NCBI GenBank assembly: GCA_965249555.1
Contig: OZ252243.1
Span: 672,001 to 736,000 of the forward strand
Source: Nitrosopumilus sp.
Lineage (GTDB): Archaea > Thermoproteota > Nitrososphaeria > Nitrososphaerales > Nitrosopumilaceae
Length of the DNA: 64,000 nucleotides
Reading direction: 5' to 3'
Position numbers and translations under genes: made by a program. Each line of letters begins with the position of its first letter. Within the stretch, counting starts at the first letter, position 1. The notes under the pieces are model-generated. The model did not search any database, was not told where the DNA came from, and worked only from the letters and a program-made list of their open reading frames with translations. This document shows positions 1 to 64,000 of the stretch, one piece after another.

Positions 1-318
1 ATTCCAGTCATAGTCAAATCTTTCTGGCAGTGGTACAGTCTCTATATTATTTAGCTTGCCGCCATACTTTAGATGGTGGATGTTTTGCTCTAGATTGTCT
101 AGTGCCCCAAAGACATCATTGTGTACGGGAATATCAGACAGGTTATGTTGTACTTCAATTTGTACATATGTGGTGAGCAGTCTGTTTTTTCCTGCAACAT
201 TTACAATGTTTCCAGTATGATTAATTTGGGATTCAAAATGTACAATAATTAAAGAGCTTGTAACTATTAGTGTAATTTGCAGCATTACCAGTATTGCTAT
301 TTTTTGCGTAAACTTCAA
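1..318 (-). CDS. N-terminal part of a membrane sensor (histidine kinase/chemoreceptor) with PilJ/NarX-like periplasmic domain; runs off the window edge
   Basis: Manual translation from TTG at 318: MKFTQKIAILVMLQITLIVTSSLIIVHFESQINHTGNIVNVAGKNRLLTT... TM helix followed by a P-box-like NIVNVAGKNRLL motif. Open to base 1. Confidence 0.6.
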   Translation of the reverse strand, partial: MKFTQKIAILVMLQITLIVTSSLIIVHFESQINHTGNIVNVAGKNRLLTTYVQIEVQHNLSDIPVHNDVFGALDNLEQNIHHLKYGGKLNNIETVPLPERFDYDWN

Positions 319-644
319 CTATAATATGTCAAAGGACAAACAATAAAAAATTATACAAGGCATGCCGCAAGTCATTATCAACTGTATTATAACAGGGTGG
401 CCGTGTATGGTACAATGACGTACAAGAACGCAAAGACAGTACCGTTTGCCTCTCTGATTGCTGCAATGATCCTCATGTTGAACAGATGTTATACGAAATC
501 TTTTCTGTATCTTGTGTATACCTACTGTTGGGCCTGAGAGTTGAAAGGCAGATGCCTGCAATAATCCGGGCACATGCTAACTCTGAAAGTGTATTATACA
601 CAAAATCATGAACTGACACAACGAAGATGCAAATCATATCACAG

Positions 645-702
645 GTCCTGATTCAGCAAGACATAGTCGCAGCAGGGTTGGAGACGGTTTCGTATGGGAA
701 CC
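645..702 (+). repeat. Copy A of a ~60-70 bp non-coding element, inverted relative to the copy at 2399-2468
   Basis: GTCCTGATTCAGCAA...CAGCAGGGTTGGAGACGGTTTCGTATGGGAACC matches the reverse complement of 2399-2468 (GTCCTGATTCAGCAA...CAGTAGGGTTGGAGACGATTTCGTATGGGAGAACC). Confidence 0.8.
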
Positions 703-928
703 ATAATCACATATGATTCTCAAAAATGTGACGGAACCTAGTCATTCCAGCTAAAATCAGAGTCCCCATATATAATACAGTCACACAGCATCTCCTGGGC
801 CAGCATCTCTTGTATGGATAGTGGTTCCAGCAATGTGGGATCTGATACTCTGTCCAGCCTTAATGGCATATCATATGAGAATGACTCATCGAGGGTTCCC
901 TGAATTGCCTTACTATCAAAGATTAGAG
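701..928 (-). repeat. Orphan duplicate of the 3' end and downstream flank of the giant surface-protein gene (direct repeat of 2678-2904)
   Basis: About 10 substitutions over the ~190 bp coding part versus 2714-2904; same stop-codon context. Confidence 0.9.
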
Positions 929-1054
929 AACACCAGTTAGAATTAGTATTAAATCTCTCTTATAACTATCAGTCCATCTACGAAATTTACCACGTAAACT
1001 ATGATCACGTAAATCTATAACATCATCAAAATCATCCGAAGACAATTTTATAAT

Positions 1055-1591
1055 CTAGATCATGCCAACTTCTGCGTTTGAATCTGAAGATATGGAAATA
1101 GAGGTATTATGTAATGCGCGTATTATAGGATCTCCTGAATTATTATAACAATCAACATACAAGTAAGCGTTAGTTAGAGTGGTTTTGGTTCGTATAAGTA
1201 CTGGTGATTTCCCTTGTATCACAAACTCATTCCATGGTTCATAAGTTTGTTCGTTTATAATGTATCCGAACAAATCTTGTTTTGTTTTTGAATTAACATA
1301 TTGAGGTAACCAAGGCTCAGTTGGTTTTTTCTTTTCACCACGATTTACAAATCCAACAATACCTTGATATGAAATGATATATTTCATATTTTCAAGAATA
1401 TTCATTCCAGCAGGCATGTTTACAAATTTCTCATCAGAAATTTTTAAAATATTGTTCGGAATATTACCAACACGCAAAAACCCTTTCACTTTAGGGTGTT
1501 CAATCTTGTAATTATTAAATTCAAATTTTTTAACTTTAAACAAAAGGGAAGTCATATCCATTGGACCAATTGAAATAGAAGCGTCTGGCAT
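1055..1591 (-). CDS. Hypothetical protein, third gene of the DUF4258/YgiT operon; apparently two tandem small beta-rich domains (possibly arcadin-1-like)
   Basis: Starts 2 bp after the upstream stop. Halves KFEFNNYKIE...FLRV and EPWNEFVIQG...LIRTK...YNNSGDPII resemble each other. The family call is from memory only. Confidence 0.55.
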   Translation of the reverse strand: MPDASISIGPMDMTSLLFKVKKFEFNNYKIEHPKVKGFLRVGNIPNNILKISDEKFVNMPAGMNILENMKYIISYQGIVGFVNRGEKKKPTEPWLPQYVNSKTKQDLFGYIINEQTYEPWNEFVIQGKSPVLIRTKTTLTNAYLYVDCYNNSGDPIIRALHNTSISISSDSNAEVGMI

Positions 1592-1592
1592 T

Positions 1593-2000
1593 TTATAAAA
1601 TTGAAGGAATTAATATTTTAGGAATATGTCTTTTGTCATTCGGCATAGATTCTCCTTTGATTTCTTGTTCACCATAAGTTGAAACAATTTCAAGAGCATT
1701 AATTGTACTCTGAATGTTAGAACTATCTTGCCAAAATAATTTCCCAAATATATCAACTTCTAATATTTGTTTGATTTGTCCTATACGATATGCAACTTTC
1801 CCAGATTCAACATACCCATCTTCAGAAAGTAATCCATATCTACACATTGGACAAACCAAACCATCAAAAGATCCTAAAAAAACATCATCCACAAAATAAG
1901 GAATTAATCCTTCAATAAGACGTGTTTCACAATCAGGACATCCAAAGTCACCAGACTTTAATTGGATAGGATCTTTTTGTGTCAAGTTATCTTTAGTCAT
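1593..2000 (-). CDS. YgiT/MqsA-type zinc-finger protein, putative antitoxin
   Basis: CPDC-x26-CPMC with the LGSFDGLVCPMC pattern, directly downstream of a DUF4258-like gene. Confidence 0.65.
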   Translation of the reverse strand: MTKDNLTQKDPIQLKSGDFGCPDCETRLIEGLIPYFVDDVFLGSFDGLVCPMCRYGLLSEDGYVESGKVAYRIGQIKQILEVDIFGKLFWQDSSNIQSTINALEIVSTYGEQEIKGESMPNDKRHIPKILIPSIL

Positions 2001-2019
2001 ATTTTTGCATTTATAACTA

Positions 2020-2238
2020 TTATTTAATATAAACAGTTCTTAAAAATAACTTGCAAGTGTATTTTCTTAGAACAATTATAATAGAACCCAATGTTATCGT
2101 ATAAACATATTTTTCAATCTCATTTTTAATACCTTCACTTAGTATTTTTTCTATCGTTTGCTTTGAAATATGTTGTTGCGTCATTCTATCTTTTATGTGT
2201 ATAGAGTAATATCTGGCACAGTTTCTAAAAGGATCCAA
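2020..2238 (-). CDS. DUF4258-like (RelE/BrnT-fold) putative ribonuclease toxin
   Basis: YYSIHIKDRMTQQHISKQTIEKILSEG fits the S-x-H-(A/I)-x-x-RM-x-x-R-x-I pattern; ends ...LRTVY. Confidence 0.6.
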   Translation of the reverse strand: MDPFRNCARYYSIHIKDRMTQQHISKQTIEKILSEGIKNEIEKYVYTITLGSIIIVLRKYTCKLFLRTVYIK

Positions 2239-2398
2239 TTCATAATCTCACAGTTTTGTTTTTGTTATTTGAAATTATACAAGTCATTACAAACTTGATC
2301 GAATTTGACTATTTAGACTGATCCTAGATCGGGTTCTGGCAAGTTACAGTGACCTGTTTTCTACTGGAAAGTTTAGTGACCTGAAGGTATCAGGGTTA

Positions 2399-2468
2399 GG
2401 TTCTCCCATACGAAATCGTCTCCAACCCTACTGAGGACACCTCCTAGCGTGCTTTGCTGAATCAGGAC
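2399..2468 (-). repeat. Copy B of the inverted non-coding element; potentially structured
   Basis: See 645-702. On the minus strand AGGGTTGG can pair with downstream CTAACCCT, and GAGG-TGT-CCTC forms a small stem. Confidence 0.75.
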
Positions 2469-2713
2469 ATCTCAGATATGCCATCTCATTTTGTCTCTGC
2501 CTTTGGTACAGAGAGTTTTATTTTTGCAAAAAGTACGGGAAGGATTCTTGTCATATTTTGATTCCAGGAATTGCATTAATAATTCATCAGGGATTGTTTT
2601 TGCAAATGATGCAAAATCCATCCATTGTTTTTGTAAAATATTCCATGATAATCTAGGGGCAGTAGATACCCAATAACCTAATTACATATAATTCTCAAAA
2701 GATATGATGGAAC

Positions 2714-5700
2714 CTAGTCGTTCCAGCTAAAATCAGAGTCATCATATATCATACAGTCACACAGCATCTCCCGGGCCAGCATCTCCTGTATGGATAGTGA
2801 TTCCAGCAATGCGGGATCTGATACTCTGTCCAGCCTTAATGGCATATCATATGAGAATGATTCATCGAGGGTTCCCTGAATTGCCTTACTATCAAAGATC
2901 AGAGTTGCCCTATCCTGCTCATCAATTACCAGATTTGCAAAGTTTGAATGAATTCTAGTCATTACGCTTGTTGGCGAATCATCTCTTTGTTGTATATCAG
3001 GTCTTGTAATCTGCAACCAGGTGCCATAGTCATTTTGTGACCATATGTATCCATATTGGTCCTCCCAGACCTGGTAACGTCTGTCTTGCTGGGTTAGTGA
3101 TATGGTCTCAAACGGATTCTGGTTGCCATGCTTTTGTTTTAGTTCATGAGTTGCTGCTGCAAGTAATGCTTCTCCCACAAACTCTACACCTTCGTTGATA
3201 TATGTGGTAGTAGAATAACGTTGTTTGTCAACTGCATTAATTGCCAATACTTCATGGGATAATGGTGCCATTATTACAAATGATATGGTAACATCAAAGC
3301 ACCTCTCTGCAGTATCTGATGATGTACATTTGACTTTACTAATTGTGGCACCAGTCATGTTCTGATTTACCAGTCCCTCTTTTTGCTCATGGACTATATC
3401 TGCAATGTCATAGCCTGCAGGACTGGTATAGTTGCTATTTACATTCACTATAATGTGGGACTCTGCATTAGTCTTCAGGCCAACTTCTGGAACTCCAAGG
3501 GATAGAGATACCGACTTTAGGCCATTTGTTGCATAGCCTTTGATGTGGACTGTATTGTTATCACCAATAATGCTGCTAGTCATATTAAAGTCAGTGTGCC
3601 AGTTGTTTGTAATGGTTAATGGCATGCCATTAAAGACAAAGCCGTCATCAACTAGCTGTACTGCTTGATTATTCCAATGTTTGCCAAAGGTTGGCTTTGT
3701 TTTCCATTCATTAGAATCTCCACCTTTTTTCTTTGGTGTTTCAGTTCCAGAAGGTACACTAGCGGTGCCACCAACTGCTGTTGTATCAAGTGTAATGACT
3801 ATAGATGGTGATGCAGCAGATGTGTTGACTCCATCAGATGCCGTTGCAGTAAAAGAGTTCTCACCTTCATCTAGTGCAACTTCTGTAAATGAGAAATTCC
3901 CTGAACCATCGGCAATTACTGTACCAGCTGGTGTTGCTCCATTGAATAGTTCTATAGTTGCTCCGGCTTCAGTTGAACCGCCTTCAATTGTGATTGGTGA
4001 TGAGGAAACAATTGCAGGTGATGTGGCAATTGCAGGAACTGGTGGTGCTGTGGTATCAGATTCTACTGTTACAGTTTCAGTGATTGTTGCGACTTGTCCA
4101 TTGCTGTCAGTTACGGTATAAGTTACAACATAGTCTCTAGAAGTGTTGGCATTTACTGTTTCACCGCCAACTAAACTGGATGCAATTCCTGAGATATCAG
4201 ATTCATTGGCAATTACACCTGGGGTGTATGTTCCGTCAAATGGTACTGCAGTGGAATAGTCAACTGTGTGACCATCAACATCAAAGGTTGGTGCTGTGGT
4301 ATCAACTACGGTAATTGTAATTGATTTTTGGTCTGGTGTGTTGCCTGCCGCATCATCTGGTGCATCATACAATACGGTGTATTCTCCTATACTACTGGTG
4401 TCAGGTGTATCACCTGTAACTGTTACTGTTCCAGAGTAGGCTTGGTTATTATCAGTTACAGTAGCGTCAGGTATAGTGTAGGTGTTGGTTTGAGTTAACT
4501 CAATTATTTCACTAGATCCTGCTGGTGTGATAACTGGTTTTTCTGTATCAGGTAGAGTTGGTGCTGTGGTATCAGCTGTAACTGTAACTGTTCTAGTTAC
4601 TGTAACTGCAGGGTTTCCAGCTGCATCATCTACATCAAAGGTAACATCATAGGTTCCAACCTCACTGGTATCAACTGTATCTCCACCAACAGATACGTCA
4701 TCTGTGATAACTCCATCAGTGTTATCAGTTGCAGTAAAGGTGAATGGTGTGTATGTTTCTCCAAGTTCAATGGAAAATGATTCCTCATTGACTGTGATAG
4801 ATGGTACTGTGGTATCAGCTGTAACTGTAACTGTTCTAGTTACTGTTACTGCATGGTTTCCGGCCGCATCATCCACATCAAAGGTTACATTGTAAGTATT
4901 ATCTACACTGGTATCAACTGTATCTCCAACAACTACATTATCTGTGATATCCCCGTCAGTGTTATCATTTGCAGAATAGGTGAATGCTGTGTATGTTTCT
5001 CCAAGTTCAACGGAGAATGAATCTTTATCAACTGTGATTACTGGTGCTATGGTATCAAGCGTAATGACTATAGCTGGTGATGCAGCAGATGTGTTTGGTC
5101 CATCAGATGCCGTTGCAGTAAACGAGTTCTCACCATCAGTCAGTGTAACTGTAAATGAGAAAGATCCCGAATCAGCAGTTACTGTATCAACTGTTGTTCC
5201 TCCACGGAACAGTTCCACAGTTGTCCCGGCCTCAGCCGTACCATCAATCGTGATTGATGGTGTATTGACAGTTGCAGGTGGTGTGGTAATTGCAGGAACT
5301 GCTGGTGCTGTGGTATCAAGTGTAATGAGTATAGGTGATGATGATGCAGATGTGTTTGGTCCATCAGACGCTGTTACAGTGAATGAGTTGGCACCCTTAG
5401 TCAGTGTAACTGTAAATGAGAAAGATCCCGAATCAGCAGTTACTGTATCACCAGTTGATGTTGCTCCCTTGAGCAGTGCTACAGTTGTCCCGGCCTCAGC
5501 CGTACCTTCAATCGTGAATGATGGTGTATTGACAGTTGCAGGTGGTGTGGTGATTATAGGAGCTTCCGGTGGTATGGTATCAAGTGTAATGAGTACAGGT
5601 GATGATGCGTCAGATGTGTTTGGTCCATCAGACGCCGTTGCAGTGAATGAGTTCTCACCATCAGTCAGTGTAACTGTAAATGAGAAAGATCCTGAATCAG

Positions 5701-8700
5701 CAGTTACTGTATCACCAGTTGATGTTCCCCCCTTGAATAGTTCTACAGTTGTCCCGGCCTCAGCCGTACCTTCAATCGTGATTGATGGTGTATTGACAGT
5801 TGCAGGTGAGGTGGTAATTTCGGGAGCTTCCGGTGCTGTGGTATCAAGTGTAATGAGTACAGGTGATGATGATGCAGATGTGTTTGGTCCATCAGACGCC
5901 GTTGCAGTGAATGAGTTCTCACCTTCATCTAGTGCAACTCCTGTAAATGAGAAATTCCCGTCACCATCAGCAGCTACTGTATCACCAGTTGATGTTGCTC
6001 CCTTGAGCAGTGCTACAGTTGTCCCGGCCTCAGCCGTACCTTCAATCGTGAATGATGGTGTATTGACAGTTGCAGGTGAGGTGGTGATTTCAGGAGCTTC
6101 CGGTGCTGTGGTGTCAACTACAGTAATTACAATTGATTTTTCATCTGGTGTGTTACCTGCCGCATCATCTGGCGCATTATACAATACGGTGTATTCTTTT
6201 ACAACACGGGTGTCAGGTGTAGCACCTGTAACTGCTACTGTTCCAGTGTAGACTGGGTCATTATCAGTTACGATAGCGCCTTGTTCTGTGTAGGTGTTGG
6301 TTTGAGTTAACTCAATTGTTTGGGTAGATCCTGCTGGTGTGATTACTGGTGCTGTGGTATCTGTAACTGTAACTGTTCTAGCTACTGTTACTGCATGGTT
6401 TCCGACCGCATCATCCACATCAAAGGTAACATCATAGGTTCCAGCTGTATCGGTATCAGCTGGATATCCAGCAACAGTTACCTCACCGGTGATAATCCCG
6501 TCAGTATTATCATTTGCAGTAAAGGTGAATAGCTCGTACGTTCCTCCAAGCTCGACGGAGAGCGAATCCTCATTGACTGTGATGGTTGGCACCGTGGCAT
6601 CAGGTGTAACTGTGACTGTCCTGGTTACTGTTACTGCATGGTTTCCAGCCGCATCATCCACATCAAAGGTAACAGTGTAGGTATTAGCTACACTGGTATC
6701 AACTGTATCTCCAACAACTACATTATCTGTGATATCCCCGTCAGTGTTATCATTTGCAGAATAGGTGAATGCTGTGTATGTTTCTCCAAGTTCAACGGAG
6801 AATGAATCTTTATCAACTGTGATTACTGGTGCTATGGTATCAAGTGTAATGAGTACAGGTGATGATGATGCAGATGTGTTTGGTCCATCAGTTGCTGTTG
6901 CAGTGAATGAGTTCTCACCATCAGTCAGTGTAACTGTAAATGAGAAATTTCCGTCACCATCAGCAGTTATTGTATCAACTGTTGATCCTTCATTGAATAG
7001 TTCTACAGTTGTCCCGGCTTCAGCCGTACCTTCAATCGTGAATGATGATAAGGAAACAGTTTCAGATGGCGTGGTAATTGCAGGAACCGGTGGTGTTTCA
7101 GTATCAAGCGTAATGAGTACAGCTGGTGATGCGCCAGATGTGTTTGGTCCGTCAGACGCTGTTGCAGTGAATGAGTTCTCACCCTCAGTCAGTGTAACTG
7201 TAAATGAGAAAGATCCCGAATCAGCAGCTACTGTATCACCAGTTGATGTTGCTCCCTTGAGCAGTGCTACAGTTGTCCCGGCCTCAGCCGTACCTTCAAT
7301 CGTGAATGATGATGAACCGACAGTTACAGGTGAGGTGGTGATTATAGGAGCTTCCGGTGCTATGGTATCAAGCGTAATGACTATAGCTGGTGATGGACCA
7401 GACGTGTTGACTCCATCAGATGCTCTTGCAGTGAATGAGTTGGCACCTTCATCTAGTACAACTCCTGCAAATGAGAAACTACCTGAACCATCGGCAGTTA
7501 CTGTACCAGCTGGTGTTGCTCCATTGAATAGTGTTATAGTTGCTCCGGCCTCAGTTGAACCGCCATCAATTGTGATTGGTGATGCGCCAACAGTTGCAGG
7601 TGGCGTGGTAATTGCAGGAACTGGTGGTGCTGTAACATCAGATTCTACTGTTACAGTTTCAGTGATTGTTGCGACTTGTCCATTGTTGTCAGTTACAGTG
7701 TAAGTTACAGCATATTCTCCAGAAGCGTTGACATTGACTGTTTCATCACCAACTGTACTGGATTTAATTCCTGAGATATCAGATTGATTGTTAATTACAC
7801 CTGGGGTGTATGGTCCGCCAAATGGTACTGTAGTGGAATAGTCATCTGTGTTACCATCAACATCAAAGGTTGGCGGTGTGGTATCAGATACAGTAATTAC
7901 AATTGATTGTTGGTCCGGTGTGTTGCCTGCCGCATCATCTGGCGCATCATACAATACGGTGTAAACTCCTATACTACTGGTGTCAGGCGTATCACCAGAG
8001 GGTGTTGCCGTTTCAGAGTAATCTGGGTCATTATCAGTTACGGTGCCGCCTTGTTCTGTGTAGGTGTCAGTTGCAGTCAACTCTATTGTTGTATCAGATC
8101 CTGTTGGTGTGATTACTGGCGGCGTAACATCAGGTCCTACTGTTACAGTTTCAGTGATTGTTCTGCTTTGTTCATTGTTGTCAGTTACGGTGTAAGTTAC
8201 AGCATATTCTCCAGAAGCGTTGACATTGACTGTTTTGCCGCCAACTGTACTGGATTTAATTCCTGAGATATCAGATTGATTGTTAATTACACCTTGGGTG
8301 TATGGTCCGCCAAATGGCACTGTAGTGGAATAGTCATCTGTGTTACCATCAACATCAAAGGTTGGCGGTGTGGTATCAGATACGGTAATTACAATTGATT
8401 GTTGGTCCGGTGTGTTGCCTGCCGCATCATCTGGCGCATCATACAATACGGTGTAAACTCCTATACTACTGGTGTCAGGTGTATCACCAGAGACTGCTAC
8501 TGTTCCAGGGTAGGCCGGGTCATTATCAGTTACGGTGCCGCCTTGTTCTGTGTAGGTGTCAGTTGCAGTCAACTCTATTGTTGTATCAGATCCTGTTGGT
8601 GTGATTACTGGCGCTGTGGTGTCAAGTGTGATGAGTACTGCTGGTGATGGATCAGACGTGTTGACTCCATCAGATGCTCTTGCAGTAAATGAGTTGCCAC

Positions 8701-11700
8701 CCTCATCTAGTTCAACTCCTGCAAATGAGAAATTCCCTGAATCATCGGCAGTTGTCGTACCAGCTGGTGTCACCCCATTGAATAGTTGTATAGTTGCCCC
8801 GGCCTCAGTTGAAGTACCATCAATTGTGATTGGTGTAGAGCCAACAGTTGCAGGTGGCGTGGTAATTGCAGGAACTGGTGGCGGTGTGGTATCAGTTACT
8901 TTGTATGTTCTGGTTTTATCACCAGCCGGGTTTGTACCATCAGTTGAGGAATAAGTGATAGTGTAATCGCCTACTGTGCCAACATCAACAGTTCCAGATA
9001 TGGTGATTGGAGAGCCATCATCAGTTGATACTCCATCAAGAAGTACCGGTGCAGGTGAGTCTAGTTCAAGGGTGATCTCTTCTGGAGTTACTGTGATTAC
9101 CGGCGGCGTAACATCAGGTCCTACTGTTACAGTTTCAGTGATTGTTCTGCTTTGTTCATTGTTGTCAGTTACGGTGTAAGTTACAGCATATTCTCCAGAA
9201 GCGTTGACATTGACTGTTTTGCCGCCAACCATACCAGGTGCAGTTCCTGAGATATCAAATGCATTGGCAATCGTACCTTGGGCGTATGTTCCGCCAAATG
9301 GCACTGTAGTGGAATAGTCATCTGTGTTACCATCAACATCAAAGGTTGGCGGTGTGGTATCAGATACGGTAATTACAATTGATTGTTGGTCCGGTGTGTT
9401 GCCTGCCGCATCATCTGGCGCATCATACAATACGGTGTAAACTCCTATACTGCTGGTGTCAGGCGTATCACCAGAGGGTGTTGCCGTTTCAGAGTAATCT
9501 GGGTCATTATCAGTTACGGTGCCGCCTTGTTCTGTGTAGGTGTCAGTTGCAGTCAACTCTATTGTTGTATCAGATCCTGTTGGTGTGATTACTGGCGGCG
9601 TAACATCAGGTCCTACTGTTACAGTTTCAGTGATTGTTCTGCTTTGTTCATTGTTGTCAGTTACGGTGTAAGTTACAGCATATTCTCCAGAAGCGTTGAC
9701 ATTGACTGTTTTGCCGCCAACTGTACTGGATTTAATTCCTGAGATATCAGATGCATTGGCAATCGTACCTTGGGTGTATGTTCCGCCAAATGGCACTGTA
9801 GTGGAATAGTCATCTGTGTTACCATCAACATCAAAGGTTGGCGGTGTGGTATCAGATACGGTAATTACAATTGATTGTTGGTCCGGTGTGTTGCCTGCCG
9901 CATCATCTGGCGCATCATACAATACGGTGTAAACTCCTATACTGCTGGTGTCAGGCGTATCACCAGAGGGTGTTGCCGTTTCAGAGTAATCTGGGTCATT
10001 ATCAGTTACGGTGCCGCCTTGTTCTGTGTAGGTGTCAGTTGCAGTCAACTCTATTGTTGTATCAGATCCTGTTGGTGTGATTACTGGTGGTATAGTGTCA
10101 AGTGTGATGAGTACTGCTGGTGATGGATCAGATGTGTTGACTCCATCAGTTGCTCTTGCAGTAAATGAGTTGCCACCCTCATCTAGTTCAACTCCTGCAA
10201 ATGAGAAATTCCCCGAATCATCGGCAGTTGTCGTACCAGCTGGTGTCACCCCATTGAATAGTTGTATAGTTGCCCCGGCCTCAGTTGAAGTACCATCAAT
10301 TGTGATTGGTGTAGAGCCAACAGTTGCAGGTGGCGTGGTAATTGCAGGAACTGGTGGCGGTGTGGTATCAGTTACTTTGTATGTTCTGGTTTTATCACCA
10401 GCCGGGTTTGTACCATCAGTTGAGGAATAAGTGATAGTGTAATCGCCTACTGTGCCAACATCAACAGTTCCAGATATGGTGATTGGGGAGCCATCATCAG
10501 TTGATACTCCATCAAGAAGTACCGGTGCAGGTGAGTCTAGTTCAAGGGTGATCTCTTCTGGAGTTACTGTGATTACCGGCGGCGTAACATCAGGTCCTAC
10601 TGTTACAGTTTGAGTGATTGTTCTGCTTTGTTCATTGTTGTCAGTTACGGTGTAAGTTACAGCATATTCTCCAGAAGCGTTGACATTGACTGTTTTGCCG
10701 CCAACCATACCAGGTGCAGTTCCTGAGATATCAAATGCATTGGCAATCGTACCTTGGGCGTATGTTCCGCCAAATGGCACTGTAGTGGAATAGTCATCTG
10801 TGTTACCATCAACATCAAAGGTTGGCGGTGTGGTATCAGATACGGTAATTACAATTGATTGTTGGTCCGGTGTGTTGCCTGCCGCATCATCTGGCGCATC
10901 ATACAATACGGTGTAAACTCCTATACTGCTGGTGTCAGGCGTATCACCAGAGGGTGTTGCCGTTTCAGAGTAATCTGGGTCATTATCAGTTACGGTGCCG
11001 CCTTGTTCTGTGTAGGTGTCAGTTGCAGTCAACTCTATTGTTGTATCAGATCCTGTTGGTGTGATTACTGGCGGCGTAACATCAGGTCCTACTGTTACAG
11101 TTTCAGTGATTGTTCTGCTTTGTTCATTGTTGTCAGTTACGGTGTAAGTTACAGCATATTCTCCAGAAGCGTTGACATTGACTGTTTTGCCGCCAACTGT
11201 ACTGGATTTAATTCCTGAGATATCAGATTGATTGTTAATTACACCTGGGGTGTATGTTCCGCCAAATGGCACTGTAGTGGAATAGTCATCTGTGTTACCA
11301 TCAACATCAAAGGTTGGCGGTGTGGTATCAGATACGGTAATTACAATTGATTGTTGGTCCGGTGTGTTGCCTGCCGCATCATCTGGCGCATCATACAATA
11401 CGGTGTAAACTCCTATACTGCTGGTGTCAGGCGTATCACCAGAGGGTGTTGCCGTTTCAGAGTAATCTGGGTCATTATCAGTTACGGTGCCGCCTTGTTC
11501 TGTGTAGGTGTCAGTTGCAGTCAACTCTATTGTTGTATCAGATCCTGTTGGTGTGATTACTGGTGGTATAGTGTCAAGTGTGATGAGTACTGCTGGTGAT
11601 GGATCAGATGTGTTGACTCCATCAGTTGCTCTTGCAGTAAATGAGTTGCCACCCTCATCTAGTTCAACTCCTGCAAATGAGAAATTCCCTGAATCATCGG

Positions 11701-14700
11701 CAGTTGTCGTACCAGCTGGTGTCACCCCATTGAATAGTTGTATAGTTGCCCCGGCCTCAGTTGAAGTACCATCAATTGTGATTGGTGTAGAGCCAACAGT
11801 TGCAGGTGGCGTGGTAATTGCAGGAACTGGTGGCGGTGTGGTATCAGTTACTTTGTATGTTCTGGTTTTATCACCAGCCGGGTTTGTACCATCAGTTGAG
11901 GAATAAGTGATAGTGTAATCGCCTACTGTGCCAACATCAACAGTTCCAGATATGGTGATTGGAGAGCCATCATCAGTTGATACTCCATCAAGAAGTACCG
12001 GTGCAGGTGAGTCTAGTTCAAGGGTGATCTCTTCTGGAGTTACTGTGATTACCGGCGGCGTAACATCAGGTCCTACTGTTACAGTTTCAGTGATTGTTCT
12101 GCTTTGTTCATTGTTGTCAGTTACGGTGTAAGTTACAGCATATTCTCCAGAAGCGTTGACATTGACTGTTTTGCCGCCAACCATACCAGGTGCAGTTCCT
12201 GAGATATCAAATGCATTGGCAATCGTACCTTGGGTGTATGTTCCGCCAAATGGCACTGTAGTGGAATAGTCATCTGTGTTACCATCAACATCAAAGGTTG
12301 GCGGTGTGGTATCAGATACAGTAATTACAATTGATTGTTGGTCCGGTGTGTTGCCTGCCGCATCATCTGGCGCATCATACAATACGGTGTAAACTCCTAT
12401 ACTGCTGGTGTCAGGCGTATCACCAGAGGGTGTTGCCGTTTCAGAGTAATCTGGGTCATTATCAGTTACGGTGCCGCCTTGTTCTGTGTAGGTGTCAGTT
12501 GCAGTCAACTCTATTGTTGTATCAGATCCTGTTGGTGTGATTACTGGCGGCGTAACATCAGGTCCTACTGTTACAGTTTCAGTGATTGTTCTGCTTTGTT
12601 CATTGTTGTCAGTTACGGTGTAAGTTACAGCATATTCTCCAGAAGCGTTGACATTGACTGTTTTGCCGCCAACTGTACTGGATTTAATTCCTGAGATATC
12701 AGATGCATTGGCAATCGTACCTTGGGTGTATGTTCCGCCAAATGGCACTGTAGTGGAATAGTCATCTGTGTTACCATCAACATCAAAGGTTGGCGGTGTG
12801 GTATCAGATACGGTAATTACAATTGATTGTTGGTCCGGTGTGTTGCCTGCCGCATCATCTGGCGCATCATACAATACGGTGTAAACTCCTATACTACTGG
12901 TGTCAGGTGTATCACCAGAGGGTGTTGCCGTTTCAGAGTAATCTGGGTCATTATCAGTTACGGTGCCGCCTTGTTCTGTGTAGGTGTCAGTTGCAGTCAA
13001 CTCTATTGTTGTATCAGATCCTGTTGGTGTGATTACTGGTGGTATAGTGTCAAGTGTGATGAGTACTGCTGGTGATGGATCAGATGTGTTGACTCCATCA
13101 GTTGCTCTTGCAGTAAATGAGTTGCCACCCTCATCTAGTTCAACTCCTGCAAATGAGAAATTCCCTGAATCATCGGCAGTTGTCGTACCAGCTGGTGTCA
13201 CCCCATTGAATAGTTGTATAGTTGCCCCGGCCTCAGTTGAAGTACCATCAATTGTGATTGGTGTAGAGCCAACAGTTGCAGGTGGCGTGGTAATTGCAGG
13301 AACTGGTGGCGGTGTGGTATCAGTTACTTTGTATGTTCTGGTTTTATCACCAGCCGGGTTTGTACCATCAGTTGAGGAATAAGTGATAGTGTAATCGCCT
13401 ACTGTGCCAACATCAACAGTTCCAGATATGGTGATTGGGGAGCCATCATCAGTTGATACTCCATCAAGAAGTACCGGTGCAGGTGAGTCTAGTTCAAGGG
13501 TGATCTCTTCTGGAGTTACTGTGATTACCGGCGGCGTAACATCAGGTCCTACTGTTACAGTTTCAGTGATTGTTCTGCTTTGTTCATTGTTGTCAGTTAC
13601 GGTGTAAGTTACAGCATATTCTCCAGAAGCGTTGACATTGACTGTTTTGCCGCCAACCATACCAGGTGCAGTTCCTGAGATATCAAATGCATTGGCAATC
13701 GTACCTTGGGCGTATGTTCCGCCAAATGGCACTGTAGTGGAATAGTCATCCGTGTTACCATCAACGTCAAAGGTTGGCGGTGTGGTATCAGATACGGTAA
13801 TTACAATTGATTGTTGGTCCGGTGTGTTGCCTGCCGCATCATCTGGCGCATCATACAATACGGTGTAGACTCCTATACTACTGGTGTCAGGCGTATCACC
13901 AGAGGGTGTTGCCGTTTCAGAGTAATCTGGGTCATTATCAGTTACGGTGCCGCCTTGTTCTGTGTAGGTGTCAGTTGCAGTCAACTCTATTGTTGTATCA
14001 GATCCTGTTGGTGTGATTACCGGCGGCGTAACATCAGGTCCTACTGTTACAGTTTCAGTGATTGTTCTGCTTTGTTCATTGTTGTCAGTTACGGTGTAAG
14101 TTACAGCATATTCTCCAGAAGCGTTGACATTGACTGTTTTGCCGCCAACTGTACTGGATTTAATTCCTGAGATATCAGATTGATTGTTAATTACACCTGG
14201 GGCGTATGTTCCGCCAAATGGCACTGTAGTGGAATAGTCATCTGTGTTACCATCAACATCAAAGGTTGGCGGTGTGGTATCAGATACGGTAATTACAATT
14301 GATTGTTGGTCCGGTGTGTTGCCTGCCGCATCATCTGGCGCATCATACAATACGGTGTAAACTCCTATACTACTGGTGTCAGGCGTATCACCAGAGGGTG
14401 TTGCCGTTTCAGAGTAATCTGGGTCATTATCAGTTACGGTGCCGCCTTGTTCTGTGTAGGTGTCAGTTGCAGTCAACTCTATTGTTGTATCAGATCCTGT
14501 TGGTGTGATTACTGGTGGTATAGTGTCAAGTGTGATGAGTACTGCTGGTGATGGATCAGATGTGTTGACTCCATCAGTTGCTCTTGCAGTAAATGAGTTG
14601 CCACCCTCATCTAGTTCAACTCCTGCAAATGAGAAATTCCCCGAATCATCGGCAGTTGTCGTACCAGCTGGTGTCACCCCATTGAATAGTTGTATAGTTG

Positions 14701-17700
14701 CCCCGGCCTCAGTTGAAGTACCATCAATTGTGATTGGTGTAGAGCCAACAGTTGCAGGTGGCGTGGTAATTGCAGGAACTGGTGGCGGTGTGGTATCAGT
14801 TACTTTGTATGTTCTGGTTTTATCACCAGCCGGGTTTGTACCATCAGTTGAGGAATAAGTGATAGTGTAATCGCCTACTGTGCCAACATCAACAGTTCCA
14901 GATATGGTGATTGGAGAGCCATCATCAGTTGATACTCCATCAAGAAGTACCGGTGCAGGTGAGTCTAGTTCAAGGGTGATCTCTTCTGGAGTTACTGTGA
15001 TTACCGGCGGCGTAACATCAGGTCCTACTGTTACAGTTTCAGTGATTGTTCTGCTTTGTTCATTGTTGTCAGTTACGGTGTAAGTTACAGCATATTCTCC
15101 AGAAGCGTTGACATTGACTGTTTTGCCGCCAACCATACCAGGTGCAGTTCCTGAGATATCAAATGCATTGGCAATCGTACCTTGGGCGTATGTTCCGCCA
15201 AATGGCACTGTAGTGGAATAGTCATCTGTGTTACCATCAACATCAAAGGTTGGCGGTGTGGTATCAGATACGGTAATTACAATTGATTGTTGGTCCGGTG
15301 TGTTGCCTGCCGCATCATCTGGCGCATCATACAATACGGTGTAGACTCCTATACTGCTGGTGTCAGGCGTATCACCAGAGGGTGTTGCCGTTTCAGAGTA
15401 ATCTGGGTCATTATCAGTTACGGTGCCGCCTTGTTCTGTGTAGGTGTCAGTTGCAGTCAACTCTATTGTTGTATCAGATCCTGTTGGTGTGATTACTGGC
15501 GGCGTAACATCAGGTCCTACTGTTACAGTTTCAGTGATTGTTCTGCTTTGTTCATTGTTGTCAGTTACGGTGTAAGTTACAGCATATTCTCCAGAAGCGT
15601 TGACATTGACTGTTTTGCCGCCAACTGTACTGGATTTAATTCCTGAGATATCAGATGCATTGGCAATCGTACCTTGGGTGTATGTTCCGCCAAATGGCAC
15701 TGTAGTGGAATAGTCATCTGTGTTACCATCAACATCAAAGGTTGGCGGTGTGGTATCAGATACGGTAATTACAATTGATTGTTGGTCCGGTGTGTTGCCT
15801 GCCGCATCATCTGGCGCATCATACAATACGGTGTAAACTCCTATACTGCTGGTGTCAGGCGTATCACCAGAGGGTGTTGCCGTTTCAGAGTAATCTGGGT
15901 CATTATCAGTTACGGTGCCGCCTTGTTCTGTGTAGGTGTCAGTTGCAGTCAACTCTATTGTTGTATCAGATCCTGTTGGTGTGATTACTGGTGGTATAGT
16001 GTCAAGTGTGATGAGTACTGCTGGTGATGGATCAGATGTGTTGACTCCATCAGTTGCTCTTGCAGTAAATGAGTTGCCACCCTCATCTAGTTCAACTCCT
16101 GCAAATGAGAAATTCCCCGAATCATCGGCAGTTGTCGTACCAGCTGGTGTCACCCCATTGAATAGTTGTATAGTTGCCCCGGCCTCAGTTGAAGTACCAT
16201 CAATTGTGATTGGTGTAGAGCCAACAGTTGCAGGTGGCGTGGTAATTGCAGGAACTGGTGGCGGTGTGGTATCAGTTACTTTGTATGTTCTGGTTTTATC
16301 ACCAGCCGGGTTTGTACCATCAGTTGAGGAATAAGTGATAGTGTAATCGCCTACTGTGCCAACATCAACAGTTCCAGATATGGTGATTGGAGAGCCATCA
16401 TCAGTTGATACTCCATCAAGAAGTACCGGTGCAGGTGAGTCTAGTTCAAGGGTGATCTCTTCTGGAGTTACTGTGATTACCGGCGGCGTAACATCAGGTC
16501 CTACTGTTACAGTTTCAGTGATTGTTCTGCTTTGTTCATTGTTGTCAGTTACGGTGTAAGTTACAGCATATTCTCCAGAAGCGTTGACATTGACTGTTTT
16601 GCCGCCAACCATACCAGGTGCAGTTCCTGAGATATCAAATGCATTGGCAATCGTACCTTGGGTGTATGTTCCGCCAAATGGCACTGTAGTGGAATAGTCA
16701 TCTGTGTTACCATCAACATCAAAGGTTGGCGGTGTGGTATCAGATACGGTAATTACAATTGATTGTTGGTCCGGTGTGTTGCCTGCCGCATCATCTGGCG
16801 CATCATACAATACGGTGTAAACTCCTATACTGCTGGTGTCAGGCGTATCACCAGAGGGTGTTGCCGTTTCAGAGTAATCTGGGTCATTATCAGTTACGGT
16901 GCCGCCTTGTTCTGTGTAGGTGTCAGTTGCAGTCAACTCTATTGTTGTATCAGATCCTGTTGGTGTGATTACTGGCGGCGTAACATCAGGTCCTACTGTT
17001 ACAGTTTCAGTGATTGTTCTGCTTTGTTCATTGTTGTCAGTTACGGTGTAAGTTACAGCATATTCTCCAGAAGCGTTGACATTGACTGTTTTGCCGCCAA
17101 CTGTACTGGATTTAATTCCTGAGATATCAGATGCATTGGCAATCGTACCTTGGGTGTATGTTCCGCCAAATGGCACTGTAGTGGAATAGTCATCTGTGTT
17201 ACCATCAACATCAAAGGTTGGCGGTGTGGTATCAGATACGGTAATTACAATTGATTGTTGGTCCGGTGTGTTGCCTGCCGCATCATCTGGCGCATCATAC
17301 AATACGGTGTAAACTCCTATACTACTGGTGTCAGGTGTATCACCAGAGGGTGTTGCCGTTTCAGAGTAATCTGGGTCATTATCAGTTACGGTGCCGCCTT
17401 GTTCTGTGTAGGTGTCAGTTGCAGTCAACTCTATTGTTGTATCAGATCCTGTTGGTGTGATTACTGGTGGTATAGTGTCAAGTGTGATGAGTACTGCTGG
17501 TGATGGATCAGATGTGTTGACTCCATCAGTTGCTCTTGCAGTAAATGAGTTGCCACCCTCATCTAGTTCAACTCCTGCAAATGAGAAATTCCCTGAATCA
17601 TCGGCAGTTGTCGTACCAGCTGGTGTCACCCCATTGAATAGTTGTATAGTTGCCCCGGCCTCAGTTGAAGTACCATCAATTGTGATTGGTGTAGAGCCAA

Positions 17701-20700
17701 CAGTTGCAGGTGGCGTGGTAATTGCAGGAACTGGTGGCGGTGTGGTATCAGTTACTTTGTATGTTCTGGTTTTATCACCAGCCGGGTTTGTACCATCAGT
17801 TGAGGAATAAGTGATAGTGTAATCGCCTACTGTGCCAACATCAACAGTTCCAGATATGGTGATTGGGGAGCCATCATCAGTTGATACTCCATCAAGAAGT
17901 ACCGGTGCAGGTGAGTCTAGTTCAAGGGTGATCTCTTCTGGAGTTACTGTGATTACCGGCGGCGTAACATCAGGTCCTACTGTTACAGTTTCAGTGATTG
18001 TTCTGCTTTGTTCATTGTTGTCAGTTACGGTGTAAGTTACAGCATATTCTCCAGAAGCGTTGACATTGACTGTTTTGCCGCCAACCATACCAGGTGCAGT
18101 TCCTGAGATATCAAATGCATTGGCAATCGTACCTTGGGCGTATGTTCCGCCAAATGGCACTGTAGTGGAATAGTCATCTGTGTTACCATCAACATCAAAG
18201 GTTGGCGGTGTGGTATCAGATACGGTAATTACAATTGATTGTTGGTCCGGTGTGTTGCCTGCCGCATCATCTGGCGCATCATACAATACGGTGTAGACTC
18301 CTATACTGCTGGTGTCAGGCGTATCACCAGAGGGTGTTGCCGTTTCAGAGTAATCTGGGTCATTATCAGTTACGGTGCCGCCTTGTTCTGTGTAGGTGTC
18401 AGTTGCAGTCAACTCTATTGTTGTATCAGATCCTGTTGGTGTGATTACTGGCGGCGTAACATCAGGTCCTACTGTTACAGTTTCAGTGATTGTTCTGCTT
18501 TGTTCATTGTTGTCAGTTACGGTGTAAGTTACAGCATATTCTCCAGAAGCGTTGACATTGACTGTTTTGCCGCCAACTGTACTGGATTTAATTCCTGAGA
18601 TATCAGATGCATTGGCAATCGTACCTTGGGTGTATGTTCCGCCAAATGGCACTGTAGTGGAATAGTCATCTGTGTTACCATCAACATCAAAGGTTGGCGG
18701 TGTGGTATCAGATACGGTAATTACAATTGATTGTTGGTCCGGTGTGTTGCCTGCCGCATCATCTGGCGCATCATACAATACGGTGTAAACTCCTATACTA
18801 CTGGTGTCAGGCGTATCACCAGAGGGTGTTGCCGTTTCAGAGTAATCTGGGTCATTATCAGTTACGGTGCCGCCTTGTTCTGTGTAGGTGTCAGTTGCAG
18901 TCAACTCTATTGTTGTATCAGATCCTGTTGGTGTGATTACTGGTGGTATAGTGTCAAGTGTGATGAGTACTGCTGGTGATGGATCAGATGTGTTGACTCC
19001 ATCAGTTGCTCTTGCAGTAAATGAGTTGCCACCCTCATCTAGTTCAACTCCTGCAAATGAGAAATTCCCTGAATCATCGGCAGTTGTCGTACCAGCTGGT
19101 GTCACCCCATTGAATAGTTGTATAGTTGCCCCGGCCTCAGTTGAAGTACCATCAATTGTGATTGGTGTAGAGCCAACAGTTGCAGGTGGCGTGGTAATTG
19201 CAGGAACTGGTGGCGGTGTGGTATCAGTTACTTTGTATGTTCTGGTTTTATCACCAGCCGGGTTTGTACCATCAGTTGAGGAATAAGTGATAGTGTAATC
19301 GCCTACTGTGCCAACATCAACAGTTCCAGATATGGTGATTGGAGAGCCATCATCAGTTGATACTCCATCAAGAAGTACCGGTGCAGGTGAGTCTAGTTCA
19401 AGGGTGATCTCTTCTGGAGTTACTGTGATTACCGGCGGCGTAACATCAGGTCCTACTGTTACAGTTTCAGTGATTGTTCTGCTTTGTTCATTGTTGTCAG
19501 TTACGGTGTAAGTTACAGCATATTCTCCAGAAGCGTTGACATTGACTGTTTTGCCGCCAACCATACCAGGTGCAGTTCCTGAGATATCAAATGCATTGGC
19601 AATCGTACCTTGGGCGTATGTTCCGCCAAATGGCACTGTAGTGGAATAGTCATCTGTGTTACCATCAACATCAAAGGTTGGCGGTGTGGTATCAGATACG
19701 GTAATTACAATTGATTGTTGGTCCGGTGTGTTGCCTGCCGCATCATCTGGCGCATCATACAATACGGTGTAAACTCCTATACTGCTGGTGTCAGGCGTAT
19801 CACCAGAGGGTGTTGCCGTTTCAGAGTAATCTGGGTCATTATCAGTTACGGTGCCGCCTTGTTCTGTGTAGGTGTCAGTTGCAGTCAACTCTATTGTTGT
19901 ATCAGATCCTGTTGGTGTGATTACTGGCGGCGTAACATCAGGTCCTACTGTTACAGTTTCAGTGATTGTTCTGCTTTGTTCATTGTTGTCAGTTACGGTG
20001 TAAGTTACAGCATATTCTCCAGAAGCGTTGACATTGACTGTTTTGCCGCCAACTGTACTGGATTTAATTCCTGAGATATCAGATGCATTGGCAATCGTAC
20101 CTTGGGTGTATGTTCCGCCAAATGGCACTGTAGTGGAATAGTCATCTGTGTTACCATCAACATCAAAGGTTGGCGGTGTGGTATCAGATACGGTAATTAC
20201 AATTGATTGTTGGTCCGGTGTGTTGCCTGCCGCATCATCTGGCGCATCATACAATACGGTGTAAACTCCTATACTGCTGGTGTCAGGCGTATCACCAGAG
20301 GGTGTTGCCGTTTCAGAGTAATCTGGGTCATTATCAGTTACGGTGCCGCCTTGTTCTGTGTAGGTGTCAGTTGCAGTCAACTCTATTGTTGTATCAGATC
20401 CTGTTGGTGTGATTACTGGTGGTATAGTGTCAAGTGTGATGAGTACTGCTGGTGATGGATCAGATGTGTTGACTCCATCAGTTGCTCTTGCAGTAAATGA
20501 GTTGCCACCCTCATCTAGTTCAACTCCTGCAAATGAGAAATTCCCCGAATCATCGGCAGTTGTCGTACCAGCTGGTGTCACCCCATTGAATAGTTGTATA
20601 GTTGCCCCGGCCTCAGTTGAAGTACCATCAATTGTGATTGGTGTAGAGCCAACAGTTGCAGGTGGCGTGGTAATTGCAGGAACTGGTGGCGGTGTGGTAT

Positions 20701-23700
20701 CAGTTACTTTGTATGTTCTGGTTTTATCACCAGCCGGGTTTGTACCATCAGTTGAGGAATAAGTGATAGTGTAATCGCCTACTGTGCCAACATCAACAGT
20801 TCCAGATATGGTGATTGGAGAGCCATCATCAGTTGATACTCCATCAAGAAGTACCGGTGCAGGTGAGTCTAGTTCAAGGGTGATCTCTTCTGGAGTTACT
20901 GTGATTACCGGCGGCGTAACATCAGGTCCTACTGTTACAGTTTCAGTGATTGTTCTGCTTTGTTCATTGTTGTCAGTTACGGTGTAAGTTACAGCATATT
21001 CTCCAGAAGCGTTGACATTGACTGTTTTGCCGCCAACCATACCAGGTGCAGTTCCTGAGATATCAAATGCATTGGCAATCGTACCTTGGGTGTATGTTCC
21101 GCCAAATGGCACTGTAGTGGAATAGTCATCTGTGTTACCATCAACATCAAAGGTTGGCGGTGTGGTATCAGATACGGTAATTACAATTGATTGTTGGTCC
21201 GGTGTGTTGCCTGCCGCATCATCTGGCGCATCATACAATACGGTGTAAACTCCTATACTGCTGGTGTCAGGCGTATCACCAGAGGGTGTTGCCGTTTCAG
21301 AGTAATCTGGGTCATTATCAGTTACGGTGCCGCCTTGTTCTGTGTAGGTGTCAGTTGCAGTCAACTCTATTGTTGTATCAGATCCTGTTGGTGTGATTAC
21401 TGGCGGCGTAACATCAGGTCCTACTGTTACAGTTTCAGTGATTGTTCTGCTTTGTTCATTGTTGTCAGTTACGGTGTAAGTTACAGCATATTCTCCAGAA
21501 GCGTTGACATTGACTGTTTTGCCGCCAACTGTACTGGATTTAATTCCTGAGATATCAGATGCATTGGCAATCGTACCTTGGGTGTATGTTCCGCCAAATG
21601 GCACTGTAGTGGAATAGTCATCTGTGTTACCATCAACATCAAAGGTTGGCGGTGTGGTATCAGATACGGTAATTACAATTGATTGTTGGTCCGGTGTGTT
21701 GCCTGCCGCATCATCTGGCGCATCATACAATACGGTGTAAACTCCTATACTACTGGTGTCAGGTGTATCACCAGAGGGTGTTGCCGTTTCAGAGTAATCT
21801 GGGTCATTATCAGTTACGGTGCCGCCTTGTTCTGTGTAGGTGTCAGTTGCAGTCAACTCTATTGTTGTATCAGATCCTGTTGGTGTGATTACTGGTGGTA
21901 TAGTGTCAAGTGTGATGAGTACTGCTGGTGATGGATCAGATGTGTTGACTCCATCAGTTGCTCTTGCAGTAAATGAGTTGCCACCCTCATCTAGTTCAAC
22001 TCCTGCAAATGAGAAATTCCCTGAATCATCGGCAGTTGTCGTACCAGCTGGTGTCACCCCATTGAATAGTTGTATAGTTGCCCCGGCCTCAGTTGAAGTA
22101 CCATCAATTGTGATTGGTGTAGAGCCAACAGTTGCAGGTGGCGTGGTAATTGCAGGAACTGGTGGCGGTGTGGTATCAGTTACTTTGTATGTTCTGGTTT
22201 TATCACCAGCCGGGTTTGTACCATCAGTTGAGGAATAAGTGATAGTGTAATCGCCTACTGTGCCAACATCAACAGTTCCAGATATGGTGATTGGGGAGCC
22301 ATCATCAGTTGATACTCCATCAAGAAGTACCGGTGCAGGTGAGTCTAGTTCAAGGGTGATCTCTTCTGGAGTTACTGTGATTACCGGCGGCGTAACATCA
22401 GGTCCTACTGTTACAGTTTCAGTGATTGTTCTGCTTTGTTCATTGTTGTCAGTTACGGTGTAAGTTACAGCATATTCTCCAGAAGCGTTGACATTGACTG
22501 TTTTGCCGCCAACCATACCAGGTGCAGTTCCTGAGATATCAAATGCATTGGCAATCGTACCTTGGGTGTATGTTCCGCCAAATGGCACTGTAGTGGAATA
22601 GTCATCTGTGTTACCATCAACATCAAAGGTTGGCGGTGTGGTATCAGATACGGTAATTACAATTGATTGTTGGTCCGGTGTGTTGCCTGCCGCATCATCT
22701 GGCGCATCATACAATACGGTGTAAACTCCTATACTGCTGGTGTCAGGCGTATCACCAGAGGGTGTTGCCGTTTCAGAGTAATCTGGGTCATTATCAGTTA
22801 CGGTGCCGCCTTGTTCTGTGTAGGTGTCAGTTGCAGTCAACTCTATTGTTGTATCAGATCCTGTTGGTGTGATTACTGGCGGCGTAACATCAGGTCCTAC
22901 TGTTACAGTTTCAGTGATTGTTCTGCTTTGTTCATTGTTGTCAGTTACGGTGTAAGTTACAGCATATTCTCCAGAAGCGTTGACATTGACTGTTTTGCCG
23001 CCAACTGTACTGGATTTAATTCCTGAGATATCAGATGCATTGGCAATCGTACCTTGGGTGTATGTTCCGCCAAATGGCACTGTAGTGGAATAGTCATCTG
23101 TGTTACCATCAACATCAAAGGTTGGCGGTGTGGTATCAGATACGGTAATTACAATTGATTGTTGGTCCGGTGTGTTGCCTGCCGCATCATCTGGCGCATC
23201 ATACAATACGGTGTAAACTCCTATACTGCTGGTGTCAGGCGTATCACCAGAGGGTGTTGCCGTTTCAGAGTAATCTGGGTCATTATCAGTTACGGTGCCG
23301 CCTTGTTCTGTGTAGGTGTCAGTTGCAGTCAACTCTATTGTTGTATCAGATCCTGTTGGTGTGATTACTGGTGGTATAGTGTCAAGTGTGATGAGTACTG
23401 CTGGTGATGGATCAGATGTGTTGACTCCATCAGTTGCTCTTGCAGTAAATGAGTTGCCACCCTCATCTAGTTCAACTCCTGCAAATGAGAAATTCCCTGA
23501 ATCATCGGCAGTTGTCGTACCAGCTGGTGTCACCCCATTGAATAGTTGTATAGTTGCCCCGGCCTCAGTTGAAGTACCATCAATTGTGATTGGTGTAGAG
23601 CCAACAGTTGCAGGTGGCGTGGTAATTGCAGGAACTGGTGGCGGTGTGGTATCAGTTACTTTGTATGTTCTGGTTTTATCACCAGCCGGGTTTGTACCAT

Positions 23701-26700
23701 CAGTTGAGGAATAAGTGATAGTGTAATCGCCTACTGTGCCAACATCAACAGTTCCAGATATGGTGATTGGAGAGCCATCATCAGTTGATACTCCATCAAG
23801 AAGTACCGGTGCAGGTGAGTCTAGTTCAAGGGTGATCTCTTCTGGAGTTACTGTGATTACCGGCGGCGTAACATCAGGTCCTACTGTTACAGTTTCAGTG
23901 ATTGTTCTGCTTTGTTCATTGTTGTCAGTTACGGTGTAAGTTACAGCATATTCTCCAGAAGCGTTGACATTGACTGTTTTGCCGCCAACCATACCAGGTG
24001 CAGTTCCTGAGATATCAAATGCATTGGCAATCGTACCTTGGGCGTATGTTCCGCCAAATGGCACTGTAGTGGAATAGTCATCTGTGTTACCATCAACATC
24101 AAAGGTTGGCGGTGTGGTATCAGATACGGTAATTACAATTGATTGTTGGTCCGGTGTGTTGCCTGCCGCATCATCTGGCGCATCATACAATACGGTGTAA
24201 ACTCCTATACTGCTGGTGTCAGGCGTATCACCAGAGGGTGTTGCCGTTTCAGAGTAATCTGGGTCATTATCAGTTACGGTGCCGCCTTGTTCTGTGTAGG
24301 TGTCAGTTGCAGTCAACTCTATTGTTGTATCAGATCCTGTTGGTGTGATTACTGGCGGCGTAACATCAGGTCCTACTGTTACAGTTTCAGTGATTGTTCT
24401 GCTTTGTTCATTGTTGTCAGTTACGGTGTAAGTTACAGCATATTCTCCAGAAGCGTTGACATTGACTGTTTTGCCGCCAACTGTACTGGATTTAATTCCT
24501 GAGATATCAGATGCATTGGCAATCGTACCTTGGGTGTATGTTCCGCCAAATGGCACTGTAGTGGAATAGTCATCTGTGTTACCATCAACATCAAAGGTTG
24601 GCGGTGTGGTATCAGATACGGTAATTACAATTGATTGTTGGTCCGGTGTGTTGCCTGCCGCATCATCTGGCGCATCATACAATACGGTGTAAACTCCTAT
24701 ACTGCTGGTGTCAGGCGTATCACCAGAGGGTGTTGCCGTTTCAGAGTAATCTGGGTCATTATCAGTTACGGTGCCGCCTTGTTCTGTGTAGGTGTCAGTT
24801 GCAGTCAACTCTATTGTTGTATCAGATCCTGTTGGTGTGATTACTGGTGGTATAGTGTCAAGTGTGATGAGTACTGCTGGTGATGGATCAGATGTGTTGA
24901 CTCCATCAGTTGCTCTTGCAGTAAATGAGTTGCCACCCTCATCTAGTTCAACTCCTGCAAATGAGAAATTCCCCGAATCATCGGCAGTTGTCGTACCAGC
25001 TGGTGTCACCCCATTGAATAGTTGTATAGTTGCCCCGGCCTCAGTTGAAGTACCATCAATTGTGATTGGTGTAGAGCCAACAGTTGCAGGTGGCGTGGTA
25101 ATTGCAGGAACTGGTGGCGGTGTGGTATCAGTTACTTTGTATGTTCTGGTTTTATCACCAGCCGGGTTTGTACCATCAGTTGAGGAATAAGTGATAGTGT
25201 AATCGCCTACTGTGCCAACATCAACAGTTCCAGATATGGTGATTGGGGAGCCATCATCAGTTGATACTCCATCAAGAAGTACCGGTGCAGGTGAGTCTAG
25301 TTCAAGGGTGATCTCTTCTGGAGTTACTGTGATTACCGGCGGCGTAACATCAGGTCCTACTGTTACAGTTTGAGTGATTGTTCTGCTTTGTTCATTGTTG
25401 TCAGTTACGGTGTAAGTTACAGCATATTCTCCAGAAGCGTTGACATTGACTGTTTTGCCGCCAACCATACCAGGTGCAGTTCCTGAGATATCAAATGCAT
25501 TGGCAATCGTACCTTGGGCGTATGTTCCGCCAAATGGCACTGTAGTGGAATAGTCATCTGTGTTACCATCAACATCAAAGGTTGGCGGTGTGGTATCAGA
25601 TACGGTAATTACAATTGATTGTTGGTCCGGTGTGTTGCCTGCCGCATCATCTGGCGCATCATACAATACGGTGTAAACTCCTATACTGCTGGTGTCAGGC
25701 GTATCACCAGAGGGTGTTGCCGTTTCAGAGTAATCTGGGTCATTATCAGTTACGGTGCCGCCTTGTTCTGTGTAGGTGTCAGTTGCAGTCAACTCTATTG
25801 TTGTATCAGATCCTGTTGGTGTGATTACTGGCGGCGTAACATCAGGTCCTACTGTTACAGTTTCAGTGATTGTTCTGCTTTGTTCATTGTTGTCAGTTAC
25901 GGTGTAAGTTACAGCATATTCTCCAGAAGCGTTGACATTGACTGTTTTGCCGCCAACTGTACTGGATTTAATTCCTGAGATATCAGATGCATTGGCAATC
26001 GTACCTTGGGTGTATGTTCCGCCAAATGGCACTGTAGTGGAATAGTCATCTGTGTTACCATCAACATCAAAGGTTGGCGGTGTGGTATCAGATACGGTAA
26101 TTACAATTGATTGTTGGTCCGGTGTGTTGCCTGCCGCATCATCTGGCGCATCATACAATACGGTGTAAACTCCTATACTGCTGGTGTCAGGCGTATCACC
26201 AGAGGGTGTTGCCGTTTCAGAGTAATCTGGGTCATTATCAGTTACGGTGCCGCCTTGTTCTGTGTAGGTGTCAGTTGCAGTCAACTCTATTGTTGTATCA
26301 GATCCTGTTGGTGTGATTACTGGTGCTGTAACATCAGGTCCTACTGTTACAGTTTCAGTGATTGTTCTGCTTTGTTCATTGTTGTCAGTTACGGTGTAAG
26401 TTACAGCATATTCTCCAGAAGCGTTGACATTGACTGTTTTGCCGCCAACCATACCAGGTGCAGTTCCTGAGATATCAAATGCATTGGCAATCGTACCTTG
26501 GGCGTATGTTCCGCCAAATGGCACTGTAGTGGAATAGTCATCTGTGTTACCATCAACATCAAAGGTTGGCGGTGTGGTATCAGATACGGTAATTACAATT
26601 GATTGTTGGTCCGGTGTGTTGCCTGCCGCATCATCTGGCGCATCATACAATACGGTGTAGACTCCTATACTACTGGTGTCAGGTGTATCACCAGAGGGTG

Positions 26701-29700
26701 TTGCCGTTTCAGAGTAATCTGGGTCATTATCAGTTACGGTGCCGCCTTGTTCTGTGTAGGTGTCAGTTGCAGTCAACTCTATTGTTGTATCAGATCCTGT
26801 TGGTGTGATTACTGGCGCTGTGGTGTCAAGTGTGATGAGTACTGCTGGTGATGGATCAGATGTGTTGACTCCATCAGATGCTCTTGCAGTAAATGAGTTG
26901 CCACCCTCATCTAGTTCAACTCCTGCAAATGAGAAATTCCCCGAATCATCGGCAGTTGTCGTACCAGCTGGTGTCACCCCATTGAATAGTTGTATAGTTG
27001 CCCCGGCCTCAGTTGAAGTACCATCAATTGTGATTGGTGTAGAGCCAACAGTTGCAGGTGGCGTGGTAATTGCAGGAACTGGTGGCGGTGTGGTATCAGT
27101 TACTTTGTATGTTCTGGTTTTATCACCAGCCGGGTTTGTACCATCAGTTGAGGAATAAGTGATAGTGTAATCGCCTACTGTGCCAACATCAACAGTTCCA
27201 GATATGGTGATTGGAGAGCCATCATCAGTTGATACTCCATCAAGAAGTACCGGTGCAGGTGAGTCTAGTTCAAGGGTGATCTCTTCTGGAGTTACTGTGA
27301 TTACCGGCGGCGTAACATCAGGTCCTACTGTTACAGTTTCAGTGATTGTTCTGCTTTGTTCATTGTTGTCAGTTACGGTGTAAGTTACAGCATATTCTCC
27401 AGAAGCGTTGACATTGACTGTTTTGCCGCCAACCATACCAGGTGCAGTTCCTGAGATATCAAATGCATTGGCAATCGTACCTTGGGCGTATGTTCCGCCA
27501 AATGGCACTGTAGTGGAATAGTCATCTGTGTTACCATCAACGTCAAAGGTTGGCGGTGTGGTATCAGATACGGTAATTACAATTGATTGTTGGTCCGGTG
27601 TGTTGCCTGCCGCATCATCTGGCGCATCATACAATACGGTGTAGACTCCTATACTACTGGTGTCAGGTGTATCACCAGAGGGTGTTGCCGTTTCAGAGTA
27701 ATCTGGGTCATTATCAGTTACGGTGCCGCCTTGTTCTGTGTAGGTGTCAGTTGCAGTCAACTCTATTGTTGTATCAGATCCTGTTGGTGTGATTACTGGC
27801 GGCGTAACATCAGGTCCTACTGTTACAGTTTCAGTGATTGTTCTGCTTTGTTCATTGTTGTCAGTTACGGTGTAAGTTACAGCATATTCTCCAGAAGCGT
27901 TGACATTGACTGTTTTGCCGCCAACTGTACTGGATTTAATTCCTGAGATATCAAATGCATTGGCAATCGTACCTTGGGCGTATGTTCCGCCAAATGGCAC
28001 TGTAGTGGAATAGTCATCTGTGTTACCATCAACGTCAAAGGTTGGCGGTGTGGTATCAGATACGGTAATTACAATTGATTGTTGGTCCGGTGTGTTGCCT
28101 GCCGCATCATCTGGCGCATCATACAATACGGTGTAGACTCCTATACTACTGGTGTCAGGTGTATCACCAGAGGGTGTTGCCGTTTCAGAGTAATCTGGGT
28201 CATTATCAGTTACGGTGCCGCCTTGTTCTGTGTAGGTGTCAGTTGCAGTCAACTCTATTGTTGTATCAGATCCTGTTGGTGTGATTACTGGCGCTGTGGT
28301 GTCAAGTGTGATGAGTACTGCTGGTGATGGATCAGATGTGTTGACTCCATCAGATGCTCTTGCAGTAAATGAGTTGCCACCCTCATCTAGTTCAACTCCT
28401 GCAAATGAGAAATTTCCCGAATCATCGGCAGTTGTCGTACCAGCTGGTGTCACCCCATTGAATAGTTGTATAGTTGCCCCGGCCTCAGTTGAAGTACCAT
28501 CAATTGTGATTGGTGTAGAGCCAACAGTTGCAGGTGGCGTGGTAATTGCAGGAACTGGTGGCGGTGTGGTATCAGTTACTTTGTATGTTCTGGTTTTATC
28601 ACCAGCCGGGTTTGTACCATCAGTTGAGGAATAAGTGATAGTGTAATCGCCTACTGTGCCAACATCAACAGTTCCAGATATGGTGATTGGAGAGCCATCA
28701 TCAGTTGATACTCCATCAAGAAGTACCGGTGCAGGTGAGTCTAGTTCAAGGGTGATCTCTTCTGGAGTTACTGTGATTACCGGCGGCGTAACATCAGGTC
28801 CTACTGTTACAGTTTCAGTGATTGTTCTGCTTTGTTCATTGTTGTCAGTTACGGTGTAAGTTACAGCATATTCTCCAGAAGCGTTGACATTGACTGTTTT
28901 GCCGCCAACCATACCAGGTGCAGTTCCTGAGATATCAAATGCATTGGCAATCGTACCTTGGGCGTATGTTCCGCCAAATGGCACTGTAGTGGAATAGTCA
29001 TCTGTGTTACCATCAACATCAAAGGTTGGCGGTGTGGTATCAGATACGGTAATTACAATTGATTGTTGGTCCGGTGTGTTGCCTGCCGCATCATCTGGCG
29101 CATCATACAATACGGTGTAAACTCCTATACTACTGGTGTCAGGTGTATCACCAGAGGGTGTTGCCGTTTCAGAGTAATCTGGGTCATTATCAGTTACGGT
29201 GCCGCCTTGTTCTGTGTAGGTGTCAGTTGCAGTCAACTCTATTGTTGTATCAGATCCTGTTGGTGTGATTACTGGTGCTGTAACATCAGGTCCTACTGTT
29301 ACAGTTTCAGTGATTGTTCTGCTTTGTTCATTGTTGTCAGTTACGGTGTAAGTTACAGCATATTCTCCAGAAGCGTTGACATTGACTGTTTTGCCGCCAA
29401 CTATACCAGGTGCAGTTCCTGAGATATCAAATGCATTGGCAATCATACCTTGGGTGTATGTTCCGCCAAATGACACTGTAGTGGAATAGTCATCTGTGTT
29501 ACCATCAACGTCAAAGGTTGGCGGTGTGGTATCAGATACGGTAATTACAATTGATTGTTGGTCCGGTGTGTTGCCTGCCGCATCATCTGGCGCATCATAC
29601 AATACGGTGTAGACTCCTATACTACTGGTGTCAGGTGTATCACCAGAGGGTGTTGCCGTTTCAGAGTAATCTGGGTCATTATCAGTTACGGTGCCGCCTT

Positions 29701-32700
29701 GTTCTGTGTAGGTGTCAGTTGCAGTCAACTCTATTGTTGTATCAGATCCTGTTGGTGTGATTACTGGCGCTGTGGTGTCAAGTGTGATGAGTACTGCTGG
29801 TGATGGATCAGATGTGTTGACTCCATCAGATGCTCTTGCAGTAAATGAGTTGCCACCCTCATCTAGTTCAACTCCTGCAAATGAGAAATTCCCCGAATCA
29901 TCGGCAGTTGTCGTACCAGCTGGTGTCACCCCATTGAATAGTTGTATAGTTGCCCCGGCCTCAGTTGAAGTACCATCAATTGTGATTGGTGTAGAGCCAA
30001 CAGTTGCAGGTGGCGTGGTAATTGCAGGAACTGGTGGCGGTGTGGTATCAGTTACTTTGTATGTTCTGGTTTTATCACCAGCCGGGTTTGTACCATCAGT
30101 TGAGGAATAAGTGATAGTGTAATCGCCTACTGTGCCAACATCAACAGTTCCAGATATGGTGATTGGAGAGCCATCATCAGTTGATACTCCATCAAGAAGT
30201 ACCGGTGCAGGTGAGTCTAGTTCAAGGGTGATCTCTTCTGGAGTTACTGTGATTACCGGCGGCGTAACATCAGGTCCTACTGTTACAGTTTCAGTGATTG
30301 TTCTGCTTTGTTCATTGTTGTCAGTTACGGTGTAAGTTACAGCATATTCTCCAGAAGCGTTGACATTGACTGTTTTGCCGCCAACCATACCAGGTGCAGT
30401 TCCTGAGATATCAAATGCATTGGCAATCGTACCTTGGGCGTATGTTCCGCCAAATGGCACTGTAGTGGAATAGTCATCTGTGTTACCATCAACATCAAAG
30501 GTTGGCGGTGTGGTATCAGATACGGTAATTACAATTGATTGTTGGTCCGGTGTGTTGCCTGCCGCATCATCTGGCGCATCATACAATACGGTGTAAACTC
30601 CTATACTACTGGTGTCAGGTGTATCACCAGAGGGTGTTGCCGTTTCAGAGTAATCTGGGTCATTATCAGTTACGGTGCCGCCTTGTTCTGTGTAGGTGTC
30701 AGTTGCAGTCAACTCTATTGTTGTATCAGATCCTGTTGGTGTGATTACTGGTGCTGTAACATCAGGTCCTACTGTTACAGTCTGAGTGATTGTTCTGCTT
30801 TGTTCATTGTTGTCAGTTACGGTGTAAGTTACAGCATATTCTCCAGAAGCGTTGACATTGACTGTTTTGCCGCCAACCATACCAGGTGCAGTTCCTGAGA
30901 TATCAAATGCATTGGCAATCATACCTTGGGCGTATGTTCCGCCAAATGGCACTGTAGTGGAATAGTCATCTGTGTTACCATCAACGTCAAAGGTTGGCGG
31001 TGTGGTATCAGATACGGTAATTACAATTGATTGTTGGTCCGGTGTGTTGCCTGCCGCATCATCTGGCGCATCATACAATACGGTGTAGACTCCTATACTA
31101 CTGGTGTCAGGTGTATCACCAGAGGGTGTTGCCGTTTCAGAGTAATCTGGGTCATTATCAGTTACGGTGCCGCCTTGTTCTGTGTAGGTGTCAGTTGCAG
31201 TCAACTCTATTGTTGTATCAGATCCTGTTGGTGTGATTACTGGCGCTGTGGTGTCAAGTGTGATGAGTACTGCTGGTGATGGATCAGATGTGTTGACTCC
31301 ATCAGATGCTCTTGCAGTAAATGAGTTGCCACCCTCATCTAGTTCAACTCCTGCAAATGAGAAATTTCCCGAATCATCGGCAGTTGTCGTACCAGCTGGT
31401 GTCATCCCATTGAATAGTTGTATAGTTGCTCCGGCCTCAGTTGAAGTACCATCAATTGTGATTGGTGTAGAGCCAACAGTTGCAGGTGGCGTGGTAATTG
31501 CAGGAACTGGTGGCGGTGTGGTATCAGTTACTTTGTATGTTCTGGTTTTATCACCAGCCGGGTTTGTACCATCAGTTGAGGAATAAGTGATAGTGTAATC
31601 GCCTACTGTGCCAACATCAACAGTTCCAGATATGGTGATTGGAGAGCCATCATCAGTTGATACTCCATCAAGAAGTACCGGTGCAGGTGAGTCTAGTTCA
31701 AGGGTGATCTCTTCTGGAGTTACTGTGATTACTGGCGGCGTAACATCAGGTCCTACTGTTACAGTTTCAGTGATTGTTCTGCTTTGTTCATTGTTGTCAG
31801 TTACGGTGTAAGTTACAGCATATTCTCCAGAAGCGTTGACATTGACTGTTTTGCCGCCAACCATACCAGGTGCAGTTCCTGAGATATCAAATGCATTGGC
31901 AATCGTACCTTGGGCGTATGTTCCGCCAAATGGCACTGTAGTGGAATAGTCATCTGTGTTACCATCAACGTCAAAGGTTGGCGGTGTGGTATCAGATACG
32001 GTAATTACAATTGATTGTTGGTCCGGTGTGTTGCCTGCCGCATCATCTGGCGCATCATACAATACGGTGTAGACTCCTATACTGCTGGTGTCAGGTGTAT
32101 CACCAGAGGGTGTTGCCGTTTCAGAGTAATCTGGGTCATTATCAGTTACGGTGCCGCCTTGTTCTGTGTAGGTGTCAGTTGCAGTCAACTCTATTGTTGT
32201 ATCAGATCCTGTTGGTGTGATTACTGGCGGCGTAACATCAGGTCCTACTGTTACAGTCTGAGTGATTGTTCTGCTTTGTTCATTGTTGTCAGTTACGGTG
32301 TAAGTTACAGCATATTCTCCAGAAGCGTTGACATTGACTGTTTTGCCGCCAACTATACCAGGTGCAGTTCCTGAGATATCAAATGCATTGGCAATCATAC
32401 CTTGGGTGTATGTTCCGCCAAATGGCACTGTAGTGGAATAGTCATCTGTGTTACCATCAACGTCAAAGGTTGGCGGTGTGGTATCAGATACGGTAATTAC
32501 AATTGATTGTTGGTCCGGTGTGTTGCCTGCCGCATCATCTGGCGCATCATACAATACGGTGTAGACTCCTATACTACTGGTGTCAGGTGTATCACCAGAG
32601 ACTGCTACTGTTCCAGGGTAGGCCGGGTCATTATCAGTTACGGTGCCGCCTTGTTCTGTGTAGGTGTCAGTTGCAGTCAACTCTATTGTTGTATCAGATC

Positions 32701-35700
32701 CTGTTGGTGTGATTACTGGCGCTGTGGTGTCAAGTGTGATGAGTACTGCTGGTGATGGATCAGATGTGTTGACTCCATCAGATGCTCTTGCAGTAAATGA
32801 GTTGCCACCCTCATCTAGTTCAACTCCTGCAAATGAGAAATTCCCCGAATCATCGGCAGTTGTCGTACCAGCTGGTGTCATCCCATTGAATAGTTGTATA
32901 GTTGCTCCGGCCTCAGTTGAAGTACCATCAATTGTGATTGGTGTAGAGCCAACAGTTGCAGGTGGCGTGGTAATTGCAGGAACTGGTGGCGGTGTGGTAT
33001 CAGTTACTTTGTATGTTCTGGTTTTATCACCAGCCGGGTTTGTACCATCAGTTGAGGAATAAGTGATAGTGTAATCGCCTACTGTGCCAACATCAACAGT
33101 TCCAGATATGGTGATTGGAGAGCCATCATCAGTTGATACTCCATCAAGAAGTACCGGTGCAGGTGAGTCTAGTTCAAGGGTGATCTCTTCTGGAGTTACT
33201 GTGATTACTGGCGGCGTAACATCAGGTCCTACTGTTACAGTTTCAGTGATTGTTCTGCTTTGTTCATTGTTGTCAGTTACGGTGTAAGTTACAGCATATT
33301 CTCCAGAAGCGTTGACATTGACTGTTTTGCCGCCAACCATACCAGGTGCAGTTCCTGAGATATCAAATGCATTGGCAATCGTACCTTGGGCGTATGTTCC
33401 GCCAAATGGCACTGTAGTGGAATAGTCATCTGTGTTACCATCAACGTCAAAGGTTGGCGGTGTGGTATCAGATACGGTAATTACAATTGATTGTTGGTCC
33501 GGTGTGTTGCCTGCCGCATCATCTGGCGCATCATACAATACGGTGTAGACTCCTATACTGCTGGTGTCAGGTGTATCACCAGAGGGTGTTGCCGTTTCAG
33601 AGTAATCTGGGTCATTATCAGTTACGGTGCCGCCTTGTTCTGTGTAGGTGTCAGTTGCAGTCAACTCTATTGTTGTATCAGATCCTGTTGGTGTGATTAC
33701 TGGTTTTTCTGTATCATCAAGAGATGGGTTTTCAGTTGGTGCTGCAGGTGTAGTTACAATCAAATCCTCAGATGAAACGCTTGTCTGGGAAATGTCGTTA
33801 GTTGATGTGGCATAATATGTGTAGGATGTTGCAGGAGTCAGACCAGTTTCAGTGTATGATGTATCGCCGGTAGTTGTTAAGAGGATATCACCTCTATACA
33901 ATTTGTATTCATTGGCACCGTCCACTGCAGTCCATGTAATCTCAATGCTTGTCGGAGTGATTGCTCCTGCTCCAAGTGTAGGAGGTGCAGGTGGAGTCGT
34001 TATGGATTCTCTGCCAATCTCATCACCATCAAATGAGAGTGTGACATCGCCACGATAATTATACCCAACTGGCATCGTAGTAGGAGGTAACTGTACACCT
34101 ACTGCATCTTCTGCAATCTCAACAGTAGTGGTCTGATCAACATCATATCCAATTGTAAAGGTACCAGATGTTAATGGTACAAATGTTGCAGATGCATCAT
34201 CAAAACCTGGTGTGACACTAAAAGAGCCAGGTTCAATTGCAGGAACTGCTGGTGCCTTTGGAGTAGTTACTGTCAAATCATCAGATGGGTGACTTGTCTG
34301 GGAAGCATCGTTAGTTGATGTGGCATGATATGTGTAGGATGATTCAGGAGTCAAGGTCTCATCAGTGTAGGATGTATCGCTGGGAGTTGCTATAGAAATG
34401 TCATCTCTAAACAGCTCGTATCCTGTGGCACCAGGTTGTGCAGTCCATGTAATTACAACACTTGTCGGAGTAACTGCTCCTTGCACAAGTGCAGGTGGTG
34501 CAGGTCCAGTCTTTACAGATACACTGCCAATTATTTCACTATCAAATGAGAGGGTGACAGGGTTGTCATAATTATACCCAACTGGTACTGTAGTAGTTGA
34601 TGGCGTATTTACTGCATCGATGATAACAGAAACAGTCTGATCAGTACCATATCCAATTGTAAAGGTACCGGATTTTAATGGTGTAAAGGATGCAGATGCA
34701 TCATCAAAACCTGGTGTGACACTAAAAGAGTCTAGTTCAATTGCAGGTGCCTTTGGAGTAGTTACTGCTGTAAACACAGGCTCACCAATTATAGAAGAAG
34801 GAAAAAAGGATATACCAACTATGCCGATTCTTTCAGCATTGACTAATCTCTCAAAATGGTTAAAAGCAGGAGTAAAATCAGCAGTGGTAACACCTTGCGA
34901 TAATTGGAAAACAGATACTACTTCATCAACACCATCTTCAGTTATATAAAGTTCATAAGTGCCGTTAGAAGATTCTACATTACTCCAAGTTAATCGAATA
35001 TTACCATTAGGTAATAGTTCAGCTGTTAAAGATGGTAGTGAAGCAAATGATGTTGTTACAGGTGTTGTTATTGTAGGTACTGCTGCAAACACAAGCTCAC
35101 CAATTGTAGAAGAAGAAGGGGATATACCAACTATGCCGATTTTTTCAGCATTATTTACTCGGTCAAAAATAGGAATATCAAGATCCATATCATAGGAAGT
35201 AACGCCTGGCGATAATAGGAAATTAATTAGCGGTGTATCAACACTATCTTCAGTTATATAAAGTCCATAAACATCGTTAGGAGATTCTATATTACTCCAA
35301 GTTAATCTAATATAATTATCAGATAATCTTTCAGCTGTTAAAGATGGTAGTGAAGCAAATGATGTTGTTACAGGTGTTGTTATTGTAGGTACTGCTGCAA
35401 ACACAAGCTCACCAATTATTAGAGTATAAGAAGGGGATATACCAACTATGCCGATTCTTTGAGCATTGATTAATCTATCATAAAAGGGAGAAAGGGGAGT
35501 AACATCAGTAGTGGTAACACCTTGCGATAATATGAAAACAAGTAGTTTTTCATCAACATCATCTTCAGTTATATAAAGTTCATACATGCCGCTAGGAGAT
35601 TTTACGTTACTCCAAGTTAATCGAATATTACCATTAGGTAATAGTTCAGCTGTTAAAGATGGTAGTGAAACAAATGGTGTTGTTATTGTAGGTACTGCTG

Positions 35701-36997
35701 CAAACACAGGCTCACCAATTATAGAAAAAAGAAGGATATCCATACCAACTATGCCGATTCTTTCAGCATTATTTACTCGGTCAAAAATAAGAAGATCGGG
35801 AGTAATATCAAAGGTAGTGGCGCCGGGCGATAATGGGAAATTACCTAGCAATGTATCAACACCATTTTCAGTTATATAAAATGTATAAACATCGTTAGGA
35901 GATTCTACATTGCTCCAAGTTAATCTAATAGAATCGTCAGGTAATCTTTCAGCTGTTAAAGATGGTGGTAATGGAGGGGGTACTGCTGCAAACACAGGCT
36001 CACCAATTATAGAAGAAAGAAGGGACTCTTTACCAACTATGCCGATTCTTTCAGCATTATTTACTCGGTCAAAAATAAGAAGATCGGGAGTAATATCAAA
36101 GGTAGTAACACCAGGTGATAATGGGAAAGAATCTAGGCTTTTATCAACACCATCTTCAGTTATATAAAGTCCATAAACATTGTTAGGAGATTCTACATTG
36201 CTCCAAGTTAATCTAATAGAATCGTCAGGTAATCTTTCAGCTGTTAAAGATGGTAGTGGAACAAATGGTGTTGTTATTGTAGGTACTGCTGCAAACACAG
36301 GCTCACCAATTGTTATAGTAGACTCACTGGTCTCTTTGCCAACTAGGCCGATTCTTTCAGCATTGATTAATCTATCATAAAAGGGAGAAAGGGGAGTAAC
36401 AACAAATGTAGTAGCACCGGACAATAATATGAAATTAGATACTATTTCATCAACACCATCTTCAGTTAGATAAAGTCCATAAACATTGTTAGGAGATTCT
36501 ATATTGCTCCAAGTTAATCTAATAGAATCATCAGGTAATCTTTCAGCTGTTAAAGATGGTGGTGTTGTTGTTACAGGTGTTGCCATTGTAGGTACTGCAG
36601 TAAACACAGGCTCACCAATTATTGTAGAAGAAGAAGTGAGATAACCAACTATGCCGATTCTTTGAGCATTGACTAATCTCTCAAACTGGTTAAAAGCAGG
36701 AGTAAAATCAGTAGTGGTAACACCTTGTGATACTGGAGAAATAGTTACTATTTCATCAACACCATCTTCAGTTATATAAAATGTATAAACATTGTTAGGA
36801 GATTCTACATTACTCCAAGTTAATCGAATAGTACCATTAGGTAATAGTTCAGCTGTTAAAGATGGGTCGGGGTTAGTTTGAGCTTGAGCTTCTGCAACAC
36901 TTGCAAAGGTAAGTGATATGGTAAATAGTGCCACCAATACGAGGCAGAAAAATGGAAACTTGGTTGCTTGCAAAGGCAAGTTACATGACAGAGTCAC
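2714..36997 (-). CDS. Giant secreted surface/adhesin-like protein, 11,427 aa: signal peptide, 7 variable FN3-like domains, FN3/Ig region, long array of DUF5011/HYR-like and Big-like Ig domains, Nitrosopumilus-type C-terminal domain
   Basis: Uninterrupted ORF. Signal peptide TKFPFFCLVLVALFTISLTFASVAEAQ; DTTPPVIT/DTTAPVIT Ig linkers; Thr/Asp-rich. The true start is uncertain (GTG 36997, a TTG 8 codons downstream, or ATG 37019 if the G tract is G11). Confidence 0.9.
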   Translation of the reverse strand: MTLSCNLPLQATKFPFFCLVLVALFTISLTFASVAEAQAQTNPDPSLTAELLPNGTIRLTWSNVESPNNVYTFYITEDGVDEIVTISPVSQGVTTTDFTPAFNQFERLVNAQRIGIVGYLTSSSTIIGEPVFTAVPTMATPVTTTPPSLTAERLPDDSIRLTWSNIESPNNVYGLYLTEDGVDEIVSNFILLSGATTFVVTPLSPFYDRLINAERIGLVGKETSESTITIGEPVFAAVPTITTPFVPLPSLTAERLPDDSIRLTWSNVESPNNVYGLYITEDGVDKSLDSFPLSPGVTTFDITPDLLIFDRVNNAERIGIVGKESLLSSIIGEPVFAAVPPPLPPSLTAERLPDDSIRLTWSNVESPNDVYTFYITENGVDTLLGNFPLSPGATTFDITPDLLIFDRVNNAERIGIVGMDILLFSIIGEPVFAAVPTITTPFVSLPSLTAELLPNGNIRLTWSNVKSPSGMYELYITEDDVDEKLLVFILSQGVTTTDVTPLSPFYDRLINAQRIGIVGISPSYTLIIGELVFAAVPTITTPVTTSFASLPSLTAERLSDNYIRLTWSNIESPNDVYGLYITEDSVDTPLINFLLSPGVTSYDMDLDIPIFDRVNNAEKIGIVGISPSSSTIGELVFAAVPTITTPVTTSFASLPSLTAELLPNGNIRLTWSNVESSNGTYELYITEDGVDEVVSVFQLSQGVTTADFTPAFNHFERLVNAERIGIVGISFFPSSIIGEPVFTAVTTPKAPAIELDSFSVTPGFDDASASFTPLKSGTFTIGYGTDQTVSVIIDAVNTPSTTTVPVGYNYDNPVTLSFDSEIIGSVSVKTGPAPPALVQGAVTPTSVVITWTAQPGATGYELFRDDISIATPSDTSYTDETLTPESSYTYHATSTNDASQTSHPSDDLTVTTPKAPAVPAIEPGSFSVTPGFDDASATFVPLTSGTFTIGYDVDQTTTVEIAEDAVGVQLPPTTMPVGYNYRGDVTLSFDGDEIGRESITTPPAPPTLGAGAITPTSIEITWTAVDGANEYKLYRGDILLTTTGDTSYTETGLTPATSYTYYATSTNDISQTSVSSEDLIVTTPAAPTENPSLDDTEKPVITPTGSDTTIELTATDTYTEQGGTVTDNDPDYSETATPSGDTPDTSSIGVYTVLYDAPDDAAGNTPDQQSIVITVSDTTPPTFDVDGNTDDYSTTVPFGGTYAQGTIANAFDISGTAPGMVGGKTVNVNASGEYAVTYTVTDNNEQSRTITETVTVGPDVTPPVITVTPEEITLELDSPAPVLLDGVSTDDGSPITISGTVDVGTVGDYTITYSSTDGTNPAGDKTRTYKVTDTTPPPVPAITTPPATVGSTPITIDGTSTEAGATIQLFNGMTPAGTTTADDSGNFSFAGVELDEGGNSFTARASDGVNTSDPSPAVLITLDTTAPVITPTGSDTTIELTATDTYTEQGGTVTDNDPAYPGTVAVSGDTPDTSSIGVYTVLYDAPDDAAGNTPDQQSIVITVSDTTPPTFDVDGNTDDYSTTVPFGGTYTQGMIANAFDISGTAPGIVGGKTVNVNASGEYAVTYTVTDNNEQSRTITQTVTVGPDVTPPVITPTGSDTTIELTATDTYTEQGGTVTDNDPDYSETATPSGDTPDTSSIGVYTVLYDAPDDAAGNTPDQQSIVITVSDTTPPTFDVDGNTDDYSTTVPFGGTYAQGTIANAFDISGTAPGMVGGKTVNVNASGEYAVTYTVTDNNEQSRTITETVTVGPDVTPPVITVTPEEITLELDSPAPVLLDGVSTDDGSPITISGTVDVGTVGDYTITYSSTDGTNPAGDKTRTYKVTDTTPPPVPAITTPPATVGSTPITIDGTSTEAGATIQLFNGMTPAGTTTADDSGNFSFAGVELDEGGNSFTARASDGVNTSDPSPAVLITLDTTAPVITPTGSDTTIELTATDTYTEQGGTVTDNDPDYSETATPSGDTPDTSSIGVYTVLYDAPDDAAGNTPDQQSIVITVSDTTPPTFDVDGNTDDYSTTVPFGGTYAQGMIANAFDISGTAPGMVGGKTVNVNASGEYAVTYTVTDNNEQSRTITQTVTVGPDVTAPVITPTGSDTTIELTATDTYTEQGGTVTDNDPDYSETATPSGDTPDTSSIGVYTVLYDAPDDAAGNTPDQQSIVITVSDTTPPTFDVDGNTDDYSTTVPFGGTYAQGTIANAFDISGTAPGMVGGKTVNVNASGEYAVTYTVTDNNEQSRTITETVTVGPDVTPPVITVTPEEITLELDSPAPVLLDGVSTDDGSPITISGTVDVGTVGDYTITYSSTDGTNPAGDKTRTYKVTDTTPPPVPAITTPPATVGSTPITIDGTSTEAGATIQLFNGVTPAGTTTADDSGNFSFAGVELDEGGNSFTARASDGVNTSDPSPAVLITLDTTAPVITPTGSDTTIELTATDTYTEQGGTVTDNDPDYSETATPSGDTPDTSSIGVYTVLYDAPDDAAGNTPDQQSIVITVSDTTPPTFDVDGNTDDYSTTVSFGGTYTQGMIANAFDISGTAPGIVGGKTVNVNASGEYAVTYTVTDNNEQSRTITETVTVGPDVTAPVITPTGSDTTIELTATDTYTEQGGTVTDNDPDYSETATPSGDTPDTSSIGVYTVLYDAPDDAAGNTPDQQSIVITVSDTTPPTFDVDGNTDDYSTTVPFGGTYAQGTIANAFDISGTAPGMVGGKTVNVNASGEYAVTYTVTDNNEQSRTITETVTVGPDVTPPVITVTPEEITLELDSPAPVLLDGVSTDDGSPITISGTVDVGTVGDYTITYSSTDGTNPAGDKTRTYKVTDTTPPPVPAITTPPATVGSTPITIDGTSTEAGATIQLFNGVTPAGTTTADDSGNFSFAGVELDEGGNSFTARASDGVNTSDPSPAVLITLDTTAPVITPTGSDTTIELTATDTYTEQGGTVTDNDPDYSETATPSGDTPDTSSIGVYTVLYDAPDDAAGNTPDQQSIVITVSDTTPPTFDVDGNTDDYSTTVPFGGTYAQGTIANAFDISGIKSSTVGGKTVNVNASGEYAVTYTVTDNNEQSRTITETVTVGPDVTPPVITPTGSDTTIELTATDTYTEQGGTVTDNDPDYSETATPSGDTPDTSSIGVYTVLYDAPDDAAGNTPDQQSIVITVSDTTPPTFDVDGNTDDYSTTVPFGGTYAQGTIANAFDISGTAPGMVGGKTVNVNASGEYAVTYTVTDNNEQSRTITETVTVGPDVTPPVITVTPEEITLELDSPAPVLLDGVSTDDGSPITISGTVDVGTVGDYTITYSSTDGTNPAGDKTRTYKVTDTTPPPVPAITTPPATVGSTPITIDGTSTEAGATIQLFNGVTPAGTTTADDSGNFSFAGVELDEGGNSFTARASDGVNTSDPSPAVLITLDTTAPVITPTGSDTTIELTATDTYTEQGGTVTDNDPDYSETATPSGDTPDTSSIGVYTVLYDAPDDAAGNTPDQQSIVITVSDTTPPTFDVDGNTDDYSTTVPFGGTYAQGTIANAFDISGTAPGMVGGKTVNVNASGEYAVTYTVTDNNEQSRTITETVTVGPDVTAPVITPTGSDTTIELTATDTYTEQGGTVTDNDPDYSETATPSGDTPDTSSIGVYTVLYDAPDDAAGNTPDQQSIVITVSDTTPPTFDVDGNTDDYSTTVPFGGTYTQGTIANASDISGIKSSTVGGKTVNVNASGEYAVTYTVTDNNEQSRTITETVTVGPDVTPPVITPTGSDTTIELTATDTYTEQGGTVTDNDPDYSETATPSGDTPDTSSIGVYTVLYDAPDDAAGNTPDQQSIVITVSDTTPPTFDVDGNTDDYSTTVPFGGTYAQGTIANAFDISGTAPGMVGGKTVNVNASGEYAVTYTVTDNNEQSRTITQTVTVGPDVTPPVITVTPEEITLELDSPAPVLLDGVSTDDGSPITISGTVDVGTVGDYTITYSSTDGTNPAGDKTRTYKVTDTTPPPVPAITTPPATVGSTPITIDGTSTEAGATIQLFNGVTPAGTTTADDSGNFSFAGVELDEGGNSFTARATDGVNTSDPSPAVLITLDTIPPVITPTGSDTTIELTATDTYTEQGGTVTDNDPDYSETATPSGDTPDTSSIGVYTVLYDAPDDAAGNTPDQQSIVITVSDTTPPTFDVDGNTDDYSTTVPFGGTYTQGTIANASDISGIKSSTVGGKTVNVNASGEYAVTYTVTDNNEQSRTITETVTVGPDVTPPVITPTGSDTTIELTATDTYTEQGGTVTDNDPDYSETATPSGDTPDTSSIGVYTVLYDAPDDAAGNTPDQQSIVITVSDTTPPTFDVDGNTDDYSTTVPFGGTYAQGTIANAFDISGTAPGMVGGKTVNVNASGEYAVTYTVTDNNEQSRTITETVTVGPDVTPPVITVTPEEITLELDSPAPVLLDGVSTDDGSPITISGTVDVGTVGDYTITYSSTDGTNPAGDKTRTYKVTDTTPPPVPAITTPPATVGSTPITIDGTSTEAGATIQLFNGVTPAGTTTADDSGNFSFAGVELDEGGNSFTARATDGVNTSDPSPAVLITLDTIPPVITPTGSDTTIELTATDTYTEQGGTVTDNDPDYSETATPSGDTPDTSSIGVYTVLYDAPDDAAGNTPDQQSIVITVSDTTPPTFDVDGNTDDYSTTVPFGGTYTQGTIANASDISGIKSSTVGGKTVNVNASGEYAVTYTVTDNNEQSRTITETVTVGPDVTPPVITPTGSDTTIELTATDTYTEQGGTVTDNDPDYSETATPSGDTPDTSSIGVYTVLYDAPDDAAGNTPDQQSIVITVSDTTPPTFDVDGNTDDYSTTVPFGGTYTQGTIANAFDISGTAPGMVGGKTVNVNASGEYAVTYTVTDNNEQSRTITETVTVGPDVTPPVITVTPEEITLELDSPAPVLLDGVSTDDGSPITISGTVDVGTVGDYTITYSSTDGTNPAGDKTRTYKVTDTTPPPVPAITTPPATVGSTPITIDGTSTEAGATIQLFNGVTPAGTTTADDSGNFSFAGVELDEGGNSFTARATDGVNTSDPSPAVLITLDTIPPVITPTGSDTTIELTATDTYTEQGGTVTDNDPDYSETATPSGDTPDTSSIGVYTVLYDAPDDAAGNTPDQQSIVITVSDTTPPTFDVDGNTDDYSTTVPFGGTYTQGTIANASDISGIKSSTVGGKTVNVNASGEYAVTYTVTDNNEQSRTITETVTVGPDVTPPVITPTGSDTTIELTATDTYTEQGGTVTDNDPDYSETATPSGDTPDTSSIGVYTVLYDAPDDAAGNTPDQQSIVITVSDTTPPTFDVDGNTDDYSTTVPFGGTYTQGTIANAFDISGTAPGMVGGKTVNVNASGEYAVTYTVTDNNEQSRTITETVTVGPDVTPPVITVTPEEITLELDSPAPVLLDGVSTDDGSPITISGTVDVGTVGDYTITYSSTDGTNPAGDKTRTYKVTDTTPPPVPAITTPPATVGSTPITIDGTSTEAGATIQLFNGVTPAGTTTADDSGNFSFAGVELDEGGNSFTARATDGVNTSDPSPAVLITLDTIPPVITPTGSDTTIELTATDTYTEQGGTVTDNDPDYSETATPSGDTPDTSSIGVYTVLYDAPDDAAGNTPDQQSIVITVSDTTPPTFDVDGNTDDYSTTVPFGGTYTQGTIANASDISGIKSSTVGGKTVNVNASGEYAVTYTVTDNNEQSRTITETVTVGPDVTPPVITPTGSDTTIELTATDTYTEQGGTVTDNDPDYSETATPSGDTPDTSSIGVYTVLYDAPDDAAGNTPDQQSIVITVSDTTPPTFDVDGNTDDYSTTVPFGGTYAQGTIANAFDISGTAPGMVGGKTVNVNASGEYAVTYTVTDNNEQSRTITETVTVGPDVTPPVITVTPEEITLELDSPAPVLLDGVSTDDGSPITISGTVDVGTVGDYTITYSSTDGTNPAGDKTRTYKVTDTTPPPVPAITTPPATVGSTPITIDGTSTEAGATIQLFNGVTPAGTTTADDSGNFSFAGVELDEGGNSFTARATDGVNTSDPSPAVLITLDTIPPVITPTGSDTTIELTATDTYTEQGGTVTDNDPDYSETATPSGDTPDTSSIGVYTVLYDAPDDAAGNTPDQQSIVITVSDTTPPTFDVDGNTDDYSTTVPFGGTYTQGTIANASDISGIKSSTVGGKTVNVNASGEYAVTYTVTDNNEQSRTITETVTVGPDVTPPVITPTGSDTTIELTATDTYTEQGGTVTDNDPDYSETATPSGDTPDTSSIGVYTVLYDAPDDAAGNTPDQQSIVITVSDTTPPTFDVDGNTDDYSTTVPFGGTYAQGTIANAFDISGTAPGMVGGKTVNVNASGEYAVTYTVTDNNEQSRTITETVTVGPDVTPPVITVTPEEITLELDSPAPVLLDGVSTDDGSPITISGTVDVGTVGDYTITYSSTDGTNPAGDKTRTYKVTDTTPPPVPAITTPPATVGSTPITIDGTSTEAGATIQLFNGVTPAGTTTADDSGNFSFAGVELDEGGNSFTARATDGVNTSDPSPAVLITLDTIPPVITPTGSDTTIELTATDTYTEQGGTVTDNDPDYSETATPSGDTPDTSSIGVYTVLYDAPDDAAGNTPDQQSIVITVSDTTPPTFDVDGNTDDYSTTVPFGGTYTQGTIANASDISGIKSSTVGGKTVNVNASGEYAVTYTVTDNNEQSRTITETVTVGPDVTPPVITPTGSDTTIELTATDTYTEQGGTVTDNDPDYSETATPSGDTPDTSSIGVYTVLYDAPDDAAGNTPDQQSIVITVSDTTPPTFDVDGNTDDYSTTVPFGGTYTQGTIANAFDISGTAPGMVGGKTVNVNASGEYAVTYTVTDNNEQSRTITETVTVGPDVTPPVITVTPEEITLELDSPAPVLLDGVSTDDGSPITISGTVDVGTVGDYTITYSSTDGTNPAGDKTRTYKVTDTTPPPVPAITTPPATVGSTPITIDGTSTEAGATIQLFNGVTPAGTTTADDSGNFSFAGVELDEGGNSFTARATDGVNTSDPSPAVLITLDTIPPVITPTGSDTTIELTATDTYTEQGGTVTDNDPDYSETATPSGDTPDTSSIGVYTVLYDAPDDAAGNTPDQQSIVITVSDTTPPTFDVDGNTDDYSTTVPFGGTYTQGTIANASDISGIKSSTVGGKTVNVNASGEYAVTYTVTDNNEQSRTITETVTVGPDVTPPVITPTGSDTTIELTATDTYTEQGGTVTDNDPDYSETATPSGDTPDTSSIGVYTVLYDAPDDAAGNTPDQQSIVITVSDTTPPTFDVDGNTDDYSTTVPFGGTYAQGTIANAFDISGTAPGMVGGKTVNVNASGEYAVTYTVTDNNEQSRTITETVTVGPDVTPPVITVTPEEITLELDSPAPVLLDGVSTDDGSPITISGTVDVGTVGDYTITYSSTDGTNPAGDKTRTYKVTDTTPPPVPAITTPPATVGSTPITIDGTSTEAGATIQLFNGVTPAGTTTADDSGNFSFAGVELDEGGNSFTARATDGVNTSDPSPAVLITLDTIPPVITPTGSDTTIELTATDTYTEQGGTVTDNDPDYSETATPSGDTPDTSSIGVYTVLYDAPDDAAGNTPDQQSIVITVSDTTPPTFDVDGNTDDYSTTVPFGGTYAPGVINNQSDISGIKSSTVGGKTVNVNASGEYAVTYTVTDNNEQSRTITETVTVGPDVTPPVITPTGSDTTIELTATDTYTEQGGTVTDNDPDYSETATPSGDTPDTSSIGVYTVLYDAPDDAAGNTPDQQSIVITVSDTTPPTFDVDGNTDDYSTTVPFGGTYAQGTIANAFDISGTAPGMVGGKTVNVNASGEYAVTYTVTDNNEQSRTITETVTVGPDVTPPVITVTPEEITLELDSPAPVLLDGVSTDDGSPITISGTVDVGTVGDYTITYSSTDGTNPAGDKTRTYKVTDTTPPPVPAITTPPATVGSTPITIDGTSTEAGATIQLFNGVTPAGTTTADDSGNFSFAGVELDEGGNSFTARATDGVNTSDPSPAVLITLDTIPPVITPTGSDTTIELTATDTYTEQGGTVTDNDPDYSETATPSGDTPDTSSIGVYTVLYDAPDDAAGNTPDQQSIVITVSDTTPPTFDVDGNTDDYSTTVPFGGTYTQGTIANASDISGIKSSTVGGKTVNVNASGEYAVTYTVTDNNEQSRTITETVTVGPDVTPPVITPTGSDTTIELTATDTYTEQGGTVTDNDPDYSETATPSGDTPDTSSIGVYTVLYDAPDDAAGNTPDQQSIVITVSDTTPPTFDVDGNTDDYSTTVPFGGTYTQGTIANAFDISGTAPGMVGGKTVNVNASGEYAVTYTVTDNNEQSRTITETVTVGPDVTPPVITVTPEEITLELDSPAPVLLDGVSTDDGSPITISGTVDVGTVGDYTITYSSTDGTNPAGDKTRTYKVTDTTPPPVPAITTPPATVGSTPITIDGTSTEAGATIQLFNGVTPAGTTTADDSGNFSFAGVELDEGGNSFTARATDGVNTSDPSPAVLITLDTIPPVITPTGSDTTIELTATDTYTEQGGTVTDNDPDYSETATPSGDTPDTSSIGVYTVLYDAPDDAAGNTPDQQSIVITVSDTTPPTFDVDGNTDDYSTTVPFGGTYTPGVINNQSDISGIKSSTVGGKTVNVNASGEYAVTYTVTDNNEQSRTITETVTVGPDVTPPVITPTGSDTTIELTATDTYTEQGGTVTDNDPDYSETATPSGDTPDTSSIGVYTVLYDAPDDAAGNTPDQQSIVITVSDTTPPTFDVDGNTDDYSTTVPFGGTYAQGTIANAFDISGTAPGMVGGKTVNVNASGEYAVTYTVTDNNEQSRTITQTVTVGPDVTPPVITVTPEEITLELDSPAPVLLDGVSTDDGSPITISGTVDVGTVGDYTITYSSTDGTNPAGDKTRTYKVTDTTPPPVPAITTPPATVGSTPITIDGTSTEAGATIQLFNGVTPAGTTTADDSGNFSFAGVELDEGGNSFTARATDGVNTSDPSPAVLITLDTIPPVITPTGSDTTIELTATDTYTEQGGTVTDNDPDYSETATPSGDTPDTSSIGVYTVLYDAPDDAAGNTPDQQSIVITVSDTTPPTFDVDGNTDDYSTTVPFGGTYTQGTIANASDISGIKSSTVGGKTVNVNASGEYAVTYTVTDNNEQSRTITETVTVGPDVTPPVITPTGSDTTIELTATDTYTEQGGTVTDNDPDYSETATPSGDTPDTSSIGVYTVLYDAPDDAAGNTPDQQSIVITVSDTTPPTFDVDGNTDDYSTTVPFGGTYAQGTIANAFDISGTAPGMVGGKTVNVNASGEYAVTYTVTDNNEQSRTITETVTVGPDVTPPVITVTPEEITLELDSPAPVLLDGVSTDDGSPITISGTVDVGTVGDYTITYSSTDGTNPAGDKTRTYKVTDTTPPPVPAITTPPATVGSTPITIDGTSTEAGATIQLFNGVTPAGTTTADDSGNFSFAGVELDEGGNSFTARASDGVNTSDPSPAVLITLDTTAPVITPTGSDTTIELTATDTYTEQGGTVTDNDPAYPGTVAVSGDTPDTSSIGVYTVLYDAPDDAAGNTPDQQSIVITVSDTTPPTFDVDGNTDDYSTTVPFGGPYTQGVINNQSDISGIKSSTVGGKTVNVNASGEYAVTYTVTDNNEQSRTITETVTVGPDVTPPVITPTGSDTTIELTATDTYTEQGGTVTDNDPDYSETATPSGDTPDTSSIGVYTVLYDAPDDAAGNTPDQQSIVITVSDTTPPTFDVDGNTDDYSTTVPFGGPYTPGVINNQSDISGIKSSTVGDETVNVNASGEYAVTYTVTDNNGQVATITETVTVESDVTAPPVPAITTPPATVGASPITIDGGSTEAGATITLFNGATPAGTVTADGSGSFSFAGVVLDEGANSFTARASDGVNTSGPSPAIVITLDTIAPEAPIITTSPVTVGSSSFTIEGTAEAGTTVALLKGATSTGDTVAADSGSFSFTVTLTEGENSFTATASDGPNTSGASPAVLITLDTETPPVPAITTPSETVSLSSFTIEGTAEAGTTVELFNEGSTVDTITADGDGNFSFTVTLTDGENSFTATATDGPNTSASSSPVLITLDTIAPVITVDKDSFSVELGETYTAFTYSANDNTDGDITDNVVVGDTVDTSVANTYTVTFDVDDAAGNHAVTVTRTVTVTPDATVPTITVNEDSLSVELGGTYELFTFTANDNTDGIITGEVTVAGYPADTDTAGTYDVTFDVDDAVGNHAVTVARTVTVTDTTAPVITPAGSTQTIELTQTNTYTEQGAIVTDNDPVYTGTVAVTGATPDTRVVKEYTVLYNAPDDAAGNTPDEKSIVITVVDTTAPEAPEITTSPATVNTPSFTIEGTAEAGTTVALLKGATSTGDTVAADGDGNFSFTGVALDEGENSFTATASDGPNTSASSSPVLITLDTTAPEAPEITTSPATVNTPSITIEGTAEAGTTVELFKGGTSTGDTVTADSGSFSFTVTLTDGENSFTATASDGPNTSDASSPVLITLDTIPPEAPIITTPPATVNTPSFTIEGTAEAGTTVALLKGATSTGDTVTADSGSFSFTVTLTKGANSFTVTASDGPNTSASSSPILITLDTTAPAVPAITTPPATVNTPSITIDGTAEAGTTVELFRGGTTVDTVTADSGSFSFTVTLTDGENSFTATASDGPNTSAASPAIVITLDTIAPVITVDKDSFSVELGETYTAFTYSANDNTDGDITDNVVVGDTVDTSVDNTYNVTFDVDDAAGNHAVTVTRTVTVTADTTVPSITVNEESFSIELGETYTPFTFTATDNTDGVITDDVSVGGDTVDTSEVGTYDVTFDVDDAAGNPAVTVTRTVTVTADTTAPTLPDTEKPVITPAGSSEIIELTQTNTYTIPDATVTDNNQAYSGTVTVTGDTPDTSSIGEYTVLYDAPDDAAGNTPDQKSITITVVDTTAPTFDVDGHTVDYSTAVPFDGTYTPGVIANESDISGIASSLVGGETVNANTSRDYVVTYTVTDSNGQVATITETVTVESDTTAPPVPAIATSPAIVSSSPITIEGGSTEAGATIELFNGATPAGTVIADGSGNFSFTEVALDEGENSFTATASDGVNTSAASPSIVITLDTTAVGGTASVPSGTETPKKKGGDSNEWKTKPTFGKHWNNQAVQLVDDGFVFNGMPLTITNNWHTDFNMTSSIIGDNNTVHIKGYATNGLKSVSLSLGVPEVGLKTNAESHIIVNVNSNYTSPAGYDIADIVHEQKEGLVNQNMTGATISKVKCTSSDTAERCFDVTISFVIMAPLSHEVLAINAVDKQRYSTTTYINEGVEFVGEALLAAATHELKQKHGNQNPFETISLTQQDRRYQVWEDQYGYIWSQNDYGTWLQITRPDIQQRDDSPTSVMTRIHSNFANLVIDEQDRATLIFDSKAIQGTLDESFSYDMPLRLDRVSDPALLESLSIQEMLAREMLCDCMIYDDSDFSWND
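7630..33705 (-). repeat. Intragenic tandem array of 53 modules of 492 bp: 36 'AB' and 17 'CD' modules, mostly a 1476-bp (AB-AB-CD) period, with one extra AB near 26.1-26.6 kb
   Basis: Antisense shadow ORFs recur at exact 492/984/1476 offsets (7903, 8395, 9379...; 8556, 10032...24792, then 26760). Copies differ by only a few SNPs. Confidence 0.95.
34765..36865 (-). repeat. Seven ~95-100 aa FN3-like repeats with conserved framework and variable segments
   Basis: PSLTAE(L/R)LP...IRLTWSN(V/I)ES...YITEDGVD-[variable]-NA(E/Q)RIGIVG-[variable]-IGE(P/L)VF(A/T)AV occurs seven times. Confidence 0.9.
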
Positions 36998-37008
36998 CCC
37001 CCCCCCCC
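36997..37008 (-). promoter_or_regulatory. G12 homopolymer between an upstream ATG (37019) and the giant ORF; candidate phase-variation tract
   Basis: 12 consecutive C on the + strand in an otherwise AT-rich region. AT-rich TATA-like sequence lies at 37041-37060. Confidence 0.5.
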
Positions 37009-37075
37009 GGGCGGGGCATTAACGCAGTGAATAATATTTTTCATATAATATTATAAATAATTTAATTTATATAGT

Positions 37076-37348
37076 TTAAAATATCTGTCTGTGTTGTCTT
37101 TTTTGCTTTTTCCATTCAATGGAATTTTTTGATGGCGGAGAGCGTGCATTCTCATAATATGACAGTCTTTTTTGCAGTTCCTTGTTTGATTCTATGAGAT
37201 TCTCTATGATTAATTTTAGTTGTTTTATCTCTGCTTGTAGCTGTATGATGATTTTCTCATGACCACAACCTGACATGTTTTATATGATGATTTAGTTGAT
37301 CTTAGATCTTTTTGTGTAATGATATTGATTTGTGCGTGAAGGTTGATA
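37076..37348 (-). mobile_element. Truncated IS66-family element: left end plus first 66 codons of the transposase; its terminal IR is split by the IS110
   Basis: MSGCGHEKIIIQLQ...YYENARSPPSKNS is near-identical to the N-terminus of 62044..63393. The upstream sequence matches 61967-62043. The missing terminal CATAC reappears at 38678-38682. Confidence 0.9.
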
Positions 37349-37355
37349 ACTATAT

Positions 37356-38471
37356 GTGAATACAAAAAGAAGGAATTCAGATAGCATAGGAAATGAATCT
37401 AATTCCAAGATTCGTAATTCATCGTATTCCAAGAAAAGTCCAAAGAAACAGATTAGGGGAAAAAAAGACAAGGGCATGTATGTTGGCATTGACTTGCACA
37501 AGAAATTTCTTCAAGTGGCAACAATGGATAATGACGGAAAGATATTACAAAACATAAAAGTTGAGAACACTCATGAATCAATCAGGAAACATTTTACAGA
37601 CATACCGATTCATGCAAACATTGTCATGGAATCATCATCAGTTTGGTATAACACGTATAGATTTCTTACAGATGAATTGGGATACAAAAACGTAATACTG
37701 TCAAACCCGTATCTTACAAAGGCAATAGCTGCATCAAAAAAGAAGACAGACAAGATTGATGCCAGGATACTGGCAGATCTTTTGCGCGGGGGATACATTG
37801 CAACATGTCATGTTCCAAACAAAAAGATAGTAAAACATCGCCAGCTGGTAAGATACAGAAAAAAACTCATTCAGTGGAGAACATCTCTCAAAAATTCTGT
37901 CCATGGAATTTTGTTGCAGGAGGGAATCAAGATACCAGGAGTCACGTTCACTGTAACATACAACAGAAGACTCACCTCCCTAGGTGACTATCGCATAGAC
38001 GGATTCGTACGACAGATAGACTATCTTAATCTGCAAATTGAAGATATTAATTCAAGAGTGTATGCTGCTGTAAATGCCAGTCCTGATGCCATGATAATAA
38101 AATCAATACCCGGAATTGGTGACTACTCGTCACTAGTTATCGCATCAGAAATTGCAAATATTGACAGATTCAACAACTCTCACAAGTTATGCGCATATGC
38201 AGGAGTCGTGCCATCAGTCAGAAACTCTGCAGACACGATACATCATGGCCGTATAACCAAAAGAGGAAGCATGACACTACGATGGGTCCTTATCCAATGC
38301 GTCCATTCTCATGCAATACATGCCAAGAACAGTGACATTACAAAATTTTACAATCGCATTAAAAAGAAGAGAGGCTCATCAAAGGCCGCAGTTGCCGCAT
38401 CATCAAAGATCCTGCGAGTGATTTACTGGATGCTAAAAGAGAGGAGAGAATTTGTACAGAATTACAGTTAG
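37356..38471 (+). CDS. IS110-family DEDD transposase/recombinase
   Basis: MYVGIDLHK, VMESS, KKTDKIDA (DEDD RuvC-like domain); SIPGIG...EIANIDRF...LCAYAGVVPSVRNSA (Transposase_20 domain with Ser). Confidence 0.95.
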   Translation: MNTKRRNSDSIGNESNSKIRNSSYSKKSPKKQIRGKKDKGMYVGIDLHKKFLQVATMDNDGKILQNIKVENTHESIRKHFTDIPIHANIVMESSSVWYNTYRFLTDELGYKNVILSNPYLTKAIAASKKKTDKIDARILADLLRGGYIATCHVPNKKIVKHRQLVRYRKKLIQWRTSLKNSVHGILLQEGIKIPGVTFTVTYNRRLTSLGDYRIDGFVRQIDYLNLQIEDINSRVYAAVNASPDAMIIKSIPGIGDYSSLVIASEIANIDRFNNSHKLCAYAGVVPSVRNSADTIHHGRITKRGSMTLRWVLIQCVHSHAIHAKNSDITKFYNRIKKKRGSSKAAVAASSKILRVIYWMLKERREFVQNYS

Positions 38472-38650
38472 GACTGCAAGTCGCGTTTGGTATGTTGAGG
38501 GACAGGCCTCGGTTGATAACTGCGGATAGGTCCTAACGAAGGGATGAAGATAGCATTGAGGAAGAAGCCTCGTATGGATACATGTCCGTCATCTTTTGTT
38601 TGAAAGCATTCCCTAGCGAAAGCTATGCCTTGGGATGTAAAAAAGTAGGA
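38467..38650 (+). ncRNA. Predicted bridge RNA/seekRNA of the IS110 element: target-binding loop, donor-binding loop, 3' GNRA hairpin
   Basis: Stem GTTAGGAC (38467-74)/GTCCTAAC (38530-37) encloses GGTATGT-t-GAGG..CCTC-GGTTGATAACT. Stem GGGATGA/TCATCTT encloses ATAGCAT-t-GAGG..CCTC-gtATGGATACAT. TAGC-GAAA-GCTA hairpin follows. Confidence 0.8.
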
Positions 38651-38682
38651 AATGTATAAAAACAATTCACATGGATACATAC

Positions 38683-39062
38683 CTAATTTTTCCTTGTTCT
38701 CCTCAAAGACTATGTTGTCGTATTGGATTTTGTGTTTGTTTAGAAATTTCTCAACACCCTTGCTGTGTATGGGATTGTTGGTTACTATATCCACACCATC
38801 ATACATCTCTGATAGTATCCTTATCTTTTGTTCCAGCATCAGCTCTGTCGGCTCTAGCGTATCCCACTGCTCCCAGCACTGCGAATATCCCGCGTGCATC
38901 ATCATATGTCATGTTGAATTTTCTGTAAAAACCAAACTCGCTTATCTTGTTATATGACAGTTTCAAGTCGGAATATTTTGCAGAATAGTCCATGTTGAAT
39001 ATTGAGATCCATTTTTTTATCGTATTTGATAGTACACCATCAAAGTCTACGGCTATACTCAT
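38683..39062 (-). pseudogene. HAD-family 5'(3')-deoxyribonucleotidase-like gene, frameshifted and 3'-truncated by the IS66/IS110 insertion
   Basis: MSIAVDFDGVL (HAD motif I). It continues in another frame (CWEQWDTLEP...VDIVTN...YDNIVF) up to the IS boundary. Confidence 0.75.
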
Positions 39063-39119
39063 GTTATTTGTTAGAATATTTTAAAAATTATTTGTAAAAA
39101 ATACTAAATATTTTTTAAA

Positions 39120-39920
39120 TTAACCAATACTAGACCTTATTTCTTGTATTTTTTCTTCTTGAAATTCGGGATGAATTATTGGGATTTTATTCATATTGAT
39201 ATACTCAATTGACTGTTTTGCGGTATTAGATAATTCATTCTCAGTTAGTTTGATGGTGCTAAATATCAATGGCTTGTTTCTTTTGTATTTTTCTGATTCT
39301 ATAAGAGCCTTCATTTCATATAAAAATAGTTTAAAACTTTCAAATAAACTACTTTCAGAAAAATTGAATATATCTATGGTATTTACCAATTCATCGTCAT
39401 TCATAAAAGCAAAATCACGTATTTGTGGAATTCCAGAAATTGTGTCTATTTCAAACTTTTCTTCACAAGTTTTTTCAGGAAATTTTAATTTTTGAATATG
39501 TTGTTTTAGTTTGGTTCGAATTTTTGTAACAGAGATGAATTCTTCCAAAATTTGTTTTTTATCAGGAACACTTATCATTTTATCAAATACTTGTTGCAAT
39601 GTAATGTCAATTTCTTTTGTATTTACTTTGATTGGTTCAGAATAAAATATACTGCCATGAAAAGAATCATGAAGTTGCCATAAATAATCGATGGACTCCA
39701 CTTGTAAGACTGGCTTATAATTCTCAAATGATCTTTCCAATCCATGGATTTTTTCAACTCCTAACCTTTTAAAAAATTCATCAAAATTTGCCATGTATTT
39801 ATTATGAATTTTTTTATTTTGTTTATCAAGTAATGATATTCCGATGTTTACAGGTTCAAATCGCACTATATCTGGAACATACTTTATTACTGAAAATTCG
39901 CACTCTGTCATATTTATCAC
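39120..39920 (-). CDS. DUF3037-domain protein
   Basis: FSVIKYVPDIVRFEPVNIGI matches the DUF3037 N-terminal motif; overlaps the kinase stop codon. Confidence 0.8.
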   Translation of the reverse strand: MINMTECEFSVIKYVPDIVRFEPVNIGISLLDKQNKKIHNKYMANFDEFFKRLGVEKIHGLERSFENYKPVLQVESIDYLWQLHDSFHGSIFYSEPIKVNTKEIDITLQQVFDKMISVPDKKQILEEFISVTKIRTKLKQHIQKLKFPEKTCEEKFEIDTISGIPQIRDFAFMNDDELVNTIDIFNFSESSLFESFKLFLYEMKALIESEKYKRNKPLIFSTIKLTENELSNTAKQSIEYINMNKIPIIHPEFQEEKIQEIRSSIG

Positions 39921-40735
39921 GGTAATGATGGTAGTTTGTCTATATTAAGTCGTATGTGTTCATTTGCCATATCTTTTGTAAATTTTGTTAATAAAATCTC
40001 CACATTATTGATGTACTCTTCGTAACCGTTTCCCCAACTTGTAGGAATTTTTTTAATAATGTCTGGAATTATGTTTGCTAAATCAACAGTTCTATTAATT
40101 CCACGATCAAATAATCTAAATTTATCAATATGATCTACAACAAAATGCATTTGATGCAACGTTCGTTTCATTGCTCGCAATCCTCGAATGTCTGTTTTTA
40201 TATTGGGATTTCTCTGAAAAGCTAAATCATGATCAAACAAATAATAATCAACTTTATCAGTTAATATCTCATTCTCTAATAAACAAATATTATTATCATG
40301 TCTATCAAAATTCTCAATGTATTTATCAAAAATAATAAAATCAGGAATCTGTCTAAAATTTCCTATCATGTCTTTATCAATCATCTTTCCTTGTATTTTA
40401 TAGGAATTCACAGTTTCAAAAGGTTGAAGATAAACTTGAGCAAAGTGCTCACCAGAACAAAATTCAGATAATTTTTTATTACTGTCAATTAATTCTTGAG
40501 AAACATTTGCAATGACAGGTTCAAACATTGGTAATTCTAATTCTAAACCTATAAGATTACAAACTAATTCATTTATTCCAATTCTTGCATCATTATATTT
40601 ATTGAATTTTACCTGGTAAGATTCATTATCATCTCCTATCATCACTGTAGGGTGATTAAGACTGCCATACTGTTCGTTGTCTATAACCCACGACATATCC
40701 ACATGTTTAATTTCATAAGAATCGATAAAATTCAT
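39917..40735 (-). CDS. HipA-like (HipA_2) Ser/Thr kinase
   Basis: YQVK, INELVCNLIG, FDKYIENFDRHDNNI, LFDHDLAF. Start set at ATG 40735; the ORF track extends to 40834. Confidence 0.85.
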   Translation of the reverse strand: MNFIDSYEIKHVDMSWVIDNEQYGSLNHPTVMIGDDNESYQVKFNKYNDARIGINELVCNLIGLELELPMFEPVIANVSQELIDSNKKLSEFCSGEHFAQVYLQPFETVNSYKIQGKMIDKDMIGNFRQIPDFIIFDKYIENFDRHDNNICLLENEILTDKVDYYLFDHDLAFQRNPNIKTDIRGLRAMKRTLHQMHFVVDHIDKFRLFDRGINRTVDLANIIPDIIKKIPTSWGNGYEEYINNVEILLTKFTKDMANEHIRLNIDKLPSLP

Positions 40736-40836
40736 GTTATGATACGAATTTAAAAAATACAACAATATTAAATTTTGTTGGTTTTTTATCGAAAAAAGAT
40801 CGATTGGGTTTATTAAAAAATATTGAATTTGCAAAG

Positions 40837-41652
40837 TTACTGAAAGCCTTTTCTTGCCAAATAGTCTGCAACTATCTTTTGTGCATACTCTGCGGGCTCC
40901 ATGTCATTCTCTCTGGATATCTTGGATAACCCTTTGGCATGACTCTTGGATATCTTTAGTGACAGATTCTGTCTTGCCCTGAAAGAGTTTGCCAGCTTTT
41001 GAATATCAGAGTGCTCTGCATTTCCCAATTTTTCCAATGCATCAATGTATCTCTTTTTTTGGAAGGAATCATATTTTTTTATTCTCTCAACTATCTCTAT
41101 TGCCTTGTATGGGGCGGTGACTACCTTGCAGATTCTGATTGCATCCCGTTTGGATAGGACCTGGGGCACCATATCTCGTACCATATCTGGTACCACGGCA
41201 AATCCGAGATACTCCCTAAATGTTGCAGGTTTTATTCCCAATATCTGTGCAGCCTCGCTCTTTCCCATCTTTTCTGCCAAGAACTGGCACGATGCTACCA
41301 TCTCATTTGTAGTCATGTCCTTTCTGTGCATGTTCTCAATTATTGATGCCGCCTTTGCATCCTGTATGTTGCAGGAGCTGTTCTTGGATAGTATCAGTAC
41401 TGGAATGGTCTTTGAGCCAAGTCTTTTTAGCGCTGCAAGTCTTCTCTGGCCTGACATTAGCAGGTAGGAGTTGTTCCCATTCCTCTGAACCATTGGCGGG
41501 TTTTGCAGTCCTTCCTGTGCTATGGAGCGTGCAAGGGAGTCAATGTCGGTATTATCCAATGTCCTTGCCTGTGCCTCCTTCCATATTGTGATTGTATCGA
41601 TTGGAACTTCCTTTAACGAATAGGATATCGGGTTTTCTTTTATTTTCTGCAA
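40837..41652 (-). CDS. ParB/Srx N-terminal domain protein with HTH and short C-terminal DNA-binding-like tail
   Basis: LARSIAQEGLQNPPMV, LMSGQRRLAALKRLG, IIENMHRKDM. Confidence 0.85.
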   Translation of the reverse strand: MQKIKENPISYSLKEVPIDTITIWKEAQARTLDNTDIDSLARSIAQEGLQNPPMVQRNGNNSYLLMSGQRRLAALKRLGSKTIPVLILSKNSSCNIQDAKAASIIENMHRKDMTTNEMVASCQFLAEKMGKSEAAQILGIKPATFREYLGFAVVPDMVRDMVPQVLSKRDAIRICKVVTAPYKAIEIVERIKKYDSFQKKRYIDALEKLGNAEHSDIQKLANSFRARQNLSLKISKSHAKGLSKISRENDMEPAEYAQKIVADYLARKGFQ

Positions 41653-41735
41653 TATTTATCTGTGAATATTTCTTCCTTGATATTGATAAATCTTTGTCTC
41701 TCTTGTCAGATTCAAATTATTTGATGTGTTGATAT

Positions 41736-42152
41736 TCACTTTCTTTTTTGATTGTATTTGCTATCTTTGCCAGTCAGAACATCCACATACTTGTGAACCC
41801 ATCTGTAATCAGGCAGGCAAAACCCGGATGTTTTTCCGGTCTTTGTAGTTTCTGACTTTTTCATCTGTTCATCAATGTCTTCTCTTAATTCTGTGAGATC
41901 TCTGCATTTTTTGATTTTTTCTTCCATAGATACAACCTCATCTGCATATGATATTTTCAAATTAATCAAATCCATATGTGCTGCTTTTAATTCTGTCTCA
42001 ATTTTGGATATGTTGTGTTGAATTTTTTGGTCTGAATCAGATGGTTGTAAGCTCTTTGCATGTGTGACTCTTCTTTTAATTTCACAAAACGCTACAATGA
42101 CCATCGGCATGAGCACTGTCTCAATCAGCAAAAATAAAATCTCTGACATCAT
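41736..42152 (-). CDS. Hypothetical protein: N-terminal TM helix plus coiled coil
   Basis: Hydrophobic first 24 aa, then a heptad-rich region. Confidence 0.55.
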   Translation of the reverse strand: MMSEILFLLIETVLMPMVIVAFCEIKRRVTHAKSLQPSDSDQKIQHNISKIETELKAAHMDLINLKISYADEVVSMEEKIKKCRDLTELREDIDEQMKKSETTKTGKTSGFCLPDYRWVHKYVDVLTGKDSKYNQKRK

Positions 42153-42231
42153 ACATTACCAAATGACTGACAATTCCCATTGATGGGGTTGAAAGATCTC
42201 TCTTGCAGAAAGTCTTGACATTTTTCTGGCT

Positions 42232-42471
42232 TTATTCTGATAACCCATGATGATCAAAGACTCCCAACTTTGTTTCGGTCTCCCTATCTTTCCTAGCTCT
42301 TTCTCTAGAACCCATATAGCGAGCTTTGGTTCTTAATAGATGTCCACAACATGGACATCTTGCTCCCTCACATTTGATATACATCTCACATACTTTGCAA
42401 CGTTTCCGTCCACCATCATATCGTGTACCTTTTTCTGTTACCCTATATCTGATGCAAATTCCCTTACAAGC
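42232..42471 (-). pseudogene. Thaumarchaeal small Cys-rich zinc-finger protein lacking its start codon (abuts IS110 fragment)
   Basis: Manual translation: ACKGICIRYRVTEKGTRYDGGRKRCKVCEMYIKCEGARCPCCGHLLRTKAR... Confidence 0.75.
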
Positions 42472-43161
42472 TAGGTGACTATCGCATAGACGGATTCGTA
42501 CGACAGATAGACTATCTTAATCTGCAAATTGCAGTGATTAATTCAAGAGTGTATGCTGCTGTAAAGACCAGTCCTGATGCCATGATAATAAAATCAATAC
42601 CAGGAATTGGTGACTAATCACTAGTTATCGCATCAGAAATTGCAGATATTACCAGATTCAATGACTCTCACAAGTTATGCGCATATGCACGAGTCGTGCC
42701 ATCAGTCAGAAACTCTGCAGACACGATACACCATGGCAGCATAACCAAAAGAGGAAGCATGACACTACGATGGGTCCTTGTCCAATGCGTCCATTCTCAT
42801 GCAATACATGCCAAGAACAGTGACATTACAAAATTTTACAATCGCATTAAAAAGAAGAGAGGCTCATCAAAAGATGTAGTTGCCGCATCATCAAAGATCC
42901 TGCGAGTGATTTACTGGATGCTAAAAGAGAGAATTTGTACAGAATTACAGTTAGGACTGCAAGTCGCGTTTTGTATGTTGAGGGACAGGCCTCGGTTGAT
43001 AACTGCGGATAGGTCCTAACGAAGGGATGAAGATAGCAATTGAGGAATAAGCCTCGTATGGATACATGTCCGTCATCTTTTGATTGAAAGCATTCTCCAG
43101 CGAAGGCTATGCCTTGGGATGCAAAAAAGTGGGAAATGTATAAAAACAATTCACATGGATA
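42471..43161 (+). mobile_element. 5'-truncated, frameshifted IS110 copy retaining the full non-coding end (second bridge-RNA copy at ~42950-43135)
   Basis: High identity to 37980-38677; ends ATTCACATGGA-TA followed by CATAC. Confidence 0.9.
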
Positions 43162-43167
43162 CATACA

Positions 43168-43401
43168 TTATTTTTCATTATTATAAAGATGGTCAAAAAA
43201 TTCATCACGTAAATTCATATCTTCAAGATCAGGTTTAAGCCTTGACCAAGGAATAACTTCTTGATCAATATCTAAAATTAATTCTTGATTGAAAGTTGTA
43301 TGATTTAAGATCATGATATTAGGAGTGCCTTTCCATTCACTAAAACCGATTCTTTGAAAAACTTTTCTTACAATGGATACACAATATTCATCACGATTCA
43401 T
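43168..43401 (-). CDS. HicA-like small protein (divergent)
   Basis: Size, IVRKVFQRIGF helix and position next to hicB. Lacks the usual GSH motif. Confidence 0.45.
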   Translation of the reverse strand: MNRDEYCVSIVRKVFQRIGFSEWKGTPNIMILNHTTFNQELILDIDQEVIPWSRLKPDLEDMNLRDEFFDHLYNNEK

Positions 43402-43406
43402 TTTAA

Positions 43407-43610
43407 TTAACTCACATCTACAGTATTAATTGATTCTAATTGGCTTTTTAGTTCAGGGTGTTTCTCCATGTATAATTTTATAGCTTCTGGGATTTTCTTT
43501 GTTGCTTCTTCTCTTGTTTTGCCAAACACTCTAACAGGTCTCATTGATGGACAATATGCAATATATCCATCACTGCCTGCAAGCTGTTCAACTTTGTATG
43601 TTATCTGCAT
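43407..43610 (-). CDS. hicB: HicB-family antitoxin (short, no DNA-binding domain)
   Basis: GYIAYCPSM...FGKTREEATKKIPEAIKLYME. Confidence 0.8.
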   Translation of the reverse strand: MQITYKVEQLAGSDGYIAYCPSMRPVRVFGKTREEATKKIPEAIKLYMEKHPELKSQLESINTVDVS

Positions 43611-43746
43611 ATTTCTAACCTCATTTTACCTGATATATAGTTGGATAGTCTTGTTTAAAACTTTTCAGGCTCTGGTCAATCTAGGTGATCTAGTATAGTG
43701 GTCAGAAGTGTCAAATATGGATCTTATTCGAATTGAAAATTTGCGT

Positions 43747-43893
43747 TCAGCCCAATGTAGTCTGATTTTTTTCTGTCATTTCTCGATATTTTTCTAAAAG
43801 AAACTCTAGTCTTTCATCGTCTGATTCAAATGGCTCTTTCCTGTATAATCTATCAACTGCCCTATCTAATGATCTGTGTGCTATCATCAGACC
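43747..43893 (-). pseudogene. C-terminal remnant of an MmeI-like type IIL restriction-modification enzyme
   Basis: Manual translation: LMIAHRSLDRAVDRLYRKEPFESDDERLEFLLEKYREM. Confidence 0.7.
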
Positions 43894-44085
43894 CAAAAAA
43901 CTGAAAAATAGAAAAATAAACTAATCTCAAAAAGAATTACAGCAATATTTGGGCATGAAAAATTTCTGAAGATTGTAATCTTATGGTGTATTGTGTATCA
44001 AACCCACAGGTTTTATGATAAAAAGTGGTAGTACTTTAACTAATCAACTCTAAATAATATTCATATTTATTTTTAATTTAACTTC

Positions 44086-44439
44086 CTATGAAAGCATGTT
44101 TCTGATTGAACTAATTGCCATATCTAGTTTTTTTGAATTCAGTTGACCTATTCTCTTTACTGCTGAATTTTTTTGTAATGTAAAGATATTCGAAAATTTT
44201 ATTCTGCTCTTTTTTTCAAGTGTACCGTCTAGCATATCTATTACATTTATCAAAATAGAATTGTTTTTGTTGCTTAGATTTGATGTGATTCCACAGCAAA
44301 TAAAATCTAATGACTTTTTGTTATGAGAAATATTTGAAATAATCAAAACCGGACGTAATTTTGACATGTCAGTAAAAGGAAATGGTACGAGTATTATTTC
44401 ACCCCGTTCAAACTTTATTCCAGATTTCATCTTCTTCAT
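44086..44439 (-). CDS. mazF: MazF/PemK-family toxin
   Basis: ERGEIILVPFPFTDMSKLRPVLIIS...CGITS. Confidence 0.9.
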   Translation of the reverse strand: MKKMKSGIKFERGEIILVPFPFTDMSKLRPVLIISNISHNKKSLDFICCGITSNLSNKNNSILINVIDMLDGTLEKKSRIKFSNIFTLQKNSAVKRIGQLNSKKLDMAISSIRNMLS

Positions 44440-44668
44440 TATCCCACAATTTTTTTGCAGTTTCTTCAGATAGTTTCAACAAGTCTTTAAAATCATCTTC
44501 CATCTGTTTTTCCAAAGTTGTGGCCTTTTGAATCAAAATCTTCTTGTTTTTTGTTATAAGTATTAACCTGTCCCCCTTTTTTATTCCCAACAATATTTGA
44601 ATTTCACGAGGAATTGCAATTTGGCCTTTATCTGATACATTAACTACCTTTAGAGTGGTTTTACTCAT
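44408..44668 (-). CDS. AbrB/MazE-family antitoxin
   Basis: VSDKGQIAIPREIQILLGIKKGDRL; acidic tail LWDNEEDEIWN; overlaps mazF. Start set at ATG 44668. Confidence 0.85.
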   Translation of the reverse strand: MSKTTLKVVNVSDKGQIAIPREIQILLGIKKGDRLILITKNKKILIQKATTLEKQMEDDFKDLLKLSEETAKKLWDNEEDEIWNKV

Positions 44669-44716
44669 ATGAATAGTAAGAAATTTCTTACTTATAAACA
44701 ACTGGTTTGAGATACC

Positions 44717-45481
44717 ATGAGATATTGTCAGTCTGCAAAAATAAAACTTATGTCAGTTATTATGCAATTAGACCTGATGTCCAAAACAATAATCATTTCA
44801 GATATTCACAATGACTATCTCACAGCAGAAAAAATAATCAAAAAAGAAAATCCTGACAAAATTGTCTTTTTGGGAGATTATTTTGATGACTTTGATGATA
44901 CTGTCCATGATGCAGAAAATACGGCCAAATGGCTCAAAAAATCATCATTACAAAAGAGTAGAATCCATCTTATTGGAAATCATGATATTAGTTACATGAC
45001 TGATAATCCAAACATCAAATGTACAGGTTACACAACAGACAAGCACAGAATAATCAAAAAGCATCACATTACCTGGAGTAAATTACTGATACATTACTGG
45101 TTAGATAATAATTGGTTATGCACTCACGCAGGACTCACAAATGACTTTTTCAAGCAGCAAAAAATGCAAAAGTCAGATTCCATACAAAAAGTACTAGGAT
45201 TTTCAAAAAAGGATCTAGAAAAAATTGATGACAAGAATTATACCCATTCTTTCTTTCAGGCAGGATTTTTTCGCGGAGGCTCAAACATGGTTGGAGGTCC
45301 ATTGTGGTGTGATTATGATGAATTTGCAGATATTCCCAGAATTAATCAAATTTTTGGACATACAAAAGGTGATGTCATACGACACAAAAAAACAAAAAAT
45401 TCAGAGCATTATTGTATTGATACTGGACTAAAACACTATGCAGTTTACCAAGATAATAAGATGGAAATTAAGTCAATTTAA
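44717..45481 (+). CDS. Calcineurin-like metallophosphoesterase
   Basis: SDIH, LGDYFD, IGNHD, THAG, FGHT, IDTG motifs. True start is probably MSKTIII. Confidence 0.9.
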   Translation: MRYCQSAKIKLMSVIMQLDLMSKTIIISDIHNDYLTAEKIIKKENPDKIVFLGDYFDDFDDTVHDAENTAKWLKKSSLQKSRIHLIGNHDISYMTDNPNIKCTGYTTDKHRIIKKHHITWSKLLIHYWLDNNWLCTHAGLTNDFFKQQKMQKSDSIQKVLGFSKKDLEKIDDKNYTHSFFQAGFFRGGSNMVGGPLWCDYDEFADIPRINQIFGHTKGDVIRHKKTKNSEHYCIDTGLKHYAVYQDNKMEIKSI

Positions 45482-45731
45482 CCTATTATTTTTTCATGAA
45501 TAAATGATTTACAATCCCTAAATCATTCTATCACAAAATGACAATATTAAAACAAATAATTAATGCCAAAAACAAGAATTCATGTAGTTAGAACGAATTA
45601 CAATGTTATCATACAACATAATTATCAATCATAAAACAACAGATTCCATAGTTAGATCAAATCTAAAAATAGATAATAGTTGGCTCTGGTCAGTTTTTTT
45701 TTAAAGCAAGACACGTTACAATCATATCAAA

Positions 45732-47696
45732 TTATACAAGGTTTGCAAAAAACGAAAGGATGGCTTCTATAAAATTATCAAACCATGATTTTTCAGGTTT
45801 TGGCTCTACAGTTGGTTCCACTATAGCTCTGCATTGTCCATCTACTAGTTCAGTTCCAGAACCACAAAGCGGTTCTTTTGGCTCAGGCATATATTCTGGC
45901 TCTACTGTTGGCTCCACCATAGCTCTGCATTGTCCATCTACTAGTTCAGTTCCAGAACCACAAAGCGGTTCTTTTGGCTCAGGTATAGATTCTGGCTCTA
46001 CAGTTGGCGTTGGCTCATCAGAGGAAGTAACATCTGGTAAATGATCAGAAACACTAGATGATTTATCAGAAGGTTGATTTGAGGCCTCAGAGCATAACAC
46101 ACCACCACAAACTCTGGAGCTCATGGTACTGCCAGAGCCTCCGCCAGAACTTGTTTTAGCAGATTTTATCACTTTTGGACCAGCCTCAGAGGTCGGTACC
46201 ACTACACTATCAGAAGTTGTTGCATAGTTTGTTTGATCATTATTTTGAGAGTCTGAATAACATGCAGTATTTTTTTGAGTGTATCTAGCGGTGTCTTGTG
46301 GATTGATAATATCATTTAACAGCTCTGCCCGCGTACAATCAGATATCTCATTTAAGGTATTTTGTAAAAATACTCCCAACTCTGGACTATCACTTCTATA
46401 CCCAATGGTCAGTCCTTGCACACTATCACGATCGTCATATGTGAACTCATTTGATTTTACTAGTTCTACTCCAATAGTGGATGCATAGTAAGAGGCAATA
46501 GTAAAGTCAGATATAAACACATCAACATCATTATTTTCCAAGGCTCTTACTGCCTCTAAGGCATTTTCATATTCCACATAAGATACGTCTGGAAAATTCT
46601 CATCTAGTATTGTTTTATGTGCATAGTCACTAATTATTGCCACAGTATAATCTGCAAGGTTTTCAGATGTGACATCTAAATCATTAACAGTTACAAGGAC
46701 ATCCCCATCCAAAAACAAAACTGCATTTGTAAAGCTCATAAAGTTAGAACGTTCTGGTACATCAGATAACCAAAACATGACATCTGCATCTCTATTTTTA
46801 ACAGCATCTAATGCGACTGTAAAATTTGCTGGAACAACAAATACAAAACTAGCATCCGTAAGGGATTCAAATTGTTCAATATATTTTCCAGTAACACCAC
46901 CCACATCACCATTTGGTTTATACATTTCAAAAGGTTCGTAATTAGGATCTATTGCCACACGTATAGGAGTATCTACATCAAACGGTACTGTTGATTCCAA
47001 GGTGTAATCATCTTTGTATATGGTTCCATTGTATACTTGTATGCTAGTATTTTCAGAAAAGATTTCTGTAGTTGAATCCCTTACAACCAGACTGATAACA
47101 AAAGTATCAGTTGTTTTAGCATTAAGCAAAATACTGTCTGTGGGCTCTGTAAGGAGTGGCGGAATTACACTATGTAGTGCATCAGTGTTTTGTATGCTCC
47201 AGCGATATGACAAACCATTACTGTCTTCATACCCATGATTTGCCGCATCTAAAACAACTAAAACTGACTGGTCCCAGATTGCCTTGAATGAATCATCATC
47301 TATAAGACTAGTAGTAGATAGGTATTGCTTTAATTCATCATAGCTTGCATATTTTGATTGTATGATGCCATCTCCATTAGCTGAGACTAGCGTTGCTCCG
47401 TCATAGAAAAAATGATCAGTTCCTCCAGCAGTAGCATATGTAGAGGAATATTTTTGAACATCAATGCTTAGTGAATCACTGCTTGCCTGTATGATTAACG
47501 CTGTTTGATTAGAGGTAAGAATTTGTGTTGCACTAGGTGTTAAAGCATAGGTGCCAGTTTCTGGCTGATCTAATATTATAGAGAAATCATCAGTTCCTGT
47601 TGGGTGCTCTGCATATACAAGGTATAATGGAATGGACAATACAAGTAGGGGCATTAGAAAAAGTATACGATTAATGCTCAAGTTAATCATCTGCAC
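45732..47696 (-). CDS. Secreted protein with a family-3 (PBPb) solute-binding domain, Ser/Pro linker, two CGSGTELVDGQC repeats and an amphipathic C-terminal anchor
   Basis: IRVAIDPNYEPFE...ALDAVKNRDADV...PERSNFMSFT; N-terminal signal peptide; KSWFDNFIEAILSFF tail. Confidence 0.8.
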   Translation of the reverse strand: MQMINLSINRILFLMPLLVLSIPLYLVYAEHPTGTDDFSIILDQPETGTYALTPSATQILTSNQTALIIQASSDSLSIDVQKYSSTYATAGGTDHFFYDGATLVSANGDGIIQSKYASYDELKQYLSTTSLIDDDSFKAIWDQSVLVVLDAANHGYEDSNGLSYRWSIQNTDALHSVIPPLLTEPTDSILLNAKTTDTFVISLVVRDSTTEIFSENTSIQVYNGTIYKDDYTLESTVPFDVDTPIRVAIDPNYEPFEMYKPNGDVGGVTGKYIEQFESLTDASFVFVVPANFTVALDAVKNRDADVMFWLSDVPERSNFMSFTNAVLFLDGDVLVTVNDLDVTSENLADYTVAIISDYAHKTILDENFPDVSYVEYENALEAVRALENNDVDVFISDFTIASYYASTIGVELVKSNEFTYDDRDSVQGLTIGYRSDSPELGVFLQNTLNEISDCTRAELLNDIINPQDTARYTQKNTACYSDSQNNDQTNYATTSDSVVVPTSEAGPKVIKSAKTSSGGGSGSTMSSRVCGGVLCSEASNQPSDKSSSVSDHLPDVTSSDEPTPTVEPESIPEPKEPLCGSGTELVDGQCRAMVEPTVEPEYMPEPKEPLCGSGTELVDGQCRAIVEPTVEPKPEKSWFDNFIEAILSFFANLV

Positions 47697-50600
47697 ATAT
47701 TGCCTGATAAGCGATATTTTGAGTGACTAGTGTGTCGGGTGTTAGTAAAGACTCGGCATGCTCAAAGTTCATTCTATATTTTATTGTAATTGTTTCAAGG
47801 GGTGCCAGATTTTCTCCAAGTTCTTTCTTAGAGTCTAGACGCTCAAATGTACCTTCAATTAACACCTCAATTACTGGAGAATCTATTGGATTGCCTAAAG
47901 AGTCAGATGGAAATACAGATAGAATATCAATTGTTTTAACGCTGGTATTTGTGATAATCTGCTCTTTCACAGCAGATAGTAAAGAGTCAGCATCTGCTTT
48001 TCCAAAGTTGATAGCTGGGGATTCCAAGTTAATGCTGCAAGAGAGATCTGTTGAATCAAATCCTCCATCTGCATAATAAGTGCCAAGTCGCTCCCAACCT
48101 GTCTGTTTTATGCCCCATACTGCATAGTTGGCTGCTGCCAAGTCGCCAAATTCATCAAGGGATATATCACCTAGTGCACCATAATTTCTTTGCACTACAC
48201 CAGGTATACCGCTTGCAATGGAGTCAAGAGATGCATCTGTACCTGCTGCATCCACTGCAAGTCCTATTGCCCATATGGTATCATAAGAGGAATATGCATA
48301 AACATTAGGGGTATCATTTGGGAATTTAGACTGTAAATTGGTGTACAAACCAATATACTTTGGAGAGGCAGGGTCTGCATCAAATATACATGATGTAAAA
48401 TCAACATCAACTAGGAATTGCTTTATCTCCGGATCATCAACAAGACTGGAACTGAGTACTTGTGCATCAGAGCCTATCCAGGACACTGTACGTAAAGCAG
48501 GATATTGTAGTGATTCTCGTACAATGTGCTCCAACTCAAAACCGACATACAAAATTGCAATCTCATCACTGCCAAAAGATGATGCACTAACTGCATCAGC
48601 TAATCCACTAACTAAATCTGGGAACTGGCCTTGACATGTAATGTCGGATTTGTCAGCACAGAAAGCATAGGTTCTAGCAGTATCATCAACTGTGCCCCCA
48701 AGATCTGCAAATTTAGTACTAGTGGATTCTGCAAATCCAATACCAAATGGATCATCAATGTGTAATGGAATCAATTGTCTTTTGCCATCATCATACAATA
48801 AATTGGCAATGACAAGGCCATGTTGAAGATCACTGGGTGCTAGCCTGAATATATTATCTGCTACAGCAAGGGATGGAGCAGTAGAGCAACAGCTAACCAA
48901 GGATAGATCAGCACTTTGACCTTCAATGAGGTCTGTCTTTATCTTTTCTAATCCAGATGATATGGACGGACCAGAGATAAAAGAGATGCCATTATTATAA
49001 AGATCTTCAGCTTCAGCTAAAATCACATCAGGATTTACTTGGGAATCCCTAACGTCTATGGATAGGCGCCAGTCGGCATTGTTTTCTATCAAATATCCAT
49101 TAAAGTCTGATACTGCTACAAAGGTAGCATATTTCCTGTGGTCCCCTGCATCATCCTGCCTGCCAGTTTCTGGAACTATGGCACCAATACCAAATACGGT
49201 TTTATCAGTTCTCACCCAAGATGGATCTCCTGTATCAGATACACTAATTGTATAATAAGCATCAGGTGCATCTAAATCACCAAAAATATTTAGAGAGTAT
49301 TGCCCTAATGTACCATCATAAGAAGTGGCAGGATCATCCAAGTCACCTTTTATTAATGCAAAATCATCACTGTGTTTAGTTACCAGGTCGCCAAAAAGTT
49401 TCACACTATCATGTGCAGAGTTGTGATATGAATGATAATTTACACCAAATGGTTTTAATGCGTCTTGTAGTTCTAGTGAGAGAATATTTGACTCTATGCC
49501 AAATATGACAGAAGTAAAGCTTACCTTCCTAGCAAATTCTAATGCCTTACTATTCTCCAATATGGTAGGGTCATATCCAATGGCGCCAGATGTATACCAT
49601 TTTAGATTACCTAAGACACTATCAGCTTCAATATTATCAGCCAAACTAATAAAATGAGAATTCAATCCAATAAGCAATACTGCGATTTCTGCATCAGCAG
49701 GAGGATCTGTTCCAGCAGTTAGTGCAGTGTAAAATCCTTCCATATTTGCCACAGCTACTGAATAATCTTGCTCTTTTGTTAATGCCTGCACGTTAGTATT
49801 GTCAGGAAATGAATCACGATAATCTCTACCCCATTCATCGTCTGTGTAGAAGATTAAAAGTTCAGTCTTTCCATCAGTCGCTAAAATCTCTGTCAATGCA
49901 TTTTTTTCATTTGATAGATCTGGCACCAGTCTGTATATGTTATCTGTTACAGCAAGGGATGTAGCAACAGATGAAGGAGAAATTAAGATAGCATCAGTAG
50001 AATCAAAAAATGGCTTTGCTTGTGCAACACTGGAGCTAAAAGTTACTCCTGCAAAATATTTTATCTTCTCATCAATAACATATGGAGAGGCAAAGACAAA
50101 ACCATCATGCAAGACAAACCATGCACGTCTTGTTTGCTCCAAGCCAGTAACAGGGTCATCAATGGTGTAACTTACCCAAGTACCAGTACTACCAACAGAC
50201 TCTAATTCAGATAAAATCTCCTCAGGGCTCCTGTCAGGTGTACTTACATCTAAAGAATTAACACCAACTAAAGAAGGATATTTGGCATTTGCAACTATAT
50301 CAAGACTGGTACTATGAATTACAAATGGGTAAAACAACTCTGAATCAGAATCAAATGAACCAGTAATTCCTGCAAACTTGTCATCAGCAGAATTAGCATC
50401 ATATGTGGCAATTGCTGCATCAATTACCTCCACTAAGAGAGGCTTGTGACCTGCATCCCCAATAGGTGGGTTGTACCCTGCACCGATAATATGTCCAGAA
50501 GGCTCGTGTAATACAAGCAAAGAGCGCTTGATGCCATCAGTGCCAGTTACAGTATTATCAAAAGTATACTGCCACCACAACTCTGGAGCACCACTATCAA

Positions 50601-52854
50601 GTATATCATATGCAGAAGCAAAGTCCCTATCAGAATTACCTACCAAGTCATTAGCATTTTGGCCAACTAGATTATCATTAGTACCATGAGCTATAAGGAT
50701 GCCATCCTTATCTATAACAAATGGATAAGGGTCTATAGTAGTAGAATTATCTATTGAAAATGTTCCAGCATCAGCATCATAACCGGCTATGGCTATATCT
50801 ATAACCTCAATTAATGAAGAACGGTAAAAGTCATCATATGTATCAAAGTATAGTGCATTTAATGCAGGTAGTGTACCATTGCCGGTGTTTATAGTGTGCA
50901 GTTGTATGTCAGCATCATCAAAGTTTTGGGCAGCTAGTGCCATAGTTACTGCAAAGTCATCCTCATAAAAGAAATGATTGTCCAAATCAAGCAATACGCC
51001 CACATTAATTATATTGGAATCATCATCATATGTTATAACAAATGTATTATCAGGATAATATGTGCCAATTCGTACCCAGTTGCTGTCTTCTATACCAAAC
51101 ACTCCAAAGTTAGCGGCATCCAAGTCTCCAAATTCATCTAGTGTGACATCACCTAATGCACCATCATCATTATCATTTATTGCCTTCTCTAAATCCACTT
51201 GTCCATAAGTATAACCTACACCACCAGCTGCATCTATTGCCAGTCCTATTGCCCATATGCTGTCATATGCAGAATATACATACTTTAATGGAGTATCATC
51301 TGGAAATTCATTATCCAATGCTGTTTCTAATGATCTAAATCTTTCAGTGTCTGATTCAAACTCAAATGTGCATGACCTAAAATTTGTGTCAGTTAAAAAC
51401 TCTGCAATATCTTTGTTATCTACAAGCTCTGGTTTTTGTACATCAGCATCAGAACCTACCCATTGTACCAGCCTGAGTGCAGGATATTTCATAGCTTCTG
51501 CTATAAAGTCAGGTGAATGAAATCCGACATAGAGAACAAAAATTCTATCAGCACCATTTGATCTGATTTGTTCTAGTACTATATCATTTAGATCAGAGAC
51601 AAGATCTGTAAACTGACCATTACATGTACCATCATCTGGATCAGGACAATCTGCGTAGGATAATATGCCGTTACTAGCGTAAATTGCATCAGGATCAGTC
51701 TGTTCTTGATATATTGCAGTACCGCCTAGTCCCTCAAATGTCTCAACTGTACTATTAGCTAGTCCGCGGCCAAAGGGATCATTGACATAAACAGGGATTG
51801 CAACTGTCTTGCCTGAATTATACATTAGATTTGCAATGACTGGTCCATGCTTTGCATCACTTGGAACCAAACGATAAATGCTATCAACTACAGCAAGTTC
51901 AGGTGCAGTAGAAGACTGGCTGACTAAAGACAAATCAATAACTGGAGGTCCTTCAATGTATGTCTTTATAGCATCAACAGAAGCGGAACGTGCAGGTCCG
52001 GAGATAAATTGTATGCCCTCACCTATGAGGGATTGAGCTTCTACTAATGATGTAGCAGCATCAGAAGCCGTATCTCTAATGTCTAAAACAAGACGCCAGT
52101 CTGCACTTTTATCAGACAGATATGCGTTAAAATCTACAAGTGCCTTTTCTATTGCAAATTCTTCATGCTCTCCAAAGAATCCAAGTGAACCAGTTTGTGG
52201 AACCAAAACCCCAATGGTTACAGTGGTTTCTCTAGTTACAGTCTGCCTTACAACTTCCTCACTGTCAAATGACAGGACGGCATTGCCTACATAGGAATCC
52301 ACATAATCAAGTGCGATGACTACTCTGTCATCCAATATATCTGGTATAATAGTTCTAGTTCCGATCACTCCGTCCAACGTAACACTGTATGTGCCTAGAT
52401 TGCGGGGGTCAAATTCTACAAATACCTCATCAAGAGAAGGAACTACGTAAACATCAAAAGAGTTTGCCTCTATTGCCGTCTGGCCAGGTGCGTAAGTTAT
52501 TGTTGTGGCAGCAGAAGTAGTTGCAGTGACCTCGTTAGAATCTGCGCTTGTCCCAGTAGCATTTGTTGCCGTAATGGTATACTTGTAATTTGTTTCAGGT
52601 TCCAAGGAATCATCAGTGTATGATGTACCAGTAATGTCCGGTATCTCTAATGTCTCTGTGCCAACAATTCTGGTCAAAGTGTAAGTGCCGACATCATCCA
52701 CTGCACTCCAGAAAAGCGCTATACGTATGTCAGTGAATGATGCTAGTGTAAGTGCGGGAGTTTCAGGTGGAGCATCTTGAGCCTCTGCACTAGTAAATGA
52801 CATTGAGATTGCAAATACGGCAATCAATACTAATGGAAATAGTACCTTATTCAT
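47683..52854 (-). CDS. 1723-aa secreted multi-domain protein: FN3, Ig, three type-1 periplasmic-binding (LivJ-like) domains, two Cache-like domains
   Basis: IGVLVPQTG / IGAIVPETG, ISGP, STAPxLA, (Y/F)RL(V/A)P, AYD motifs repeated three times; YPFVI...W..YT...TG...KR(S/A) motif twice. Confidence 0.85.
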   Translation of the reverse strand: MNKVLFPLVLIAVFAISMSFTSAEAQDAPPETPALTLASFTDIRIALFWSAVDDVGTYTLTRIVGTETLEIPDITGTSYTDDSLEPETNYKYTITATNATGTSADSNEVTATTSAATTITYAPGQTAIEANSFDVYVVPSLDEVFVEFDPRNLGTYSVTLDGVIGTRTIIPDILDDRVVIALDYVDSYVGNAVLSFDSEEVVRQTVTRETTVTIGVLVPQTGSLGFFGEHEEFAIEKALVDFNAYLSDKSADWRLVLDIRDTASDAATSLVEAQSLIGEGIQFISGPARSASVDAIKTYIEGPPVIDLSLVSQSSTAPELAVVDSIYRLVPSDAKHGPVIANLMYNSGKTVAIPVYVNDPFGRGLANSTVETFEGLGGTAIYQEQTDPDAIYASNGILSYADCPDPDDGTCNGQFTDLVSDLNDIVLEQIRSNGADRIFVLYVGFHSPDFIAEAMKYPALRLVQWVGSDADVQKPELVDNKDIAEFLTDTNFRSCTFEFESDTERFRSLETALDNEFPDDTPLKYVYSAYDSIWAIGLAIDAAGGVGYTYGQVDLEKAINDNDDGALGDVTLDEFGDLDAANFGVFGIEDSNWVRIGTYYPDNTFVITYDDDSNIINVGVLLDLDNHFFYEDDFAVTMALAAQNFDDADIQLHTINTGNGTLPALNALYFDTYDDFYRSSLIEVIDIAIAGYDADAGTFSIDNSTTIDPYPFVIDKDGILIAHGTNDNLVGQNANDLVGNSDRDFASAYDILDSGAPELWWQYTFDNTVTGTDGIKRSLLVLHEPSGHIIGAGYNPPIGDAGHKPLLVEVIDAAIATYDANSADDKFAGITGSFDSDSELFYPFVIHSTSLDIVANAKYPSLVGVNSLDVSTPDRSPEEILSELESVGSTGTWVSYTIDDPVTGLEQTRRAWFVLHDGFVFASPYVIDEKIKYFAGVTFSSSVAQAKPFFDSTDAILISPSSVATSLAVTDNIYRLVPDLSNEKNALTEILATDGKTELLIFYTDDEWGRDYRDSFPDNTNVQALTKEQDYSVAVANMEGFYTALTAGTDPPADAEIAVLLIGLNSHFISLADNIEADSVLGNLKWYTSGAIGYDPTILENSKALEFARKVSFTSVIFGIESNILSLELQDALKPFGVNYHSYHNSAHDSVKLFGDLVTKHSDDFALIKGDLDDPATSYDGTLGQYSLNIFGDLDAPDAYYTISVSDTGDPSWVRTDKTVFGIGAIVPETGRQDDAGDHRKYATFVAVSDFNGYLIENNADWRLSIDVRDSQVNPDVILAEAEDLYNNGISFISGPSISSGLEKIKTDLIEGQSADLSLVSCCSTAPSLAVADNIFRLAPSDLQHGLVIANLLYDDGKRQLIPLHIDDPFGIGFAESTSTKFADLGGTVDDTARTYAFCADKSDITCQGQFPDLVSGLADAVSASSFGSDEIAILYVGFELEHIVRESLQYPALRTVSWIGSDAQVLSSSLVDDPEIKQFLVDVDFTSCIFDADPASPKYIGLYTNLQSKFPNDTPNVYAYSSYDTIWAIGLAVDAAGTDASLDSIASGIPGVVQRNYGALGDISLDEFGDLAAANYAVWGIKQTGWERLGTYYADGGFDSTDLSCSINLESPAINFGKADADSLLSAVKEQIITNTSVKTIDILSVFPSDSLGNPIDSPVIEVLIEGTFERLDSKKELGENLAPLETITIKYRMNFEHAESLLTPDTLVTQNIAYQAICADD

Positions 52855-52891
52855 GCTTTAGTAAAAAAAAGTGATATTATAAAGGTTAAGA

Positions 52892-52982
52892 GTAGATATA
52901 TCAAACACTTTAGATGTATCCATGTGAATTGTTTTTATACATTTCCCACTTTTTTACACCCCAAGGCATAGCCTTCGCTAGC
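52892..52982 (-). mobile_element. IS110 right-end remnant (52917-52982) joined to a degenerate IS66 right end (52892-52918)
   Basis: Minus strand reads ...AACAATTCACATGGA-TA-CATCTAAAGTGTTTGATATATCTAC; compare 63385-63408. Confidence 0.8.
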
Positions 52983-53015
52983 AGGTTGCCGAATGTCATT
53001 TATAATTTTGAGAAT

Positions 53016-53330
53016 TTAATTTTTATTTGATTCAATTAAAAATAGATTTTTCTCGAATCTGCCTCGTTTCTCTGCCTTTTCAAGTTGAATTTTACCAAAT
53101 TCTTTCAATGATGTGCCTCGTAGGTTTACAATTTTTTGAATGACTTCCACCATATCTGCAAGTTCTTCTACTGAACTACTTTCATGATATTCTTTCAACT
53201 CTTCATCCAGTTTTTTGTCTAGTTCTACTAGAAACTCTTCATCAGATAATGTTTTGATTTCACATGTTCTGCCATGTTCTTTGATGATTTCTGGAATCCT
53301 ATCTCTGATAGCTTTATGATATTTTGTCAA
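53016..53330 (-). CDS. MazG-like/PRA-PH nucleoside triphosphate pyrophosphohydrolase
   Basis: YHKAIRDRIPEII...KLDEELKEY...EELADMVEVI. Confidence 0.85.
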   Translation of the reverse strand: MTKYHKAIRDRIPEIIKEHGRTCEIKTLSDEEFLVELDKKLDEELKEYHESSSVEELADMVEVIQKIVNLRGTSLKEFGKIQLEKAEKRGRFEKNLFLIESNKN

Positions 53331-53497
53331 ATTTTCTCCCCCAAAAAGAATCGTTTGTTTATAAAGATCATCCTGTGCAGGATCAAGTTAACACTTCTCT
53401 GAAATTACGACTTGGGGAATTTTGGAAAAAATTTAGATCACTCAAATTTAAATGTCAAAATTATAAACCAAGCTTCTATAACTTGACATAACCCAGA

Positions 53498-55621
53498 TTA
53501 CTGATTTGCAATCCAACCGTTTATTCTTATTGCATCTTCTTCTGGGTTGGACAATACAATATGTGAACCGGGTGCAATATTGCATGTGTTTGATTTCTTA
53601 TGCCAGGTCTTTTCATATTCTTCACATGTGTAATACGAGCCATCGTCAGATTCCATGAAACTTTTAACATCTGTCTCTGGTGGCAGTACAAAAATCATAA
53701 GACCATGACTCTTATTACTTGTAGAAAATGAATAGGATATATCCTCACTGCATATCTTCCAGTATACATACCATCCAGACTTTAGTACTTTATTTATTGT
53801 CCAGTCAATGTTGTCATAAACATTTTCGCAATATGATGATGAGGGAATACGTGGTGCAGGACTTGGAATATTGGGATTAGAGTTGCCTGAAGCAAATCTC
53901 TCTTTATCTTGGACATGATTGTTGGGGTTGAGCCATCCATCAGAACCATAAATTTTGGCGACTGCCTCAAGATTCAAGCTGGAAGGTGTCTTTGATTTTG
54001 AGTTTGACCTCTCACATGTTGGCACTCCATCTTCTACACTGCACATGAGATCACCTTTTTTGTTGAATGTATGACCAAGTCCGACTGCATGGATAAATTC
54101 ATGACCTGCTGTAGCTGCTACATCTGCATTTGTATAGGGCTTACCATGATGCGTTGAGCATACATGAGTTTGAATTGGTGTTGTGGCATCTGGATATGCT
54201 ACACCAGAATAATCTGCACATCCAGCATGATCATCATGTGTATCTAGATTTACAATAACGTCAGGCTTTGAATTAAAACTATACCCTGGCGCTACTACTT
54301 CAAAAGTTACATCCCAGTTTCCATCATATTTGTTCTCAAGCAAAGATTTCCACATTAGAATTCCCTCTTTGATTGGAATTATGTGCCCACTGACTTTCTT
54401 GTACGAGTCAGGATTTGGAACTATGGCAACATGTGGAGCCTTGTAAAAAGGCAAAGAATAAAACAATTCCATATACTCACTTCCTGTAGGAATGTAGTTT
54501 GGAGGAGTGGTTGGTAGGGAACCTGATATTCTCAATGGAATTGTGTTTGGGCATGCTCCACCAAATGATCTTGTGGGGTTTTTGTCACATGTTGTCAGCC
54601 TATACGAAAAATAGTTTCCCTCATATACGGCATACACATCTACAGTGCTGTCCTCATCTGCATAGTCTGCAAACCAGTTTGCAGAAAATCTTCCAAGACT
54701 ATCAACATAGCCTGTTGCAAGCAGATCATCACCAGTGAACAGGTCTTCATCTTTGATATACACTACCTTACCTTCTGTACTAGACCCATCAAGTGTTAGT
54801 GTTCCTGAAAATGTGATTACCTCACCGACTTTGGCGGTTCTTGGAAATGAATCCAAAATTATGCTACCGCCATGTTTTAGAACACTCATCTCTTGGTTAG
54901 ATGACCTGTCTCTTTTGTATTTTGAATCACCATCAAACACGGCATAAACATCAAAGTCTTTTTCTATTAATCCTGCACTTGCATTCCATGTAACTGAAAA
55001 ATATCCATTAGAGTCTGTTCTTTTGGAGCCCAGTCTTTGATCACGGGAGAATGGATCATCTTCTAAAATTTTTACAAGTTTATTGGCAAGTGGTTGTCCT
55101 CCAGATGTTAATTTGCCTGTAAATGTAATTGTATCTCCTGCATAAATTGAAGATGGTACCCTGTATAGTGTAATTTGTGTGGAATATTTTGTGGAACTAG
55201 ATGAGCTTGAAGAATGAGATGAGCCAGAATCATAAGATGAAACATTGACGTTGTATGTTGTACTGCGTGCCTTGCTGATATTTGATGTGCCATCATAAAC
55301 TGCATAAAAATCCCATGCTCCACTACTTCGTGGTTGTGCAGTCCACGTTCCTCCAAATTGTCCATTCTCATCTGTGGTGACAGTTCCAATTACTGTATCT
55401 CCTCCAAAGTCAACATCGTCTTTGATGTAAATTGTTGCGCCTGGAACAATATGTCCTGACGTTGTGCCAAGCTGGCCTGAGAAAGTTACTGTGCTTCCTG
55501 TTTTTATCTGAGATGGAATTGGATCAAGTTTTAAAACCCCGGTGTATGACTGGGCTTCAACAGTAATGATTGTAGATGTACTGATTATGCATGCTAGGAG
55601 CAGAAGATATCTGATAGACAT
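53498..55621 (-). CDS. Secreted protein with three Ig-like repeats and a matrixin/M10-like zinc metalloprotease domain
   Basis: Signal peptide; repeats with TFSG.L...IKDED...F...W...D(V/F)YAV; HEFIHAVGLGH plus Met-turn DLM. Confidence 0.85.
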   Translation of the reverse strand: MSIRYLLLLACIISTSTIITVEAQSYTGVLKLDPIPSQIKTGSTVTFSGQLGTTSGHIVPGATIYIKDDVDFGGDTVIGTVTTDENGQFGGTWTAQPRSSGAWDFYAVYDGTSNISKARSTTYNVNVSSYDSGSSHSSSSSSSTKYSTQITLYRVPSSIYAGDTITFTGKLTSGGQPLANKLVKILEDDPFSRDQRLGSKRTDSNGYFSVTWNASAGLIEKDFDVYAVFDGDSKYKRDRSSNQEMSVLKHGGSIILDSFPRTAKVGEVITFSGTLTLDGSSTEGKVVYIKDEDLFTGDDLLATGYVDSLGRFSANWFADYADEDSTVDVYAVYEGNYFSYRLTTCDKNPTRSFGGACPNTIPLRISGSLPTTPPNYIPTGSEYMELFYSLPFYKAPHVAIVPNPDSYKKVSGHIIPIKEGILMWKSLLENKYDGNWDVTFEVVAPGYSFNSKPDVIVNLDTHDDHAGCADYSGVAYPDATTPIQTHVCSTHHGKPYTNADVAATAGHEFIHAVGLGHTFNKKGDLMCSVEDGVPTCERSNSKSKTPSSLNLEAVAKIYGSDGWLNPNNHVQDKERFASGNSNPNIPSPAPRIPSSSYCENVYDNIDWTINKVLKSGWYVYWKICSEDISYSFSTSNKSHGLMIFVLPPETDVKSFMESDDGSYYTCEEYEKTWHKKSNTCNIAPGSHIVLSNPEEDAIRINGWIANQ

Positions 55622-56027
55622 CCATATTTTGGATCATGAGATATAATAAAAAAGATCTGCTTGTATCAACAAAGAATGATGAAAATTAATTCAAATAGTA
55701 GATAATTCCAATGTTTGATTTTAAATTTTTCTGACTTGGAATTTCTAGTCAATTGCGCACAAGATCTATTGTACAGCAATAAGTTGAGACCTGAATGGAC
55801 AGAACCCAGAAAAGATAAATCCTAATGCTTGTCTTTTCAAAATATTGAATTTTGATTATGCATCGGAGAAAGATTTTGAACAATTGTTCATCCAAATCAT
55901 AGATGTTAGTGCAAAAGATAGATGTCATTTAGAATCCTATTTTGTTCATCTAACTGATCTTCTACTGTCATTAGTGATACATTCCTTCAGAAAGTATTGA
56001 GCGTTTGTACTAATCATGGAAAGTTCT

Positions 56028-56273
56028 TCAGTTCCATGTATCCGTGTGACTTGCAGTCTTGTAGTGATTTTTGATAATTTGCTCAAAATTATCACCTAGT
56101 CGGTTTAGTGATTTGTCCAGACTTGCTATATTTGCAGAACATTTCAGATTCCTATTGATCAGTTTGTCAAGATATTTTTCTGGAGGCAATGCGCCAAGTT
56201 TTTTCATATTACAGTCTTTACAGGCTAGTGTGAGATTCCAAATGTTGTCTTCAGCAACATAATCAAATGGTAA
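56028..56273 (-). pseudogene. C-terminal fragment of an HNH endonuclease
   Basis: Manual translation: LPFDYVAEDNIWNLTLACKDCNMKKLGALP... Confidence 0.7.
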
Positions 56274-56274
56274 T

Positions 56275-56381
56275 GACAGTTGCCGGATTAGGATGAACTC
56301 TTAGATCAATTCTTGATTTTTTACTATGTGTTTGATCAGCATAGTATGTTGCTACTTGTATTGATTTGCCTATTCCACCTT
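56275..56381. repeat. ~105-bp direct repeat, second copy at 61675-61780
   Basis: GACAGTTGCnGGATTAGGATGAACTCTTAGATC...CCTATTCCACCTT at both sites. Confidence 0.9.
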
Positions 56382-56578
56382 TTTCTTTTGATATGATTCC
56401 AATCGCCTGTCTTTGTTTTCAAATCTGGTTTCATGAGGATATTTTTTACAGCATCACAAACCCCTCTAAACTCATTGGAATATACTGAACCTCGAGGACT
56501 GTCGTTTTGTAGAATTACACGAACTGACAATTTTCATGATTGTAATAATAGAATTCACATTCTAATTGTTAATTTTTA

Positions 56579-57241
56579 TCATATATCTGACCGTAACCTA
56601 TTTCCATTCTTGTCAAAATCCATTTTACAATACAACACACCATTCCCATCATATCTCTTCTGCCATTTCCTATTCCCATTCTCATGGTACTCTATTTCAT
56701 AATCTAATTTCCCATTATCATGATATCCTTTTTCCCATTTCCCATTCCCATGGTACTTTATTTCATAATTTAATTTCCCATTCTCATAATATCCTTTTTC
56801 CCATTTCCCATTCCCATTCTCTTGAAGCTCTGCTTCTAATTGCAATTGTCCATTCTCATAATATCCTTTACCCCATTTCCCATTCCCATTCTCATGGTAC
56901 TCTATTTCATAATCTAATTTCCCATTATCATAATATCCTTTTTTCCATTTCTTATTCCCATTCTCTTGAAGCTCTGCTTCTAATTGCAATTGTCCATTTT
57001 CATAATAGCCTTTACCCCATTTCCTATTCCCATTCTCATAGTACTCTATTTCATAATATAATTTCCCATTCTCATAATATCCTTTTTCCCATTTCCTATT
57101 CCCATTCTCATGGTACTCTATTTCATAATCTAATTTCCCATTATCATAATATCTTTTTTCCCATTTCCTATTCCCATTCTCTTGAAGCTCTGCTTCTAAT
57201 TTCAATTGTCCATTCTTATAATAGAGTTTTTTTCGTTTCAT
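56579..57241 (-). CDS. MORN2-repeat (YwqK-like) protein; 5' region degraded and cut by an IS66 end
   Basis: 24-aa (72-bp) repeats YYENG(K/Q)L..E.EY.ENGN.KWEKG. A further repeat upstream carries an in-frame TAG. Confidence 0.8.
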   Translation of the reverse strand: MKRKKLYYKNGQLKLEAELQENGNRKWEKRYYDNGKLDYEIEYHENGNRKWEKGYYENGKLYYEIEYYENGNRKWGKGYYENGQLQLEAELQENGNKKWKKGYYDNGKLDYEIEYHENGNGKWGKGYYENGQLQLEAELQENGNGKWEKGYYENGKLNYEIKYHGNGKWEKGYHDNGKLDYEIEYHENGNRKWQKRYDGNGVLYCKMDFDKNGNRLRSDI

Positions 57242-57344
57242 ATTTCCATCCTCTTGATACTGTATTTCACCTTTTAATTTCCCATTTTCATGCTATTCTT
57301 TGTATGGTAGTTTTCCCATTATGTTTGATCCTATTAGTTTTTGA

Positions 57345-57405
57345 GTATGTATCAACCTTCACGCACAAATCAATATCATTACACAAAAAGATCCAAGATC
57401 AACTA
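57345..57405 (+). mobile_element. IS66 left end (IR plus leader) fused to an IS110 left end
   Basis: GTATGTATCAACCTTCACGCAC...AAGATCAACTA matches 61967 onward. Confidence 0.85.
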
Positions 57406-58413
57406 ACTATATGTGAATACAAAAAGAAGGAATTCAGATAGCATAAAAAATGAACCCAGATCCAGGAGTCGTAATCCATCGTATTCCAAGAAAAGTCCAA
57501 AGAAACAGATTAGGGCAAAAAAAGACAAGGGCATGTATGTTGACATTGACTTGCACAAGGAATTTCTTCTAGCAACAATGGATAATGACAGAAAGATATT
57601 ACAAAACATAAAAGTTGAGAACACTCATAAATCAATCAAGAAACATTTTACAGACATACCAATATTGTCATGGAATCATCATCAGTCTGGTATGGCACGT
57701 ATAGATTTCTTACAGATGAATTAGGATACAAAAATGTTACACTCTCAAACCCGTATCTTACAAAGGCAATAGCTGCATCAAAAAAAACAGGCAAGATTGA
57801 TGCTATGATACTAGCCAGATCTTTTGCGCGGGGGATACATTGCAACATGCCATATTCCAAACAAAAAGATAGTAAAACATCGCCAGCTGGTAAGATACAG
57901 AAAAAAACTCGTTCAGTTTAGAATCTCTCTCAAAAATTCTGTTCATGGAATTTTGTTACAAGAGGGAATCAAGATACCCGGAGTCACGTTCACTGTAACA
58001 TACAACAGAAAACTCATGTTACTAGATGACTATCGCATAGATGGATTTGTACGACAGATAGACTATCCTAATCTGCAAATTGCAGAGATTAATTCAAGAG
58101 TGTATGCTGCTGTAAAGACCAGTCCTGATGCCATGATAATAAAATCAATGCCAGGAATTGGTGACTACTCGTCACTAGTTATCGCATCAGAAATTGCAAA
58201 TATTAACAGATTCAACAACTCTCACAAGTTATGCGCATATGCCGGAGTCGTGCTATCAGTTAGAAATTCTGCAGACACAATACACCATGGCAGTATAACC
58301 AAAAGGGGAAGCATGACACTACGATGGGTTCTTATCCAATGTGTTCATTCTCATGCAATACATGCCAAGAACAGTGACATTACAAAATTTTACAATCGCA
58401 TTAAAAAGAAGAG
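57404..58413 (+). pseudogene. Degenerate IS110 copy: multiple frameshifts, 3' end and non-coding end lost
   Basis: Three ORF fragments (57413, 57670, 57824) are collinear with 37356..38471; left end TA-ACTATATGTGAAT. Confidence 0.9.
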
Positions 58414-59738
58414 TACTAGAATTGACTGTACTAAAATGCATAATATTTATCTGTATAGGGATATTTGTAGTTGCCGTCTTCGTGAATTCTTTGAATGATG
58501 AAATTAACAATAATGTAACATTAGTTGTAGAAATTGGTGTCGGAATTATCATTGCAATTATTATTTATAATATTTCTCAAAAAAATGAATTAAAGATTAA
58601 AGAAATGATCGAGGATACATTCAGTATTATTAAAAAAAGAGATGATTTTAGAAAAAAACAAGAAACATATATGAAAAAAATACTTTTAGGCGGATTTATC
58701 AAGATAAAAAATTGTATAGATCAAATATTACATAATGCTAAATCATATGAAAAAGAAAAAGATGCATCTCAGAAGAAACGGTATACAAATGCCATAAAAG
58801 ATAATTGTAAACAAATTAAAGATATTGCTGAAAAAACCCTAGATAATCCAACTCTCATATCAAAAGATTGGTTGGAAGTAAGTAAGATAGATACACTCAA
58901 AACTCTATCATCCTTGTGTAAAAATAGTCCTTCTTTTGAGCATAATAATGTGAATGTTAATTTTTGTGAAAATATAGAAAAGATGATTGATCCTTGGATT
59001 GAAGATTATCGTCAAATATTAGAAAATAAGAGTAGGTCTGAAAAAGAGGTAATATCAATTTCTGAATCAGTGAGTGTACACCTGAAAGAGGATGAAAGCA
59101 GATTAAAAAGCACACCAATAGAATCGGAACCAAAATCTGTTGTGGATAAATTTCCCATTTCTGTTTCGTCGGATCGTACAGTGTATCCACTAGATAGTGT
59201 AATTCATGTACGGGTAAATCTTGGCAACATAATTAAGAAAGAAATCATAACTTATGAAATATTTAATTCAGACAGAGAGTTACTTTTATCACAAACACTC
59301 AATCCGTCTACTTGCAAAGAGTCAGAGTTGTCAAACGCCAATATTTTTCAAGCTGATTTTAAAATGAAAGGAGACAAATGGATAGTAGGAAATGAATATA
59401 TCGTCAGAGCCACTCACGCTGCTTCATATGCCGAAGATTCATTCACGATTGATCAAAGAATGCCTGTTATTCAATCAGATAAATCCGTATACACGATTGG
59501 TTCTGACATGATACTGACTGTGATTGATCCTGATGCAGATAAAGACAATCAAATAGCTGAATATGTTGGCAATAGAAATGATTCCAAATTAATCATTGAA
59601 TCCAAATATGATAAAATTGATGGCTATAAATTAAAAGAGACAGGTGATTCCACAGCAATATTTCAAGGAGTTGTTAGAATTTTGAGAATAAAAAAAGATG
59701 GAACAGTGATTACAAGAAATGTAGATGGAAAGATAATT

Positions 59739-60881
59739 GAGACATGGGCATAATCTATTCTAATTTTTAACCGATTTCTCAAATTATTCAAATAGAAAAA
59801 GCCAAGGATCTCAATCATGTTTTGTTCATTGGAATGATTACAAAACAAATAAAAATCCCTGACAAGATTCTATGTGAGTCATTTCTTATTAGTATTTTGT
59901 ATCTGGTTGGAACACTATATCTGTATGAGAATGCAGTGAGACGAGGACGGCCATATGTCTATTCAACTGTTCTGATGGTTCAGTTATTCATCATAAAGTC
60001 ATGGATGAGAATTCCAAGTAACAACACACTGCATTATTTTCTCTCAATCAAATGTACCAATGACAAATTACTCAAGGTTTGCAGACTAAACCAAATCCCT
60101 GACAGAAGGACAATTGACAGAAGATTTCAATGCTTGCCAATCAATGAAATTATTAACACTGTAGGAAATTTGTTTGTCTCAGAAGGATTGGTGAATAGTG
60201 AATCAGCATCAGTTGATAGTTCAATGCTAAAAGCTTCAGGTCCAGTATGGCACAAATCAGACATCAAAAAGAATCACCTACCAATTGCAGGAATTGACAC
60301 AAATGCCAGGTGGGGATTCTCCAAATCAAAGGGTTGGGTGTATGGATACAAACTACACATGAGTTGCAGTACGGGAAGACTAGTTGTTCCATTATCTGCA
60401 TGTGTAACTACTGCAAATGTCCATGATAGCAAGCCATATGAGAAATTGATTGGGTCACTTTCTGGATTGATGAATAACATACTGTGTGATCCGGCATATG
60501 ATGATTCCAAACTATACGAGTCAACTAAGAATAATGCCATGAGATTAATCTGTCCGGTCAAAAAATACCCGTCTACGCCGCCAGCCAGAATAAAGTTGAT
60601 AGGGTTTTACAATTCAGCAGTTGGTCGGAAATTATATTCTCAGAGAAAAATATCAATTGAACCACTCTTTGAAATAATCAAGGATACGTTTAACATTAGA
60701 ACAGTTCCGGTGAAAGGATTTGAGAACGTACAATCATTCGTGCTGATTTGTGTGCTGGTGTATCAGTTGGCAGTGTATTATAATTGTGTAATTGGAAGTG
60801 GGAATCCAAGGATTGTGAAAAGAATGCTTTGTTGTTAGAGAAGAGTCTTGGTTTTTTTGTAAATCATTATGCCCAAGTCTC
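59739..60881 (+). mobile_element. Complete DDE insertion sequence (DDE_Tnp_1-type, IS982/IS5-like), 1143 bp
   Basis: IRs GAGACATGGGCATAAT / ATTATGCCCAAGTCTC; 8-bp TSD AGATAATT at 59731-38 and 60882-89. Confidence 0.9.
59822..60838 (+). CDS. DDE transposase
   Basis: SVDSS, GWVYGYKLH, TANVHD, CDPAYD, YSQRKISIEPLF. Confidence 0.9.
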   Translation: MFIGMITKQIKIPDKILCESFLISILYLVGTLYLYENAVRRGRPYVYSTVLMVQLFIIKSWMRIPSNNTLHYFLSIKCTNDKLLKVCRLNQIPDRRTIDRRFQCLPINEIINTVGNLFVSEGLVNSESASVDSSMLKASGPVWHKSDIKKNHLPIAGIDTNARWGFSKSKGWVYGYKLHMSCSTGRLVVPLSACVTTANVHDSKPYEKLIGSLSGLMNNILCDPAYDDSKLYESTKNNAMRLICPVKKYPSTPPARIKLIGFYNSAVGRKLYSQRKISIEPLFEIIKDTFNIRTVPVKGFENVQSFVLICVLVYQLAVYYNCVIGSGNPRIVKRMLCC

Positions 60882-61780
60882 AGATAATTGATAAAATTCA
60901 GGGAAGTGAAATTAATGATGGATTTATTGGTGGGATGCCTGGAGATGAGTTGACAGCCATATACAAGAACAATACAGGTACAGCACGTCTTACATTCTTT
61001 ATTGCAAATTTTGGCGCAACTATAGAACTTGACCAAAAAATATACAGGCCTACAGATAAAGTATACATTACAATTGTCGCACCTGATTTTAATTTTAATT
61101 CTAATATGATTGACAAAATAGGAATAAATCCTGAAAGCATCATAAATATTTGTACTCGTAAAGACAAGATGGAGAGATATCAACTGGTTGAAACAGGTGT
61201 AGATACTGGAATTTTTACAGGTGAAATTCAATTGGGTAGGAACGTAGGCGAACAGATATCAAAAACAAACGGCATTGGACCTACTGATGGAGAATTAATG
61301 TGTGAAGATGATGATTTCATAGAGGTTTCATTTAATTTGTTTGGAGATGAGGAGGTTTTAGGAAGAGCTAAGATAAAATCTGTTGTGAATAAACCATGAC
61401 TTTGTAAAACCGCATCAAGGATTGAATAGAAAACACCTGCAGAAGCAACAAACATTGATCTTGATTTGGGTACTGACAAATATTTGGATTTGGTCAAGCC
61501 GGAACTAAAGTCGATTTTGTAAACAATTTGGGAAAGAGAATCAAGAAAATTACAATAGTCAATGAGGAGGATGCCATCAAAGTTACACCTACAGGTTGGA
61601 TTGATAAGAAAATATGGCAAGAGATAAATGATATTTTGGGACTTTGCAAGTTTTGTTGGTTGTCAAATGGCAAGGACAGTTGCAGGATTAGGATGAACTC
61701 TTAGATCAATTCTTGATTTTTTACTATGTGTTTGATCAGCGTAGTATATGCTACTTGTATTGATTTGCCTATTCCACCTT

Positions 61781-61936
61781 GAAGATAGCATTGAGGTTAA
61801 AGCCTCGTATGGATACATGTCCGTCATCTTTTGATTGAAAGCATTCCCTAGCGAAAGCTATGCCTTGAGATGCAAAAAAGTGGAAAATGTATAAAAACAA
61901 TTCACATGGATACATCTAAAGTGCTTGGATACATAC
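61781..61936 (+). mobile_element. IS110 right-end remnant (donor loop, 3' hairpin, end at 61912) joined to an IS66 right end (61911-61936)
   Basis: Matches 38546-38677; then TA-CATCTAAAGTGCTTGGATACATAC. Confidence 0.85.
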
Positions 61937-61966
61937 TAATGATCATGTTTATAAATTCATGAAAAA

Positions 61967-63408
61967 GTATGTATCAACCTTTACGCATGAATCAACACTA
62001 TTACACAAAAAGATCTAAGATCAACTAAATCATCATACAAAACATGTCAGGTTGTGGTCATGAGAAAATCATCATACAGCTACAAGAAGAGATAAAACAA
62101 CTACAAGCAGAGATAAAACAACTAAAACTAATCACAGGGAATCTCATAGAATCAAACAAGGAACTGCAAAAAAAGCTGTCATATTATGAGAATGCGCACT
62201 CTCCGCCATCAAAGAATTCCCTTGAATGGAGAAAGCAAAAAAGACAACACAGACAGCCAGGCAAATCAAGACGTGGTGGAATAGCAGGACACGTTGGCAA
62301 GACACAGAAATTCAGACCAACTAGCACCAAACACCACAGATCAGATGCATGTCCCAAATGCGGTAGTGAAAATATTCATCAAACCAAAACCTGCAAAAGG
62401 ATAATGGTTGAGATTCCTCCACCAACACCCTACGGTATAACTGAGCATGTTTTGAATCAATACATCTGCATGGACTGTTCTGATAATTTTCAAACCACGG
62501 GAAACCTTCCACTACATGGATGTTTTGATGGTTCAGTGATACGTGAGGTCGTCTCACTGTTCTCAAAGAGATTGCCATATGATACCATCAGAACCACACT
62601 CTATGAAAGATATGGATTAGAAATCAGCAATACAACCGTACAATCCATTCTTCGCAACGGTAGTGTGATGTTAGAGTCATTTTACAATACAATCCACAGC
62701 GAAATCGTGACTGAAAAGATTCTCGGAATCGATGAGACAGGATTTTCAATTGATGGAAATACTGGATGGATGTGGGTTGCAAGAAGCAAGACTAGTGCAC
62801 AGTATGCCTTGGAGTACAGCAGAGGTGCCAATGTTCTAAAAAAGTACTGGAAGAAATTCAAAGGAACCCTAGTGTCTGACGGATATGCTCCGTACAGGAC
62901 AGTATTTTGTGATAACACAAAGCAGAGATGCACTGCACACCTGCAGCGCGATGCCAAATATCTGGCAATAAAATCAAAAGACAAAAAGGCCAGGATTCTA
63001 TACGAGAAACTCTCAGATATGCTAGGTCATGCCAGGGTTTGGAGTGTAGGTAATCGTCATACAAAACGGCGGGAAACGTACAGGAATGATTTACTAAAAC
63101 AGCTGGACCGTATCATTGCACGATATTTGAAAGGTGATATGGAGATGGTTCAGTTTGGCAAGAAGCTAAAGACTGCAAGGAACAGCATGTTTACGTTTGT
63201 CATGGATGGCGATGTCCCGTCAACTAACAATGATGCAGAGAATTCCATTCGAAAGTGCGTGATGCAGAGGAATGTTCGCGGGCAGATGAAGAGTGATCAG
63301 GGCATGAGGATGATCTCAGTCTTTCTCACATGCTTTGAGACATGGAGAATAAGGGAATTGAACATGTTTTCTGAAATGGCAAAATACATCTAAGTGCTTA
63401 ATACATAC
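61967..63408 (+). mobile_element. Complete single-ORF IS66-family element (ISBst12-like group), 1442 bp
   Basis: IRs GTATGTATCAACC / GCTTAATACATAC; 8-bp TSD ATGAAAAA at 61959-66 and 63409-16. Confidence 0.92.
62044..63393 (+). CDS. IS66-family transposase
   Basis: Coiled coil, SPPS, CPKC...CMDC zinc finger, IDETG, WMWV, VSDGYAPY, QRCTAHLQR, TNNDAENSIR. Confidence 0.95.
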   Translation: MSGCGHEKIIIQLQEEIKQLQAEIKQLKLITGNLIESNKELQKKLSYYENAHSPPSKNSLEWRKQKRQHRQPGKSRRGGIAGHVGKTQKFRPTSTKHHRSDACPKCGSENIHQTKTCKRIMVEIPPPTPYGITEHVLNQYICMDCSDNFQTTGNLPLHGCFDGSVIREVVSLFSKRLPYDTIRTTLYERYGLEISNTTVQSILRNGSVMLESFYNTIHSEIVTEKILGIDETGFSIDGNTGWMWVARSKTSAQYALEYSRGANVLKKYWKKFKGTLVSDGYAPYRTVFCDNTKQRCTAHLQRDAKYLAIKSKDKKARILYEKLSDMLGHARVWSVGNRHTKRRETYRNDLLKQLDRIIARYLKGDMEMVQFGKKLKTARNSMFTFVMDGDVPSTNNDAENSIRKCVMQRNVRGQMKSDQGMRMISVFLTCFETWRIRELNMFSEMAKYI

Positions 63409-63426
63409 ATGAAAAATGTGTTAAAT

Positions 63427-63615
63427 ATGGAAGATATTATAAAAACAGGTGAAAAAGCCCCTAAAAGTGGAAATTATGAATATGCAGGACATCCTGAGAA
63501 AAAGACAAGCTGTAGTCCAACTAATGAAGAGAAAATCATTCCACTTGAAAAAGGAGAAATAGCACCACCAATAAAATCATGTGAAGAACCAGCTTTATGG
63601 AAATTTAGAAATTAA
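63427..63615 (+). CDS. YjzC-like small protein
   Basis: KTGEKAPKSGNY...IIPLEKGEIAPP...W. Start set at ATG 63427. Confidence 0.65.
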   Translation: MEDIIKTGEKAPKSGNYEYAGHPEKKTSCSPTNEEKIIPLEKGEIAPPIKSCEEPALWKFRN

Positions 63616-63692
63616 AAATAATTAATTTCCACAATATACTTTTTTTCTATAATTCATATCTAGGTTAAGTAAATTTGTTATGTGGTTTCCAC

Positions 63693-63710
63693 ATTCACAT
63701 GGATACATAC
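63693..63710 (+). mobile_element. Minimal scar: IS110 right end plus IS66 terminus
   Basis: ATTCACATGGA-TA-CATAC, identical to 38665-38682. Confidence 0.6.
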
Positions 63711-64000
63711 TTATTTTAAATGATACTATTAATTTGGGACGATCTAATTATAATTCTTAACAATGTCATTTCAGGACTTAAGATTTTATGTGATTCGAAC
63801 ACGAGTAAGCTATCGGCAACTAGAAGATCAGGCATACAAGAAACAACTCAAAAACATATGAGCTTGCAGTTTCATACTGTCTGAAGTTCAACTGTTCAGT
63901 GCATCATCTATGAAAAATCTGCAACGCCGTACTGCCAATTATTTTCTAACTTATGTAATGGTAGAAGAATTACATGTTTTTATCAAAATCTTCTTTACCA

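Follow-up and report, generated by a model that had tools for sequence, protein, structure and literature searches.

A recombinant array of divergent FN3-like domains at the probable tip of a giant surface protein of Nitrosopumilus sp.

The giant open frame and its poly-G leader

The window that we analyzed is a stretch of 64,000 nt from contig OZ252243.1 of Nitrosopumilus sp. (assembly GCA_965249555.1, positions 672,001 to 736,000), and all coordinates given here count from its first nucleotide. Its minus strand, to which all features below belong, contains an open frame of 11,427 amino acids (aa) at 2714..36997, uninterrupted by stops, which encodes a predicted giant secreted surface protein; this gene alone occupies about 34 kb of the genome. 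The translation has a predicted hydrophobic signal peptide at residues ~14 to 40 that ends in AEAQAQ. Directly after it follow seven tandem domains of ~100 residues each (34736-36865), which we number r1 (aa 45-146; 36560..36865), r2 (aa 147-248; 36254..36559), r3 (aa 249-344; 35966..36253), r4 (aa 345-445; 35663..35965), r5 (aa 446-550; 35348..35662), r6 (aa 551-654; 35036..35347), and r7 (aa 655-754; 34736..35035). The array is followed by two copies of an unnamed module and then a canonical fn3 domain (aa 755-1085; 33743..34735), which matches PF00041 with an E-value of 3e-10 and has its best stretch at 835-910.

The next part of the protein is a stalk of ~17.7 units of 1476 nt, each consisting of three 164-aa Ig-like subunits (7632..33703). 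A sequence-only reading of this DNA had described the stalk as near-clonal, and this was borne out: compared at the true period of 1476 nt, the stalk has an overall identity of 0.965, and most 1-kb bins reach 0.985-0.998. The C-terminal domain (338 aa; 2717..3730) is 95-98% identical across ten paralogous giant open frames of the genome, which form a family with sizes of 1,579-11,434 aa. No Pfam or NCBIfam family matched this domain and the Atlas gave nothing usable. The fold search with its model (pLDDT 71.6) returned only generic two-Ig matches with a TM of about 0.2, and hence we name no anchor function. The sharing of the C-terminal domain suggests that the N-terminal array is probably the cell-distal tip of the protein. 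At least six open frames of the genome exceed 5,000 aa; a survey of UniProt gives at most seven proteins of this size per archaeal proteome (PMC11573180). The ORF downstream of the stop of the giant frame (178 aa) matched no family, and scanning the window for Rfam families and tRNAs gave no matches.

Our analysis of the leader revealed a new feature, a run of 12 G residues (C12 on the plus strand) in the 5' coding leader, combined with an out-of-frame upstream ATG. The G12 tract (36997..37008) is a candidate slippage switch. The ATG at 37042..37044, which has an A/T-rich, TATA-like sequence before it, is likely the true start. With G12 this ATG is out of frame, and its frame reads MKNIIHCVNAPPGGGG and then ends with TGA right after the tract; G13 or G10 would join the ATG to the long frame. 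Paralogs with the same leader carry G11 in frame and G10 and G12 out of frame. In six paralogs the sequence 'ttttataa', which may be a promoter, is conserved ~30 nt ahead of the ATG. The genome contains 10 runs of G/C of at least 9 nt, with about 0.6 such runs expected genome-wide, and 7 of the 10 are located at starts of the giant-gene family, no more than 42 nt from the 5' end of family open frames of at least 900 aa. The contigs from three deep sequencing runs (X1-X3) show G12 without gaps, as contigs that drop rare variants. With a tract of this length the array gene reads as off, and the poly-G tract may switch the gene.

Sequence and fold of the tip domains

Tandem Repeats Finder reports the array at 34758-36865 with a period of 306, 6.9 copies, 78% matches, and a score of 2026. 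The seven copies have a mean column identity of 73% in protein and 83% in DNA, 37 of the 106 protein columns are invariant, and neighboring copies are 58-82% identical. The sequence-only reading had noted near-identical frameworks interrupted by strongly varying segments, and we found every string that it quoted in the minus-strand translation. Its first set corresponds to alignment columns 38-45 of r1 to r7 (EIVTISPV, EIVSNFIL, KSLDSFPL, TLLGNFPL, EKLLVFIL, TPLINFLL, and EVVSVFQL; segment V1), and its second set corresponds to columns 75-82 (YLTSSSTI, KETSESTIT, KESLLSSI, MDILLFSI, ISPSYTLI, ISPSSST, and ISFFPSSI; segment V3), with length differences that are real by alignment. The adjacent block (V2) is shared among copies as claimed, with FTPAFN in r1 and r7, TPLSPFY in r2 and r5, and TPDLLIF in r3 and r4.

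The AF2 model of r4 has a pLDDT of 93.3 and contains seven strands, A-B-C-C'-E-F-G, and one short helix (A2-7, B13-18, C26-33, C'36-44, E51-54, helix 61-65, F69-76, and G81-90). Nearly all of the best 50 rows of the VIA-align search were FN3 domains (Z 6.7-8.3), with 7jgu_A as the best match (Z 8.3, rmsd 2.7, 80 residues aligned, TM 0.53, 15% identity), and the features in the Atlas fall into FN3 clusters at 0.89. Foldseek gave 0 matches at E<=0.001, and the FN3 assignment therefore relies on the VIA-align matches. Together with the confident model they confirm the FN3-like fold proposed earlier. FN3 domains typically conserve a Trp in strand B, and their strand C has aromatic residues. W17, Y27, and Y30 are invariant in all seven copies, and W17 is also unchanged throughout the 19 copies of the tip domain in the genome. 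The single copies r1 and r5 matched no fn3 family at E<=0.1, and the fn3_SORL1 model reached a summed 58.7 bits over 1300 aa without any single stretch passing. Because the fold matches, yet single copies pass no Pfam fn3-type model, the tip domain is a divergent FN3 subfamily and no clean member of PF00041. NCBIfam gave no match to it, and precomputed Pfam annotations on relatives list PF25814 and PF00041. The domain is a compact, confidently modeled FN3 variant without a curated family and with natural loop diversity.

On the r4 model the variation sits in three places: strand C' and the start of the C'E loop (V1; residues 38-47, 35825..35854), strand E and the EF loop (V2; residues 52-61, 35783..35812), and the end of F, the FG turn, and the start of G (V3; residues 75-82, 35720..35743). 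The helix in the EF connection carries a conserved NA(E/D)RIG motif. FN3 topology would group BC, C'/C'E, and FG at one pole and put AB and EF at the opposite one, with the variable positions at both poles and along one edge. Hypervariable and conservative hydrophobic columns alternate along strands C' and E. The V1 columns have 2-6 residue states each, and the highs (39, 41, 42, and 44) alternate with conservative columns (40, 43, and 45). Judged from this strand periodicity and from FN3 topology, the variable residues would face outward. The V3 residues are mostly hydrophobic (L, F, S, and P), an unusual composition for a binding loop.

The claim that the second loop lies on a pyrimidine tract with many T/C changes stands as far as the tract is concerned: the pyrimidine content of the coding strand is 80% in DNA columns 226-240 (V3), 82% in columns 166-180 (V2), and 47% in the framework. 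The T/C part of the claim fits less well: only 6 of the 19 polymorphic V3 columns are pure C/T and 13 have transversions or several states.

Recombination and replacement changes in the array

The seven copies are recombinant mosaics. In a PHI-like test with 74 informative sites, 43% of site pairs were incompatible and none of 2000 permutations reached the observed value. Significant common tracts (P<=0.002) were found in 7 of the 21 copy pairs, for example at columns 150-223 of r3-r4 and columns 160-195 of r2-r5, and the nearest-neighbor copy switches from segment to segment. This supports the earlier idea of mosaics made by segmental gene conversion for the copies as such and not for all variable loops; V2 alone is shuffled among copies, and V1 and V3 are unique in every copy.

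Replacement changes are in excess in the variable segments, when these columns are picked post hoc by amino acid variability, a choice that biases omega upward. The pooled NG86 omega is 2.3-2.5 in V1-V3 versus 0.89 in the framework, and omega from event counts in the V segments is 2.46 (P=0.003; P=0.006 when corrected for choosing the best blocks). The ML codon model, which assumes a single tree and is violated in this by the recombination, gave 3.86 for all V segments (P=3e-5) and 3.31 for V1 and V2 together (P=0.001). Taken singly, V2 was not significant by ML (P=0.20) and V1 was not significant by counts (P=0.24), and the excess over the whole domain is weak (P=0.045 by counts, P=0.15 by ML). 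Silent events per site are 0.30 in V2, 0.40 in V3, and 0.26 in the framework, and replacement events in V2 and V3 are 4-6 times those of the framework; a silent rate near that of the framework combined with raised replacements is not predicted by a plain mutation hotspot or an older divergence. The stalk repeats of the same gene served as a control and have an omega of 0.33. An independent parallel comes from a paralog with two near-identical units: over the 105 codons that this type of domain spans there, the only three differences are replacements, at codons 396, 397, and 399 in the FG hairpin. By event counts and the ML model the framework omega is about 1.0-1.2, which suggests a generally weak constraint on the array. 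The claim of positive selection holds in that replacements exceed silent changes in the V segments, and the post hoc columns, the indels in V3, and the variability seen across the family keep this excess from being a proof of selection. We consider diversifying selection on the V segments likely from these comparisons.

We also searched for a dedicated diversifying machine of the array and found none, and no result supports an antibody-like mechanism. The search with PF00078 found no reverse transcriptase in the genome (99.97% complete), while the control search matched 3 of 14 control genomes. There is neither a template repeat near-identical to the variable region nor an adenine-specific pattern, and we rejected a diversity-generating retroelement on the lack of PF00078 and of such a template. 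By blastn the genome has no second copy of the array; the 8 HSPs outside it are 72-84% identical over 44-114 nt and lie in paralogs. A short-word search with the 21 V segments gave 53 hits, of which the 5 outside the array are chance matches of 16-18 nt, and silent-cassette variation of the pilE/pilS or vlsE type was rejected for want of a donor outside the array. The assembled contigs of the three deep runs X1-X3, which drop rare variants, show one sequence and no variants at >=10% inside the array. Run X4 from a second study (depth about 2) covers only 34403-35636, identical save for one alternative contig near 34731-34745, and has zero coverage of 35716-37200. All that speaks for programmed diversification by a retroelement or by silent-cassette conversion (pilin or VlsE type) is that the array looks like hypervariable segments set in fixed frameworks, and we consider it extremely improbable.

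In the search for strain variants and relatives, scans of genome contigs gave 40 pattern matches with the seven-copy alignment and 48 with the C-terminal domain, none of them confirmed, as was the case for the 200 pattern matches from a protein scan of metagenome contigs; a DNA pattern search with the framework gave 0 matches. The tip-domain profile A1 matched 1 of 41 genomes, the organism's own, and profile A3 matched 1 of 201 at E<=1e-5, so that no orthologous array was available for comparison. A search for homologous proteins gave one hit at 35% identity in its 'longer' mode and two hits at 32-34% in its 'near' mode, and the collections searched contained no strain variant. The open-access literature that we searched contained no paper on giant surface proteins with this domain in ammonia-oxidizing archaea.

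We lean, by a modest degree, toward the reading that the region is the N-terminal, probably cell-distal and ligand-facing end of a giant adhesin-like protein, the tip of a contingency-type family of surface proteins that is likely under diversifying selection. Its seven copies of an FN3-like domain restricted to the lineage would have arisen by recent duplication. Intragenic recombination of the ordinary kind, by unequal crossing-over and by short gene conversion, would homogenize strands A, B, C, F, and G and the 'NAERIG' helix region and would also carry whole blocks, such as V2, between non-neighboring copies. Replacements would outpace silent changes at outward-facing positions of the FG hairpin and of the two edge strands, C' and E, most likely by selection for different or changing binding surfaces, with slippage in the (TCT/CTT)-type pyrimidine tract contributing in V3 as well. 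The polarity, the binding function, and the agent of selection are what we infer here. Population-level variation would come more likely from the gene family than from a diversifier of the array. Most of the ten paralogs carry in their signal-peptide leader a poly-G tract, which may be able to turn the gene on and off.

Could the same pattern arise without selection for diversity? Young duplicates might drift in a tolerant C'-E region and FG hairpin while conversion resets the rest, the more readily if the gene is mostly switched off, as the G12 leader reads. Among 7 other proteins, which contribute 54 copies, the variable columns are also variable and indel-prone (Spearman 0.38, P=2.5e-4), and relaxed constraint on the same columns across the domain family accounts for much of the pattern. 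A framework omega of about 1, the weak whole-domain test, and the post hoc choice of columns point the same way. However, drift predicts an omega near 1 and not 2.3-3.9, only 0.6% of 5000 simulations under a null model that picks blocks in the same manner came up to the observed value, and V1 and V2 together, where indels add little noise, still yield 3.31 (P=0.001). Moreover, the silent rates of V2 and V3 are not raised, and the low omega of the stalk comes from the same gene. We regard neutral or relaxed divergence as unlikely.

Local mutation, with the pyrimidine tracts of V2 and V3 as hotspots for slippage, small indels, and clustered multinucleotide changes and no functional selection, has a smaller chance still of being the main cause. 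It has the pyrimidine content and the length differences of V3 on its side, and the edit distance of V3 is 25% below the codon-alignment distance (6% in V1 and V2), which means that the V3 omega is inflated because out-of-frame slippage indels mimic replacements. The three changes in the paralog mentioned above fall within 11 nt and look like one event. On the other hand, V1 is not especially pyrimidine-rich (0.58) and yet has an omega of 3.3, few V3 columns are pure C/T, and a hotspot should lift silent changes, which is not the case in V2 and V3. The variation could also reflect negative design against misfolding, with selection making adjacent copies differ in their edge strands (C' and E) and hairpin rather than shaping a binding surface. 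Near-identical neighboring beta-sandwich domains, as in titin-type tandem arrays, tend to co-aggregate or swap strands. Such selection would fit the concentration of variation on two edge strands and a hairpin, the uniqueness of V1 and V3 in every copy, and the stalk, where adjacent 164-aa subunits are only ~56% identical in DNA versus 96-99% for those three subunits apart. Adjacent r3 and r4 are, however, the most alike of all pairs (82% identity) with an identical V2, and the identity between neighbors is far over the level said to avoid co-aggregation, and we give this explanation a very low probability.

Relation to known surface proteins and implications

The Opa proteins of Neisseria, small outer-membrane beta-barrels of bacterial pathogens, form a multigene surface family in which the frame of every copy depends on a simple repeat (CTCTT) inside the sequence that codes for the signal peptide; they have hypervariable exposed segments on a conserved framework and are mosaics made by recombination between copies. 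The archaeal family is alike in its frame-setting 5' tract, its multigene surface family, the hypervariable segments on a conserved framework, and the recombinant mosaics. It differs from Opa in consisting of fibers of 1,579-11,434 aa in a free-living archaeon with a poly-G run as a candidate switch, and its variable segments are compared among tandem domains of one protein. FN3 binding scaffolds (monobodies, Tencon, and FN3tt; PDB 7jgu, 3tes, and 9y5y) have the same seven-strand sandwich as the tip domain, and the natural sites for variation are three loops of the N-terminal pole (BC, C'E/DE, and FG), with FG the most variable. The tip domain resembles them moderately; it has the EF helix with NA(E/D)RIG and varies also along C' and E and at the opposite pole. 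The targets of diversity-generating retroelements likewise combine a fixed scaffold with localized hypervariability in a surface protein, but the array comes without their reverse transcriptase, template repeat, or adenine-specific pattern.

In VARTIG, a module of the Thermococcales, a large Ig-domain protein carries a hypervariable Ig-type region that arises by recombination and has a proposed role in conflict or self/non-self recognition; its variability is between genomes at the C-terminal Ig domain and is accompanied by variable downstream partner genes, and its authors report no Ig domains of comparable variability in archaea outside the Thermococcales (PMC8416519). In the giant protein, by contrast, conservation is highest in the C-terminal domain and the variation is between N-terminal copies within one gene. 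A VARTIG-type module (a hypervariable C-terminal Ig domain with partner genes) was not seen at the locus. The adhesin with which Marinomonas binds ice (1.5 MDa) has a stalk of near-identical Ig-like repeats that projects the ligand-binding end from the cell, and giant adhesins of this type belong to the RTX proteins, use type I secretion, and have repeats stiffened by calcium and a C-terminal binding region (PMC5550230, PMC4083281). The archaeal protein has instead a Sec-type signal peptide and an N-terminal array.

A wider proposal, which we put forward as a possible but doubtful extension of our preferred reading, is that free-living ammonia-oxidizing archaea have a contingency-gene system, comparable to those known from bacterial pathogens, of giant fibers that are individually switched on and off by poly-G slippage in the signal-peptide leader, with ends homogenized by gene conversion and FN3-like distal tips driven apart by diversifying selection. 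The seven-domain array would then be the youngest tip, and the drivers would plausibly be viruses or cell-cell or particle attachment. Ammonia-oxidizing archaea are among the most abundant microbes of ocean and soil, and their cell-surface biology and virus defense are poorly known. If the tips diversify under selection and the tracts switch the genes, this would point to strong, fluctuating selection on the surface by viruses, grazers, partners, or particles and would open this selection to tests. It would also mean that an archaeon without a host immune system to evade uses a strategy resembling antigenic variation, and the concept of the contingency locus would reach beyond host-associated bacteria to free-living archaea.

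Architecture of the giant protein and fold of its tip domain

The source genome is one contig of 2.23 Mb (G+C 34.4%) that carries archaeal amoA (PF12942, E-value 1.5e-117), and hence the organism is an ammonia-oxidizing archaeon. A single open frame at 2714-36997 (-) encodes a giant protein of 11,427 aa. Its hydrophobic signal peptide, ending AEAQAQ, is directly followed by seven tandem units of about 100 residues (r1 to r7; aa 45-754; 34736-36865 (-), from alignment and translation), which Tandem Repeats Finder places at 34758-36865 with period 306, 6.9 copies and 78% matches. Every string that the sequence-only reading had quoted was found in the translation, in its expected place. The r1 to r7 alignment has 37 invariant protein columns out of 106 and a mean column identity of 73% for protein and 83% for DNA. 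Between the array and the stalk of near-identical Ig-like repeats lie two copies of an unnamed module and a canonical fn3 domain, and the protein has further Ig-like domains besides the stalk. The stalk occupies 7632-33703 (-) with a true period of 1476 nt (identity at that lag 0.965, locally up to 0.998), and the protein ends in a 338-aa C-terminal domain (2717-3730 (-)) that no Pfam or NCBIfam family matches. Adjacent 164-aa stalk subunits are just ~56% alike in DNA, compared with 96 to 99.8% at the 1476-nt lag; one 1-kb bin around 25.6 kb falls to 0.84, and stalk units 1 to 5 are offset by one subunit against the remaining units.

AlphaFold2 modeled r4 with a pLDDT of 93.3 and a pTM of 0.82, using an alignment of 19 sequences (the 7 array copies and 12 paralogous copies from the other giant frames of the genome). 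The model comprises strands A (2-7), B (13-18), C (26-33), C' (36-44), E (51-54), F (69-76) and G (81-90) and a helix at 61-65. Foldseek returned no match to this model at an E-value of ≤0.001, the top one being FN3tt (5.5e-3, TM 0.53). FN3 domains made up almost the entire top 50 of an independent structure search, and the best match, 7jgu_A, had a Z score of 8.3, which the tool rates as middling, with an rmsd of 2.7 over 80 aligned residues. These structural matches, together with the failure of individual array copies against every Pfam fn3 model, mark the tip domain as modeled as a divergent FN3-like subfamily.

In the r4 model, the variable segments map to strand C' and the opening residues of the C'E loop (V1, alignment columns 38-47), to strand E and the EF loop (V2, 52-61) and to the FG hairpin (V3, 75-82). 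Within C' and E, the highly variable columns 39, 41, 42, 44, 52 and 54 interleave with the conservative hydrophobic columns 40, 43, 45, 51 and 53, an alternation that outward-facing variable side chains would be expected to produce. In FN3 topology, as known from monobody work, the N-terminal pole carries the BC, C'E and FG loops, and the opposite pole carries AB and EF. Moderate variation is also present in BC (columns 23-28) and AB (columns 9-12), and hence the variation takes in one pole as well as the C'-E edge and extends to part of the opposite pole. The proposed FN3-like fold is thus borne out by a confident model, with the variable positions spread more widely than one set of tip loops.

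Replacement excess and mosaicism among the copies

The sequence-only reading attributed the variable segments to positive selection and segmental gene conversion. Pooled pairwise Nei-Gojobori estimates gave an omega of 0.89 for the framework and 2.42, 2.48 and 2.31 for V1, V2 and V3. A tree-free event count per column gave about 1.0 for the framework, 1.5, 3.5 and 4.0 for V1, V2 and V3 (P = 0.24, 0.044 and 0.023) and 2.46 for all V segments (P = 0.003). The maximum-likelihood codon model (GY+F1X4, IQ-TREE), which assumes a single tree and hence is compromised by recombination among copies, gave 1.21 (P = 0.61) for the framework, 3.30, 2.32 and 8.95 for V1, V2 and V3 (P = 0.011, 0.20 and 0.0017), 3.31 for V1+V2 (P = 0.001), 3.86 for all V segments (P = 3e-5) and 1.32 (P = 0.15) for the whole domain. 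The V columns had been selected by variability, so we built a null at omega = 1 that kept each column's observed total and took the three top-scoring blocks from every simulation; the observed value of 2.32 exceeded this null (median 1.12, 99th percentile 2.20; P = 0.006), and the whole-domain event count, which involves no picking, gave P = 0.045. Stalk repeats of the same gene, our control, had an omega of 0.33 in the 12 of 17 units that are in register (the 5 out-of-register units were left out). An omega above 1 in the V segments therefore stood, but the whole domain fell short of significance in the likelihood test and the V3 value is inflated by indels.

What else could produce such segments? 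Relaxed constraint is a live explanation: the V columns are the variable, indel-prone ones family-wide too (Spearman 0.38, P = 2.5e-4; 54 copies from 7 library proteins), and the framework omega near 1 suggests that the whole array is weakly constrained. Local mutational bias is live as well, since in V3 the edit distance falls below the in-frame distance by 25% (6% in V1 and V2), so that slippage indels in its pyrimidine tract pass for replacements; against such a bias, silent events per silent site in V2 (0.30) and V3 (0.40) stayed near the framework value (0.26), and replacement events were 4 to 6 times higher in V2 and V3. Selection against misfolding of like neighboring domains is a further live explanation. 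A 940-aa paralog (G000:C1:2026317-2029136, on the same contig) with two near-identical 924-nt units bears on diversifying selection: its tip-type domain has 3 differences in 105 codons, all of them replacements and all in the FG hairpin (codons 396, 397 and 399), the next differences (codons 422-425) marking the edge of the duplicated unit. This looks like an independent echo of the array pattern, through either one clustered event or selection.

The closest copy switches along the repeat unit. Nucleotides 1-60 separate {r1, r5, r7} from {r2, r3, r4, r6}; nucleotides 151-200 pair r1 with r7 (2 differences), r2 with r5 (4) and r3 with r4 (0); nucleotides 251-300 pair r2 with r4 and r5 with r6 (0 each). 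In a PHI-like test the 74 informative sites scored 0.393, below all 2000 permutations (mean 0.446, sd 0.012), and 43% of the site pairs were incompatible. A GENECONV-like run test was significant (P ≤ 0.002) in 7 of 21 copy pairs, the shared tracts including columns 150-223 (r3-r4), 160-195 (r2-r5), 260-312 (r2-r4) and 260-318 (r5-r6). The copies are thus recombinant mosaics, but block shuffling accounts for V2 alone, the sole V segment common to different copies; V1 and V3 differ in every copy and hence diverged through mutation.

A programmed diversifier, such as a DGR with its template or silent cassettes, was rejected. The reverse transcriptase family PF00078 had no match in the 99.97%-complete genome (the control search was positive in 3 of 14 control genomes). 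Of 22 blastn HSPs between array and genome, 8 lay outside the array, in paralogs, at 72 to 84% identity over 44 to 114 nt, and a short-word search with the 21 V segments gave 53 matches, 5 of them outside the array and just 16 to 18 nt each. Nor did the predicted within-population variation appear: three sequencing runs (one study, two samples) carry the array at word depths in the thousands, and their contigs, which lose rare variants, contain no variant at ≥10% and no joint within 34736-36865. These best array-carrying runs may come from the source culture itself. In a second-study run (depth about 2), contigs were identical over 34403-35636, with one alternative contig around 34731-34745.

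Relatives, poly-G leaders and neighborhood

The tip-domain profile found 24 copies in its own genome, spread over nine giant open frames, and no copy in the 200 further genomes searched from the taxonomic family (E ≤ 1e-5); a narrower profile found none in 40 relatives. An exhaustive protein library yielded 1232 proteins at E ≤ 0.001 and 17 at ≤1e-30, and many of the weaker matches cover the N-terminal half of the profile alone, which we read as generic FN3 similarity. The top matches are metagenome proteins with 3 to 16 full copies arrayed directly after a signal peptide; P0002, P0003, P0004 and P0006 among the metagenome proteins share the C-terminal domain. Mean copy-to-copy identity is 26 to 41% in the metagenome arrays versus 66% here, and hence the array is unusually young for what is an older architecture. 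The final 338 aa of the giant protein recur in ten open frames of the genome at 95 to 98% identity, and the domain is present in 60 of 201 genomes and 14 of 27 genera of the taxonomic family, counting a weak match in one unpublished genome, G133, on which no other result depends. Across these genomes it sits on open frames of up to 25,697 aa. The model of this domain, at a pLDDT of 71.6, combines a beta-rich body with a helical tail, and its fold matches were generic Ig ones only. The array at the N terminus would form the distal tip, with the shared C-terminal domain as the anchor. Searches of the open-access literature turned up no account of this protein family.

Read from its 5' end, the giant gene has a G12 run at 36997-37008 (-). 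An upstream ATG at 37042-37044 (-) opens a frame that reads MKNIIHCVNAPPGGGG, then TGA; G13 or G10 in place of G12 would link it to the long frame. With G12 out of frame from this ATG, the consensus sequence leaves the giant gene apparently off, unless translation begins at an internal GTG or TTG. Genome-wide, 10 G/C runs of ≥9 nt were observed versus about 0.6 expected, 7 of them at most 42 nt away from the 5' ends of this family's open frames (≥900 aa). In seven genes for giant surface proteins the signal-peptide leader contains a poly-G run of 10 to 12 nt: the one at 36997-37008 (-) and those at G000:C1 46418, 499852, 1798981, 1833927, 2133085 and 2178472. Among paralogs with the leader MNKMLFNALVGGG..., three genes have G11, in frame, and two have G10 and G12, out of frame. 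At the 5' end of a 6,348-aa paralog (G000:C1:46300-46500) the leader is duplicated: the first copy has G11, and the second has an interrupted run (GGGTGGAGGGG) in frame with the signal peptide and is possibly a locked-on version.

Upstream of the giant gene lies a divergent IS110-family transposase gene (37356-38471 (+)), with read depth climbing from 37126; the end of this multi-copy element, ~100 nt from the giant gene's ATG, may affect the promoter. Three adjoining or overlapping genes at 39120-41652 (-), encoding DUF3037, a HipA_2-like kinase and a ParB_N-domain protein, possibly form a toxin-antitoxin or defense module. At 45732-52854 (-), a 1,723-aa protein with Peripla_BP_6/ANF_receptor and sCache_2 domains adjoins a 654-aa SBP_bac_3 protein; both are large, extracellular and sensor-like. 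At 57824-63393 (+) several transposase genes cluster (IS110 fragment, DDE_Tnp_1, IS66), which puts the giant gene within an island rich in mobile elements.

A proposed adhesin-like array in a putative contingency-type family

The giant protein comes closest to four known systems without belonging to any of them: bacterial adhesin families with Opa-type phase variation; by structure search, FN3 binding scaffolds; archaeal VARTIG proteins (PMC8416519); and giant repeat adhesins (PMC5550230, PMC4083281). In the best-supported account, ordinary recombination homogenizes the tip-domain cores and moves blocks between copies. The FG hairpin and the edge strands, both probably exposed, diverge with an excess of replacements, slippage contributing in V3. 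Diversifying selection on the array is likely but not proven. By the same account the array is adhesin-like and distal, and the protein that carries it belongs to a family of giant surface proteins of contingency type, with putative phase switching.

Follow-up and report, generated by a model that had tools for sequence, protein, structure and literature searches.

Why does one insertion sequence lie inside the terminal repeat of another, and could an RNA carried by the element itself have chosen the site? The question is raised by a locus in the window, by which we mean the whole 64,000-nucleotide stretch of DNA that was analysed. Here an IS66-family element is broken within its left inverted repeat, 5 bp from the tip, by an IS110-family element. 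An earlier note had taken it for a likely thaumarchaeal RNA-guided recombinase programmed against the terminal inverted repeat of a co-resident IS66 transposon. Our analysis indicates that it is very probably an IS1111-type bridge-RNA element whose guides spell the left tip of IS66, in a Nitrosopumilus-like ammonia-oxidising archaeon. The host was correctly recognized, as the genome carries amoA and its nearest relatives are named Nitrosopumilus.

The element coordinates and all motifs of the earlier note were found at their positions (Table 1). TA flanks the element on both sides, and 27 of 29 right ends among the genome copies finish in TA. There is no target duplication, and the same short core TA stands at each junction. 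When 21 left and 29 right ends of genome copies were compared, their similarity broke off at the boundary bases. As had been noted, deleting the element fuses GGTTGATA with CATAC, which yields the reverse complement of the IS66 left inverted repeat GTATGTATCAACC. The non-coding end downstream of the gene measures 206 nt, the upstream one 127 nt if counted to the ATG or 7 nt if counted to the GTG. Gene order, sub-terminal inverted repeats of 8 bp and the guide order, with the top-strand match 5', together suggest that the element belongs to the IS1111 group. The genome contains 42 matches to it, nine of them full length. Among the sequencing runs listed none was of RNA, and contigs from four DNA runs over 36900-39100 consisted only of fragmented repeat contigs with no joint across the element; both results are neutral.

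Table 1. Positions of the IS110-family element, its predicted functional parts, IS66-family sequences and further copies in the window.
Feature	Position	Strand	Basis or remark
IS110-family (probably IS1111-type) insertion sequence	37349..38677	+	1329 bp including right-hand TA; similarity among copies stops there
Left half-target plus TA core, GGTTGATA	37341..37348	+	inner IS66 left inverted repeat, opposite strand; identical to 38511-38518
Right half-target CATACC	38678..38683	+	CATAC forms the 5-bp tip of the IS66 left inverted repeat; last C is flank
Left sub-terminal inverted repeat ATGTGAAT	37354..37361	+	includes the GTG opening the 371-codon frame
Right sub-terminal inverted repeat ATTCACAT	38665..38672	+	read from sequence
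TATA-box-like TATAAAAA	38655..38662	+	starts 22-23 nt before right end
Recombinase gene	37356..38471	+	371 aa from GTG 37356; conserved core of 331 aa from ATG 37476
Target-binding module of putative guide RNA	38467..38537	+	fold and homologue alignment
Target module, outer stem	38467-38475 with 38528-38537	+	fold and alignment
Target module, second stem	38481-38485 with 38520-38524	+	fold and alignment
Target module, inner hairpin	38496-38511	+	fold and alignment
Putative right-target guide, loop 1, 5' side	38486..38495	+	hypervariable (0.33 vs 0.06)
Putative left-target guide plus core plus 3 bases, loop 1, 3' side, GGTTGATAACT	38511..38521	+	identical to left junction 37341-37351
Putative donor-binding module	38541..38597	+	alignment; no variation among 20 copies
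Donor module, closing stem	38542-38545 with 38584-38587	+	fold and alignment
Donor module, inner hairpin	38557-38572	+	fold and alignment
Third hairpin of 3' non-coding end	38608..38640	+	predicted by fold only
Interrupted IS66-family remnant	37085..37348	-	IS66 positions 6-290, ends at 290; BLAST
Intact IS66-family element, 1442 bp	61967..63408	+	PF03050 at 4.8e-42; 8-bp target duplication ATGAAAAA
Second copy, 5'-truncated (positions 632-1329)	42471..43161	+	own guide RNA; right flank CATACATT
Third copy, 3'-truncated (positions 1-1023)	57406..58413	+	62 bp inside the IS66 left end starting at 57345
Fragment of another copy, right end only (positions 1197-1329)	61780..61912	+	adjoins last 23 bp of IS66 right end

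The encoded protein is an IS110-family recombinase, in agreement with the first reading of the locus. It carries both Pfam domains of the family, PF01548 (3.9e-25; 88.9 bits, cut-off 29) and PF02371 (1.7e-21; 76.8 bits, cut-off 21.3), and aligns with the solved IS621 recombinase (8wt6) at E = 1.5e-13. The alignment places GID, E, D..D and a serine in the same columns as in IS621; that these residues are catalytic is taken from papers on the IS110 family. The window protein reads G-V-V-P-x4-S-A, with alanine replacing the glycine after the serine of the conserved SG motif, and proteins of the IS1111 group have 330-350 aa and GL-P----S(t)G. Of 14 homologues, 12 have the GTG start in frame and open, and an uninterrupted frame of 373 codons is found in only three copies.

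Downstream of this gene, the minimum-free-energy fold yields the two-module shape that the earlier note had described as two loops with identical inner stems (TGAGG...GCCTCG in both), although its energy is ordinary (z = -0.97). An Rfam search of 37200-38800 at permissive thresholds gave chance-level matches only, the best scoring 19 bits where the gathering score is 60. The structure is conserved, as judged by RNAalifold and pair counts: 16 homologues from the same archaeal class keep the two modules with compensatory changes, which affect 10 of the 25 predicted consensus pairs. In the homologue alignment 94.7% of cells pair, versus 29-45% when the partners are slid, and the covariation score of 0.369 compares with at most 0.166; none of 500 shuffles comes up to 0.369.

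Within this structure the loop motifs of the earlier note lie where it had placed them, and the matches are longer than first thought. On the 5' side of loop 1, the complement of GGTATGT (38489-38495) is ACATACC, the second core base followed by CATACC (38677-38683). On the 3' side, GGTTGATA (38511-38518) extends to the 11-mer GGTTGATAACT, which occurs at the left junction (37341), in loop 1 (38511) and in loop 1 of the second copy (42994). These three matches compare with 0.04 expected, and none of 100 shuffles contained three. In loop 2, which holds ATGGATA at 38574-38580, the 3' side TATGGATACAT (38573-38583) is an exact copy of the right end of the element, the core and CAT. The 10-mer ATGGATACAT is shared by loop 2 and the right junction of each copy (9 matches, 0.48 expected), and in relatives the right-end word shifts jointly with loop 2 (ATGGGTA, ATAGATA). 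The match to the right half of the donor is weak. ATAG (38550-38553) had been described as a partial match to the left end of the element; it covers 4 nt in the window copy and 5 nt where the left end begins with G, since the 5' side of loop 2 (38546-38556) carries ATAGC, the complement of GCTAT in this G-variant left end. Pairs of copies, taken from 20 in this genome, differ on average by 0.33 and 0.32 in the two guide segments of loop 1 (0.32 at the left-target guide, 38511-38516), by 0.06 in other parts and by 0.00 in the guide segments of loop 2. The loop-1 guides are thus about five times more variable than the remaining RNA.

Do these variable segments follow the flanks of their own copies? 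Across genomes they do. The left guide agrees with its own left flank at 3.58 of 6 positions and with non-cognate flanks at 1.48 (n = 12), and the right guide forms a complementary run of 5.33 nt versus 2.68 (n = 15); in both tests 0 of 20000 permutations were as high. The spacing from the inner hairpin to the core shifts by one or two bases between close relatives, and four registers were allowed in the cross-genome test because the core register differs in this way. Together with the covarying two-loop structure, the agreement of guides and flanks across genomes supports the proposal of a bridge-RNA-type guide. The further expectation that copies throughout the genome are placed according to their guides held for the right guide but was not significant for the left. 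In this genome the right guide fits its own flank at 5.58 versus 4.83 (37 of 20000 permutations as high), though the signal beyond the common CATAC is weak (837 of 20000). The left guide fits its own flank no better than others (2.6 of 6 versus 2.49; 7502 of 20000 permutations as high), and a good left-guide fit is seen in only two of 10 copies. One copy with very different guides, G000:C1:282102-283430, fits its own non-IS66 flanks at 9/9 and 5/6 positions.

The identity of the interrupted sequence is clear. As had been recognized, the flank is IS66: the intact copy in the window encodes an IS66 transposase (DDE_Tnp_IS66, 144.8 bits), is bounded by the inverted repeats GTATGTATCAACC and GTATGTATTAAGC and is framed by its 8-bp duplication. 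GTATGTATCAACC is intact at 61967 and is also present at 57345, and the left repeat of the intact element (61967-61979) is an unoccupied target, so that the empty target claimed earlier does exist in the window. The guides of the window copy spell the 13 bp at the IS66 left tip, and the copy sits exactly there. When the loop-1 sequences of 22 copies were compared with this tip, eight matched at 13 of 13 positions and three more at 12 of 13, a fit reached by 25-32 of 1000 random genome segments; for 10 of the 22, no IS66 site fitted better than random DNA. The guides of copy G000:C1:1584436 fit the site of the third copy with one mismatch in 13. Of the left junctions in this genome, 12 of 21 lie in IS66-like sequence and nine lie outside it. 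Targeting of IS66 ends is seen for the window copy and, with different guides, in a second genome; the nine junctions are a caveat. A second IS66 site, 31 bp from the left tip, was considered as well. The guide pair judged closest by eye has at least three mismatches in 13, a fit equalled by 836-1000 of 1000 random segments, and no right junction among the right ends compared runs on into IS66 31 bp from the left tip. Because of the guide misfit and the missing continuation, it was dropped as a simple insertion site; the 36-bp IS66 derivative may be the real target, or a scar.

The second genome, also from Nitrosopumilus, holds a relative with 76% identity and different guides. This relative lies in miniature elements that derive from IS66 and have diverged, inside their right inverted repeat. 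Among 13 near-identical copies in this sister genome, the right flank is an IS66-like right-repeat end in 11, and the guides fit this repeat. Since a relative with other guides lies in an IS66-derived right repeat, targeting of IS66 ends is a real habit, with repeated insertion observed in two genomes. Another Nitrosopumilus relative sits in a repeated palindromic sequence.

By analogy with the published family, the element would work as follows. It encodes a DEDD/serine recombinase. Right after the stop codon there would follow a guide RNA with two internal-loop modules, about 130-170 nt long, to which the protein would bind. On its 3' side, loop 1 reads as the left half-target plus the TA core and would therefore pair with the bottom target strand, and module 2, in a like arrangement, would read the joined ends of the element itself. 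The recombinase-RNA complex would unite the excised circular element with the target and swap strands at TA, leaving the element between TA copies without target duplication.

Several of these features have counterparts in described elements. In IS621 the two sides of each loop serve one DNA strand each and the core takes part in the pairing, according to Durrant et al., who also give 7-17 bp for IS1111 sub-terminal inverted repeats and, for 93% of IS1111 elements, predict a bridge RNA that lies in the right end. In the guide RNA of the IS1111 group, the Siddiquee preprint places the top-strand match 5' of the bottom-strand match. The window element resembles this group (ISEc11, ISKpn4, ISPa11 and ISPst6), as far as described there, in its long downstream non-coding end, its sub-terminal repeats and its guide order. 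It differs in being archaeal, in its TA core, in having SA for SG, in a frame that starts inside the left sub-terminal repeat and in a TATA-like box in place of the bacterial -35 element. With IS621, as seen in 8wt6 and other structures, it shares the protein domains and the target and donor internal loops; however, the RNA of IS621 precedes the gene and is part of the left end, whereas that of the window element lies downstream with the guide order reversed. IS1111 elements reported in 2003 (IS4321) likewise enter the terminal inverted repeat of a transposon in one orientation at one position, but they are bacterial and target Tn3-family transposons instead of IS66. ISPpu9, a REP-targeting member of the IS110 family, is reported to use short genomic repeats, like the palindrome-sited Nitrosopumilus relative; the target of such elements is an extragenic palindrome, that of the window copy a transposon end. 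Bridge or seek RNAs (2024) and IS1111 elements targeting transposon inverted repeats (2003) are thus already in print, and the general picture of how a bridge-RNA system works stays unchanged. In the literature on ammonia-oxidising archaea we found no description of bridge RNAs. The window would place a complete, readable system of this kind in mesophilic members of this group, with recombinase, guide RNA, donor ends and both occupied and empty targets, and would be an archaeal case of a transposable element that polices or exploits another. Moreover, the family provides a series of naturally reprogrammed guides, both inside a single genome and from one sister genome to another; among their targets are the left and the right tips of IS66, a palindromic repeat and AT-rich sites. 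Such a series could help to derive the pairing rules of IS1111-type elements, including the register shift.

Whether the family still moves is a separate matter. The mechanism may be as described and yet be dying out here, with an immobile window copy whose match to the IS66 tip records an old event; we regard this as a real possibility. The copies differ from each other by 3-12%, most of the 42 matches are fragments, and flanks and guides are often mismatched. Furthermore, the interrupted IS66 remnant is only 86.7% identical to the intact copy and is shorter, compared with 27 young full copies in the genome at 91-98%, whose tips are all unoccupied. Current activity of the family in this genome is doubtful, because the remnant is old and truncated and 27 intact IS66 copies stand free. 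Against a mere relic speak the open 371-codon frame of the window copy, its intact ends and RNA region, the perfect agreement between its guides and target, and the retention of the frame in two other copies.

It is very unlikely that IS66 ends are not sought at all and that an IS66 transposase instead moves composites made of IS66 ends around an IS110 element. Such hitch-hiking would fit seven left junctions that have an identical 31-bp piece of the IS66 left end in common, together with the G-variant first base, in copies that end ...GGATACATAC, like an IS66 right tip; in the sister genome, moreover, three of eight copies show perfect 8-bp duplications around miniature element plus IS110. 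However, a composite moving in one piece would diverge evenly, and the sister genome shows a similarity of 99.5% for the IS110 bodies but just 84.7% for the IS66-like arms, so the insertions are separate. None of three composites examined in the present genome has a target duplication, whereas the intact IS66 of the window has a perfect one, and both the junction-spelling guides and the copies outside IS66 would be left unexplained. Finally, that protein-DNA contacts pick the sites and the words in the 3' end were merely left behind when the element recombined with target DNA in the past is highly improbable, even though loop 1 copies the left junction exactly on its 3' side, including three element bases, as a captured junction would, and the left-guide fit is poor in this genome: the positions of the words are fixed within a structure that compensatory changes maintain, the word on the 5' side is a reverse complement and no copy, both words change together with the flanks across 12-15 genomes, and RNA guidance is reported as experimentally proven in the family (Siddiquee preprint; Durrant et al.).

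Deletions made by the recombinase might have left the 36-bp and 54-bp IS66 mini-derivatives as scars. Of 20 homologues, 16 carry a TATA-like heptamer at -24 to -21 (about 3% by chance), and TATAAAAA may be half a promoter that is complete only once the element ends join. More tentatively, and in our opinion rather unlikely, the bacterial 'promoter across joined ends' could have been rebuilt here in archaeal form, with guides diversified within genomes to attack more than one place in IS66 ends. For the 371-aa protein, which has a basic N-terminal tail, a leaderless mRNA could then come only from the excised circle or from copies in tandem. The idea of a split promoter goes back to two observations, namely that the TATA box keeps a fixed distance from the right end and that the full-length start codon lies inside the left sub-terminal repeat.

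The element's open frame encodes a recombinase with the domains PF01548 and PF02371 that can be aligned (E = 1.5e-13) to the IS621 recombinase of known structure. Its acidic residues and serine lie in columns common with IS621, and the glycine after the serine is replaced by alanine. In the source genome, a single contig of 2.23 Mb that contains archaeal amoA, BLAST gave 42 matches to the element, nine of them full length, and end probes detected 21 left and 29 right ends. Similarity among these ends stops at exactly the bases that an earlier note had proposed as boundaries (37349 and 38677). Among named records, the closest relatives of the recombinase are found in Nitrosopumilus MAGs. A homologue at E <= 1e-20 was present in 77 of 401 sampled genomes of the class, a tally that takes in one genome flagged as unpublished and on which no other claim depends.

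All motifs named by the earlier note were found at their coordinates when the sequence was read. The left junction reads ...GAAGGTTGATA followed by ACTATATGTGAAT, and the right junction ATTCACATGGATA followed by CATACCTAAT.... Excision of 37349-38677 yields GGTTGATACATAC, the reverse complement of GTATGTATCAACC, which is intact at 61967 and 57345. The interrupted sequence is, as had been claimed, an IS66 element: the left flank is IS66-like over IS66 positions 6-290 (86.7% identity), and the tip missing from this remnant is found in the five bases to the right of the IS110 element. The intact IS66 copy at 61967-63408 encodes a DDE_Tnp_IS66 protein; its terminal repeats are imperfect, and the 8-bp duplication ATGAAAAA is perfect. 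Words shared between the junctions and the two loops of the putative guide RNA, target-binding loop 1 and donor-binding loop 2, are longer than first noted: the left junction and loop 1 share an 11-mer (three matches in the window versus 0.04 expected), and the right junction and loop 2 a 10-mer (nine versus 0.48).

Folded as a single sequence, the 3' non-coding end forms two internal-loop modules and a third hairpin, with an unremarkable fold energy (z = -0.97). The region behind the stop codon was also aligned across 16 of 30 homologue loci from other genomes (50-100% protein identity), picked as those that could be cut in register by eye. RNAalifold predicts five helices with 25 pairs, 10 of which show compensatory changes. 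On the predicted structure 94.7% of the cells pair, compared to 29-45% with the partners slid by 1-3 columns, and the covariation score is 0.369 versus at most 0.166; the structure was derived from the same 16 sequences and is therefore favoured over the slid versions. None of 500 column shuffles reached the observed pairing or score. No family matching the RNA region was found in Rfam. Family membership and covariation support the interpretation of the earlier note, and from them we infer, with good confidence, that the element probably uses an RNA-guided mechanism.

This kind of system is already known, and the novelty is modest because of published work on bridge RNAs, seekRNAs and related subjects. 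The available text of Durrant et al. 2024 (PMC11208160) describes bridge RNAs with target and donor loops and, for the IS1111 group, an RNA in the right end and sub-terminal repeats of 7-17 bp. In the part of the seekRNA preprint available (Siddiquee et al., bioRxiv 10.1101/2024.04.26.591405), IS1111 seekRNAs have their top-strand match placed 5' of the match to the bottom strand, the same order as in the window element, and natural reprogramming and occurrence in archaea are mentioned. Targeting of Tn21 inverted repeats is described for IS4321 and IS5075 in the portion of the literature consulted. Of the surveys, likewise as far as their available text goes, one preprint counts 662 archaeal IS110 recombinases (10.1101/2024.06.21.599552), a 2019 study of 20 thaumarchaeal genomes leaves IS110 unmentioned (PMC6563490), and a 2026 study reports all 27 annotated IS families in Thermoproteota, the most IS-rich genome being a Nitrosopumilus (PMC13343696). 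Literature on IS110 with Nitrosopumilus, Nitrososphaer- or Thaumarchaeota yielded no description of these RNAs.

Variation among 20 copies of the source genome is concentrated in the loop 1 guides. Per position, copies differ pairwise by a mean of 0.33 (5') and 0.32 (3') in the loop 1 guide segments, by 0.06 over the remainder of the 206 nt and not at all (0.00) in either loop 2 guide segment. For the 30 loci of other genomes, guides and flanks were read by pattern; the right end was located in 20, loop 1 parsed in 15 of these and the left flank in 12. Out of 6 positions, the left guide agrees with its own left flank at 3.58 and with the flanks of other elements at 1.48, and the complementary run of the right guide is 5.33 nt versus 2.68, with four registers allowed for cognate and non-cognate pairs alike (0/20000 permutations in each test; two loci at the same site in two genomes are non-independent). 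Within the source genome the result is mixed. The right guide fits its own flank at 5.58 of 9 positions versus 4.83 for others (37/20000), a signal that is weak past the shared CATAC (837/20000). The left guide shows no general fit there (2.6 versus 2.49 of 6; 7502/20000) and fits only in the window copy (6/6) and in the copy G000:C1:282102-283430 (5/6). The latter has guides unlike the majority at many positions, and these match its own non-IS66 flanks at 9/9 and 5/6 positions. In the other copies, the poor fit of the left guide may result from flanks being exchanged between the roughly 40 copies and fragments. In close relatives the core lies one or two bases closer to or farther from the inner hairpin, which does not fit.

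The 22 loop 1 sequences of the source genome represent 12 distinct guide pairs. The IS66 left tip is matched at 13/13 positions by eight loops (two pairs) and at 12/13 by three, and a further loop matches IS66 positions 54-66 at 12/13, a site that a truncated copy occupies in the window (57406). Among 1000 random genome segments of 1442 bp, only 25-32 fit equally well, about the IS66 share of the genome. For the remaining ten loops (eight pairs) the fit to IS66 does not exceed that to random DNA. Left junctions lie in IS66-like sequence in 12 of 21 cases, and of the 29 right flanks 16 start with CATAC and two with the IS66 right-end word CATCTAAAG. The genome has 27 full IS66 copies with free tips.

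Features of the window, the source genome (G000:C1) and homologue loci (L numbers)
Feature	Position or loci	Count
Recombinase open frame	37356-38471
IS66-like left remnant	37348-37085 (-)
TATA-like box	38655-38662
11,427-codon open frame	2714-36997 (-)
Short open frame, weak NT5C match	38799-39062 (-) / 38468-38905 (-)
72-bp tandem unit	56588-57373	8
17-bp IS110 remnant	63690-63710
Left junction at IS66 left tip	window copy	1
Left junctions at IS66 right tip		2
Left junction at IS66 position 62		1
Left junction close to IS66 right end		1
Left junctions behind first 31 bp of IS66		7
36-bp IS66 derivative	G000:C1:2069964-2069999	1
54-bp IS66 derivative	G000:C1:506590-506643	1
IS66 ends abutting IS110 fragments	G000:C1:529439/529440, G000:C1:2122029/2122030	2
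Palindrome-inserted relative	L062, L064, L068, L070, L071, L091	6

A relative at 76% protein identity, 1330 bp long, occurs at least 13 times in a Nitrosopumilus MAG chromosome (OZ250170.1). Loop 1 of this relative is unlike that of the window copy, with a 5' side complementary to TGATTCATA and CTTGCTA on the 3' side. Of 13 copies, 11 are flanked on the right by (T)TGATTCATAC, with which an IS66-like right repeat ends; on the left, nine adjoin an IS66-like left arm of 66-74 bp that ends in TTTGCTA and represents a miniature IS66 derivative, and two adjoin the 3' terminus of a complete IS66-like gene. Perfect 8-bp duplications surround the whole composite in three of eight copies. In pairwise comparison of the seven copies whose left arm is complete, identity is 84.7% between the arms and 99.5% between the IS110 bodies, so a young element repeatedly entered old, separately diverged miniature elements at one position, which rules out hitch-hiking in this genome. 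The lineage is thereby shown to seek IS66 ends habitually. The right junction, TT or a single T versus TA at the left (L079-L090, L114, OZ250170.1), does not fit, and suggests recombination at a target with a core unlike that of the donor. Other relatives have different guides: one type lies between AATA and ATTACA in varied loci, and a relative at 85% protein identity lies in the repeated palindromic sequence AATTTTGGTGATC..GATCACCAAAAGTTACCAGAAC, which its guides fit.

The ends of the element also suggest a split promoter. A TATA-like heptamer precedes the right end by 21-24 nt in 16 of 20 homologues (about 3% by chance), and in 12 of 14 a GTG in the left sub-terminal repeat (37356) leads in frame and without interruption into the recombinase; the N-terminal extension, basic in character, retains an NKQIRG-like motif. 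Joining the ends would place the GTG about 27 nt from the box centre. Since this distance is the usual archaeal spacing, box and GTG may together provide a promoter and a leaderless start present in the joined form alone. A promoter rebuilt across joined ends is reported in the available text of PMC11208160; our literature search found no split promoter giving a leaderless mRNA.

Several further observations concern the surroundings of these elements. The 11,427-codon frame, a single frame of long near-identical repeat blocks, begins 88 bp from the truncated IS66 remnant. The short open frame weakly matches 5'-nucleotidase (NT5C) over the first 70 of 180 profile positions only, and the gene adjoining the insertion may be broken. 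The 72-bp repeats extend into the IS66 left end at 57345, and about 280 bp past the intact IS66 lies a remnant, missed by BLAST, of the IS110 right end followed by CATAC. In the IS66 derivatives the first 31 bp are followed directly by CATAC or by the last 23 bp, with no target duplication at either, and their inner joints combine the left and right halves of places where IS110 junctions occur. The apparent 36-bp form hosts seven IS110 copies; these derivatives may be targets or scars. In the guide-RNA region (loop 1 and loop 2), IS110 fragments are directly adjoined by complete IS66 ends, with no matching other half or duplication found at either site; each of the two families is interrupted by the other. 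Finally, the right flanks of L035 and L038 are the 3' strand of a loop 1 module (ACTGCGG... / ACTGCAGAATGGTTCT), in L038 identical to the element's own module. Both elements sit in the guide-RNA gene of a sibling, exactly after the left-guide word.

What the first reader, a model, noticed from the sequence alone, without database searches (positions are those of the whole stretch)
37347..63710. All seven IS110 junctions in the window abut IS66 end sequence, at three different registers
Seen: the terminal-IR site occurs at 37347/38676, 43160 and 63704 (TA-CATAC). An inner right-end site TA-CATCTAA(A)GTG occurs at 61911 and 52917, corresponding to the last codons of IS66 tnp at 63385. An inner left-end site GATCAAC-TA occurs at 57404. 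Inference: repeated targeting of IS66 ends disables IS66 copies, or IS66::IS110 composites moved together. The inner sites match the guides poorly, implying relaxed specificity or other guide alleles.
Basis: seen in the sequence. Interest (0 to 1): 0.7.

Follow-up and report, generated by a model that had tools for sequence, protein, structure and literature searches.

The report
RNA-guided IS110 element targets IS66 ends
One mobile element in this archaeal genome carries a small guide RNA whose variable loops match the ends of a second, unrelated mobile element, so it inserts into that element at several fixed positions, each matched by a different version of the guide.

Summary
Five of the seven junctions abut 20 nt or more of IS66-family sequence. 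The other two (43161, 63705) abut only CATAC, which cannot be assigned to IS66.

The inserting element is a 1,331-bp IS1111-type IS110-family element with a DEDD transposase, 8-bp subterminal repeats and a 3' non-coding RNA region. In 20 copies of that region, two short blocks beside a conserved hairpin are hypervariable (diversity 0.37 and 0.32, against 0.05 elsewhere).
- Block 1 is the reverse complement of the right flank.
- Block 2 equals the left flank plus TA plus ACT.

Each copy's block 1 matches its own right flank far better than shuffled pairings (82 vs 49.8±5.6, p=5e-5).

The window's intact copy carries GGTTGA-TA / ACATACC, which matches the IS66 tip. Alleles elsewhere match the inner-right site (CATCTAAA), the inner-left site (TCAAC-TA-AATCAT) and a fourth site (TCAA-TA). 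So the three registers reflect different guide alleles. CATAC is target sequence, not the IS110 end.

Genome-wide, 12 of 21 left junctions lie in IS66-derived DNA. All 25 full IS66 copies are uninterrupted, so ongoing disabling is not shown. Seven identical "29 nt of IS66 + TAG" junctions remain unexplained.

The parts
37085..37348 (-). Old fragment of the IS66-family element (its positions 5-289), left end facing the IS110
   Evidence: blastn at 86.7% identity; inverted match to 61972-62256
37347..38677 (+). Full IS1111-type IS110-family element, 1,331 bp counting the TA at both ends
   Evidence: Reference copy for 44 genome-wide matches; ends read
37356..38471 (+). DEDD transposase gene, 371 aa, open frame
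   Evidence: PF01548 at 3.9e-25 and PF02371 at 1.7e-21; NF033542 at 225 bits against a cut-off of 140; one of 3 open frames among 9 full-length copies
37354..37361 (+). Left subterminal inverted repeat ATGTGAAT, 7 nt in from the left end
   Evidence: Read; pairs with 38665-38672
38665..38672 (+). Right subterminal inverted repeat ATTCACAT, followed by GGA and the TA
38467..38537 (+). Target-binding domain of the predicted seek/bridge RNA: 7-bp outer stem, 5-bp inner stem, internal loop, capping hairpin at 38496-38511
   Evidence: RNAalifold on 20 copies, and on 22 sequences including two relatives
38487..38495 (+). Right-target guide (block 1, TTGGTATGT); its reverse complement ACATACCAA matches the A of TA plus CATACC in the right flank
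   Evidence: Hypervariable, diversity 0.37; own guide against own flank p=5e-5
38511..38521 (+). Left-target guide GGTTGA, then TA, then ACT (block 2); identical to the left flank plus the first bases of the element
   Evidence: Hypervariable, diversity 0.32; 6 of 6 match to the flank at 37341-37346
38539..38597 (+). Putative donor-binding domain: 8-bp stem and two hairpins. ATGGATA (38574-38580) equals the right end. GATAGCA (38549-38555) is partly complementary to the left end.
   Evidence: RNAalifold. The guide assignment is my inference.
38678..38682 (+). CATAC: the last 5 nt of the interrupted IS66 left tip
   Evidence: IS66 tip sequence
42471..43161 (+). IS110 fragment (positions 634-1331) with guide allele ACATACAAA; followed by CATAC at 43162-43166
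   Evidence: The right flank matches its own guide over 6 nt after the core A. IS66 origin cannot be shown.
52917..52981 (-). IS110 right-end stub (positions 1267-1331)
52895..52916 (-). Decayed IS66-type right end CATCTAAAGTGTTTGATATATC (inner-right site)
   Evidence: 8-nt match to guide allele ACATCTAAA
57345..57403 (+). First 59 nt of an IS66 left end, up to the inner-left site GATCAAC-TA
57404..58413 (+). Decayed IS110 fragment (positions 1-1025)
   Evidence: blastn at 91.7% identity
61780..61912 (+). IS110 right-end stub (positions 1199-1331)
61913..61936 (+). Last 24 nt of an older IS66-type right end, carrying the extra A also seen in the 54-bp mini element
61967..63408 (+). Intact IS66-family element; single transposase gene 62044-63393 (449 aa); 8-bp target duplication ATGAAAAA at 61959-61966 and 63409-63416
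   Evidence: PF03050 at 4.8e-42; NF033517 at 224.6 bits against a cut-off of 180; duplication found
63693..63705 (+). 13-nt remnant of the IS110 right end, followed by CATAC at 63706-63710
   Evidence: No IS66 interior lies beside it.

Best explanation
**The element.** The window holds one intact copy, four fragments and one 13-nt remnant of an IS1111-type member of the IS110 family. Its 3' non-coding region encodes a two-domain seek/bridge RNA. In the first domain an internal loop carries two guides: one complementary to the top strand right of the insertion point, and one identical to the top strand left of it plus TA plus the first 3 nt of the element.

**The target.** In the window's intact copy the guides read GGTTGA-TA and ACATACC. 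That is the terminal inverted repeat of a co-resident single-gene IS66-family element, read inward from its tip (...GGTTGA-TA-CATAC). The element therefore recombines at the TA, 5 bp inside an IS66 tip.

**Guide alleles.** Across the genome the two guide blocks have diverged into at least 10 right-guide and 8 left-guide alleles. Different alleles match different positions in the IS66 ends and in its miniature derivatives:
- the tip;
- an inner-right site in the last codons of the IS66 transposase gene;
- an inner-left site 59 nt in;
- a site 29 nt in.

The three registers in the window are therefore products of different guide alleles.

**Other features.** Insertions outside IS66 that still carry CATAC fit recognition by the right guide alone (half-match). 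The short right-end stubs fit partial-element recombination at look-alike sites inside the guide-coding DNA.

**Shown and inferred.** Shown here: the sequence anatomy, the guide-flank covariation and the enrichment in IS66 DNA. Inferred: that the RNA is made, that it binds the transposase, and the order of strand exchange.
For: 1. **Family and build.**
   - Pfam and NCBIfam assign the transposase to the IS110 family.
   - The 8-bp subterminal repeats lie 7 nt from the left end.
   - The 206-nt non-coding region lies downstream of the gene.

2. **Variable guide blocks.** In the alignment of 20 non-coding regions, variation is concentrated in two blocks beside a conserved hairpin. Diversity is 0.37 and 0.32 there, against 0.053 elsewhere.

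3. **Own guide matches own flank.** The summed contiguous match between each copy's right guide and its own right flank is 82 (n=20). Shuffled pairings give 49.8±5.6, p=5e-5. Examples:
   - The copy at genome 282102-283432 matches 10 nt after the core A on the right and TTTT-TA on the left, at a non-IS66 site.
   - The copy at 533297 matches 9 nt on the right.

4. **Window intact copy.** Its left guide matches 6 of 6 and its right guide 6 nt of the IS66 tip.

5. **Inner sites have their own alleles.**
   - ACATCTAAA against CATCTAAAGTG: 8 nt.
   - TCAAC-TAACT plus AAAATCATTAC against GATCAAC-TA-AATCATC.
   - GGTCAA-TA against AAATCAA-TA.

6. **Guide order.** The top-strand match lies 5' of the bottom-strand match, as reported for IS1111-type seekRNAs (PMC11187229, section 9, read).

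7. **Same-genus relatives carry other guides that match their own flanks**.
   - G036: guide TCTGG-TAACT. Three of 4 left flanks end GGTTCTGG and one ends GGTCTGG; all four end in the guide's TCTGG.
   - G015: guides TCTGA and GCAATTT, with flanks ACTGA and GCAATTT.

8. **RNA scaffold.** RNAalifold gives the same two-domain structure with the relatives included. Of 46 pairs, 2 show compensatory changes, and 8 of 1,012 cells are non-canonical.

9. **Enrichment.** 12 of 21 left junctions are in IS66-derived DNA, which is 1.9% of the genome. 16 of 29 right flanks start with CATAC (P=1e-40 from base composition).
Against: - **No expression or activity data.** No RNA run holds the stretch. The contigs laid on it show no circle junction and no empty site.
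- **Left-guide test is weak.** Own left guide against own left flank gives 19 vs 13.7±3.5, p=0.09, n=10.
- **Mismatched copies.**
  - Three full copies with CATAC on the right have left flanks that match the guide at only 1-3 contiguous nt.
  - Several copies sit in flanks that fit another copy's allele better than their own. This requires trans action, recombination between copies, or half-match events.
- **Decay.** Only 3 of 9 full-length copies keep an open transposase frame.
- **Unused targets.** None of the 25 young IS66 copies is occupied, although 67 perfect TGATACATAC sites are intact. Targeting of IS66 may be largely historical.
- **Little stem covariation.** The copies are 90-97% alike, so the stems have had little chance to covary.
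- **Non-independent copies.** Mosaic patterns among copies mean they are not independent.
Confidence: 0.8

Rival explanations
1. IS66::IS110 composites were moved as units by the IS66 transposase. On this view the repeated junctions reflect copying of a few ancestral insertions, not repeated targeting.
For: - Seven left junctions are identical: the first 29 nt of the IS66 left end, then TAG instead of TAA. Each is preceded by different DNA starting exactly at the IS66 tip G.
- No right flank continues with the IS66 sequence expected after position 31 (0 of 29). So these are not simple insertions into full IS66 copies.
- The IS110 right end plus CATAC mimics the first 9 nt of the IS66 tip.
- A 3.5-kb element bounded by IS66-type ends, with an 8-bp duplication TGAAAATT, exists at genome 103095-106620. 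This suggests the IS66 transposase can move units that share only its ends.
Against: - Neither of the 2 testable composites (genome 2210563-2211904 and 1854081-1854355) has an 8-bp duplication, against 21 of 25 for IS66 itself.
- No outer 8-mer pairs with any CATAC-side 8-mer.
- The IS110 bodies of the TAG copies do not cluster on a tree: 6 changes for 6 rows, the same as shuffled labels.
- It does not explain the covariation between guides and flanks.
Confidence: 0.25
2. CATAC belongs to the IS110 right end, so the boundary was set 5 nt too short and the apparent link to IS66 tips is an artefact.
For: - 16 of 29 right ends are followed by CATAC and then unrelated DNA.
- Three full copies with CATAC have non-IS66 left flanks.
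- The non-coding region contains ATGGATACAT, which equals the right end plus CAT.
Against: - 13 of 29 right ends are followed by something else: CATCT twice, CATAT, CATGC, CAATC, ATCTT twice, ATCAT, ATTAC, and others.
- The base at flank position 6 and beyond follows the copy's own guide allele.
- At 61912 the flank runs on as 24 nt of IS66.
- Uninterrupted IS66 tips contain TACATAC and are bounded by 8-bp duplications.
- The relative in G015 has a different flank that matches its own guide.
Confidence: 0.03
3. There is no RNA guidance. The element simply prefers TA in AT-rich DNA, and the links to IS66 come from homologous recombination and decay among many IS copies.
For: - The genome is 34% G+C.
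- It carries many nested and truncated IS pieces, including an IS630-like element at TA sites.
- The IS110 copies are mosaic.
Against: - CATAC at 16 of 29 right flanks has P=1e-40 from base composition.
- The left junctions are strongly enriched in the 1.9% of the genome that is IS66-derived.
- Matches of 9-10 nt between a copy's own guide and its own flank occur at non-IS66 sites.
- Relatives carry different guides that match different flanks.
Confidence: 0.03

Closest known systems
[quoted passage not shown]
   Same: An IS1111-type element with subterminal repeats and no target duplication. Its preferred target is the terminal inverted repeat of another transposable element, at a fixed position and in a fixed orientation.
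   Different: - The host element here is an IS66-family insertion sequence in an archaeon, not a Tn3-family transposon in bacteria.
- Several registers are used (the tip, and about 29, 59 and 24 nt from a tip).
- Each register is matched by a different guide allele within one genome.
ISEc11, ISPa11 and ISKpn4 seekRNAs (Siddiquee et al. 2024, PMC11187229; sections 6, 9 and 13 read)
   Same: - The non-coding region lies downstream of the transposase gene.
- The RNA has a short match to the top strand 5' of a match to the bottom strand.
- The two matches overlap at the insertion point.
- There is a 7-nt extension outside the left subterminal repeat.
   Different: - No experiment has been done here.
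- The transposase is 371 aa, against 330-350 aa quoted for the IS1111 family.
- The conserved C-terminal motif reads ...P----SA rather than SG or TG.
IS621 bridge RNA (Durrant et al. 2024, PMC11208160, passages read; Hiraizumi et al. 2026, PMC13626964, abstract read)
   Same: - Two-loop logic, with a target loop and a donor loop.
- The left guide runs 3 nt into the element (TAACT), like a handshake guide.
- The core dinucleotide is shared by donor and target.
   Different: - The RNA lies at the right end, and the guide order is reversed.
- The donor region is a multi-loop, not a simple internal loop.
- The core is TA, not CT.
Half-match recombination and partial circles of IS110 elements (preprints 10.64898/2026.08.31.748434, abstract and section 8 read; 10.64898/2026.08.14.744561, abstract and section 9 read)
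   Same: - Insertions that match only one guide arm: the right arm matches up to 9 nt while the left arm is mismatched.
- Right-end stubs have a canonical right boundary and internal start points clustered at positions 1176-1267.
- Two stubs sit inside complete IS66-type targets.
   Different: Those studies concern IS110-group elements in bacteria and donor-arm half matches. Here the evidence is static genome sequence only, and the half match is on the target's right arm.

Membership tests
IS110 family (DEDD transposase) | N-terminal DEDD/RuvC-like domain and C-terminal Transposase_20 domain | tested here: met
   PF01548 at 3.9e-25 and PF02371 at 1.7e-21; NF033542 at 225.1 bits against a cut-off of 140
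IS1111 group | Subterminal inverted repeats of 7-17 bp, with a 7-bp extension at the left end | tested here: met
   ATGTGAAT at 37354-37361 and ATTCACAT at 38665-38672; 7 nt (TAACTAT) lie outside the left repeat
IS1111 group | Long non-coding region downstream of the transposase gene | tested here: met
   9 nt lie before the gene and 206 nt after it
IS1111 group | No target duplication apart from the shared core | tested here: met
   Only the TA is shared between the two junctions in the copies with both ends
IS1111 group | C-terminal GL-P----S(T)G motif and transposase length of 330-350 aa | tested here: inconclusive
   The protein reads GVVPSVRNSA, i.e. SA rather than SG, TG or TA, and is 371 aa long. 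The criterion comes from PMC11187229, section 6.
IS1111 group | Transposase falls in the IS1111 clade on a tree | not tested
seekRNA / bridge RNA | Short RNA segments that match both strands of the target, overlap at the insertion point and covary with the target | tested here: met
   Own guide against own flank: 82 vs 49.8±5.6, p=5e-5. Relatives carry other guides that match their own flanks.
seekRNA / bridge RNA | The RNA is transcribed and binds the transposase | not testable with these tools
   No RNA run is listed as holding the stretch. Rfam 15 has no matching family at E<=1.
IS66 family | DDE_Tnp_IS66 transposase | tested here: met
   PF03050 at 4.8e-42; NF033517 at 224.6 bits against a cut-off of 180
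IS66 family | Terminal inverted repeats and an 8-bp target duplication | tested here: met
   The tips read GTATGTAT... and ...ATACATAC. An 8-bp duplication is present in 21 of 25 full copies.
IS66 family, single-gene (ISBst12-like) subgroup | Only the large transposase gene; no tnpA or tnpB accessory genes | tested here: met
   The 1,442-bp element holds one 449-aa ORF. The subgroup name is recalled, not taken from a call.

The most novel reading that the evidence does not exclude
Inside one archaeal genome, the guide loops of an IS1111-like element have been reprogrammed again and again. At least four of the resulting ten or more alleles tile different registers of both ends of a single IS66-family element. 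That would be a conflict between two insertion sequences, with three further consequences:
- IS110-type recombination between these sites deletes IS66 interiors, leaving the 36-bp and 54-bp remnants (29 nt of left end, TA, then a right tip).
- The commonest IS66 right tip, with the core changed from TA to TT in 15 of 25 copies, is an escape variant.
- The guide-coding DNA itself acts as a look-alike site and produces the right-end stubs.
Probability: 0.25. Interest if true: 0.8.

Novelty: new variant of a known kind. Interest (0 to 1): 0.6.

Why it matters
**What is already known.** RNA-guided IS110/IS1111 recombinases are studied as programmable genome-editing tools. How their guides change in nature, and how tolerant they are of mismatches, is still being worked out. 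IS1111 elements that live in the inverted repeats of other transposons are also known.

**What this genome adds.**
- It is a natural series of guide alleles on one nearly constant RNA scaffold and one transposase.
- Each allele can be compared with real insertion sites, both full matches and one-arm matches.
- The target here is an IS66-family element in an archaeon.
- One element's ends are hit at several registers, each by a matching allele.

**What it makes testable.**
- Guide evolution.
- Half-match insertion on the target side.
- Whether one insertion sequence can restrain or reshape another.

The two full-text searches I ran for this listed no paper describing IS110 elements that target IS66, or guide diversification within one genome.

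Tried and rejected
- **Rfam.** A search of 37000-39000 at E<=1 found no family.
- **Sequencing runs.**
  - No RNA holder is listed.
  - Contigs from four runs laid on 36800-39200 showed no empty-site joint and no right-end-to-left-end circle joint. The single joint seen skips 37775-38584 in one contig.
  - Loose ends in two other runs repeat junctions already present in this genome.
- **Target duplications around composites.** No 8-mer upstream of any left end cut at 29 nt recurs after a tip within 6 kb, except at genome 106620.
- **Excision scar.** GTATGTACATAC occurs 0 times.
- **Tree of the TAG-variant copies.** They do not cluster on the first 250 nt, so a clonal IS110 lineage is not supported.
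- **Automated flank classification (blastn-short).** I did not use it as it stood.
  - It counted two 10-nt chance hits.
  - It missed the diverged copy at genome 1345526.
  - It missed both CATCTAAAGTG flanks.
  - It scored two right flanks only because another IS66-type tip starts 8 nt further on.
- **Fixed guide register.** It fails for the CTAATCATA and CTAATTACA alleles, which fit flanks only with a 2-nt shift. The relatives G036 and G015 also suggest a shift of about 1 nt.
- **The '820-1331' fragments.** I first took them for a second IS110 subfamily. They are IS110 3' halves joined to an unrelated ~80-nt repeat, and I did not resolve them.
- **Ancestral state of the ambiguous junctions.** I did not try to recover it for 43161 and 63705 from relatives. 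The same-genus elements are only 65-81% identical, so I judged that intergenic DNA would not align.

Full report
**1. Setting**

The window is bases 672001-736000 of a single-contig genome of 2.23 Mb and 34% G+C. Its 16S gene scores 1,456 bits on the archaeal model and 1,095 bits on the bacterial model, so the host is an archaeon.

**2. The observation**

Reading the flanks gives five junctions that abut clear IS66-family sequence:
- 37347: 264 bp of an old IS66 copy in reverse orientation.
- 38677: the missing 5 nt of that same tip.
- 61912: 24 nt of a right end.
- 52917: a decayed 22-nt right end.
- 57404: the first 59 nt of a left end.

Two junctions (43161 and 63705) are followed only by CATAC and then unrelated DNA, with no IS66 interior beside them. 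The claim of "all seven" is therefore five certain and two undecidable.

**3. The two elements**

*The inserting element* (37347-38677) is 1,331 bp.
- It encodes a 371-aa DEDD transposase of the IS110 family.
- It has 8-bp subterminal inverted repeats, with 7 nt outside the left one.
- A 206-nt non-coding region lies downstream of the gene.
- It makes no target duplication apart from a shared TA.
- This is the IS1111-type layout described in PMC11187229 (sections 6 and 7).

*The host element* (61967-63408) is a 1,442-bp single-gene IS66-family element.
- The genome has 25 full copies, most 96-98% identical to the window copy (range 91-98%).
- 21 of the 25 have an 8-bp target duplication, which fixes its ends as GTATG...CATAC.
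- Miniature derivatives also exist:
  - one of about 140 bp, in 4 copies;
  - one of 54 bp (29 nt of left end, TA, 23 nt of right end);
  - one of 36 bp (29 nt of left end, TA, CATAC).

**4. The guides**

Aligning the non-coding regions of 20 copies shows an almost constant sequence, except for two short blocks on either side of a conserved hairpin. Diversity is 0.37 and 0.32 in the blocks against 0.053 elsewhere, with 10 and 8 distinct alleles.
- RNAalifold places the two blocks on opposite sides of an internal loop, closed by a 5-bp and a 7-bp stem and capped by the hairpin. A second stem-and-two-hairpin domain follows.
- The scaffold is kept in two same-genus relatives that are 79-81% identical.
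- Block 1 is the reverse complement of the A of TA plus the right flank.
- Block 2 equals the left flank plus TA plus ACT, the first bases of the element.
- The top-strand match lies 5' of the bottom-strand match, the order reported for IS1111 seekRNAs (PMC11187229, section 9).

**5. Tests of the guide reading**

- Own right guide against own right flank gives a summed contiguous match of 82 for 20 copies. Shuffled pairings give 49.8±5.6, p=5e-5.
- The left-guide test is weaker: 19 vs 13.7±3.5, p=0.09, n=10.
- The cleanest single case is an intact copy at genome 282102-283432, at a site with no IS66. Its right flank CAATCATAAC matches its guide over 10 nt after the core A, and its left flank ...TTTT-TA matches as well.
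- In relative G036 the guide reads TCTGG-TAACT. Three of the 4 left flanks end GGTTCTGG and one ends GGTCTGG, so all four end in TCTGG.
- In relative G015 the guides TCTGA and GCAATTT meet the flanks ACTGA and GCAATTT.
- No IS66 sequence lies near those copies.

These results rule out CATAC being part of the IS110 end. In addition, 13 of 29 right ends are followed by other sequence.

**6. The three registers**

- *Tip.* The window's intact copy carries GGTTGA-TA and ACATACC. This is the IS66 left tip read inward (6 of 6 on the left, 6 nt on the right).
- *Inner right.* The site TA-CATCTAAAG at 61912 and 52917 matches allele ACATCTAAA over 8 nt. Four copies elsewhere carry that allele or its close variant ACATCTAAC.
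- *Inner left.* The site GATCAAC-TA-AATCATC at 57404 matches the allele pair TCAAC-TAACT / AAAATCATTAC, carried by the copy ending at genome 1584632.
- *A fourth site.* AAATCAA-TA, 29 nt into the left end, matches the left allele GGTCAA-TA, which three copies carry.

**7. Genome-wide picture**

*Left junctions* (21): 12 lie in IS66-derived DNA.
- 3 at a tip.
- 7 at the 29-nt site.
- 1 at the inner-left site.
- 1 at the inner-right site of a miniature element.

IS66-derived DNA is 1.9% of the genome. The automated count of 13 gives P=7e-18, but it has two false hits and one miss.

*Right junctions* (29):
- 16 are followed by CATAC (P=1e-40 from base composition).
- 2 by CATCTAAAGTG.
- 1 each by CATAT and CATGC.
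- 9 by other sequence.

*The 16 CATAC cases:*
- 5 have an IS66-derived partner on the left.
- 3 full copies do not.
- 1 abuts an IS66 tip at an internal IS110 position.
- 7 are truncated and cannot be judged.

One of the three full copies without an IS66 partner matches its right guide over 9 nt while its left arm is mismatched. This looks like the half-match insertion described for IS621 (preprint 10.64898/2026.08.31.748434, section 8), here on the target's right arm.

**8. Right-end stubs**

Short right-end pieces start at positions 1176-1267, within the DNA that encodes the guide and donor loops. Two of them sit inside complete IS66-type targets:
- GCTTGA-TA-[1233-1331]-TA-CATAC, in a miniature element.
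- AAATCAA-TA-[1216-1331]-TA-CATAC.

This resembles the partial circles with one canonical boundary, and their reintegration, reported in preprint 10.64898/2026.08.14.744561 (section 9). The link is my inference.

**9. What is not supported or not solved**

- *Disabling of IS66 is not shown.* All 25 full copies are uninterrupted and 67 perfect TGATACATAC sites are unoccupied. The occupied IS66 pieces are old (81-95% identity) or miniature.
- *The IS110 family is decaying.* Only 3 of 9 full-length copies keep an open frame.
- *Seven left junctions share 29 nt of IS66 left end followed by TAG instead of TAA.*
  - Their outer flanks all differ.
  - No right flank continues into IS66.
  - Neither of the 2 testable composites has a duplication.
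  - The TAG copies do not cluster on a tree.
  - Co-movement by the IS66 transposase, insertion into pre-existing minis, and deletion between two IS110-type sites all remain possible. I put co-movement at about 0.25.

**10. Comparison with known systems, and verdict**

[quoted passage not shown] RNA guidance of IS1111 and IS110 elements is established. Three things differ here: the IS66 target, the archaeal host, and several guide alleles in one genome aimed at several registers of one element. My two literature searches listed no description of this. Supplementary tables were closed. I rate it a new variant of a known kind, with interest 0.6.

Noticed in passing
window 2714-36997 (-): A single open reading frame of 11,427 aa, made of ~230-nt units repeated many times (matches at about 1.5-kb spacing). 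A run of 11 C followed by GGGCGGGG lies immediately upstream of its start, at 36998-37016.
   Followed up: no
window 56588-57373: Eight or more tandem 72-nt units (24-aa repeats). On the minus strand they read like glycine/asparagine-rich MORN-type repeats. The gene's start abuts the IS66 left end at 57345.
   Followed up: no
genome-wide; IS66 right tips, e.g. genome 138553-139972: 15 of 25 full IS66 copies have the right tip GATTCATAC instead of GATACATAC or AATACATAC (5 each). The TA used by the IS110 is changed to TT in these copies. All 25 left tips keep the TA. This could be an escape variant or simply the master copy of a recent burst.
   Followed up: partly
genome 103095-106620 (outside the window): A 3.5-kb unit bounded by an IS66-type left end (29 nt, then TA) and a tip-like right end (CTTGATACACAC), with an 8-bp duplication TGAAAATT. 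It contains both ends of a third repeated IS, which encodes a DDE-type protein and is present in about 13 copies, plus other ORFs.
   Followed up: partly
genome 1247806-1248899, 2070012 onward, 536552 upstream (outside the window): A third IS of about 1.1 kb. By my recollection it is IS630-like and inserts at TA. It is inserted in an IS110 at position 133-135, and it also lies next to IS66 left-end remnants. Three IS families are therefore nested in one another.
   Followed up: no
genome 57115, 1558715, 1584120, 1839073, 2075544, 2219668 (outside the window): Six IS110 3' halves all begin at position 820. Each is joined to the same ~80-nt sequence, which itself occurs about 30 times in the genome. 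These pieces keep the guide RNA region but have no left end. Their origin is unexplained.
   Followed up: partly
window 56263-56381 and 61663-61780: A 118-bp direct repeat (95% identical). On the minus strand it encodes a Walker-A-like GGIGKS stretch, so it may be the starts of two paralogous ATPase genes. The second copy is cut by the IS110 stub at 61780.
   Followed up: no
genome 527978-529595 and 2120588-2123205 (outside the window): The reverse relation also occurs. Two full IS66 copies abut IS110 at internal positions 1176 and 1205, inside the guide RNA region, and have no target duplication. IS66 has therefore also inserted into, or deleted up to, IS110 copies.
   Followed up: partly
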